34,723 nt of DNA from a virus (taxonomy: Duplodnaviria; Caudoviricetes), in IMG/VR virus record IMGVR_UViG_3300020045_015184, positions 1 to 34,723 of that record; one strand, given 5' to 3'. The position numbers and the translations under genes were made by a program. A model generated the notes under the pieces. That model made no database searches, was not told the origin of the DNA, and saw nothing but the letters and a program-made list of their open reading frames with translations. Positions 1-34,723 of this stretch are shown here, piece after piece. Each line of letters opens with the position of its first letter. The first letter of the stretch is position 1.

Positions 1-5
1 TCATT

Positions 6-614
6 ATGGAAGTGAAAATGGATGTCAAAACAGATATTGCAAAAGCTATTGCTAAAATAGCTAAAATTGAACCTAGACAATTTCCATTTATTGTATCATT
101 GGCCATGAACACCACTATGCGCGAAGTAAAAAAAGAACTGCGCGAAGATATGGCTAAGACTTTTGATCGGCCGACTCCCTTTACACTTAATGGTTTAAGG
201 ACTGTGGTTGCCACAAAACAAAAGTTACAATCAGAAGTGGCTTTACGAGAGTTTGCTGGTAAGGGTGTGCCAGCTGCCAAGTACCTTGAACCAGAAGTTT
301 ATGGTGGTGCTAGGGCTGCAAAGAGCCATGAAAAAGAATTGCGTAAGGCTGGACTGTTACCAAACCACCTATTTGCTGTGCCAGCCAAAGGGGCCCCATT
401 AAACCAGTATGGTAACTTTTCTGGGGCATATATAGTCCGTATGCTTTCATATTTACAAGCATTTTCAGAACGCGGATTTATTGCTAACCGCAATGTAAAA
501 AAAGAACAAAAGGCACTTTTAAAGAATAAATTAAAAGCAAAAGCCAATACAAGCGTTGGTGCAAAAACTATTAAAGCACCCACAAAATCAAAAATTAACA
601 GAAGAAATACGTAA
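6..614 (+). CDS. Conserved phage protein of the type found upstream of terminase genes (gpZ/morphogenesis-like), probably C-terminally truncated
   Basis: N-terminal PRQFPF..SLAMN.T...FDRPTPFTLN motif typical of this family; ends in a Lys-rich tail at the apparent junction near 590. Confidence 0.55.
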   Translation: MEVKMDVKTDIAKAIAKIAKIEPRQFPFIVSLAMNTTMREVKKELREDMAKTFDRPTPFTLNGLRTVVATKQKLQSEVALREFAGKGVPAAKYLEPEVYGGARAAKSHEKELRKAGLLPNHLFAVPAKGAPLNQYGNFSGAYIVRMLSYLQAFSERGFIANRNVKKEQKALLKNKLKAKANTSVGAKTIKAPTKSKINRRNT

Positions 615-672
615 AGTTTTAGAAGCGCTACCAGAAAAATTTGCCAATGAAGTTGAAAATAATGAATACTGA
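589..672 (+). pseudogene. terS: C-terminal remnant of terminase small subunit
   Basis: Frame +1 reads QKLTEEIRKVLEALPEKFANEVENNEY*, resembling TerS C-termini; stop overlaps the TerL ATG at 662; frame is closed by TAA at 532-534. Confidence 0.6.
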
Positions 673-2596
673 TAATGTTAATATTTATCGTAATGCCTTT
701 ATTAAGGGTATTGTACCAGATGAAATATTATCAGTTTCAGAATGGGCTGATGAATATCGTTTTTTAAGTCAAAAAGCCTCGGCCGAACCTGGTAGATGGC
801 GTACACACCGTACACCCTATTTACGCGAAATATTAGATTGTTTGTCTTCATCTTCCCCTATAAAGCGTGTTGTTTTTATGGCTGGCGCACAAATTGGTAA
901 ATCTGAAACTGGATTAAATTGGTGGGGTTATGTTGTACACCATAGCCCTGGGCCAATGCTTATTGTACAGCCAACTGTTGAATTGGCTCAAAAGTTTTCA
1001 AAACAGCGTTTGGCTCCAATGATTGAAGATTCGCCTTGTTTAAGGGAGCGCATAGCTCCTACAAGAACAAAAGACAGCAGCAACACCATGCAAGTTAAAG
1101 AGTTTACTGGGGGCATTGTAATGCTTACAGGGGCCAACAGTGCTGTTGGTTTACGTTCTATGCCTATCCGCTATCTGTTTCTTGATGAAGTTGATGCTTA
1201 CCCTCATGATGTTGATGGTGAGGGTGATCCAGTAAAACTAGCCGAGCGCCGTACTACGACATTTTCTCGCCGTAAAATATATATGGTTTCAACCCCAACC
1301 ATACGTGATGTATCGCGCATTGAACGTGAATATTTAGCCAGTGACCAGCGCCGTTTTTATGTGCCATGCCCCCATTGTGATAATATGGACTGGATTAGGT
1401 GGGCCAATATTAAATGGAAAGATGAAGATCCAAAGACTGTACAGCTTATGTGTGAGTGTTGTGGGGCACTAATAGATGAACACCATAAAACTGATATGAT
1501 GGCTAAAGGTGAATGGCGCGGTACCGCCGATAGCGATGGTGAAACCGCAGGCTTTCACCTTTCATCACTTTATAGCCCACTTGGTTGGAAATCTTGGCGC
1601 GAAATTGTTAAAGAATTTTTAGATGCTAAAAGTGATCCACCACGCCTAAAAGAATGGGTAAACACGGTTTTAGGTGAAACATGGGAAGAATCTTACAGTG
1701 CGCGGCTTGATGCCAATGCTCTTTCAGAGCGCTGTGAGGATTATTCAATGCTTGTGGTACCAAATAAAGCGTTGTTATTAACAGCTGGCGTGGACGTTCA
1801 AGATAATAGGTTAGCTGTAGTTATACGTGGTTGGGGCCCAGATGAGGAGTCATGGCTTATAAACTGGGCAGAAATTCACGGTGATCCAGCCCAAAGTGAG
1901 GTGTGGGCCCAACTTGACGATTTATTAAATATGGATTTTGCCCGTGAAGATGGTCATAAAATTAAAATACGTGCTATGGCTATTGATAGTGGTGGCCACC
2001 ATACCCACCAAGTTTATGCTTATTCGCGCCAACGTAAGAAAAACCATGTTATACCAATTAAAGGTAGTAGTGTTGCTGGTAAAGCTGCATTAGGTAAACC
2101 AAGCAAGGTTGATTTGAACCATAAAAATCAAGTTATTAAGCGTGGTGTTGAATTATGGCTTATTGGTGTTGATACTATTAAAGGGCTTATTTATAGCCGT
2201 TTAAAGAAAACAGAAGCTGGCGCTGGTACTTACCATTGGCCACAGGGCATAGATAACCAATATTTTGATCAATTAACAGCTGAAAAACAATCTACTAAGT
2301 ATGTTAATGGTTTTCCTAAGCGGGTATGGACTAAAAAATCTGGGGCACGTAATGAAGCACTTGACTGTGAAGTTTATGCTTATGCGGCGCTGCAATATTT
2401 TTACACAAGGGTTAATACTGCTAATCTTTGGCATAAACTATCCAACTTATATAATAACAAGCCACTTGTAAAAGCTGAAAATACTGCTAAAGTTGAAGTC
2501 GCCGAACCTGTCAAGGAAGAAGTTTCTGTCATGGTTGAACAACGCAAAAAGAGAACAATACCCCGCCGCAGTGGTGGATTTGTTGGGAATTGGTAA
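662..2596 (+). CDS. terL: Terminase large subunit, lambda GpA family
   Basis: VFMAGAQIGKSE Walker A, YLFLDEVD Walker B, CPHC/CECC Zn motif, GVDVQ and AIDSGG nuclease motifs, NEALDC; start placed at ATG 662. Confidence 0.95.
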   Translation: MNTDNVNIYRNAFIKGIVPDEILSVSEWADEYRFLSQKASAEPGRWRTHRTPYLREILDCLSSSSPIKRVVFMAGAQIGKSETGLNWWGYVVHHSPGPMLIVQPTVELAQKFSKQRLAPMIEDSPCLRERIAPTRTKDSSNTMQVKEFTGGIVMLTGANSAVGLRSMPIRYLFLDEVDAYPHDVDGEGDPVKLAERRTTTFSRRKIYMVSTPTIRDVSRIEREYLASDQRRFYVPCPHCDNMDWIRWANIKWKDEDPKTVQLMCECCGALIDEHHKTDMMAKGEWRGTADSDGETAGFHLSSLYSPLGWKSWREIVKEFLDAKSDPPRLKEWVNTVLGETWEESYSARLDANALSERCEDYSMLVVPNKALLLTAGVDVQDNRLAVVIRGWGPDEESWLINWAEIHGDPAQSEVWAQLDDLLNMDFAREDGHKIKIRAMAIDSGGHHTHQVYAYSRQRKKNHVIPIKGSSVAGKAALGKPSKVDLNHKNQVIKRGVELWLIGVDTIKGLIYSRLKKTEAGAGTYHWPQGIDNQYFDQLTAEKQSTKYVNGFPKRVWTKKSGARNEALDCEVYAYAALQYFYTRVNTANLWHKLSNLYNNKPLVKAENTAKVEVAEPVKEEVSVMVEQRKKRTIPRRSGGFVGNW

Positions 2597-2597
2597 T

Positions 2598-3143
2598 ATG
2601 ACGACAGCCACAACTGAACCAAATATTGTCACTGCTGGCGATCTTATCACTTGGCAGCGCACACTTACAGATTATCCCGCCAATGTGTGGACTTTAAATT
2701 ATGTTTTTATTAATAAAAATTATAAATATTCAGCTACAGGAACTGCAAGTGGCACTGATCATGCTGTTTCTATATCATCATCTACAACAGCTAATTGGGC
2801 CCCAGGTGAGTATCGTTGGCAATCATATGTAACATCTGGCAGTGATCGTATTACTATTGGTGAGGGTAATTTAACGGTTAAGCCAAATTTTGCCACAGCA
2901 ACCACTTTAGATACACGTAGTATAGTAAAACGCACATTAGATGCTATTGAAGCTGTTATTGAGGGCCGCGCTAGTCAAGATCAACAAGAATATACCATTG
3001 GCAATCGTAGTCTTACGCGCACACCAATTGCAGATTTAATAGTTTTACGTGATAAATACAAAATGGAATACTTAAAAGAATTACAGGCTGAAAAACTTAA
3101 AAATGGCCTATCTAGTAACAATAAAATCATAGTGAGGTTTTGA
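2598..3143 (+). CDS. Head-completion protein with gpW-like C-terminus
   Basis: Lies between terL and portal; AIEAVIEGRAS..QEYTIGNRSLTR..IADL motif; ATG 2598 directly follows the terL stop. Confidence 0.7.
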   Translation: MTTATTEPNIVTAGDLITWQRTLTDYPANVWTLNYVFINKNYKYSATGTASGTDHAVSISSSTTANWAPGEYRWQSYVTSGSDRITIGEGNLTVKPNFATATTLDTRSIVKRTLDAIEAVIEGRASQDQQEYTIGNRSLTRTPIADLIVLRDKYKMEYLKELQAEKLKNGLSSNNKIIVRF

Positions 3144-4627
3144 TGGTGTGGCCATTTACAAAAAAAGCTGTGATCAAACAAAAGCGCCAATTTGAAAATG
3201 CCGCGGCCCAAAGGTTAAATCTAAGCTGGGCTACCAATTCTAACTCTATTGATGCTGATCTACGTACTTCTTTGCGTTCATTACGCGCTCGCAGTCGTGA
3301 CCTTGCACAAAATAATGACTATGCCAGAAAATTTTTAAGCATGGTATCTACACATGTTGTGGGCCCAAATAACTTTCAATTACAAGTACAGGGCCATGAT
3401 ATTGTAAAAGGTAAAAAGGTAATTGATGTTGCTGGTAATGCCGCTATTGAAAATGCTTTTTATAATTGGTGCCAAAGAGGCCAATGTGATATAACAGGCA
3501 AATATTCATTTTTTGATATTTGTAACCTTTATATTAAAGCTGTTGCACGTGATGGCGAAGTTTTAATGCGTAAAATATACGGTAAAGATATTGGTGATTT
3601 TGGTTTTCAATTACAAATATTAGATATTGATCGCCTTGATGTAGAAAAAAATGAAGTTTTAGGTAATGGTGTTACTATCCGCATGGGTGTTGAATATAAC
3701 CAGTATAGTAAGCCAATAGCCTATTGGATTAGAACAAGCCATCCTGGTGATACGCCTTACTACGCCACTAAAGATGGTAATGTTTTTGAAAGAGTACCCG
3801 CAGATGATATTTATCATCACTTTATAGCAGATCGGCCAGAACAAACACGCGGATTGCCTTGGATGCATACTGCGATGGCGCGTTTAAAAATGTTACAGGG
3901 TTATGAAGAAGCTGCTGTTGTAGCCGCGCGTGTTGGTGCAACAAAAATGGGTTTCTTTACAAGCCCTGATGGTGATGGATCACCATTAGCTGATGAAACT
4001 GATGAACAAGGCACATTAACACAAAATGCCGAACCTGGGCGCTTTGATGTTTTACCAGCAGGGTATGATTTTAAAACTTTTGATCCTGATTATCCTCATG
4101 CTATGTTTGCCGAATTTATTAAGTCATGTTTACGTGGTGTGGCAAGCGGTATAGGTGTTGCCTATAACACACTTGCTAATGATTTAGAGGGCGTTAATTT
4201 TAGTAGTATTCGTTCAGGAACCCTTGAAGAACGCGATCAGTGGATGGTAATTCAACGGTGGATGATAGAAAGCTTCTTAAATGATGTTTATAGTACATGG
4301 TTAAAATTTGCCTTACTTACAAATAAAATCGTATTTAATAGCGGTGGCGTTATGCCATTTTCTAAATATGATAAATTTAATGTTTTTAAATGGCAGGGTC
4401 GTAGATGGCAGTGGGTTGATCCGCTTAAAGATGTTGAAGCAAACGTAGTTGCTATCAATAATGGTTTAAGAAGTCGTGAAGATGTTATTTCAGAAACTGG
4501 CCGCGATGTTGAAGATGTATTTATGCAATTATCAGCTGAAAATGAGCAAATGAAAAAATTAAAGATTAATGTAGTAAGCAACGCCGAAGCAGGGCAAATG
4601 GATGCACAAGGGAACCCAATACAATAG
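3143..4627 (+). CDS. Portal protein, lambda family
   Basis: LRARSRDL..NN, RPEQTRGLP, DLEGVNFSSIR, WVDPLKD motifs; TGATG coupling to the upstream gene. Confidence 0.93.
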   Translation: MVWPFTKKAVIKQKRQFENAAAQRLNLSWATNSNSIDADLRTSLRSLRARSRDLAQNNDYARKFLSMVSTHVVGPNNFQLQVQGHDIVKGKKVIDVAGNAAIENAFYNWCQRGQCDITGKYSFFDICNLYIKAVARDGEVLMRKIYGKDIGDFGFQLQILDIDRLDVEKNEVLGNGVTIRMGVEYNQYSKPIAYWIRTSHPGDTPYYATKDGNVFERVPADDIYHHFIADRPEQTRGLPWMHTAMARLKMLQGYEEAAVVAARVGATKMGFFTSPDGDGSPLADETDEQGTLTQNAEPGRFDVLPAGYDFKTFDPDYPHAMFAEFIKSCLRGVASGIGVAYNTLANDLEGVNFSSIRSGTLEERDQWMVIQRWMIESFLNDVYSTWLKFALLTNKIVFNSGGVMPFSKYDKFNVFKWQGRRWQWVDPLKDVEANVVAINNGLRSREDVISETGRDVEDVFMQLSAENEQMKKLKINVVSNAEAGQMDAQGNPIQ

Positions 4628-4660
4628 GGTATTGATAATAAGTTAATTTTTTGTTAAGGT

Positions 4661-6490
4661 ATGGACATGAAAATAGATTTTACCAAAATTCAAGACTTAA
4701 AACGTAGCATTACTTTTGATAAAAATGCTGTGAATGAAGATAGCCGTACAGTTACACTCGCTTTTTCAAGTGAGATGCCTGTAGAGCGTTATTTTGGCTT
4801 AGAAATTCTTGACCATAGTGTGCAATCAGTAAGGCTTGGTCGTCTTACAGATGGCTCACCATTGTTATTGAATCATGATCCCGAAAAACAAATTGGGGTT
4901 ATTGAAAGTGTTGAAATTGGGGCAGATCGCATTGGTCGTGCGGTGGTTCGTCTGGGTAAGGGTGAACTGGCAACAGAAATTTTTAATGATATTGTTGATG
5001 GCATACGCAGCAAAGTTTCAGTTGGATATATGATTCATGGTGCTACAGAAACTAAGGAAAATGGTCAGGATGTCTATCGGGCAACTGATTGGGAGCCTTA
5101 CGAAATTAGCATTGTGTCAATTCCAGCAGATATTAGTGTTGGTGTAGGCCGATCAGCCGAATTTGAATCTCAATTAACTAAAGAAAATGAGGAAGAAAAA
5201 ATGAAAAAAGATGATACTAACGATGTTGCTGAAACACCAAAAGCTACTGTAGATACAAATGCTGTTTTAAATGAAGTACGCCAAAAAGAAGTAGAACGAA
5301 TTTCTGAAATTAACGCCCTTGGCGCTAAATTTTCTAAAATTGGCGGCACTGATTTAGCGCGCGAATTTATTGCTAAAGGCAGTTCAATTCAAGAGGCTCA
5401 ATCTGCTTTTCTTGAACGTGCTGCTTCAACTAAGCCAACCACAATTACTGATGATAAAATTGGTATGAGTGAAAGTGAAATTAAAAGCTTCTCTTTAGTG
5501 CGCTTAATTAATGTTTTAGCAAACAAAGATAGCCAAGAGGCTCGTAAAGCTGCTAGTTTTGAACTTGATGTTTGTGAAACCGCCGCTCGTAAAGCCACTA
5601 AAGAAGTTCGTGGTTTCTTAGTTCCAACCGATGTTTTATATCATGGTAAACGTGATTTAAACACAGGTACATCAACTGCTGGTGGTAACTTAGTAGCTAC
5701 CAATTTACAAGCTAGTAGCTTTATTGAATTGTTGCGTAACAAGTTAGCTTTAACACAACTTGGTGCAACAGTACTTACTGGTTTAGAGGGCAATGTTAGT
5801 GTGCCTAAACAAACTGGTGGTGCTACTGCATACTGGCTTAGTGAGGGTTCAGCACCTACTGAAACTCAACAAACAATTGGTCAGGTTCAGTTTCAACCTA
5901 AAACCGTGGGTGCGTTTACCGACTACACACGCCGTTTACTGTTACAATCTTCTGTTGATGTAGAATCAATGGTACGTAATGATTTAGCTAGAGTTTTGGC
6001 TTTGGCAATTGATTACGCTGGTTTGTATGGTACTGGTTCAAGCGGCCAGCCACAGGGTCTTAAAAACATTAGTGGTGTTTTAACAAAAGACTTTGCAGCT
6101 AATACACCAACATATGCAGAAGTAGTTGATCTTGAAACCTTGGTAGCAGCACAAAATGCTGATGTTGCTGGCATGGCCTACTTGACAAACTCAACCATGA
6201 AAGGTTCATTAAAAACTGCACCTAAAGTATCGGGTTATCCTGATTTCATTATGAACGCAGATAATAACCTAAACGGTTATCGTACAGTAATCAGCAACCA
6301 AGTCGCATCTAATGACTTGTGGTTTGGTGACTGGACTAACTTTGTGATGGCTATGTGGGGTGGTTTAGACATTATGCTTGATCCATACGCCAACAGCACA
6401 AGCGGTGGTGTTCGCATTATCGCCTTGCAAGATGTTGATTTGAACGTACGTCAAACAGTATCGTTTGTTCGTGGTAACAACACTCTTTAA
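4661..6490 (+). CDS. Fused HK97-type prohead protease and major capsid protein
   Basis: N-terminal LLLNHD, SKVSVGY, WEPYEISIVSIPAD protease motifs; C-terminal HK97-fold capsid motifs (GGNLVAT, PKTVGAFTDYTRRLLLQS, GTGSSGQPQGL, FGDW). Confidence 0.92.
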   Translation: MDMKIDFTKIQDLKRSITFDKNAVNEDSRTVTLAFSSEMPVERYFGLEILDHSVQSVRLGRLTDGSPLLLNHDPEKQIGVIESVEIGADRIGRAVVRLGKGELATEIFNDIVDGIRSKVSVGYMIHGATETKENGQDVYRATDWEPYEISIVSIPADISVGVGRSAEFESQLTKENEEEKMKKDDTNDVAETPKATVDTNAVLNEVRQKEVERISEINALGAKFSKIGGTDLAREFIAKGSSIQEAQSAFLERAASTKPTTITDDKIGMSESEIKSFSLVRLINVLANKDSQEARKAASFELDVCETAARKATKEVRGFLVPTDVLYHGKRDLNTGTSTAGGNLVATNLQASSFIELLRNKLALTQLGATVLTGLEGNVSVPKQTGGATAYWLSEGSAPTETQQTIGQVQFQPKTVGAFTDYTRRLLLQSSVDVESMVRNDLARVLALAIDYAGLYGTGSSGQPQGLKNISGVLTKDFAANTPTYAEVVDLETLVAAQNADVAGMAYLTNSTMKGSLKTAPKVSGYPDFIMNADNNLNGYRTVISNQVASNDLWFGDWTNFVMAMWGGLDIMLDPYANSTSGGVRIIALQDVDLNVRQTVSFVRGNNTL

Positions 6491-6497
6491 GTAACTT

Positions 6498-6527
6498 AAT
6501 TGGGCCCACAATAATGTGGGCCCAATT
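6498..6527 (+). terminator. Perfect 13-bp hairpin after the capsid gene (attenuator or mRNA stabiliser)
   Basis: aattgggcccaca-ataa-tgtgggcccaatt; no real U-tract. Confidence 0.7.
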
Positions 6528-6544
6528 CAATGAAAGGTACTACC

Positions 6545-6958
6545 ATGACAATTAAAAAAATTATAATGACGGTGCAATGCGTTGTTAATGGCAAAAGCCG
6601 TAAGATTGGTGAAATTATTGATGTTGATTTATCAGAGCGTAATTCATTAGTTGGTAATAAATTAGCCAATGATTATCAAGCACCACCTAAGCCACCTACT
6701 AAAGCAGAACTGGCCGCTGCCGAAGCTGCCGCTAAAGAAGCCGAAGAACTAGCTGCTGCCGAAACTGTTGCTAAAGAAGCCGAAGAACTGGCTGCTAAAG
6801 AAGCTGCCGATAAAGAAGCAGAAGAACTAGCTAACGCCGCTAAAGCTGATGAAAAAAATGGTGAAACAAAAGAAAATGCTAATTCTTCTGAAACAAAAGA
6901 AAATGCTAATTCTGCTGAAACACCTAAACCTCTTGAAATAACCAAAACTAAAAAATAG
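6545..6958 (+). CDS. Hypothetical capsid-adjacent protein with Ala/Glu/Lys helical repeats
   Basis: GAAAGG RBS before ATG 6545; AKEAEELA x2 plus DKEAEELA, and ETKENANS x2. Confidence 0.7.
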   Translation: MTIKKIIMTVQCVVNGKSRKIGEIIDVDLSERNSLVGNKLANDYQAPPKPPTKAELAAAEAAAKEAEELAAAETVAKEAEELAAKEAADKEAEELANAAKADEKNGETKENANSSETKENANSAETPKPLEITKTKK

Positions 6959-6974
6959 AAGTGGAAAATTAAAA

Positions 6975-7358
6975 ATGGCGTTACCTTATAATATTGGCGA
7001 TGTAATTGATCGTTTAGTTTTAAAAGCTGTATCAGCAATTACAACAACAACTAACGGCACTGGCCTTGATTTAAATGATTATGAGGGCCAAGTAGCTTTC
7101 TATCTTGAATCATCTGCTGGTACTGGTACAAGCCCTACTTTGGATGTTAAAATCCAAGATAGTGATGATAACACAACATTTGCTGATGTATCAAGCGCTG
7201 CTTTTACACAAGTTACAGGCGCTGCTAGCGTTCAAAAACTTGTTTTAAATAGCAATAATGTTAAGCGTTATGTGCGTTGTGTATCAACCTTAACTGGTAC
7301 AACCCCATCATTTATTACGTCAGTTTATGGCATGGGTGTTAAGAAAAACTACGCTTAA
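6975..7358 (+). CDS. Probable head decoration or virion structural protein
   Basis: Thr/Ser/Gly-rich beta-type protein (LDVKIQDSDD..TFADV, KRYVR) downstream of the capsid gene. Confidence 0.6.
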   Translation: MALPYNIGDVIDRLVLKAVSAITTTTNGTGLDLNDYEGQVAFYLESSAGTGTSPTLDVKIQDSDDNTTFADVSSAAFTQVTGAASVQKLVLNSNNVKRYVRCVSTLTGTTPSFITSVYGMGVKKNYA

Positions 7359-7639
7359 TGGCTTTTGAAGAAGATTTAACCATATTTTTTGCCGATTTTG
7401 GCGTTATTGCAACATATAACGGAGAATCGGCAAAAGTTATTTTTGATATGCCTGATATTATCAATAGTATTGGTGATAATATGATTAGTGCTGATTATAC
7501 AGTTTTATTTAATACGCAAAACTTTACTGGAATTAAGTATGCTGATCAAATAACAGTAAATGGTGTAAACTATACTGTGAATGATGTACTTAAAGTAGGT
7601 GATGGTAATTTTTCACAGCTGGGGTTATCAAAGGTATGA
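7358..7639 (+). CDS. Head-tail joining protein (gpFII-like)
   Basis: FFADFGV.A..NG..VIFD motif, size and position. Confidence 0.65.
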   Translation: MAFEEDLTIFFADFGVIATYNGESAKVIFDMPDIINSIGDNMISADYTVLFNTQNFTGIKYADQITVNGVNYTVNDVLKVGDGNFSQLGLSKV

Positions 7640-8061
7640 CAGATACACGCAGAGAGCTTATTTTATCGGCTATTACAATAACAGTTGGTGCAATAAGTGC
7701 ACTCACTGGTAAAGTTTATCGTAGTCGCCCAGATGCCTTTGCAAGGCTTGAAACACCTGTAGTTAATATAAAGCCTTTGCGCGATACATCAAATGCAACA
7801 AATATTCCATTTTTAAACTGGACGCTACAAGTGGCGATTACTTTAATGGTGCGCGGTGCGGTGCCCGATACTATAGCTGATCCATATGTAGCTAGTATAA
7901 CAGCTGCCTTAATGGCAGATAGAACCCTTGGTGGCCTTTGTTTTGATATTTTGCCAGTAGATACATATTTTGAGATGCAAGAGGGTGATAAGCCAATGTG
8001 TGCGGTTAATATGATTTTTGAAGTAACTTATAGAACTCAAGTAGGGGATTTAACAACATGA
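7636..8061 (+). CDS. Tail terminator (gpU-like)
   Basis: RRELIL.AI, VYRSR, D.TLGGL, YRT motifs; upstream of the tail tube gene. Confidence 0.7.
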   Translation: MTDTRRELILSAITITVGAISALTGKVYRSRPDAFARLETPVVNIKPLRDTSNATNIPFLNWTLQVAITLMVRGAVPDTIADPYVASITAALMADRTLGGLCFDILPVDTYFEMQEGDKPMCAVNMIFEVTYRTQVGDLTT

Positions 8062-8276
8062 CAATTATTATTGATGAATATCACGGCGTTGGTGGAACAT
8101 ATATTATTGACAAAAAAACAGGCAAAAGAGTGCCTGTCATAGAAAATAACGATCCAGTACCACAAAATCGTGATCCAATACCACAAAACAATGCTATTGC
8201 AGAAATAGCAGAAAAAACCTATATTAAAGAAGATAAAAAACCTAAGGGAGGGTTAGAAGATGCCGAAGCTAATTAG
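8058..8276 (+). CDS. Small hypothetical protein
   Basis: ATGA-coupled ORF; GVGGTYIIDKKTGKRV. Confidence 0.6.
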   Translation: MTIIIDEYHGVGGTYIIDKKTGKRVPVIENNDPVPQNRDPIPQNNAIAEIAEKTYIKEDKKPKGGLEDAEAN

Positions 8277-9192
8277 AAAAAGTGTTATTTTAGCAAAAAT
8301 TGAATCTACAGCTGGCACCGATCCAACACCTACAGGTAGTTCTAACGCTATTTTAGTACGCAACCTTAGTATTACACCACTTGCTGGTAATACTGTAAGC
8401 CGTGATTTGGTACGCCCATATTTAGGTGAGTTTGATCAAATTTTTGCCGAAAAACACGTGGAAATTGAATTTGAAGTTGAATATGCGGCTTCTGGTACTG
8501 CTGGTACAGCACCAGCATATGGCCCATTGCTTAAAGCATGTGCAATGTCAGAAACTATTTCAGCTGGTGTAAGTGTTACATATGCCCCTGTATCAACAGG
8601 CTTTAGTTCTGTAACTATTTACATGAATGTTGATGGTTTGTTACACAAAATTACATATGCTCGCGGTACAGTTGATATTGAACTTACTGCTAATCAAATA
8701 CCAGTTTTCAAATTTAAATTTATTGGTGTTTATAATGCTGTTACTGATACAGCGGCCCCAACACCAACATACACAGGCTTTCAAACACCATTTATTGTTG
8801 ATAACACAAACACCACTGGTTTTTCATTTTTTAGTGTAACAAGTTTGGTGCTTGAATCATTGATGGTATCAATTGGCAACCAAGTTGAATATAGATCATT
8901 GATTGGTTCAACAAGTACAGAAATTGTAGATCGCCGTACAAGCGGTGAGGTGGTTTTTGAGATGCCCCCAGTTTCTACCCTTGATATATTTGGCTCGGCC
9001 ATTGCTAACACAACAGGTGCTATTTCTATTGCCCACGGTGTAGGTGCTGGTAAAATTCTTACCTTGGCTAGCACTAAGGTTGATATTGGCCAACCAAGCT
9101 ATCAAGATAGCCAAGGTATTCAAATGGTAAGAACACCGTTTGTTATGTTGCCAACTAGTGGCAATGATGAATGGTCACTTGTTTTAACTTAA
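8260..9192 (+). CDS. Major tail tube protein
   Basis: ILAKIES..GTDPTP, GTAGTAPAYGPLLKAC, GNDE motifs; GGGAGG RBS; followed by tail chaperones. Confidence 0.85.
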   Translation: MPKLIRKSVILAKIESTAGTDPTPTGSSNAILVRNLSITPLAGNTVSRDLVRPYLGEFDQIFAEKHVEIEFEVEYAASGTAGTAPAYGPLLKACAMSETISAGVSVTYAPVSTGFSSVTIYMNVDGLLHKITYARGTVDIELTANQIPVFKFKFIGVYNAVTDTAAPTPTYTGFQTPFIVDNTNTTGFSFFSVTSLVLESLMVSIGNQVEYRSLIGSTSTEIVDRRTSGEVVFEMPPVSTLDIFGSAIANTTGAISIAHGVGAGKILTLASTKVDIGQPSYQDSQGIQMVRTPFVMLPTSGNDEWSLVLT

Positions 9193-9215
9193 ACTAACCC
9201 TAACTGGAGATAAAA

Positions 9216-9560
9216 ATGGCGTTTGTCGTATCAAAACCAGCCACATATGAGTGGCCTGTAACTATTGAATCACCTGTGGATGGTGGCGTTTATAAAAAAG
9301 AAACATTTAATGCTGTTTTTAATCGCCTAAGCCAAACACGTTTGCAAGAAATTAGCAAAGAGCTAATTGATCAAAAAATGACAGATATAGATGTTGCACG
9401 TGAAGCACTTGTTGGCTGGAATGGTATTTTAGATGATGATAAAAACCCTGTAGAATATAATCCAGTGCTTGCTAACCAGTTGCTTGATATTGCTGGTTTT
9501 GCAAGCGCTGTGGCCCAGTCTTTCTTTGATAGCGTTACAGGTATTAAAAGAAAAAACTAG
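9216..9560 (+). CDS. Tail assembly chaperone (gpG-like)
   Basis: Position between tube and tape measure; LVGWNGI motif; ends on the slippery heptamer AAAAAAC. Confidence 0.8.
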   Translation: MAFVVSKPATYEWPVTIESPVDGGVYKKETFNAVFNRLSQTRLQEISKELIDQKMTDIDVAREALVGWNGILDDDKNPVEYNPVLANQLLDIAGFASAVAQSFFDSVTGIKRKN

Positions 9561-9889
9561 ATGCCGCTGGCCACTATTGGGCCACAGGCGGCATAATAGA
9601 TAAAACAGCAGATGATTTTAAAGTGTTTGGCATTGAAAATGTAGAAATTGCCAAAGAAGAAAATTTTGTTGTTTATCCTGAAAATGAAAAAGCAGTTGAA
9701 CTATTTTTAAAATGTAGCACCCAATGGCGCTGTGCGCCAATGGGTGGCTTTACTGGCCTTGATTATAACGTCTTGTTTATTTTATTTGATTGGTATAAGA
9801 TAGAGCCTGATAATCGGCTTGATTTATTAACAGATATTCAGGTTATAGAGTCGGGCGCACTTAATGAATTAGCAAAGGCAGCTGGCTAA
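9557..9889 (+). CDS. -1 frameshift extension of the tail chaperone (gpT/DUF1799-like)
   Basis: Open -1 frame LDAAGHYWATGG...STQWR..GLDY..IQVIESGAL. Confidence 0.8.
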   Translation, partial: LDAAGHYWATGGIIDKTADDFKVFGIENVEIAKEENFVVYPENEKAVELFLKCSTQWRCAPMGGFTGLDYNVLFILFDWYKIEPDNRLDLLTDIQVIESGALNELAKAAG

Positions 9890-9891
9890 AC

Positions 9892-11916
9892 ATGGCAACT
9901 ATTTCCACTATTTATAAATTGGTTGCAAGCGTTAGTGGCACAAATAGCGTTAGAACACTAAAAAATGAAGTTGATAAAGTTTCAACAAGTGGCCAAAAGT
10001 TAGCACGAACATTTAACAGTGTTGGTTTGGCATTACGTAGTGGTGCATATCTTTATGCTGCCACAAAAATTGTAAATATTTCTGATAAATATACGATCCT
10101 TGAAGCTCGTGTTAAAGGCATTGGTAAAACGGCATCTGAAACAGCACGTTTAATGAAAGATCTACAAGATATTTCATTTCAAACTGGTACTAAAATGGAA
10201 GCCAGTGTTAGCATTTTACAACGTATTAGTTTTGTTAGGGATGAAATTAAAGCTACTAACACACAAATGTTAGGTTTTGTAGAAACTGTTAGTAAATTGG
10301 GTGTAATGTCTGGTGCTTCGCCAGATGCTATGCGATTTGGTTTGACGCAGTTAGGGCAATCTTTAAGTGCCCAAGTAATGCGAGCCGAAGAATTTAACAG
10401 TATCATGGAAAACATCCCTGCGGTGGGTAATGCTATTGCTAAAGAATTTGGTATTACTACTGGGCAGTTGCGCCTACTTGTTTTAGAGGGCCAAGTTTTA
10501 TCAAAAGATGTTTTTAAAGCTATTTTAAATCAAACACAAGAAGTCAATAAAGAATTTAAACAGATGCCACGTACCGTTGGTATGGCTTTATCTGGGGCAG
10601 CAACAAGTGCTGGTTTATTACTTAGTACGCTTACTGGCCAAACAGGTGCAACTGGTGGGATTGTAGCAATTATTGATAAAGTTAATGAGGGTTTAAGAGA
10701 AACAAAAAATATTTTTATAGATCTTACAAAGCTAGCTAACAAATTAAGTAGTGAATTTAACCGTCTTTATCCAGAAAGAAAAAAATCTAGTTTTGATCCA
10801 TTTTCTGCTGATTTAAAAGAACTCTATAATGCATTTACCCGCAAGCCAGATAAAATGACTGCTGCGCCATCAACTTTCATGCTCGGTGGCGCGCCTAAAA
10901 ATATGAGTACAGCCAATGCTACACCTGTACCACAGGGGGCATTTAAAACTAAAATTGAAACAGATTACGTGAAACTGGCAGCTGATCTAGCAGCTAAGGG
11001 CGCAAAAGTCAAAAAAACCCCAGAAGAAAAAGCTGCTGAAACTGCTGCCAAACAAGCAGCACGTAAGATAGCTGATACAAATGAAGATCTACAGAAAAAA
11101 ATATCTACACTTAATGCTGATACAGCTGCCATACGTTTAAATAATGACGCTAAAGAAAAATCAGTTACACTGGCTGAATTTGAAGCGCGTGGCATATCAA
11201 AAGCCAGCAATGAATATAAAAAGTTGTCAGAAGCTATTGATGAAAATAACCGCGCCCATAAATCATTTGAAGCTGGTGCTTTTGAAGCCATTAATAGCTA
11301 CATGGATGGTATTAATAATATGGCGGCCAGCACCAGCAATGTGCTTACAAGCGCCTTTAAAGGTATGGAAGATGCCCTTGTTGAATTTGTGGCTACTGGC
11401 AAGCTAAAGTTTGCTGATTTTGCAAATTCTATTGTGCGTGATCTTATTCGTATGCAAGTACAACAAAGCATTACAGGGCCACTAGTTTCATTGCTTGGTA
11501 GTTTTATGAGTAGTGGGTTTCAAGCAGCACAATTTAGCGTTAAATCTGCTATGGCAGCGCCAAACCTTTATGGCCCAGGCTTTGCTAACGGTGGTATCAT
11601 GACGGATCGTGGTGAGTTGCCACTTAACAAATATGCTAACGGTGGTATAGCTAACAGCCCACAAATGGCTATGTTTGGTGAGGGTAGAAACCCAGAAGCC
11701 TATGTGCCTTTGCCCGATGGCCGTTCTATACCTGTAACCATGAAAGGTAACGGTGGTGGCCAGCAAAACAATGTTAGCGTTGTTGTTAATATGAGTGGTG
11801 GCGATCAAATTACTGGTGATGGTGATAAGGCTAAAGCCTTGGGTAACAGCATTGCCTCACAAGTTAAATCAATTTTAATAAATGAAAAAAGACCAGGGGG
11901 ATTATTAGCAGCATGA
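9892..11916 (+). CDS. Tape measure protein
   Basis: QLGQSLS..RAEEFNSIMEN tape-measure motif; lambda-type C-terminus FVATGKLKFADFANSI and INEKRPGGLL. Confidence 0.92.
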   Translation: MATISTIYKLVASVSGTNSVRTLKNEVDKVSTSGQKLARTFNSVGLALRSGAYLYAATKIVNISDKYTILEARVKGIGKTASETARLMKDLQDISFQTGTKMEASVSILQRISFVRDEIKATNTQMLGFVETVSKLGVMSGASPDAMRFGLTQLGQSLSAQVMRAEEFNSIMENIPAVGNAIAKEFGITTGQLRLLVLEGQVLSKDVFKAILNQTQEVNKEFKQMPRTVGMALSGAATSAGLLLSTLTGQTGATGGIVAIIDKVNEGLRETKNIFIDLTKLANKLSSEFNRLYPERKKSSFDPFSADLKELYNAFTRKPDKMTAAPSTFMLGGAPKNMSTANATPVPQGAFKTKIETDYVKLAADLAAKGAKVKKTPEEKAAETAAKQAARKIADTNEDLQKKISTLNADTAAIRLNNDAKEKSVTLAEFEARGISKASNEYKKLSEAIDENNRAHKSFEAGAFEAINSYMDGINNMAASTSNVLTSAFKGMEDALVEFVATGKLKFADFANSIVRDLIRMQVQQSITGPLVSLLGSFMSSGFQAAQFSVKSAMAAPNLYGPGFANGGIMTDRGELPLNKYANGGIANSPQMAMFGEGRNPEAYVPLPDGRSIPVTMKGNGGGQQNNVSVVVNMSGGDQITGDGDKAKALGNSIASQVKSILINEKRPGGLLAA

Positions 11917-12254
11917 CCACGCCAGTTTTCACTTGGGCCCTAAGTTATTCCCCACAAGCACAACGTAAACCACGTAGGAAGAAAATATCTTTTGGTGATG
12001 GCTACAGCCAAAGATCACAAGATGGTATTAACAGTAAACCAGAAATTTGGAACGTATCATTTTTAAACCGTGATACAACCGAGGGCTATGCCATTGATGC
12101 GTTCTTAACTGCGCGCGGTGGTGTAGAAAAATTTGAATGGACAACACCAACAGGTGTAACAGCAAATTTTATTTGTGAAGAACATGACCTTGTGTTATCG
12201 GTTGGCAACAATGTTACAATAACAGGTGTATTTGAACAGGTATTTGAAGTATGA
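11913..12254 (+). CDS. Minor tail protein M (distal tail)
   Basis: FGDGYSQR..DGIN, FL.ARGG.E.FEWT, FEQVFE. Confidence 0.9.
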   Translation: MTTPVFTWALSYSPQAQRKPRRKKISFGDGYSQRSQDGINSKPEIWNVSFLNRDTTEGYAIDAFLTARGGVEKFEWTTPTGVTANFICEEHDLVLSVGNNVTITGVFEQVFEV

Positions 12255-13435
12255 CCATAAAAGCAGATATTCAAAGTTTAACCCCAAGCGCTGTTATAGA
12301 GCTATTTGAAGTTGATTTAACAGCCCAAGGCGATAGCATTTATTATTTTCATGCTGGCACCAATGAATTATCACAAGCAGTGGTATGGCAGGGCCAAGAA
12401 TATGCACCTTGGCCAGCACAGGCCAAAGGCTTTGATTATAATACTAGCGGCCAGTTACCGCGCCCACAGCTAACCTTAGCTAACAATTTTGGTGCCATTA
12501 CAGCTATTATTCTTGTAACCAATGATTGTGTCGGTGGTAAAGTTACCCGCCGCCGTACGCTTGCAAAATACCTTGACGCTGTAAATTTTGCGGCTGGCAA
12601 TGCTGGCGCTGATCCTGATGCTTATTTACCAGATGAAATTTATTATATTGACCGTAAAGCCAGTGAAGATTCGGTAGCGGTGGTATTTGAATTAACCGCG
12701 GCTTTTGATGTAAGTGGTGTAAAACTACCCCGCCGTCAGATTGTTCAGAACTTATGCCCTTGGCGGTATCGTGGTGAGGGTTGTGGCTATGCTGGGATGC
12801 CTGTGGCTGATAGCAATGATAATCGCTTAAGCGGTGGTGTAACAGCCCTTGAAGTGGCTTATTTTGACGCATGGGATGCATGGGATGCTAGTAAAATTGC
12901 CAGCGCTAATGCTCTTAATGTTGTTGAAATTAGAAAAAAGGCCTTAGATTTAGCTAAAGACTATGTTTTACTTAGTGAAAACTATAGCTACCCAACACCA
13001 CCAGTATATTACGTTAAAGTTATTAATATATCTGGTACAGATACTATAGAAGCATATTTTAATGGTGTTCAAGTAACATTAGGGGCTGAATATCGTTTAG
13101 GTAGATTTGTAGAAAATATTCAAGTGGGTGTTTTACAATCTTACCGTGGTTTATTTGCCGCTTTTTCAAAAATAGAGCATTGGGGCTATGATGCTGGTGT
13201 GCTGGCCGCGGCCCAAGCATCTTACGATACAGCGTTAAGTGAATATGATACAGCTATTGCTAATGAAGCTGCGGCATTAGCGGCCTATAATGCCGCGGGG
13301 GATGATTTACCATCAGATAGCCCTGTATTGCTTAGGGATGTATGCGGTAAACGCTTAGATAGCTGTAAATTAAGATTTGGTGAAAATAGTGAGTTGCCGT
13401 TTGGTGGTTTTCCTGGTGTAGGATTTAGAATATGA
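12251..13435 (+). CDS. Minor tail protein L with a large insertion
   Basis: VTRRRTLAKYLDAVNF, CPWRYRGEGC, CGKRLDSCKLRFG, FGGFPG; the four conserved Cys are present. Confidence 0.9.
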   Translation: MTIKADIQSLTPSAVIELFEVDLTAQGDSIYYFHAGTNELSQAVVWQGQEYAPWPAQAKGFDYNTSGQLPRPQLTLANNFGAITAIILVTNDCVGGKVTRRRTLAKYLDAVNFAAGNAGADPDAYLPDEIYYIDRKASEDSVAVVFELTAAFDVSGVKLPRRQIVQNLCPWRYRGEGCGYAGMPVADSNDNRLSGGVTALEVAYFDAWDAWDASKIASANALNVVEIRKKALDLAKDYVLLSENYSYPTPPVYYVKVINISGTDTIEAYFNGVQVTLGAEYRLGRFVENIQVGVLQSYRGLFAAFSKIEHWGYDAGVLAAAQASYDTALSEYDTAIANEAAALAAYNAAGDDLPSDSPVLLRDVCGKRLDSCKLRFGENSELPFGGFPGVGFRI

Positions 13436-14124
13436 TAGATTTTAGAGAACAAGCTTATAGACATGCCCTTGAGTGCTATCCAGCTGAATCATGTGGTTTA
13501 ATGGTAGAAGCCAATGGTAATGTGATGTATTGGCCATGCAAAAACCTTGCTGGTGAAACAGATATATTTATACTATGCCCAAAAGATTATTTAGCCGCTT
13601 CAAAAGCTGGTGAAATTAAAGCGGTGGTACATAGCCATCCAAATAGCTCGGTGGAGCCAAGTCAGGCTGATTTAGTATCGTGTGAAGCTACAGGCTTGCC
13701 GTGGTATATTATTGGTGTACCCAGCGGTGTATGGAATATGATAAGCCCTAAAGGCTATGTTGCTAACCTTGTAGGCCGCACATGGACGCATGGCGTTTTA
13801 GACTGTTATTCACTTATCCGCGATTATTATTGGCAAAAATTATCGGTGGTTTTACCTGATTTTAAACGCGTAGATAATTGGTGGCAAAATGGTGGTAATT
13901 TATATCTTGATAATTTTTCAGCTGTAGGTTTTACTGTAGAAGAAGAACCACAAGCAGGGGATGTTTTATTAATGCAAATTAAAGCCCCTGTACCAAACCA
14001 CGGTGCCATTTATTTAGGTGATGGTGTCATATTACACCATTTACATGGAAGATTATCTTGCCGTGAAGCATGGGATGGGTATTATAGAAAAAATACAACT
14101 CATATTTTGCGGTACAATAAATGA
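13432..14124 (+). CDS. Tail assembly protein K (JAB plus NlpC/P60)
   Basis: ESCG, HSHP...S..D JAB motif; DCYSLIRDYY and NHGAIYLG NlpC motifs. Confidence 0.92.
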   Translation: MIDFREQAYRHALECYPAESCGLMVEANGNVMYWPCKNLAGETDIFILCPKDYLAASKAGEIKAVVHSHPNSSVEPSQADLVSCEATGLPWYIIGVPSGVWNMISPKGYVANLVGRTWTHGVLDCYSLIRDYYWQKLSVVLPDFKRVDNWWQNGGNLYLDNFSAVGFTVEEEPQAGDVLLMQIKAPVPNHGAIYLGDGVILHHLHGRLSCREAWDGYYRKNTTHILRYNK

Positions 14125-14714
14125 AAAAAGTTGTTTTATTAGGTAAATTGGGAAAGAAGTTTGGCAAAACGCATATTCTTGACGTGCGTACGCCAGCCGA
14201 AGCTATTAGAGCCCTGTGTGCTAATTATTCAGAATTTCAAAGCCATATGGTTAATAGTGATATGGGTTATAAGGTTATGGTTGATAAAGAGCCGCTAATG
14301 GATATTGATCACGTCCATAACCCCTATTCACAAACTATTAATATTGTGCCTGTGGTTATGGGTGCCAAAAAAGGTGTGCTCGGTGTTGTTTTGGGCGTGG
14401 CTTTAATCGCAGCTAGTTTTTATTTGCCTGGTGCGGCCTTATTTGCGGTTGGTAGTTTTGCCCCAAGTTTAGCCAGTATATCTTTTAGCCTTGGTACAAG
14501 CCTTTTGCTCGGTGGTATTACATCATTGTTATCACCACAGCCAAAAGCACCAAAGCCATTTGAATCAGCTGAAAATAACCCAAGCTATAATTTTAATGGC
14601 CCAGTTAATACCACACGTGCTGGTCAAGGCATCCCATTAGGATATGGGCGCTTAATTGTGGGTAGCGCTGTTATTAGCGCGGGTGTAACAGCTGACGATT
14701 TTGTGGAGGCGTAA
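14121..14714 (+). CDS. Tail assembly protein I
   Basis: LGKKFG, EAIRALC, PVNTT.G..IPLGYGR..VGS.VIS. Confidence 0.9.
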   Translation: MKKVVLLGKLGKKFGKTHILDVRTPAEAIRALCANYSEFQSHMVNSDMGYKVMVDKEPLMDIDHVHNPYSQTINIVPVVMGAKKGVLGVVLGVALIAASFYLPGAALFAVGSFAPSLASISFSLGTSLLLGGITSLLSPQPKAPKPFESAENNPSYNFNGPVNTTRAGQGIPLGYGRLIVGSAVISAGVTADDFVEA

Positions 14715-17700
14715 TGGACATTATAGGTGCCAAAGGTGGTAAAGGTGGCGGTGGGGCAAGTAGAACCCCTATTGAATCGCCAGATACCTTACGTAGCCGA
14801 TCTTATGCCCAAATTGTGGATTTGATTTGTGAGGGTGAAATTGAGGGCTTAGTTACAGGTGATGGCAAAAGCATTTACCTTGATCAAACCCCACTGCTTA
14901 ACAGTGATGGCACCGCAAATTTTACTGGCATAACCTTAATAACTCGTAATGGTACACAAGGTCAAACCTACATGGAGGGTTTTAGTTCTGTTGAATCAGA
15001 AGCCTCGGTGGGCGTTAAAGTTACTTACTCGGCCCCTGTTATCAGAACAATTAACAGCCCAGTTTATGATAAGATACGTGTAACAATATCAATTCCAACC
15101 CTACAAGTTGTAGATACGGGCACTGGTGATACTAATGGTACAACCGTTCAATATAAAATTGAAATCCAAGCTAGCGGTGGTAGCTATATTGAGTATGTAA
15201 ACGATATTGTAACAGGTAAAACCACCACAAAATATCAGCGCAGCTACGTTATGCCACTGGTTGGATCAGCGCCATTTAATATACGTGTTACCCGCTTAAC
15301 ACCAGATAGCACGCGCAATACCTTGTCAAATGAAACATATTTTGAATCATATACCGAAATAACCGATACAAAGCTATCATACCCAAACAGCGCTCTTGTT
15401 GGCCTTAAAATTGATAGCCAACAATTTTCGCAAATACCTAATCGCGGTTATGATGTTAAAATGCTTAAAATTAAAATCCCCAGCAATGCTGCGGTGCGCG
15501 CTGATGGTAGTTTAACTTATAGCGGCACATGGGATGGCACTTTTCAGGTAGCGTGGTCTAGTAACCCTGCTTGGTGCTTTTATGATTTAATTACCAATAC
15601 CCGCTATGGGCTTGGCACCTTTATAAATGTGGCCCAAGTGGATAAATGGGCCCTTTACACCATTGGGCAATATTGTGATGTATTGGTTAATGACGGTTTC
15701 GGTGGTTTAGAACCACGTTTCACGTGTAACATTTACCTACAAACACAAGAAGAAGCCTATAAAGTGCTTCAAGATATGGCTTCTATCTTTAGGGGTATGG
15801 CTTTTTGGTCTGGTGGCCAAATAACAGCTATTCAAGACAGCCTAACCGATGCAACAGCCCTATTTAACTGTGCTAATGTTGTAGAGGGTAAATTCACTTA
15901 TAGTGGCTCTAGCCTTAAAACCCGCCATAGTGTGGCTACAGTACAATGGAATGATCCATCTGACTTTTATGCCTTAAACACAGAATATGTAGAAGATTTT
16001 AACGCCGTACAGCGCTATGGCATTGTAATGACCGATGTTATTGCTACAGGCTGTACAAGCCGTGGGCAAGCCCATAGGGTTGGTAAATGGCTATTATATA
16101 GCGAAAGCAATGAAACAGAAACTGTTACCTTTTCGTGTAGCATAGAGGGTACATTTGTGCGCCCTGGTGATATTATCAACGTGCAAGATGCCGCGCGCGC
16201 GGGTAAGCGCCTTGGTGGTCGTATTATGGCTGCTACTACCACTGTTATTACACTTGATAGCTCACCCGATGCTGGCACATACACATTTATGTGTTTATTA
16301 CCTGATGGTACGGTGGAAACAAGGGCTGTAAGCACTATTGTTGGCAATGTTGTAACACTAGCTACAGCACTATCAGATACCCCACTGGTAAATGCCGTGT
16401 GGATGTTAAATAGTGAAGCTTTAGCTTTGCAAACATTTAGGGTAATTACTATTGTTGATGCTGGTGATGGAATTTATGAAATATCTGCGGTGGCTCATAA
16501 CCCAGATAAATATGATTTTATTGAAAATGACATTAAACTTACACCTAGAAATATTAGTATTTTAGATGATAAACCAGCGGCCCCACAAAACTTAAATATT
16601 ACAGAATCGCTTTATGAAGTATCTGGTGGTGTAAAGGTACTTGTAACAGCAGCATGGGATTTAGTGCCCAATGCAGATACCTATAATGTTAAATGGTCAC
16701 GTGACAATGGCACCAACCCAACAATGGTAACTGTCAATAACCCAATTTTAGAAATCCGTGATGCCGAGGCGGGGCTGTATACGTTTGAAGTTATAGCAAT
16801 AACAAAATCTTTACGGCGCTCTAATAGCACTACTGGTAGTAAACAGATTTTAGGCAAAACAGCTGCGCCAGCTAATATAACTAATTTTTCAATTAATGTT
16901 ATTGAGGGCAATGCCCACTTATCATGGGATCAAGCTGTTGATTTAGATGTGCGTGTCGGTGGTTTAATTAAAATACGCTGGCAAAAAGAAACTACTGGGC
17001 AAGCATGGAGTAATGCTATTGACATTGGGGTAGCATTATCAGGATCAAGTACCAGTGCGGTATTACCACTTCTAAGCGGTACATACATGATTAAAGCCAT
17101 AGATAGTTCAGGCAATGAAAGCCTTACAGCTGCTATGATTGAAACAGATTACCCAAATATTTATAATCTTAATTATGTACTTGAACAAGTTGAAAGCCCT
17201 ACTTTCGGTGGTGTTTCCACAAATATGATTAAATATGGTAGTGTATTGGGATTAGATGGTGCTACACTATTTGATGACGGTGTTGGGTTGTTTGATGATG
17301 CGCTAGGTGATTTTGATTACGGTAATGAAACAGGTTTATCAACATATGGTATATATGAATTTGGGGGCTATATTGATCAAGGTGATATTTACCGTAGTCG
17401 TGTGAGTATAGATTTATCATTTACAAGTTTTAAAATTACAGATCTTTTTGATTCTAAAGCTGGACTTTTTGATGAGGCTTTAGAGCTATTTGATGGCTTA
17501 GATATAAGTGGTGTTAATGTTATACCCTACATATCAACAACAAATGATGATCCAAGTGGTTCCCCTGTATGGTCTGATTGGCGGCAATTTGTTGTTGGTG
17601 ATCATAATGCTAGAGCATTTAAATTTAAAATTGAAGTTATTTCACCAGATAATGCAACTCAAGTAGCTATTAGCACATTAAGAGTAGCTATAGATGTACC

Positions 17701-17932
17701 AGATAGATTTGAACAAGGGGAAGATGTTGTTGTACCTATTGGGGGTTTAACCATAACATTTAACAAACCATTTTTTGTTATACCAAATATTGGCATTACC
17801 TTACAGGACGTTGATCACCCGACAGATCATTATGTGATTAGTAATAGAACTGTTAATGGCTTTGATGTTGAAACTTTACATGGGGCCGCGAGTGAAGAAC
17901 ATACTATTGACTGGATAGCTAAAGGATATTAA
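14714..17932 (+). CDS. Central tail fibre / host-specificity protein J
   Basis: DLICEGEIEGL, WSSNPAWCFYDL, GCTSRGQAHRVGKW, FnIII-like segments. Confidence 0.93.
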   Translation: MDIIGAKGGKGGGGASRTPIESPDTLRSRSYAQIVDLICEGEIEGLVTGDGKSIYLDQTPLLNSDGTANFTGITLITRNGTQGQTYMEGFSSVESEASVGVKVTYSAPVIRTINSPVYDKIRVTISIPTLQVVDTGTGDTNGTTVQYKIEIQASGGSYIEYVNDIVTGKTTTKYQRSYVMPLVGSAPFNIRVTRLTPDSTRNTLSNETYFESYTEITDTKLSYPNSALVGLKIDSQQFSQIPNRGYDVKMLKIKIPSNAAVRADGSLTYSGTWDGTFQVAWSSNPAWCFYDLITNTRYGLGTFINVAQVDKWALYTIGQYCDVLVNDGFGGLEPRFTCNIYLQTQEEAYKVLQDMASIFRGMAFWSGGQITAIQDSLTDATALFNCANVVEGKFTYSGSSLKTRHSVATVQWNDPSDFYALNTEYVEDFNAVQRYGIVMTDVIATGCTSRGQAHRVGKWLLYSESNETETVTFSCSIEGTFVRPGDIINVQDAARAGKRLGGRIMAATTTVITLDSSPDAGTYTFMCLLPDGTVETRAVSTIVGNVVTLATALSDTPLVNAVWMLNSEALALQTFRVITIVDAGDGIYEISAVAHNPDKYDFIENDIKLTPRNISILDDKPAAPQNLNITESLYEVSGGVKVLVTAAWDLVPNADTYNVKWSRDNGTNPTMVTVNNPILEIRDAEAGLYTFEVIAITKSLRRSNSTTGSKQILGKTAAPANITNFSINVIEGNAHLSWDQAVDLDVRVGGLIKIRWQKETTGQAWSNAIDIGVALSGSSTSAVLPLLSGTYMIKAIDSSGNESLTAAMIETDYPNIYNLNYVLEQVESPTFGGVSTNMIKYGSVLGLDGATLFDDGVGLFDDALGDFDYGNETGLSTYGIYEFGGYIDQGDIYRSRVSIDLSFTSFKITDLFDSKAGLFDEALELFDGLDISGVNVIPYISTTNDDPSGSPVWSDWRQFVVGDHNARAFKFKIEVISPDNATQVAISTLRVAIDVPDRFEQGEDVVVPIGGLTITFNKPFFVIPNIGITLQDVDHPTDHYVISNRTVNGFDVETLHGAASEEHTIDWIAKGY

Positions 17933-17957
17933 TATTAAATAAAATAAGGGGTAAAAC

Positions 17958-19274
17958 ATGGCACAACATGATTTTGTGGTTGAAAATGGAACATTCCCAG
18001 CTGTAAGAGCTGATATAAATAGCGTATTACAAGCTATTTTAACTAATAATAGTGGGGCTACAGCACCAGCAACAACAGCTGCATATATGCGGTGGTATGA
18101 TACATCAACTAATATTTTAAAAGAACGCAATGCAGCTAATAATGCATGGATTAATATTGGTAGTTACGATCAAACTAGTGGTTTATTTATTCCTGCGTCT
18201 AATTCACTAACTAGCGCTAAAACAACTGCCTATACAGTTGTTATGGCCGATCGTAATAGCACAATTTTATGTGATGCTACAAGCGCTGCTTTTTCAATAA
18301 CATTACCAGCCGCTGCTACAGCGGGTAATGGTTTTATAATTACTGTTAAAAAAACTGATAGCAGCGCAAATGCGGTAACTATTGACGGCAACGGCAGCGA
18401 AACTATTGATGGTGCTTTAACACAAGTTTTGAGTGGGCAATATGATAACATCACGCTTATTAGCAATGGCACAGCGTGGTTTATGCTTGGTAAGACATAT
18501 GGTGTATTTACTTCAAGTGTGGATGGCCTAGTGCCTAAGCCAGTTACGGCTGCAAATAAATATTTGAAAGATACAGGCATCTGGGCGGCAGTTTCACCAG
18601 CAGATATTTTAAAATATTATGCTAGTTTTGGTTCAGACTTTATTGAGCCTTTTGCTCGTTCGCCGTTTTCAGCTATAACCCTTGGTGCAGGGGCTTCATC
18701 GTCACTTGATGTTTCTGATACTGGCTATTTGGCCGCATCAACAGGGACAACCACTACGGGGGTAGGAGGTGTTTGCACAGCTAACCCATCGTTAATTAAC
18801 TTTGCCGCCCAAAACGGCCTCGTTTCAAGGATATTGACTGCGTGTAATGTTCTAACTCTGCCTAATGGCACTGATAATTTTACATTTTTTAGTGGCATGA
18901 TAAGTGGTAGCACATCAAGCACAACTCCAACAAACACAGCAAGCTTTGGTGTATATTTAACAAATGGTAATACTAACTGGCAACTAAGAAAACGTGTTAG
19001 TGGTGTAGATACTCTGGTTGATAGTGGAGTTGCGGCTGCATCTGGATTAACTTTCTTTGAAATTAGAGTTACTAACAATACATCTGTAGGAAGTGTTGTT
19101 GTGGCCTTATATATCAATGGTGTATTTGCTTGCCAAACAACAGGCATCCAAGCAACAACTTATGATTTTTGGCCAACACAGGTTGTTAAAACCGCTGGCA
19201 CAACCGCTAGAGTGGTTTATTGCGATTTTGGATATTTTGTTCAACAATTAGTATCTATAAGGGGGCTAGCATGA
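17958..19274 (+). CDS. Tail fibre / receptor-binding protein
   Basis: MAQHDF.V.N...AVRADIN N-terminus; ITLPAA..GNG...KKTDSSANAVTIDG fibre motif; beta-rich C-terminus. Confidence 0.8.
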   Translation: MAQHDFVVENGTFPAVRADINSVLQAILTNNSGATAPATTAAYMRWYDTSTNILKERNAANNAWINIGSYDQTSGLFIPASNSLTSAKTTAYTVVMADRNSTILCDATSAAFSITLPAAATAGNGFIITVKKTDSSANAVTIDGNGSETIDGALTQVLSGQYDNITLISNGTAWFMLGKTYGVFTSSVDGLVPKPVTAANKYLKDTGIWAAVSPADILKYYASFGSDFIEPFARSPFSAITLGAGASSSLDVSDTGYLAASTGTTTTGVGGVCTANPSLINFAAQNGLVSRILTACNVLTLPNGTDNFTFFSGMISGSTSSTTPTNTASFGVYLTNGNTNWQLRKRVSGVDTLVDSGVAAASGLTFFEIRVTNNTSVGSVVVALYINGVFACQTTGIQATTYDFWPTQVVKTAGTTARVVYCDFGYFVQQLVSIRGLA

Positions 19275-19555
19275 ATATAAAAACACAATATTTAGATAAT
19301 GAGGGTAAAGTTATCTCAACTGAATATTACGCTAAAGGTGAATATGAAGCTGTATTAAAAGCCGAAGCTACATCTCAAAAAGAAGCTCGCAATGCAGCTA
19401 TTAAGGCACAGCGTAATGCAGCTATGGCAGATCCTGTTACTGGTAGTGATGGCATGTATTTGTACGCAGTATTTACAGGTAAGCCAGAAGATATGGATAA
19501 ATGGAGAGCCCATAGACAAAAAATAATTGATGCTTATCCAGATGAGGTTGAATAG
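19271..19555 (+). CDS. Small fibre-associated protein (possible assembly chaperone)
   Basis: ATGA-coupled to the fibre stop; QRNAA..DP...W...RQKI..YP pattern. Confidence 0.55.
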   Translation: MNIKTQYLDNEGKVISTEYYAKGEYEAVLKAEATSQKEARNAAIKAQRNAAMADPVTGSDGMYLYAVFTGKPEDMDKWRAHRQKIIDAYPDEVE

Positions 19556-19890
19556 TGGGCCAGTATAACCCAACAGGGCAGCAGGGAGCTACATTTACAC
19601 GCTTAATAACGTGGACTGATAATGCTGGCGATGCGGTTAATATAACAGGCTACACCGCGCGTATGATGTTAAAGCGCGATTATAGTGATCCAGTTTCAGT
19701 ATTAAGCCTGACAAGTTCTGCTGGCCTTACGCTCGGTGGTGCGGCTGGTACAATTTTAATTACCATGACAGCGGCCCAAACAGCAGATCTTAATGGTGCA
19801 TATCTTTATGATCTTGAATTGGTAAATGGCTCGGTGGTTACACGTTTGCTTGAGGGCACAATCACTTTTACCCCAGAGGTAACAAAATGA
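19555..19890 (+). CDS. Virion adaptor / BppU-like protein
   Basis: QGATF...W, ITGYTARM, YLYDLEL, RLLEG..PEVT; GTG start. Confidence 0.65.
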   Translation: MGQYNPTGQQGATFTRLITWTDNAGDAVNITGYTARMMLKRDYSDPVSVLSLTSSAGLTLGGAAGTILITMTAAQTADLNGAYLYDLELVNGSVVTRLLEGTITFTPEVTK

Positions 19891-20864
19891 GCGTAGCTGT
19901 TGATGTTACTGAAAACACCGTAACGGTTAGTGAAAATAATTTTGATGTAACAGTCACGCAAACATTCCCCACTGATGGCGGGGGCGGTGGTAGCGGTACT
20001 GTTTGGGGTGGTGTAACTGGTGATATTGCAGATCAATTAGATTTACAAGAGGCGCTAGATGATAAACAGCCTGTTGGCAGCTATGCTGCAAGTACTCATA
20101 GCCATGCTATTTCAGATGTAACAGGCTTACAAACAGCATTAGATAGTAAGGCTAATGATTATTTTTCCGAGGGTAATTTTCAATTATGTTGTGCGCCAAA
20201 TCGTGATATTGTGGGTTCTGGCACACAATCGGCTACAAACTGGGGCTTTTGGCAAACCAATGCCGATGATACAAGGCGGCGTAAGCTAGGTAATTATAAT
20301 CGTGTTTACACGTCAACAACAATAAACAACCATGCGGGTTTACGATTATATGAGGTTTTAACGCCCCACATTGGCGCAAATAATTTGTACAATGGTGGTT
20401 ATGTTGAAACTCTTTTTGAGTTAGTTAATAACCCAAGTGGCAACCAAAGGTTTTTTGTTGGCTTAAGTGCCAACACCTCAACAAGCGGAACGGCTGGCAA
20501 TGCTAGCATAACAGGCACTCAAGGTGTGGGGCTTACATTTGATAAAAGCCTAAGCGATACAACGTGGTTTTACACACATAATCGCAACGGGGCTGCCCCT
20601 GTTCGCGCGGCTTTTCAAAACGCCCCAATTGCTTATGATGCACCATATTTAGTAAGTTTTGAGTTATTAGCGTCTAACCAAGTAAAGATACGCCTTAAAA
20701 ACCTTTTAACAGGTGTAACATATACCGAAACTATAGCAGTTGCATGGGCTTTAAATTTTTATGAGTTTTACCCACAAATAGGTATTAGTAATTTAACAAG
20801 CGGCCAATTAAACGAATTTAACTGGGTTAAAAAGTTTTTGCGTAGGACATCTGCATCATGGTAA
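19887..20864 (+). CDS. Second fibre or spike-like structural protein
   Basis: WGGVTGDIADQLDLQEALD and HSHAISDVTGLQTALD fibre motifs; beta-rich C-terminal domain. Confidence 0.7.
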   Translation: MSVAVDVTENTVTVSENNFDVTVTQTFPTDGGGGGSGTVWGGVTGDIADQLDLQEALDDKQPVGSYAASTHSHAISDVTGLQTALDSKANDYFSEGNFQLCCAPNRDIVGSGTQSATNWGFWQTNADDTRRRKLGNYNRVYTSTTINNHAGLRLYEVLTPHIGANNLYNGGYVETLFELVNNPSGNQRFFVGLSANTSTSGTAGNASITGTQGVGLTFDKSLSDTTWFYTHNRNGAAPVRAAFQNAPIAYDAPYLVSFELLASNQVKIRLKNLLTGVTYTETIAVAWALNFYEFYPQIGISNLTSGQLNEFNWVKKFLRRTSASW

Positions 20865-21046
20865 TGACTTCTAAAAATTGGCAAGATATTAATTATTTAT
20901 ATGTAGAATTATCTGCAACAGTAAATGGCGTTTATACCACATATACAAAACAGTTTTCAATTGATTATAATTTGCAATCTGCTATTGATTTTTGTGTAAT
21001 TGAATTTAATAATGCGAATGGTACGAACTATAGCATTACGGAGTAA
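20858..21046 (+). CDS. Hypothetical protein
   Basis: Overlap-coupled ORF within the operon. Confidence 0.55.
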   Translation: MVMTSKNWQDINYLYVELSATVNGVYTTYTKQFSIDYNLQSAIDFCVIEFNNANGTNYSITE

Positions 21047-21048
21047 TC

Positions 21049-21279
21049 ATGATGGATGATAAAAACACGAATTTTTTACTAGGCCAACTTTTAAGTAAAA
21101 CTGATTCCATACATGATATTGTAGCCGAGCTTAAAACCAACCATAGCGATTTAGCGAAACGTGTAACATCCCTTGAACACTTAAAGATTGCCATTATTGC
21201 TGGTGCCACAGCTACAGGAAGCGTTATTGGTTTATCATGGGAAAAGCTTAAAGCCATAGCTGGGCACTTAATATCATGA
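21049..21279 (+). CDS. Holin-like or lysis-associated membrane protein
   Basis: Coiled-coil (RVTSLE) plus one C-terminal TM segment, directly before the endolysin; GGAG RBS; Met-Met start. Confidence 0.55.
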   Translation: MMDDKNTNFLLGQLLSKTDSIHDIVAELKTNHSDLAKRVTSLEHLKIAIIAGATATGSVIGLSWEKLKAIAGHLIS

Positions 21280-21809
21280 TCCCCGCCCAATACCAATTTT
21301 TAACACAAGAAAAATCACCTAAAATCCTTAAAATTGCATTATCTTATTATGGCCTTAAAGAGGGTCTTGGTATTGCAGATAACCCTACAATCATGCGCTG
21401 GGCTAAAGATATTGGCGGCTGGATAGTAAACACCTACAATGCCGATAGTGTGCCGTGGTGTGGCTTATTTATGGCTCACTGTGCCAAAGAGGCTGGTTTC
21501 CCACATACTGGCAATGTTTTAAGTGCGCGTCACTGGCTTGAGTGGGGATCTTGGCGTGTTAAAGCCATGCTGGGCGATATTTTAGTATTTACCCGCCGCG
21601 GTGGTGGTCATGTTGGATTATATGTTGGCGAAGATACCGATTGCTACCACGTGCTCGGTGGCAACCAAGGGGATAGCGTTAGTATTATGCGTATTCAAAA
21701 GAGCCGTTGTATTGGTATTAGGCGCTGTAGATGGAAATTAAAACAGCCAGAAAGCATACGCCCTATTATTCTTGACGCTAATGGCAAAATAAGCGATAAT
21801 GAAGCATAA
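21276..21809 (+). CDS. Endolysin, TIGR02594 / NlpC-P60-like peptidase
   Basis: NPTIM.W, VPWCGLF, GGGHVGLYVGE, LGGNQ motifs. Confidence 0.88.
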   Translation: MIPAQYQFLTQEKSPKILKIALSYYGLKEGLGIADNPTIMRWAKDIGGWIVNTYNADSVPWCGLFMAHCAKEAGFPHTGNVLSARHWLEWGSWRVKAMLGDILVFTRRGGGHVGLYVGEDTDCYHVLGGNQGDSVSIMRIQKSRCIGIRRCRWKLKQPESIRPIILDANGKISDNEA

Positions 21810-21844
21810 GCTTATAGTGGCTTATTTCATTCATGGGGGCCCCA

Positions 21845-22129
21845 ATGTTTAATTTTCTTAAAGGTTATCGCACTTATTTAACCATTATTATTGGCTTGGT
21901 TATTGTACCAGTGACCACTTTTTTAATGGGCTTTGATTTATCAAAATATGTAGAGGGATTTTTAACCGCTAAATGTAGCTTAGATGTTACTTGCTTAGAA
22001 AATGCCAAACAAATTGGTAAAGCCTCACAAGAGATGTATTTAGCCATTGTTGGTGGCATTATCTGGTATTTCAAAAATCTAGGCGTTAAGCAAGCTAAAG
22101 CCGACAACAAACCAGATGCCCAACTTTAA
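21845..22129 (+). CDS. Two-TM membrane protein, possible holin
   Basis: LKGYRTY N-terminus and two hydrophobic segments; sits in the lysis module. Confidence 0.6.
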   Translation: MFNFLKGYRTYLTIIIGLVIVPVTTFLMGFDLSKYVEGFLTAKCSLDVTCLENAKQIGKASQEMYLAIVGGIIWYFKNLGVKQAKADNKPDAQL

Positions 22130-22400
22130 GCTTATTGCCGCCATTAGCGGTTGTGCCATTATTGCAGTGCTATTAGCCTACCTTATTGGCCACGCTAGAG
22201 GGCACACAGCTGGATATGATGCCTGTGAAACCGCTTGGAAAGCTGAAAAACTAAAGCAAGCCGAGGTTATTACAAATGTTCAAGAAAAAGACCGCCAAAC
22301 CAAAGAGCGTGTGGAAAAAGAAACCAACATTATGCCAGATAGTGCTATTGATGCCGATCTTCGCCGTCTTGGGATCATGCGCCCAAACACAGGTAATTGA
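22116..22400 (+). CDS. i-spanin (Rz-like)
   Basis: N-terminal TM segment plus coiled coil; overlapped by a lipoprotein ORF. Confidence 0.7.
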   Translation: MPNFKLIAAISGCAIIAVLLAYLIGHARGHTAGYDACETAWKAEKLKQAEVITNVQEKDRQTKERVEKETNIMPDSAIDADLRRLGIMRPNTGN

Positions 22401-22512
22401 TAACTCCTGCCAATTCATGCCCCGTGGCACCGCACATTTAAATGATACAATGCTAACTAAGCGGTGGATGCGCTCATATGAAACCCGCCGCCAAGAAAAA
22501 TGTACCGAATAA
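22309..22512 (+). CDS. o-spanin lipoprotein (Rz1-like), overlapped architecture
   Basis: Basic N-region KKK, hydrophobic stretch and lipobox LGSC; start uncertain (GTG 22309 or ATG 22276). Confidence 0.7.
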   Translation: MWKKKPTLCQIVLLMPIFAVLGSCAQTQVIDNSCQFMPRGTAHLNDTMLTKRWMRSYETRRQEKCTE

Positions 22513-22531
22513 CCAATTTTAGGGGATTAAA

Positions 22532-22705
22532 ATGAATAAGCCGTGGCCTAAAAATTATGAGGGTGTAAAACCCGCTAATGAAGAAGAATACAAATCTTTA
22601 TATTTAAGTAATGCAGATGGTAAATATACCCCACAAGAATTAAGGAAACTTGATAAAAAAATTGAGGGTATTAGAGAATTTACAAGATCACTTGGCCGAA
22701 AATGA
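22532..22705 (+). CDS. Unannotated 57-aa hypothetical protein (MNKPWPKNYEG...SLGRK)
   Basis: AGGGG RBS; open frame filling the gap; ATGA overlap with the next gene. Confidence 0.7.
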   Translation: MNKPWPKNYEGVKPANEEEYKSLYLSNADGKYTPQELRKLDKKIEGIREFTRSLGRK

Positions 22706-23325
22706 CAGACTTACAAATTATCACATCCCTATTAGCCTTTCATGCCTTTATGGGCATACTTACATGGTGGTTTCTACGTGGTGGTGGTATTGAAAGCAGC
22801 TTGTTAAATTATCGCAGTGTGCCCCACCTTAAACCGATCGCAGCGCTTATATTTGGCGTTGATTTTGCCTATTTTTGCCAGCCGTTAGGTTTTATCACCA
22901 ATTTACCCCTGCCTGACCTATTCCAAGCCCTAATAACTGGTGGCCTTATGTTGCTAGGTAGCTCACCAGGTTGGGGTAAATATATCGCGGCTATGGCGGG
23001 TAATTCAACTACTGGCAAAAGCAAGCGGTGGGGTTTAGCTATGATGACCTTGCGCGGCCTATTTTTAGGCTTCTGTGTGGCTTTAACATGGTTGGTTGGT
23101 GCTCCAGTATGGTTTAGCATTACAACCCTATTGTGCGGTGGTTTAATGGGCCCTGTTTATTATTTATCATTTAACCACATAACAGCCAAGGGCAAAGTTT
23201 TTAATGCGTGGACTGTGGCCGAGATGATATTTGGCTGGTTATTTTGGGTGCCGTTGGCAATTCTGGCTATTAGAGCTAAAAGAAAAGCCCAAAAAGAAGC
23301 TGAAAAACAAACGGTGGTGCGCTAG
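22702..23325 (+). CDS. Multi-pass membrane protein
   Basis: About six hydrophobic segments; PGWGKY motif. Confidence 0.75.
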   Translation: MTDLQIITSLLAFHAFMGILTWWFLRGGGIESSLLNYRSVPHLKPIAALIFGVDFAYFCQPLGFITNLPLPDLFQALITGGLMLLGSSPGWGKYIAAMAGNSTTGKSKRWGLAMMTLRGLFLGFCVALTWLVGAPVWFSITTLLCGGLMGPVYYLSFNHITAKGKVFNAWTVAEMIFGWLFWVPLAILAIRAKRKAQKEAEKQTVVR

Positions 23326-23361
23326 CCATACAGTGCAAATAATGGGATTAGCATGGCTAGC
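23321..23361. terminator. Inverted repeat at the convergence of the + and - operons
   Basis: gctagccat...atggctagc. Confidence 0.45.
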
Positions 23362-23371
23362 ACATAGTTAA

Positions 23372-23590
23372 TTATTTTATTTCATATTTTCCAGTACTAT
23401 CAGGCCATAAATGGATATAGTCTTTTGGGTAACATATATGTGGTCTTGCAATAACACAATCTTCTCTTTTTAATCCATATAAATTTACTAATTCATAGGC
23501 TGAAATATGATGTATATCACCATCATATGTGCTTTTAACATATCCGCTATGTAATACATATTTTCGATTATTTATCATTAATCGCACCAT
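23372..23590 (-). CDS. Hypothetical protein
   Basis: KYVLH.GYV.S..DGD.H.I.A..L..LYG pattern seen in small phage proteins. Confidence 0.65.
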   Translation of the reverse strand: MVRLMINNRKYVLHSGYVKSTYDGDIHHISAYELVNLYGLKREDCVIARPHICYPKDYIHLWPDSTGKYEIK

Positions 23591-23855
23591 ATTTTTGTTT
23601 AAGCTTTTCTTTAAAAATATCTATAATGTCAGTAGCCACATTTATTTTATCACCTGTACCATATTTCAACCTATGATCTTGTAACAACTCTAGCACTTCG
23701 CTAAGGGCAACCATTGGCTCGGTGGTTACTTTTATATATTTAATTGTTACTGGTAAATAATCATCTTTTTCTGCAATATTTATAGCAGTTTTATGAAAGT
23801 GAATATACAAAGATTCTGGTGGGTTTTCAGCGTTATATTTTATAATATCACTCAT
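23568..23855 (-). CDS. Hypothetical protein
   Basis: Overlap-coupled ORF. Confidence 0.6.
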   Translation of the reverse strand: MSDIIKYNAENPPESLYIHFHKTAINIAEKDDYLPVTIKYIKVTTEPMVALSEVLELLQDHRLKYGTGDKINVATDIIDIFKEKLKQKYGAINDK

Positions 23856-24375
23856 TCCCCACCACCTTTTCTGCGTTTGCTATGGCTTGTTTTGCTTTAT
23901 CGTAAAATTGTTTCCACGGCCCTGAATTATAGCCGCTAAACTCCCATGTTATTGCTTTGGGGCCATATCTATATCGGCGGCCCTCAAGTTCATCTGTTGC
24001 TTGGGTATGGCTAAAAAATGGCCCACACAATAAAACTTGGCCAATTACACCGATTTTGCTTTCTCTAACTATTCCCCACCACGGCTCTGATGAAAAATTA
24101 TTATCGCCTAAGTGTGCAAACGGCATTTTAAGCAATTCCAACAATTCGGCATGGCTTTGCTTAACCCGCTCTAGCTCTGCTAACTTGGCCTTAATGCGCT
24201 CAAGAATATCTATAGTTTCCTCATGTTGTTGAGGGCTCATGTATTCGTCTTGATACATATCTATATTGTGTTTGTCGATTTCAAAATCAAGAAACTCGTT
24301 TTCTACCCTTGCATTGTAAGCGGCTATATCAGCATCAACGTCAATCTCATCAGGCATATTGTGTTTATCGGTCAT
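23848..24375 (-). CDS. Hypothetical mosaic protein
   Basis: ATGA coupling; SHAELLE.LK...AKQAIANAE framing. Confidence 0.65.
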   Translation of the reverse strand: MTDKHNMPDEIDVDADIAAYNARVENEFLDFEIDKHNIDMYQDEYMSPQQHEETIDILERIKAKLAELERVKQSHAELLELLKMPFAHLGDNNFSSEPWWGIVRESKIGVIGQVLLCGPFFSHTQATDELEGRRYRYGPKAITWEFSGYNSGPWKQFYDKAKQAIANAEKVVGNE

Positions 24376-24761
24376 TTGTTTTGATCCTTAATGTATTTTA
24401 AAACTTCTAAAAGTTGATGTAGATAAGCCAATGTTAATGTTGGTGCATGAATACCGCTTGTAGAAAAAACTTCACGCCCAATTGAGCCTATCGCACATCC
24501 ATCAGTAATGCCTATTTTATGCATTTGGCAATAAGATTCACCAACACTTGATTCATGTAAATCAACGGCCCAACCATCTGGCTTAAACCTCATTATTTCA
24601 TCCATGCTTGTAGCATAGTTTGTTGGGTATAGATATTCACTATCCCCGACTACTTCATTAAATATAATATGGCACAAATTATTTAATCTTTTTTCTGTAG
24701 CCTTATTAGTAAAATTTAAATCACTAATTATTTTTAAAGCTTTTTCTATATGATTAATCAT
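24372..24761 (-). CDS. Hypothetical protein
   Basis: AAGGAG RBS; PTNYATSMD motif. Confidence 0.6.
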   Translation of the reverse strand: MINHIEKALKIISDLNFTNKATEKRLNNLCHIIFNEVVGDSEYLYPTNYATSMDEIMRFKPDGWAVDLHESSVGESYCQMHKIGITDGCAIGSIGREVFSTSGIHAPTLTLAYLHQLLEVLKYIKDQNK

Positions 24762-24808
24762 TTTATTTGCTCCTTAACTAATACAGTCAGTTTAGTTTCT
24801 TGTGTCAT

Positions 24809-24970
24809 TTAATCATCTCCATATCTTATGCTATCTATGAGGCTAACAGCTTCTTGAAGTGTTTCGTAAGCTAAAATGTGATTGTTTGTACGCATATTGC
24901 CGACAGTTTTATGAATAAGCCGCCCCAACTCCTCTATGTCTTTATTCTCGCTTAGTTTTTCTTGGGTCAT
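24809..24970 (-). CDS. Unannotated 53-aa hypothetical protein (MTQEKLSENK...RYGDD)
   Basis: AAGGA RBS; open frame filling the gap. Confidence 0.6.
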   Translation of the reverse strand: MTQEKLSENKDIEELGRLIHKTVGNMRTNNHILAYETLQEAVSLIDSIRYGDD

Positions 24971-24973
24971 AAT

Positions 24974-25222
24974 CTAATCCTTTTTCGGTGGTTGTGGGTG
25001 TATGTCATATAGCTTCATATTGCAATCATCTATTATGGCCTTGTGTGCCCATGCTGCACTAACCAGCGCATACTCACCTGATGCTATTTTTTCGGCTAAT
25101 TCTAAGCCATACATTAAAGTTTGTGCTTCTTCATTCCATGCAACATGGACTTTCCAAGGTTCATAAATCCATTTCAACCTTTTTTTAGCCGCCTTTATTT
25201 TATCAAGTGTTGTATGTTTCAT
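24974..25222 (-). CDS. Hypothetical protein
   Basis: ATGA-coupled ORF. Confidence 0.6.
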   Translation of the reverse strand: MKHTTLDKIKAAKKRLKWIYEPWKVHVAWNEEAQTLMYGLELAEKIASGEYALVSAAWAHKAIIDDCNMKLYDIHPQPPKKD

Positions 25223-25581
25223 TTTAACAAATCCTGCAAATCGGTAGTTATTATTGAATAAAGATTTTGGCTAACAAAAACTTCACCCCCTGCCTCACAT
25301 GATTCCTTACATATTGATATTAGAGCTTCAACATCGTACCTTGTACGTCTTCTAACATCAAAAGCACTGTGAAAAATTGAACCCTCTTTGTATTCATACC
25401 ATTCCAAAACATCCTTTGGCGTTTTAAGTTTTTTAAAAAAATTAAAAAGTTTACGTGTGCCAAGATGTTTTGCTATAACCTCTTGTTTATGTTTTTCGTT
25501 ATAAGCTATGCGTTTTTTATCCCACAACTCACACATATCAAGTAATCTTTTAGAATCTATCTTTAAATAGCCATGTATCAT
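25219..25581 (-). CDS. Hypothetical protein
   Basis: Tightly packed ORF with AGGGG RBS. Confidence 0.6.
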   Translation of the reverse strand: MIHGYLKIDSKRLLDMCELWDKKRIAYNEKHKQEVIAKHLGTRKLFNFFKKLKTPKDVLEWYEYKEGSIFHSAFDVRRRTRYDVEALISICKESCEAGGEVFVSQNLYSIITTDLQDLLK

Positions 25582-25582
25582 A

Positions 25583-25909
25583 TTATTTCCCCTGATTTCT
25601 ATAAGCTAGCGCCATTGCAAGCGAGCTTTCATAAACATTACTGCTTGGTTTAAAGCCTTGATCATCATAACGTGTTTCATCTCTTTCATTATGCTGCAAT
25701 GATAAAAAACCAGCGCATACTTTTGAATTTTTACCAGCATAGGTATCGCCATTATCATCGTCATGCTCTAAAGTTTTGTGACAATGAAACGTGCTGTATT
25801 TACTTTGGCAGATATAAGCCAGTTCTGCGCCACGCTGCGGGTGTAAAAACGGCTTAACATCTTGCCTATAGGGGCAGTTAGCGCATGGCTTTTTGCAAAA
25901 GTCGCTCAT
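25583..25909 (-). CDS. Cys/His metal-binding phage protein
   Basis: KPCANCPYR, FHCHK, CAG motifs. Confidence 0.7.
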   Translation of the reverse strand: MSDFCKKPCANCPYRQDVKPFLHPQRGAELAYICQSKYSTFHCHKTLEHDDDNGDTYAGKNSKVCAGFLSLQHNERDETRYDDQGFKPSSNVYESSLAMALAYRNQGK

Positions 25910-26221
25910 TTATACCCCCGCCTTAGCAGCAGATATAATAGCTTCTACAATTCTTAATAAGTATAACTCTTGTGGCTTTGTGCGTTTTTTGTTTGCCTCG
26001 TTTTGTAAGCGGTCTAATAAATATGATGCGTTTAGCCCTGCTATAAAAGATAGCATATTACTACCCATAGATGAAAAGTAAGTAGTCCACGATGATCCAT
26101 AGCAAGTAACTGTTAAATAGCCAGCACTACCACTTTCATCTAAATAAACATTTATAGGGTCTAGTCTTTCAGCACCTGTTATTTGTAGTCGGGTAACTTG
26201 TTCTATAAGCAATTTAGTCAT
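25910..26221 (-). CDS. Conserved phage hypothetical protein
   Basis: LDPINV.L...G.LTVTCYG.SW..YF..MG pattern; AAGGA RBS. Confidence 0.7.
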   Translation of the reverse strand: MTKLLIEQVTRLQITGAERLDPINVYLDESGSAGYLTVTCYGSSWTTYFSSMGSNMLSFIAGLNASYLLDRLQNEANKKRTKPQELYLLRIVEAIISAAKAGV

Positions 26222-26249
26222 AATATAAAATCCTTTAAACGGTGGTAAA

Positions 26250-26273
26250 ATAGCCCCACCTAAGCAGGGCTAT
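26250..26273 (-). terminator. Rho-independent terminator candidate after the SPFH gene
   Basis: atagccc/gggctat stem followed by a short U-run on the minus strand. Confidence 0.55.
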
Positions 26274-26280
26274 GGTTAAT

Positions 26281-27066
26281 TTACTTATCTTCTAAAATAC
26301 CAGCGGGGATATTCAGCATATTAGCGCCATTACCACCTATGATCTTAGGCAATACGCCATTCCATTTTTGTACGGCCTCATAAGCCACCAATGACTGGCT
26401 TTTGCTTAACGCTTCGGTTTTAATCTGCATAGCTTCGGCATCGGCCTTAGCAGCAATAATCCGCTGCTTGGCGTTTTCTTCAATCTCTACAGTCTTGTTA
26501 CGCGCTTCTTCGGCACGTTGCACAGCAACAACCTTAGCTTCAACAGCATTTTCAAACTGTGTGGCAAAGGCTACATCGGTTAATTCAACCTGTGTAACGA
26601 TTAAACCAGCCTTACCCAAGCTACCAGCAATGCTATCTTGGATTTCGGTGGTGGCCTTTTGTCTGTTAGCAATTAGATCAATAGCGTTCCATTTGCCAAT
26701 AACATTTTTAAGGGCCCCATTAACAACCTGTGGGATCAGCTTGTCTTCATATGGAATACCAACCTCACTAAACATTTTAACGGTGTATTTGGGGTCTAGG
26801 TTATAGTTAATAGCCAATGCAATGTTTGCCTGTTGAACATCGCGTGTGTACACGCTAGTTTTACCGTCAAAACGCTGTGTTTGGTTATCAATTTCATAGA
26901 TGGTGGTAATAAATGGGTTATAGGTATAAAACCCTGCTGGTAAAGATTCTGGCTCAACCTTACCCATAGTCTTTTTAACACCACTACTACCAGTTTCAAC
27001 AATTTCAAAGCCACAAGCCGTTAAGCTTAAGGCAGATAACATCAGTACAAATAACATTTTTTTCAT
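26281..27066 (-). CDS. SPFH/band-7/prohibitin family lipoprotein
   Basis: Lipobox LTAC; FENAVEAKVVAVQRA coiled coil; KWNGVLP. Confidence 0.9.
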   Translation of the reverse strand: MKKMLFVLMLSALSLTACGFEIVETGSSGVKKTMGKVEPESLPAGFYTYNPFITTIYEIDNQTQRFDGKTSVYTRDVQQANIALAINYNLDPKYTVKMFSEVGIPYEDKLIPQVVNGALKNVIGKWNAIDLIANRQKATTEIQDSIAGSLGKAGLIVTQVELTDVAFATQFENAVEAKVVAVQRAEEARNKTVEIEENAKQRIIAAKADAEAMQIKTEALSKSQSLVAYEAVQKWNGVLPKIIGGNGANMLNIPAGILEDK

Positions 27067-27077
27067 TTTTGTCGCTC

Positions 27078-27281
27078 CTAAAGTTTTTTGATTTTAGATA
27101 ACAAGACCATGCGGCCCTGCTTTGATAATACAGCCAAAGGCCATATGGGCATAAATGCTAAGGCTTTCCACATAGCATTAAATTGTTTTTTGCTTGGCTG
27201 AAAAGCCCAGCTTGATACAGCATTGCTCATAAAAATGAACATACCAAAAAAGTATATGCGCCAGATAATAACAATAATCAT
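27078..27281 (-). CDS. Small membrane protein
   Basis: Two hydrophobic segments; IWPL motif. Confidence 0.6.
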   Translation of the reverse strand: MIIVIIWRIYFFGMFIFMSNAVSSWAFQPSKKQFNAMWKALAFMPIWPLAVLSKQGRMVLLSKIKKL

Positions 27282-27485
27282 TACTCACCATCACTTTCTT
27301 TTTTAGTAATAAAAATGCTAACACGTGATTCTTTTTGTTCTGACCATATATGATATACGAAAAACAAAATAATTAATTGAGATATATTTTCCCAACCTTT
27401 AAGTTCAAGTGCAACAATTATAAATACAACAATGTATAAAATTCTAATTATTGTATTTAGAATAAATTCTAAACGATCACGCATA
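27281..27485 (-). CDS. Small membrane protein
   Basis: Two TM segments; likely starts at MRDRLE just after the gapR stop (start coordinate approximate). Confidence 0.55.
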
Positions 27486-27731
27486 TTACACCATACCAAT
27501 CGCTGATTTATATAGCTCAAGCAATTCTTCTTGTTCGCGGCGCTGATCGGTGGCTAACTTACGTAAGCGCACAACAGCACGAATAATCTTAGGATCAAAC
27601 CCTGCTGATTTTGATTCGCCGTAAACCTCTTTAATATCATCTTGAATACCAGTTTTTTCTTCTGTTAAACGCTCAATGCGCTCAATTAGCAATTTAAGTC
27701 TATCGCCAGCTACGCCCTGTACATCTGCCAT
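27486..27731 (-). CDS. gapR: GapR / DUF2312 nucleoid-associated DNA-binding protein
   Basis: LK..IERIERL.EEK..I.DDIKEVY.E.KS.GFD.KI.R.VVRLRK signature; AAGGAG RBS. Confidence 0.92.
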   Translation of the reverse strand: MADVQGVAGDRLKLLIERIERLTEEKTGIQDDIKEVYGESKSAGFDPKIIRAVVRLRKLATDQRREQEELLELYKSAIGMV

Positions 27732-27757
27732 TTTTCTATACTCCTTTTATTCGGTGG

Positions 27758-28042
27758 TTATTTTTTTGGTTCAAGTTTTTCAGCAATATCAATCAATACA
27801 TCTATTGCCTTATACAATAATCTATTAGTTTGCATTGATGTAAGTTCATCTCTTATATCAACATCTTTTGATAAAAATGTATTTGTCATTGTAACTGCTT
27901 CACTAAAATTTGCCAAAACAGTTTTTCTTGTAATATTTGGGTCATTATCATTTATTGTTAAAAGAATAATGCTACCTCCAATTGTATATAAATCTTGCAA
28001 TTGTTGATTAATAGCTTGCTTAACATCTTCTGTAATTTCCAT
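27758..28042 (-). CDS. Hypothetical protein, first gene of the leftward operon
   Basis: AAGGA RBS; follows the divergent promoter. Confidence 0.65.
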   Translation of the reverse strand: MEITEDVKQAINQQLQDLYTIGGSIILLTINDNDPNITRKTVLANFSEAVTMTNTFLSKDVDIRDELTSMQTNRLLYKAIDVLIDIAEKLEPKK

Positions 28043-28087
28043 GATTTTAAAATCCTTTTTGTTGTTAATTTATCTCGTGATTTCCAC

Positions 28088-28127
28088 TTGACTATTATAA
28101 TATAATATAATATAATAGCGTTGTCAA
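28088..28127. promoter_or_regulatory. Overlapping divergent sigma70 promoters around (TATAA)4
   Basis: + strand TTGACT(28088)-17-TATAAT(28111); - strand TTGACA(28127)-17-TATATT(28104). Confidence 0.8.
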
Positions 28128-28152
28128 TAACAAAAAATAGGAGTTTTTAAAA

Positions 28153-28326
28153 ATGACAAGAAATAAATCTGACGCATATAGCCCACGCAAGGTTGTGCTT
28201 TCTGTAACTGTAGATCCTGACGTATGGGAAACCGCTAAAGATCGTGCCGTTGAAGAAAATAAATCATTAAGTTCTGTAGTTGAAAAATTATTAAAGGCCT
28301 ATGGCAATGCCAGTAAGAAGAAATAA
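28153..28326 (+). CDS. Unannotated 57-aa ribbon-helix-helix transcription regulator
   Basis: AGGAG RBS; RKVVLSVTVDPDVWETAKDRAVEENKSLSSVVEKLLKAY fits the strand-helix-helix RHH pattern. Confidence 0.8.
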   Translation: MTRNKSDAYSPRKVVLSVTVDPDVWETAKDRAVEENKSLSSVVEKLLKAYGNASKKK

Positions 28327-28669
28327 GTTTGGTACGGCTCTAAAGGAGCACCGCACATTAAATGGCACTGTGTTTGATAGCAAAGGTGAAATGTTAAGAT
28401 ATTACGATTTAGAGTTGTTACAGCGCGGTAAGGTGATTCGCAATTTAGAGCGCCAAGTAAGCTACCCGCTGGTAATTGTTAATCCTGATACCCAGCAGCA
28501 CATAAATGTGGGTCAGTACACGCCCGACTTTGTTTATGAGGAGCTACAGCCTGACGGCACATGGGAACTAATCGTAGAAGACTTCAAGGGCCTGATGACG
28601 AACGAATCAAAGTTTAGGATTAAGGTATTTCAAGCCATTTACAACAAAACCGTAAAAATAACCAAATAA
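28301..28669 (+). CDS. DUF1064 family PD-(D/E)XK nuclease-like protein
   Basis: NKFG, FDSKGE..Y, LERQV, YTPDFVY, VEDFKG. Confidence 0.85.
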   Translation: MAMPVRRNKFGTALKEHRTLNGTVFDSKGEMLRYYDLELLQRGKVIRNLERQVSYPLVIVNPDTQQHINVGQYTPDFVYEELQPDGTWELIVEDFKGLMTNESKFRIKVFQAIYNKTVKITK

Positions 28670-28687
28670 CCCACAATAGGATCAAAA

Positions 28688-29398
28688 ATGAACATTTTAA
28701 CTTGGTACCCGCACGATTTGGGTCGTTATTCCCGTGATACTCGGCACCTAACAATGCTAGAACATGGCGCATTTAGGCTACTTTTAGACTGTTATTATGC
28801 CACTGGCGGCTTGCCAGAAGCAATGCCTAAGCAATGCTCAAGCAATGCTCTACCAATGCTAGACCATTCACGTATCTATAGGGTGTGCTGTGCCATGTCA
28901 AAGCACGAACAAGATGCGGTGGATGCCGTTTTAAAGATGTTTTTTACCCTAAATAATGACGGTTTTTACACCAATTCTAAGGCAGATAAGGTCATTTTAG
29001 AGCAAACAACCAAGCACGAAAACCGCGTAAAAGCTGGTAAAATGAGCAATTCTAAAGCAATGCTAGAGCAATGCTCAAGCAATACCCCACAGAAAGAGAA
29101 TAAGAAAAAGAATAAAAACCCCCCTACCCCCCTAAAGGGAGGGTCTGGTGTTTTGACTTCGTCTTTGGGGGATGGGGGAGTTACCCCTATTGATCGTGCG
29201 GTATTAAACCAAGCGCTAGACAAAATGGATGCTAGGCAGCTAGAGGCTTTCAGAAAAGCAGCACCAGGTTGGGATAAGTTTCACCTAAGGGGTTTATGGC
29301 TTGAGTGGTTAGATAACCCAGAACGTGGCATGCCCAATGCGCCTGTGTCGTCTTTCATAGCGTGGTGTTTAAAATATACTAAGGGTAAGCGGCCATAA
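28688..29398 (+). CDS. DUF1376/YdaU-type replication initiator
   Basis: WYP...Y..DT.HLT.LEHGAF.LLLD.YY; internal iterons; NPPTPLKG linker. Confidence 0.85.
   Translation: MNILTWYPHDLGRYSRDTRHLTMLEHGAFRLLLDCYYATGGLPEAMPKQCSSNALPMLDHSRIYRVCCAMSKHEQDAVDAVLKMFFTLNNDGFYTNSKADKVILEQTTKHENRVKAGKMSNSKAMLEQCSSNTPQKENKKKNKNPPTPLKGGSGVLTSSLGDGGVTPIDRAVLNQALDKMDARQLEAFRKAAPGWDKFHLRGLWLEWLDNPERGMPNAPVSSFIAWCLKYTKGKRP
28818..29087 (+). repeat. Two clusters of 11-bp iterons (consensus AAGCAATGCTM), putative origin
   Basis: Four tandem units at 28818-28861 and four at 29044-29087. Confidence 0.8.
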
Positions 29399-29793
29399 TT
29401 GAACAAGCCAAAATAAAGCCCCGTGAGTGGCCTGTTTATATTTTTGGCTATAGGCGTAGCAAAATAGGTCGTTTGTTTAAGCTGTTGCCACCGCCAGCGA
29501 TTTTTTGACTAGGTTTAACGGTGGTGGCTAACCCTAATATCATTAAAACACTATTTAAACGGTGGTTTTTGTTAATAAAGGTTAATAAACAGATAAAATA
29601 AACCTATTTCTAGCGGTGGTTTTTCATGTTACGATTAACCACGCACCCGATCCAATAGTTGCGCCGCCCGACTAAGTATACCAAGTTGCTATCGTGATGT
29701 GTGCGTGTGGGTCATGATAAATCGTGTAATAGCAACACGGCGGCATTTTTTATTTAGCTATTGCGTAATAAACTAAAATATAATAAACTAACT

Positions 29794-29905
29794 TTGCTAT
29801 CTTCATGAACGTGCCCCACCCGCAAGAGTGGGGATCTGCCAAAGGTAACTCGGTGGTCGGCCATAGCAATTAAGGGGTAGTTCTGACAGTGACTACCCCT
29901 TTTTT
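29794..29905 (+). ncRNA. Candidate structured small RNA
   Basis: TTGCGT-17-TAAACT promoter (29761-29789); ttgctat/atagcaa closing stem; ccccac/gtgggg hairpin with a GCAA-containing loop; followed by a terminator. Confidence 0.5.
29872..29905 (+). terminator. Rho-independent terminator
   Basis: aaggggtagt/actacccctt stem followed by a T-tract. Confidence 0.8.
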
Positions 29906-29941
29906 ATTTTATTACTGGTTTTACGGTGGTTATTAAATCAG

Positions 29942-30043
29942 CTACAGGCCGCTTAGAAAGTACTTCTTTGCGAATTTCCATACCGCACGATACAGAATTA
30001 CCAATATAAACAGCAAGGCGGCGTCTGTCGCGTTCGCGTTCAT
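29942..30043 (-). CDS. Unannotated 33-aa single-TM peptide (MNANATDAALLFILVILYRAVWKFAKKYFLSGL)
   Basis: GAGGTG RBS; TGATG coupling to the HNH-like gene stop. Confidence 0.6.
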   Translation of the reverse strand: MNANATDAALLFILVILYRAVWKFAKKYFLSGL

Positions 30044-30528
30044 CACACCTCTCTGTAGGATAGCTTGGGTGTAACAGGCTGTTTAGTCGGTCTATTGCAT
30101 ATTTCAATACCACTCTCCATGTAATCAATATAAGCTGTTTTTAATTCATCTGGGGCAGTTTCCCACGCTGTGTAATGGAAACTATCAATTTCACGAGAAT
30201 AATAGTTATCGTTCTTAAAATCGTATAGGTTATTTATTAAATCCGTGTGCCCATAGCGCTCTAATTTATGGTAGCGCACGTGGTGATCATGGCAAAGAGG
30301 CATTACCTTTAAGGTTTCTGCAAATATTAGTGATAACGGCGCTTGAAAAAAGACCATATTACTTAACGTATCACATTTTGTGCTGCGTTCTAAATGGTGA
30401 AATTCAATAAACGTAGCTGTAGGCTGTAGTATATTACAAGCTGGGCACTGGCAGCTATTTTTTAGGTTACGGTACCAAGCCTTAATTACAAAAGGATCAT
30501 ATGTACAAATTGGGTAGTTTTTCTGCAT
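30043..30528 (-). CDS. HNH-like Zn-binding nuclease-fold protein
   Basis: CPAC, IEFHH, K...SNMV, LCHDHHVRYH; start at MQKNYP after GGGGG. Confidence 0.65.
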   Translation of the reverse strand: MQKNYPICTYDPFVIKAWYRNLKNSCQCPACNILQPTATFIEFHHLERSTKCDTLSNMVFFQAPLSLIFAETLKVMPLCHDHHVRYHKLERYGHTDLINNLYDFKNDNYYSREIDSFHYTAWETAPDELKTAYIDYMESGIEICNRPTKQPVTPKLSYREV

Positions 30529-30673
30529 AAAGCCCCCAAAAAATGGTGGGCAAAACATAGGAGTGTTAACCAGCGCCTCGCCTGTTTTGCCCATAAAATG
30601 GTGCAAGGGTTTTGAGAATTGTGTTTAGTAAGCCTCGCAACCCCAGCACCAAAAACTTATTTGATTCGGTGGA

Positions 30674-31384
30674 TTAAAACAAGCTACCTTGTCTATAGGC
30701 AAATTCAACACGGCGGCAAGCCACATCAAAATATTGTTTATCTATTTCAATGCCAATGCCTTTGCGCCCTGTCTTAGCGCAAGCTACCAATGTTGTGCCA
30801 CTACCCATAAAGGGATCTATAACCAACCCACCTTTATCGGTGGATTGTTCTATCCAGCAAGCCATTAGCTCAACAGGCTTTTCGGTGGGGTGCTCATTGC
30901 CTTTGCTATTTGGTGCCTTAAATAAGTTAGATAAAGACATATCATTAATATATCTTGCCCTACCTTTATAGCCGAATAACCCAAATTCAACACCAAGCAT
31001 ATAAAACCTATTGGGGGTAACAGTACATTTATCCCACACTAAAATATTATGAAACCCAAAACCAGATTTTCTAAACCATCTTAAGGCTTTTTCAAGGTTG
31101 CGGTTATTACTCATAATATAAGCATTGCCATTATCTTTTAGGGCTTCATAACACATGTTATTAATTTGTTTCCACGTAATGTTACATTCAACGATTTTAC
31201 CATCGTTGTTATAATTATGCTTTGACAGGCACCCACCAAGTTCGCTGGTATTATTACCACCACTTGTTAATGGGTACGGTGGATCAGTTACTACACAATC
31301 AACCTTTTCAAGCATGGGCATGATTTGTAGGCTATCACCTAAATACAAGGTGCAATCGCCTATAACTTCTTTTCGGTGATACAT
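30674..31384 (-). CDS. DNA N6-adenine/N4-cytosine methyltransferase (beta class), apparently orphan
   Basis: LYLGD, TDPPY, HPTEKP, DPFMGSGTT, GIEID. Confidence 0.93.
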   Translation of the reverse strand: MYHRKEVIGDCTLYLGDSLQIMPMLEKVDCVVTDPPYPLTSGGNNTSELGGCLSKHNYNNDGKIVECNITWKQINNMCYEALKDNGNAYIMSNNRNLEKALRWFRKSGFGFHNILVWDKCTVTPNRFYMLGVEFGLFGYKGRARYINDMSLSNLFKAPNSKGNEHPTEKPVELMACWIEQSTDKGGLVIDPFMGSGTTLVACAKTGRKGIGIEIDKQYFDVACRRVEFAYRQGSLF

Positions 31385-31599
31385 TATTTAGCCTTAATTG
31401 AATTAAACAGCCGCCGTAATACATAGGAACGCACTAAAGAAACAATTGTAAATAAAAAACCTATCATAGCGTGTTGGCTGGCGCTAACATGAATATCAAA
31501 TAAAGGAAATATTATGTTTTGTGCTAGCAAAGCTATAAAATAACCAATAATTACATTAACCACTGATTCGGTGGCTGACATTTTACGTGATTGGCTCAT
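31384..31599 (-). CDS. Small two-TM protein commonly adjacent to phage MTases
   Basis: QSRKMS..ES..NV..G...FT..S..RSY.LRRLFN. Confidence 0.75.
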   Translation of the reverse strand: MSQSRKMSATESVVNVIIGYFIALLAQNIIFPLFDIHVSASQHAMIGFLFTIVSLVRSYVLRRLFNSIKAK

Positions 31600-31796
31600 A
31601 ACCTACCATCCTGCATATTTTTAACTTTTTGCATTACGCTATCAAAATCATCCCAAGCGTGGACTTCTTTACCACCATGTCTAAAAAATATAGTTCCACC
31701 ACCACCATCAGTAGGCGCTGGTGCAATTAGCCAACACTCGCTAATATTGATTAATTCAATTTTATCATCAAACGTATTTTTAATTGCTATAAACAT
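31596..31796 (-). CDS. Hypothetical protein
   Basis: Overlap-coupled ORF. Confidence 0.6.
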   Translation of the reverse strand: MFIAIKNTFDDKIELINISECWLIAPAPTDGGGGTIFFRHGGKEVHAWDDFDSVMQKVKNMQDGRL

Positions 31797-32137
31797 TACT
31801 TTGTTACCTTAAATTTTTTAATATTGTTATCTAAAAAAGATACTACTTTAAATGACTGATCAAAATCTTTAGCCAATTTTTTTATATAGTATGCCTTGCT
31901 TAATTTATCTGTTATAAAATCTGTGCCATCTTTAATAGATAAAACAATTTTTGTATAAGATGTTTTTTCTATTTTAAATTCAGCTATAAATTTTAAAGTT
32001 TTTAATTGTAAATCATAAATTGTGTTTGAGGTTATAGTTTTTTTATAATTATCTCTTTTAATTTTTAATTTATAAAAATCATCTTTGCAAACTTCACAAT
32101 ATGATGTTATGCGCCAGCCATCAGGTAATGCTATCAT
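31796..32137 (-). CDS. Very AT-rich Lys-rich hypothetical protein
   Basis: ATGA-coupled ORF. Confidence 0.55.
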   Translation of the reverse strand: MIALPDGWRITSYCEVCKDDFYKLKIKRDNYKKTITSNTIYDLQLKTLKFIAEFKIEKTSYTKIVLSIKDGTDFITDKLSKAYYIKKLAKDFDQSFKVVSFLDNNIKKFKVTK

Positions 32138-32310
32138 TTTCCTAACAATCCTTTCAAAAATGCCTGTGTTATATCTGAATTATAAAACCAGTAAGCGGCG
32201 TTTATTACAACCACAATGCCAAGTAAAATACTTAGTAAACCCCATGTTGTATTTTTTGGTGGGTGCTCAAGCTGGTAATAGTAAATAAATAGTACAAGTG
32301 CTAATGTCAT
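32134..32310 (-). CDS. Unannotated 58-aa membrane peptide (MTLALVLFIY...GLLGK)
   Basis: AAGGA RBS; ATGA overlap with the next gene. Confidence 0.6.
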   Translation of the reverse strand: MTLALVLFIYYYQLEHPPKNTTWGLLSILLGIVVVINAAYWFYNSDITQAFLKGLLGK

Positions 32311-32313
32311 TTT

Positions 32314-32568
32314 TTAATCCTTAAAATCTTTTTTTATTAATATAGCGTTTTCAATAGCACCAATCATGGCTTGTTTAACATCATTATCAGATGTACCTCG
32401 TGCTTTTAATTCAATATTATTTTTAGTATTAAAATTAATAACACAGGCAAAACCACCATTATCATAAGTATGTAGATATACACGGCCATATAAAGAAGCA
32501 GTTTGCCAAAGTTGATCTAATGTATTAAATTCCATAGATTTTGTTGTTGTTGAAATTAGGTCTGTCAT
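32314..32568 (-). CDS. Hypothetical protein
   Basis: GAGG RBS; TAATG coupling. Confidence 0.65.
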   Translation of the reverse strand: MTDLISTTTKSMEFNTLDQLWQTASLYGRVYLHTYDNGGFACVINFNTKNNIELKARGTSDNDVKQAMIGAIENAILIKKDFKD

Positions 32569-32864
32569 TAGCTAACCTCTCTAACAAAAACGCCATTCAC
32601 CATTTGGCCTTTACGGTCTTTAATTTCATTATAAGCGCTATTAATGCAATCTTTAATATCCATGCCAAGCTGTGCTGCAAGAATTGTTAAAACAACAACA
32701 CAATCACCAATAGCATCGGCGGTTTCTGGTAATTTATTTTTAGCAATACCGCTGGCTAATTCACCAACTTCTTCGGTCATCTTTAGCATTTGTGCTTGTG
32801 GTGTTGATCCTTTAATAAGGTTACGGTCATGGGCCCACTGTGTGATTAAATTAAAAGTTTCCAT
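32568..32864 (-). CDS. mazG: MazG-like nucleotide pyrophosphohydrolase
   Basis: WAHDRNL, QMLKMTEEVGELA, DAIGD, AYNEIKDRKG. Confidence 0.9.
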   Translation of the reverse strand: METFNLITQWAHDRNLIKGSTPQAQMLKMTEEVGELASGIAKNKLPETADAIGDCVVVLTILAAQLGMDIKDCINSAYNEIKDRKGQMVNGVFVREVS

Positions 32865-32878
32865 TGTTTTTTCCTTTT

Positions 32879-33058
32879 CTATATTTTTGTTGTTGGTTTT
32901 TTAATAATACATTTAGCTTTAATCCAAGAGCTAATACTGCCTTGCTCATTAGCAAATTGTGCTACCTGATAACAAGAGTCAAAACTATCCATTTGTTGAA
33001 CTAAAACCCGTGGTGTGCCACCACGTGACAACTGAATAATAACTAACCAAACTAACAT
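32879..33058 (-). CDS. Unannotated 59-aa protein with hydrophobic N-terminus and two Cys
   Basis: GGAGG RBS; MLVWLVIIQL...SFDSC...AKCII. Confidence 0.6.
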   Translation of the reverse strand: MLVWLVIIQLSRGGTPRVLVQQMDSFDSCYQVAQFANEQGSISSWIKAKCIIKKPTTKI

Positions 33059-33618
33059 TGTGATACCTCCACGCGGCTAAGAAGTGTTTTAAGGCGGTGA
33101 TATTCAATATTGGGTAGTTTAATATATCTGGCGCTCTTATCTAAATTTGTTTGTGGGTCATAATTATCAATACACCCAGTAATAATATGGCACACTTCTA
33201 GCGCGGCATTATTAGCAGCTTCAATAGCTTTTGAGCTATGGGTATGGCCAAGATATTCAAGCATAATGTCCATTAGCTCACCAGGACTAAAACGTGCTAT
33301 TAAGTCCTTAGCATCTAAATGGTAATGCACTTCTGCATTGCGGCCTGTATAGGTAGGTCTTACAATACCATTACGGACTGTTTTATCATCCATCTCTGAC
33401 ATACGTGCAGATACAGTACCTGGAACAATACAAGTACCATGATATTTACGATACAAAGCGGTTAATTCAGCTGTGGTGGCACCTACATTACCTTGTTTTA
33501 AAAGTATTTGTAATAAACGCACTTTTTGAATTTTTGCACCCTCTGTCATGCTTTCGGCGGCATCTATGCTTGTTTGGCTGTGCATTTGTGCTGGCAAGCC
33601 ATTAGTTGTCTGGGTCAT
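33052..33618 (-). CDS. Possible winged-HTH DNA-binding protein
   Basis: TSIDAAES, GATTAEL, TVSARMSE, R.T.TGR.A.V pattern; start at 33618 after AAGGAG. Confidence 0.6.
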   Translation of the reverse strand: MTQTTNGLPAQMHSQTSIDAAESMTEGAKIQKVRLLQILLKQGNVGATTAELTALYRKYHGTCIVPGTVSARMSEMDDKTVRNGIVRPTYTGRNAEVHYHLDAKDLIARFSPGELMDIMLEYLGHTHSSKAIEAANNAALEVCHIITGCIDNYDPQTNLDKSARYIKLPNIEYHRLKTLLSRVEVSQC

Positions 33619-33883
33619 TTTTTTTAACTCCTTGCTGTTTTGAATTATTAAACTTTTTGGCTTTTTCAATTGTTGCTATCATTTTTGGTACACCATAATC
33701 TTCCCATTGGCACTCTGGGTATTCGCTTTCAATAATGCTTACTGCTTTTTCTAATTCTTTAATTAAATCATCAATAATCATATTTTCTTTACTCAATATA
33801 GTTATGTTTTGTAAATGTGGTTGGCTGTTAATTTCAAAGCGCTCTCTGTATAATTTATCTTTATAAATTTCTGATCTGATCAT
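33602..33883 (-). CDS. Hypothetical protein
   Basis: AAGGAG RBS; reads through the boundary repeat. Confidence 0.55.
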   Translation of the reverse strand: MIRSEIYKDKLYRERFEINSQPHLQNITILSKENMIIDDLIKELEKAVSIIESEYPECQWEDYGVPKMIATIEKAKKFNNSKQQGVKKNDPDN

Positions 33884-33888
33884 TTTTT

Positions 33889-34347
33889 TTAACTCCTTGT
33901 ACCTTTTATAAAAAATTTGTCTTTTAAAATGTAAAATAATTTATTTTGTTTTTTGATTTCAACCTTATCTAATAATTTTTTGTATGTGTATGTTTGTGAA
34001 AATGTTTTAAATCTATCATCTGCATATTTACAATTTAATAATCTCATCTCAATTTGTGGTTTATTATTTAATATTAAATTAAGAAAATCATTTACTAACC
34101 AAACCATTACTGGTGAAATATTTACCTCACGCAGTAAACCATATAAAGCTGGAAGTTCATAAATTAAAGCATTTAAATCATCTTTTAAAATTAATAGTTG
34201 TTTAAGCGATTGTTTAGATCGTATTACAGCTGATTCAATTTCAGAAATCAGTGAACCACTAATAAATCCTAACATAATAATAGTATTTATAAAATCTTCA
34301 CGTTCTTTATCTGTTAGGCTAAGTGTTGTAAATTTACCGTTGTACAT
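33889..34347 (-). CDS. AT-rich hypothetical protein
   Basis: AAGGAG RBS; flanked by CAAGGAGTTAA repeats. Confidence 0.6.
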   Translation of the reverse strand: MYNGKFTTLSLTDKEREDFINTIIMLGFISGSLISEIESAVIRSKQSLKQLLILKDDLNALIYELPALYGLLREVNISPVMVWLVNDFLNLILNNKPQIEMRLLNCKYADDRFKTFSQTYTYKKLLDKVEIKKQNKLFYILKDKFFIKGTRS

Positions 34348-34350
34348 TTT

Positions 34351-34445
34351 TATTAACTCCTTGCGGTTTTGAATTATTAACTCCTTGCAGTTTTCAAAAT
34401 CTTAACTCCTTGCGGTTTTGATTTATTAACTCCTTGGCGTTTTGG
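34351..34445 (-). repeat. Four tandem 24-25 bp RBS-containing repeats
   Basis: ttaactccttg at 34353, 34377, 34402 and 34426. Confidence 0.9.
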
Positions 34446-34721
34446 TTATTGCCCAGCCGCATAATTAAACGTAGCTTGCGTTTCAAGGGGCAGGGATGGT
34501 GGTAAATCAATGGCTATGCTTTGCCCTTGGCAATCTGTTTTATCTTGTGCTGTAGCTTGCTTAGGGGCAAAATTAGCGGCCATTGCAAGGCTTGTTTTGC
34601 CAACCCATTGGGCGCTATTGTATATCATACGGTCATAGCTTAAATATGCGGCGCTTATTAAATACACCACCACAAGCAAACCGCCTAAGCTATAGCCAAG
34701 CCATTTAAAAAAATTAGCCAT
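34446..34721 (-). CDS. Membrane-anchored hypothetical protein
   Basis: N-terminal TM segment; lies at the window edge. Confidence 0.55.
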   Translation of the reverse strand: MANFFKWLGYSLGGLLVVVYLISAAYLSYDRMIYNSAQWVGKTSLAMAANFAPKQATAQDKTDCQGQSIAIDLPPSLPLETQATFNYAAGQ

Positions 34722-34723
34722 TG

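Follow-up and report, generated by a model that had tools for sequence, protein, structure and literature searches.

Does a short word that fills one strand of a phage genome act as a Chi site, and if so for which enzyme? This question is raised by a 34,723-nucleotide viral contig, here called the window (the whole stretch analysed), for which a first-pass annotation had described a genome-wide, single-strand saturation with a Chi-like motif. In the whole window CGGTGG is present 52 times on the plus strand (first copy at 4256, last at 31569) and once on the minus strand, at 29488, which is the lone CCACCG noticed before. CGGTGGT is distributed 33:0 and the octamer GCGGTGGT 12:0 between plus and minus strand, in agreement with the about 30 plus-strand copies and the absence of ACCACCG first reported. 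All 11 octamer positions listed at that time were right, but one at 18089 had been missed, and the motif starts at 4256 and not at 4940. The saturation extends over most of the window but is not strictly genome-wide, as 1-4255 and 31575-34723 hold no copy (on the circularised sequence a gap of 7410 bp; P=0.0002).

Plus-strand genes contain 35 of the copies, minus-strand genes 8 and intergenic DNA 9, with reading-frame offsets of 20/12/3 in plus-strand and 6/2 in minus-strand genes. Because eight copies sit in minus-strand genes, all against the direction of the gene and none along it, the polarity tracks the genome strand and not transcription. Every position given earlier for minus-strand genes and intergenic DNA was present, and both classes combined show a polarity of 17:1 (p=1.4e-4). 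CGGTGG ranked first among the 4096 hexamers of the window. Within-gene synonymous shuffling (500 runs) gave 8.2±2.5 copies (maximum 16) for the 35 in plus-strand genes and 1.3±1.1 (maximum 5) for the 8 in minus-strand genes. A stricter synonymous shuffle, in which purged restriction-like words were additionally barred (200 runs), gave 9.0±2.5 (maximum 17) for the 43 copies in all genes, and 0.17 were expected for the 9 intergenic ones. The enrichment amounts to 4.8-fold within genes and ~50-fold in intergenic DNA; the opposite strand shows no significant depletion (genes: 0 vs 2.1±1.4). CGGTGG uses 33% of its coding opportunities vs 2-17% for ten control hexamers, and its spacing is clumped rather than even (CV 1.21). 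Similar counts on both strands, or a loss of enrichment under synonymous-codon shuffling, had been named as grounds for giving up the motif, and neither was found. The one-strand enrichment is confirmed and is stronger than first noted, and it exceeds what codon usage and composition predict for the genome that uses the word, as expected of a Chi sequence.

The selected unit is the hexamer CGGTGG with a preference for a following T, and not the Caulobacter octamer. T follows in 33 of the 52 copies and in 7 of the 9 intergenic ones (p=0.006). Since a preceding G is not favoured (3.8-fold enrichment vs 5.8-fold for A/T-preceded CGGTGG) and only 12 of the 52 copies are complete octamers, the octamer itself is not what is selected. 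A preceding C is absent from all 52 copies because the genome has been purged of CCGG throughout (0 vs 86.5); GAAGG (0 vs 30.8) and other words are purged as well.

The features are collected in Table 1. In the left part (1-9889) only 4 of 34 coding opportunities are used, significantly less than in the dense zone (Fisher p=0.0013), and in the motif-free right end, including the ORF at 6-614, none of 8 is used (p=0.02). The interval from the likely origin to cos holds the intergenic cluster and five further copies up to 31569, and the majority of the copies lie left of the likely origin.

Table 1. Features of the window and of the CGGTGG copies in it.
Feature	Position	Strand	Remarks
Tail-completion ORF, 3'-truncated	6-614		abuts small-terminase remnant
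Small-terminase-like 3' remnant	574..672	+	14-residue match, E=0.002 (pairwise)
Large terminase, lambda gpA-type	641..2596	+	sets left-to-right packaging; without CGGTGG
Co-oriented CGGTGG field, 52 copies	4256..31574	+	~1 per 525 bp
Dense zone	9892..31574	+	39/92 amino-acid-permitted coding positions use CGGTGG
Eight CGGTGG in minus-strand genes	23720, 24986, 26646, 27548, 30838, 30883, 31277, 31569	+	
GapR-like gene	27486..27731	-	contains plus-strand CGGTGG at 27548
Replication-initiator-like gene, DUF1376	28688..29398	+	
Sole opposite-strand CGGTGG	29488..29493	-	intergenic, adjoins five-copy cluster
Five intergenic CGGTGGT	29519..29930	+	clustered right of replication gene
Predicted N6/N4 DNA methyltransferase	30674..31384	-	contains three plus-strand CGGTGG
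Motif-free right end	31575..34723	.	AT-rich

The phage is lambda-like and the contig is 91% complete. Its terminase is of the lambda type (PF05876 and PF20454), and a lambda portal and the tail proteins L, K, I and J are present. The cos site, placed from the gene order in locus L146, and most of terS appear to be missing near 574..672 (about 0.8 kb). Seven repeats with an 11-bp period inside the initiator gene (28808-29094) are likely to be iterons of the origin, comparable to those in lambda O. An alphaproteobacterial host is probable because of the GapR-like gene, the main clue to the host. The nearest proteins have 91% (terminase) and 81% (initiator) identity, and in three genomes whose prophages have a related terminase (G001, G713 and G715) an alphaproteobacterial AddB is encoded. 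No recombinase or Gam/Abc2 was detected in the 56 ORFs with PHROGs and Pfam or in 30 of them with NCBIfam, and PF03837 had no six-frame match in the contig. The earlier remark that no Gam/Red system is visible holds for the contig only, from which the cos region and about 9% of the genome are absent. PADLOC reported the methyltransferase plus one weak match only, and an Atlas search with one ORF returned viral clusters and only winged-helix leads.

We consider CGGTGG(T) to be, with somewhat better than even confidence, the Chi sites for AddAB of a probably alphaproteobacterial host. In lambda the right cos end is the free end. In the phage studied here the terminase would cut cos and packaging would begin from the left, leaving the right end free. 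AddAB would enter there and travel leftward (broken rightward forks and restriction cuts are other possible entry points), would reach the CGGTGG words from their 3' side and cease to degrade both strands. RecA recombination with a sister genome could then form the concatemer that a cos phage needs for packaging. Many copies would be favoured because in Caulobacter a single site goes unrecognised in roughly three of four cases (recognition probability about 0.23; PMC5443536), and the far-left copies would be the least important. With cos placed from gene order, 52 of the 53 CGGTGG lie on the terminase-sense strand. This is the orientation that the rule for enzyme entry (bioRxiv 10.1101/2021.07.08.451572) requires of Chi if the enzyme comes in at the right cos end. 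Orientation and distribution are compatible with Chi used from that end. Against the Chi reading speaks that the final 3.1 kb, where an entering enzyme first needs a site, are free of CGGTGG, and that the contig lacks ~9% of the genome and has many small ORFs with no assignment. The unfavoured preceding G and the absence of the enrichment from 349 related loci also count against it. Rather tentatively, CGGTGG(T) might also be a working AddAB Chi core in some Alphaproteobacteria, shorter than the octamer predicted for Caulobacter and used one-way through most of the phage genome in place of a recombination or anti-AddAB gene. Genomes of such phages would then disclose the Chi of hosts not in culture, on whose chromosomes it is hardly in excess.

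In Caulobacter crescentus, arrays of GCGGTGGT slow AddAB in one orientation only (PMC5443536), which bears out the first-pass annotation in naming this octamer as the putative Chi. The octamer contains the phage hexamer, and its final T is common in the phage; however, the slowing was demonstrated for GCGGTGGT, whereas the phage carries mainly CGGTGG, with 12 octamers among 52 copies and the first G unfavoured. The Chi-rich, recombinase-less lambdoids of E. coli and Salmonella (PMC3784561) resemble the phage in lambda-type packaging, in an over-represented Chi-like word, in that neither recombinase nor inhibitor is found (for the phage, in a contig that is 91% complete) and in a cluster near the origin, here the likely one. 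Their word is GCTGGTGG, the RecBCD Chi, which has a density near 0.2 per kb and a median O/E of 3.1 and lies between origin and cos, whereas the phage carries a hexamer, probably read by AddAB, at 1.5 per kb through the tail and early genes and not in the last 3.1 kb. Strand polarity or 'orientation' of Chi was not found in the main text of PMC3784561; according to bioRxiv 10.1101/2021.07.08.451572 most Chi of four lambda-like phages are in the lambda-active orientation. The same source describes 50 Chi in the 94.8 kb of P1, on both strands (31 on top) and densest toward the ends. As in P1, the Chi density in the phage would far exceed that in the host, but P1 uses Chi for a circularising headful genome, whereas here 52:1 copies lie in 34.7 kb with empty ends. 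If the word is Chi, this would be the most one-sided distribution among the published cases compared (P1, 31:19). Of the two framings offered originally, mimicry of host self-DNA is the weaker; recruitment of host recombination for packageable concatemers agrees more closely with what has been published on lambdoids and P1.

Comparison with related phages, proposed at the outset, revealed no shared enrichment. Scans with terminase, tail tip and initiator yielded 349 loci with identities of some 27-73%, including 234 that span ≥8 kb, none of the 349 of which has a CGGTGG enrichment like that of the phage; a capsid scan for relatives gave no match. The best log-likelihood for CGGTGG was 5.8 among the first 269 loci vs 57.5 for the window. 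Among the 80 initiator loci it was 11, for L368, which was rejected as an enriched relative, its copies being one glycine-rich ORF. No comparable excess was present in five whole virus records (5:0, 18:16, 12:21, 33:22 and 22:5). A paired-motif scan of viral contigs gave at least 120 loci (about 190 estimated), and none of the 80 with flanks was enriched throughout. A sequencing-run search with window positions 10001-19900 gave no run among the matches listed.

Thirteen records of named alphaproteobacterial phages include one, roseophage PV211009.1, with a CGGTGG bias (20:1) in the same orientation and 19 copies in its genes vs 6.4±2.0. The word ranks 19/4096 there with an order-3 expectation of 13.4, 26 relatives have 159 vs 145, and the signal is in part a general CGG bias. 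PV211009.1 also carries its own exonuclease and annealing protein. The named alphaproteobacterial phages lend weak and mixed support to the Chi reading.

For candidate host chromosomes, CGGTGGT and a reversed control were counted in 401 class-level and 301 order-level genomes. This proved a poor detector; the tallies include the unpublished G245, G045 and G450, and no single claim rests on them. The genome with the top CGGTGGT ratio, G390, shows no enrichment over 379 kb (90 vs 76; rank 1283/4096), and G300 was likewise rejected, CGGTGG not being enriched. No CGGTGG skew was seen in these two or in samples of 60-140 kb from 10 more genomes, and alignment with the initiator matched 0/401 genomes. 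G623, picked post hoc after its octamer polarity was seen, has CGGTGG 134:56 toward the leading strand (rank 2/3684 hexamers by z, 1 by fraction) in genes of both directions. CGGTGG is not over-represented there (190 vs 288), and the forms not preceded by G (47:26) are within compositional skew (p=0.16). In G600/G630, from the order of the Oceanicaulis MAG, only the exact octamer has a strand bias (38:18; [ATC]CGGTGG 176:174). In G715 CGGTGG is 64:28, not beyond composition, as judged from match positions alone.

Chi sequences are known for few bacteria only, and a survey of Proteobacteria reports no confident Chi motif beyond the relatives of E. coli and states that experiments may be needed (PMC8022716). 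Where selection on a phage to exploit host Chi is strong, the phage genome magnifies what is only weakly visible in chromosomes. If the AddAB reading is true, Chi exploitation would be extended from RecBCD to AddAB hosts, and the need for the first G of the octamer could be tested cheaply (TCGGTGGT, ACGGTGGT and TCGGTGGA vs GCGGTGGT).

It is rather unlikely, but to be taken seriously, that the word is a directional signal private to the phage, read by a strand-tracking phage or host protein in replication, packaging or ejection, and resembles the Caulobacter octamer by chance. The restriction of the word to this phage lineage among the 349 related and at least 120 pattern-scan loci would fit such a signal, as would the motif-free zone on both flanks of the presumed cos and the lack of preference for a preceding G. 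However, none of the 56 ORFs was recognised as a primase, helicase or different tracking enzyme, the copies are clumped, and the likelihood that a word coincides by accident with any of the octamer's three hexamers, and does so in the active orientation, is ~3/4096, though many phages were screened. If true, it would be a one-strand phage signal without known reader.

We regard it as improbable that CGGTGG is a directional restriction or methylation target (Type III-like or of the phage methyltransferase), of which one orientation escapes cleavage and many sites are beneficial. The phage purges restriction-like words and encodes a predicted N6/N4 methyltransferase, and T7 has 36 EcoP15 sites all in one orientation (PMC3874151), likewise an asymmetric word many times on one phage strand. 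But escape by strand bias, which the T7 sites reflect, predicts that one orientation is lost while the other gains nothing, whereas CGGTGG is mainly a one-strand gain, 4.8-fold in genes with no significant loss. Rhizobium phage P106B (CGGTGG 21:0, GCGGTG 39:0, CCGGTG 47:1 by strand) and RcOceanus (CGGTG 0:40, in the opposite sense) were dropped as support for Chi and are counted here instead, because a wider CGGTG family is one-strand-empty in them and their orientations are opposite. Where the base after CGGTG is A, C or T, the count in the phage studied here is 14:9 by strand, therefore their core is not selected in it.

That the word is tied to transcription or to codons, through Gly-Gly pairs, pausing or ops-like antitermination, or is a by-product of restriction avoidance, is very improbable and largely refuted: 20 of the 52 copies can be read as x-Gly-Gly and GAGGG shows that avoidance by-products occur in this genome, but the copies fall in three frames and, as the first-pass annotation had argued against Gly-Gly codons, also in minus-strand genes, on the template strand (8), and in intergenic DNA (9), the restriction-aware codon shuffle leaves the enrichment in place, and control hexamers use far fewer of their coding opportunities.

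KOPS are the FtsK-orienting motif GGGNAGGG; a KOPS reading was rejected, as GGGNAGGG is 1:1 by strand in the window. GAGGG(T) was rejected as a second signal, since its apparent excess is fully explained by the avoidance of GAAGG (28 vs 27.2 once this is modelled). A further point against the Chi reading is that GANTC is at 0.80 of expected in the phage and not purged; in 7/10 named alphaproteobacterial phage records it is below 0.5 of expected.

CGGTGG occurs in the window (34,723 bp, 38% G+C) 52 times on the + strand and once on the - strand; this single - copy, at 29488, had already been listed in the first-pass annotation. CGGTGGT is found at 33:0 and the octamer GCGGTGGT, the proposed AddAB Chi of Caulobacter crescentus, at 12:0, and none of the single-base neighbours of CGGTGG shows such a polarity. 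On recount all copy positions listed by that annotation were correct, including 11 octamers, to which a missed one at 18089 has to be added; its one-strand field is likewise real and starts at 4256, not at 4940.

The + genes hold 35 copies in three frames versus 8.2±2.5 (maximum 16) after within-gene synonymous shuffling (500 runs), and in the same type of shuffle the - genes hold 8 versus 1.3±1.1 (maximum 5). Since the genome purges many restriction-like words, the synonymous shuffle was repeated with the purged words forbidden (200 runs), and the excess persists with 43 copies in all genes versus 9.0±2.5 (maximum 17), which answers the earlier suggestion of a codon-aware null. Nine further copies are intergenic, where 0.17 are expected. 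As proposed before, Gly-Gly codons are therefore insufficient to explain the pattern. Among the 4096 hexamers CGGTGG ranks first, and it takes up 43 of its 131 coding opportunities (coding positions whose amino acids allow the word), compared to 0 of 58 for its complement and 2-17% for ten control words. GAGGG was rejected as a second word, as its excess is gone in the restriction-aware shuffle (28 versus 27.2).

What is selected is CGGTGG with a preference for T, and not the octamer: enrichment is 5.8-fold for copies with A or T in front and 3.8-fold for those with G, and C-preceded copies are missing because CCGG is purged. With a following T the enrichment is 6.1-fold, versus 3.6-fold for the other bases, and T ends seven of the nine intergenic copies (p=0.006).

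The genome-wide spread claimed at first does not hold strictly, as 1-4255 and 31575-34723 are free of CGGTGG (gap P=0.0002). Per coding opportunity the word is used in 4 of 34 cases in 1-9889 versus 39 of 92 in 9892-31599 (p=0.0013, post hoc borders), and in 0 of 8 at the right end (p=0.02, border set after seeing the data). The spacing is clumped (CV 1.21), and five copies cluster at 29519-29930, adjoining the replication-initiator-like DUF1376 gene. The repeats inside this gene, whose matching peptide repeat recurs in homologues, are likely origin iterons. The polarity does not switch at this likely origin and therefore does not follow the chromosome-type two-replichore pattern.

Features of the phage genome in the window
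Feature	Position	Strand	Remark
Tail-completion ORF	6-614		cut short; then small-terminase-like stretch
Small-terminase-like tail	574-672		behind truncated tail-completion gene; weak 14-residue match
Lambda gpA terminase	641-2596	+	
Lambda portal, fused protease-capsid, tail L/K/I/J, lysis genes		+	
Operon with SPFH and GapR genes		-	after lysis block
DUF1064 gene; DUF1376 initiator-like gene		+	
Seven 11-bp-period repeats	28808-29094		inside DUF1376 gene
Operon with N6/N4 methyltransferase and MazG		-	converging

None of the 56 ORFs of this 91% complete contig was recognisable as a recombinase, exonuclease, Gam, Abc2 or integrase, in line with the Gam/Red absence noted in the first pass, and a six-frame search of the window gave no match to PF03837. 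The record is linear and has no terminal overlap. The related prophage L146 carries an initiator-like gene, a further ORF and the tail-completion gene, then a gap, followed by the small and the large terminase. From these features, cos and most of terS (about 0.8 kb) are probably missing near 575, apparently by misassembly or a real deletion, and the virion map is predicted to run left to right, same as the window. Between the two early operons, 28088-28326 carries overlapping divergent sigma-70-like promoters (11/12 matches each), followed by a 57-aa ORF (28153-28326) that by eye looks like a ribbon-helix-helix regulator. Four copies of the unit TTAACTCCTTG, spaced by 24-25 bp, lie at 34353-34443, and the unit is also present at the gene starts 33615, 33880 and 34344; read on the minus strand, this unit of 33615-34443 resembles a ribosome-binding site.

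In lambda, terminase stays on the left end, leaving the right end free. Lambda-type packaging requires concatemers, and in recombinase-less lambdoids Chi is over-represented (median O/E 3.12), mostly near the origin, according to sections of PMC3784561. Excerpts of bioRxiv 10.1101/2021.07.08.451572 describe Chi as active upon enzyme entry from its right, only in the correct orientation to lambda packaging, with most sites of four lambda-like phages in the active orientation. In Caulobacter, GCGGTGGT arrays slow AddAB only when oriented one way and in a RecA-dependent manner, with a recognition probability of about 0.23 per site (PMC5443536). On the basis of these lambdoid cases, the AddAB slowing and the lambda end rule, we consider it rather likely that CGGTGG(T) serves as Chi for the host AddAB, which would enter the free right end of the phage DNA and from there meet the + strand CGGTGG(T); RecA recombination would then build a packageable concatemer. 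This reading accounts for strand, sequence, origin cluster, far-left thinning and copy number, and leaves the empty last 3.1 kb unexplained. On the evidence here CGGTGG behaves like Chi and is a candidate Chi only. Chi-rich phages are already known for RecBCD hosts. In searches of a largely open-access literature, neither a phage loaded with Chi from an alphaproteobacterial host with AddAB nor a Chi core of the sequence CGGTGG came up; PMC8022716 gives no confident Chi outside E. coli relatives.

GapR matches in named phages have mostly alphaproteobacterial hosts, and of 401 genomes in the class to which bacterial genome G001 belongs, 301 contain a match to the window GapR. The closest prophage terminases come from metagenome-assembled genomes that carry the label Alphaproteobacteria or Proteobacteria. 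Alphaproteobacterial AddB is encoded in G001, G713 and G715, all with related prophage terminases, by a search that was positive in 6/6 genomes tested. Rickettsiales are not known to carry CcrM. GANTC reaches 0.80 of expectation in the window, 0.73-0.85 in loci from Rickettsiales-labelled genomes and <0.5 in 7/10 named alphaproteobacterial phage records; its level in the window fits a host without CcrM or one outside the class. Both strands are purged of CCGG (0 versus 86.5), GAAGG (0 versus 30.8), TCGA (4 versus 47.7), CTCAG (0 versus 16.5) and GCAGGT (0 versus 10.1), CCATGG, GATATC, GGCGCC, GAATTC, AACGTT, TGCGCA and CTGAAG have zero copies, and CCWGG is at 0.23. Such purging suggests that numerous restriction systems circulate among the hosts, and the pattern could aid host matching.

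Host-chromosome evidence for CGGTGG polarity is suggestive and mixed. In G623, which belongs to the order of an Oceanicaulis MAG and was chosen post hoc for its octamer polarity, CGGTGG is distributed 134:56 towards the leading strand (780 kb; rank 2/3684 by z, 1 by fraction), CGGTGGT 36:7 and the octamer 23:1, with CGGTGG under-represented overall (190 versus 288). The bias holds in both gene directions (52 versus 26 on coding strands, 38 versus 12 on template strands; 580 kb), and non-G forms stand at 47:26 (p=0.02 versus one half, p=0.16 versus composition). In G600 and G630 (400 kb) it is confined to the octamer (38:18; [ATC]CGGTGG 176:174), which mismatches the AddAB-Chi reading. A hand tally of 92 of the 94 CGGTGGT sites in G715, oriented by GGGNAGGG (two without orientation were left out), gave 64:28, which does not exceed a compositional skew of 60% (p=0.07). 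G390 and G300 showed no strand bias, nor did ten further genomes covered by samples of 60-140 kb, where power is low.

Dispersed enrichment was absent from the 349 loci that share a related terminase, tail tip or initiator, and also from the matches listed by a paired-motif scan (at least 120 loci). The AddAB-Chi reading does not account for this absence in relatives, unless the lineage has changed its host; the phage differs from most relatives in low G+C and heavy site purging. A private directional signal of the phage is the next alternative, which we regard as unlikely.

That CGGTGG is a restriction or methylation target appears distinctly improbable: in the genes the opposite strand shows no significant depletion (0 versus 2.1±1.4 in the shuffle). 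The comparison covered 13 named phage records from alphaproteobacterial hosts, six of them over the first 50 kb only; nine have no CGGTGG bias, including the RecT-bearing Caulobacter phage Sansa (27:22). P106B (21:0) and CRP-811 (8:0) have the other strand empty of CGGTGG without gain, and in RcOceanus the terminase-sense strand is devoid of CGGTG (0:40); the P106B and RcOceanus patterns resemble an escape from restriction on one strand, centred on CGGTG. In PV211009.1, labelled roseophage CRP-701, the ratio is 20:1 in terminase-sense orientation (genes 19 versus 6.4±2.0), CGG words are in general excess and CGGTGG ranks 19/4096 (order-3 expectation 13.4); its 26 related loci give 159 versus 145, and it carries an exonuclease and an annealing protein. 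A transcription or codon effect, set beside copies in both gene directions and in intergenic DNA, can be dismissed as very improbable.

The record sizes of PV211009.1 (L634) and PV211008.1 (L639) are swapped relative to the CRP-701/CRP-406 table of PMC12629253, PV211009.1 having the CRP-406 size. Rhizobium phage P106B (L632, KF977490.1, first 50 kb) also shows GCGGTG 39:0 and CCGGTG 47:1, like its CGGTGG in both gene directions, and a TCCAGG excess on both strands. Rhodobacter phage RcOceanus (L629, MW677520.1) has 35 hexamers empty on one strand only and, besides CGGTG, the one-strand-empty pentamers GGCCC (0:85) and GACAG (0:32), which makes it an extensive example of site avoidance biased to one strand. 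In L319:1390-12742, from a phage with a DUF1376 gene, ACCAGG is found at 21:0 by strand, dispersed over 12.9 kb. CCGAGG (11:0, L165:6894-17491) and GAGGAA (15:0, L112) are dispersed in terminase-bearing loci, as raw counts uncorrected for codon use.
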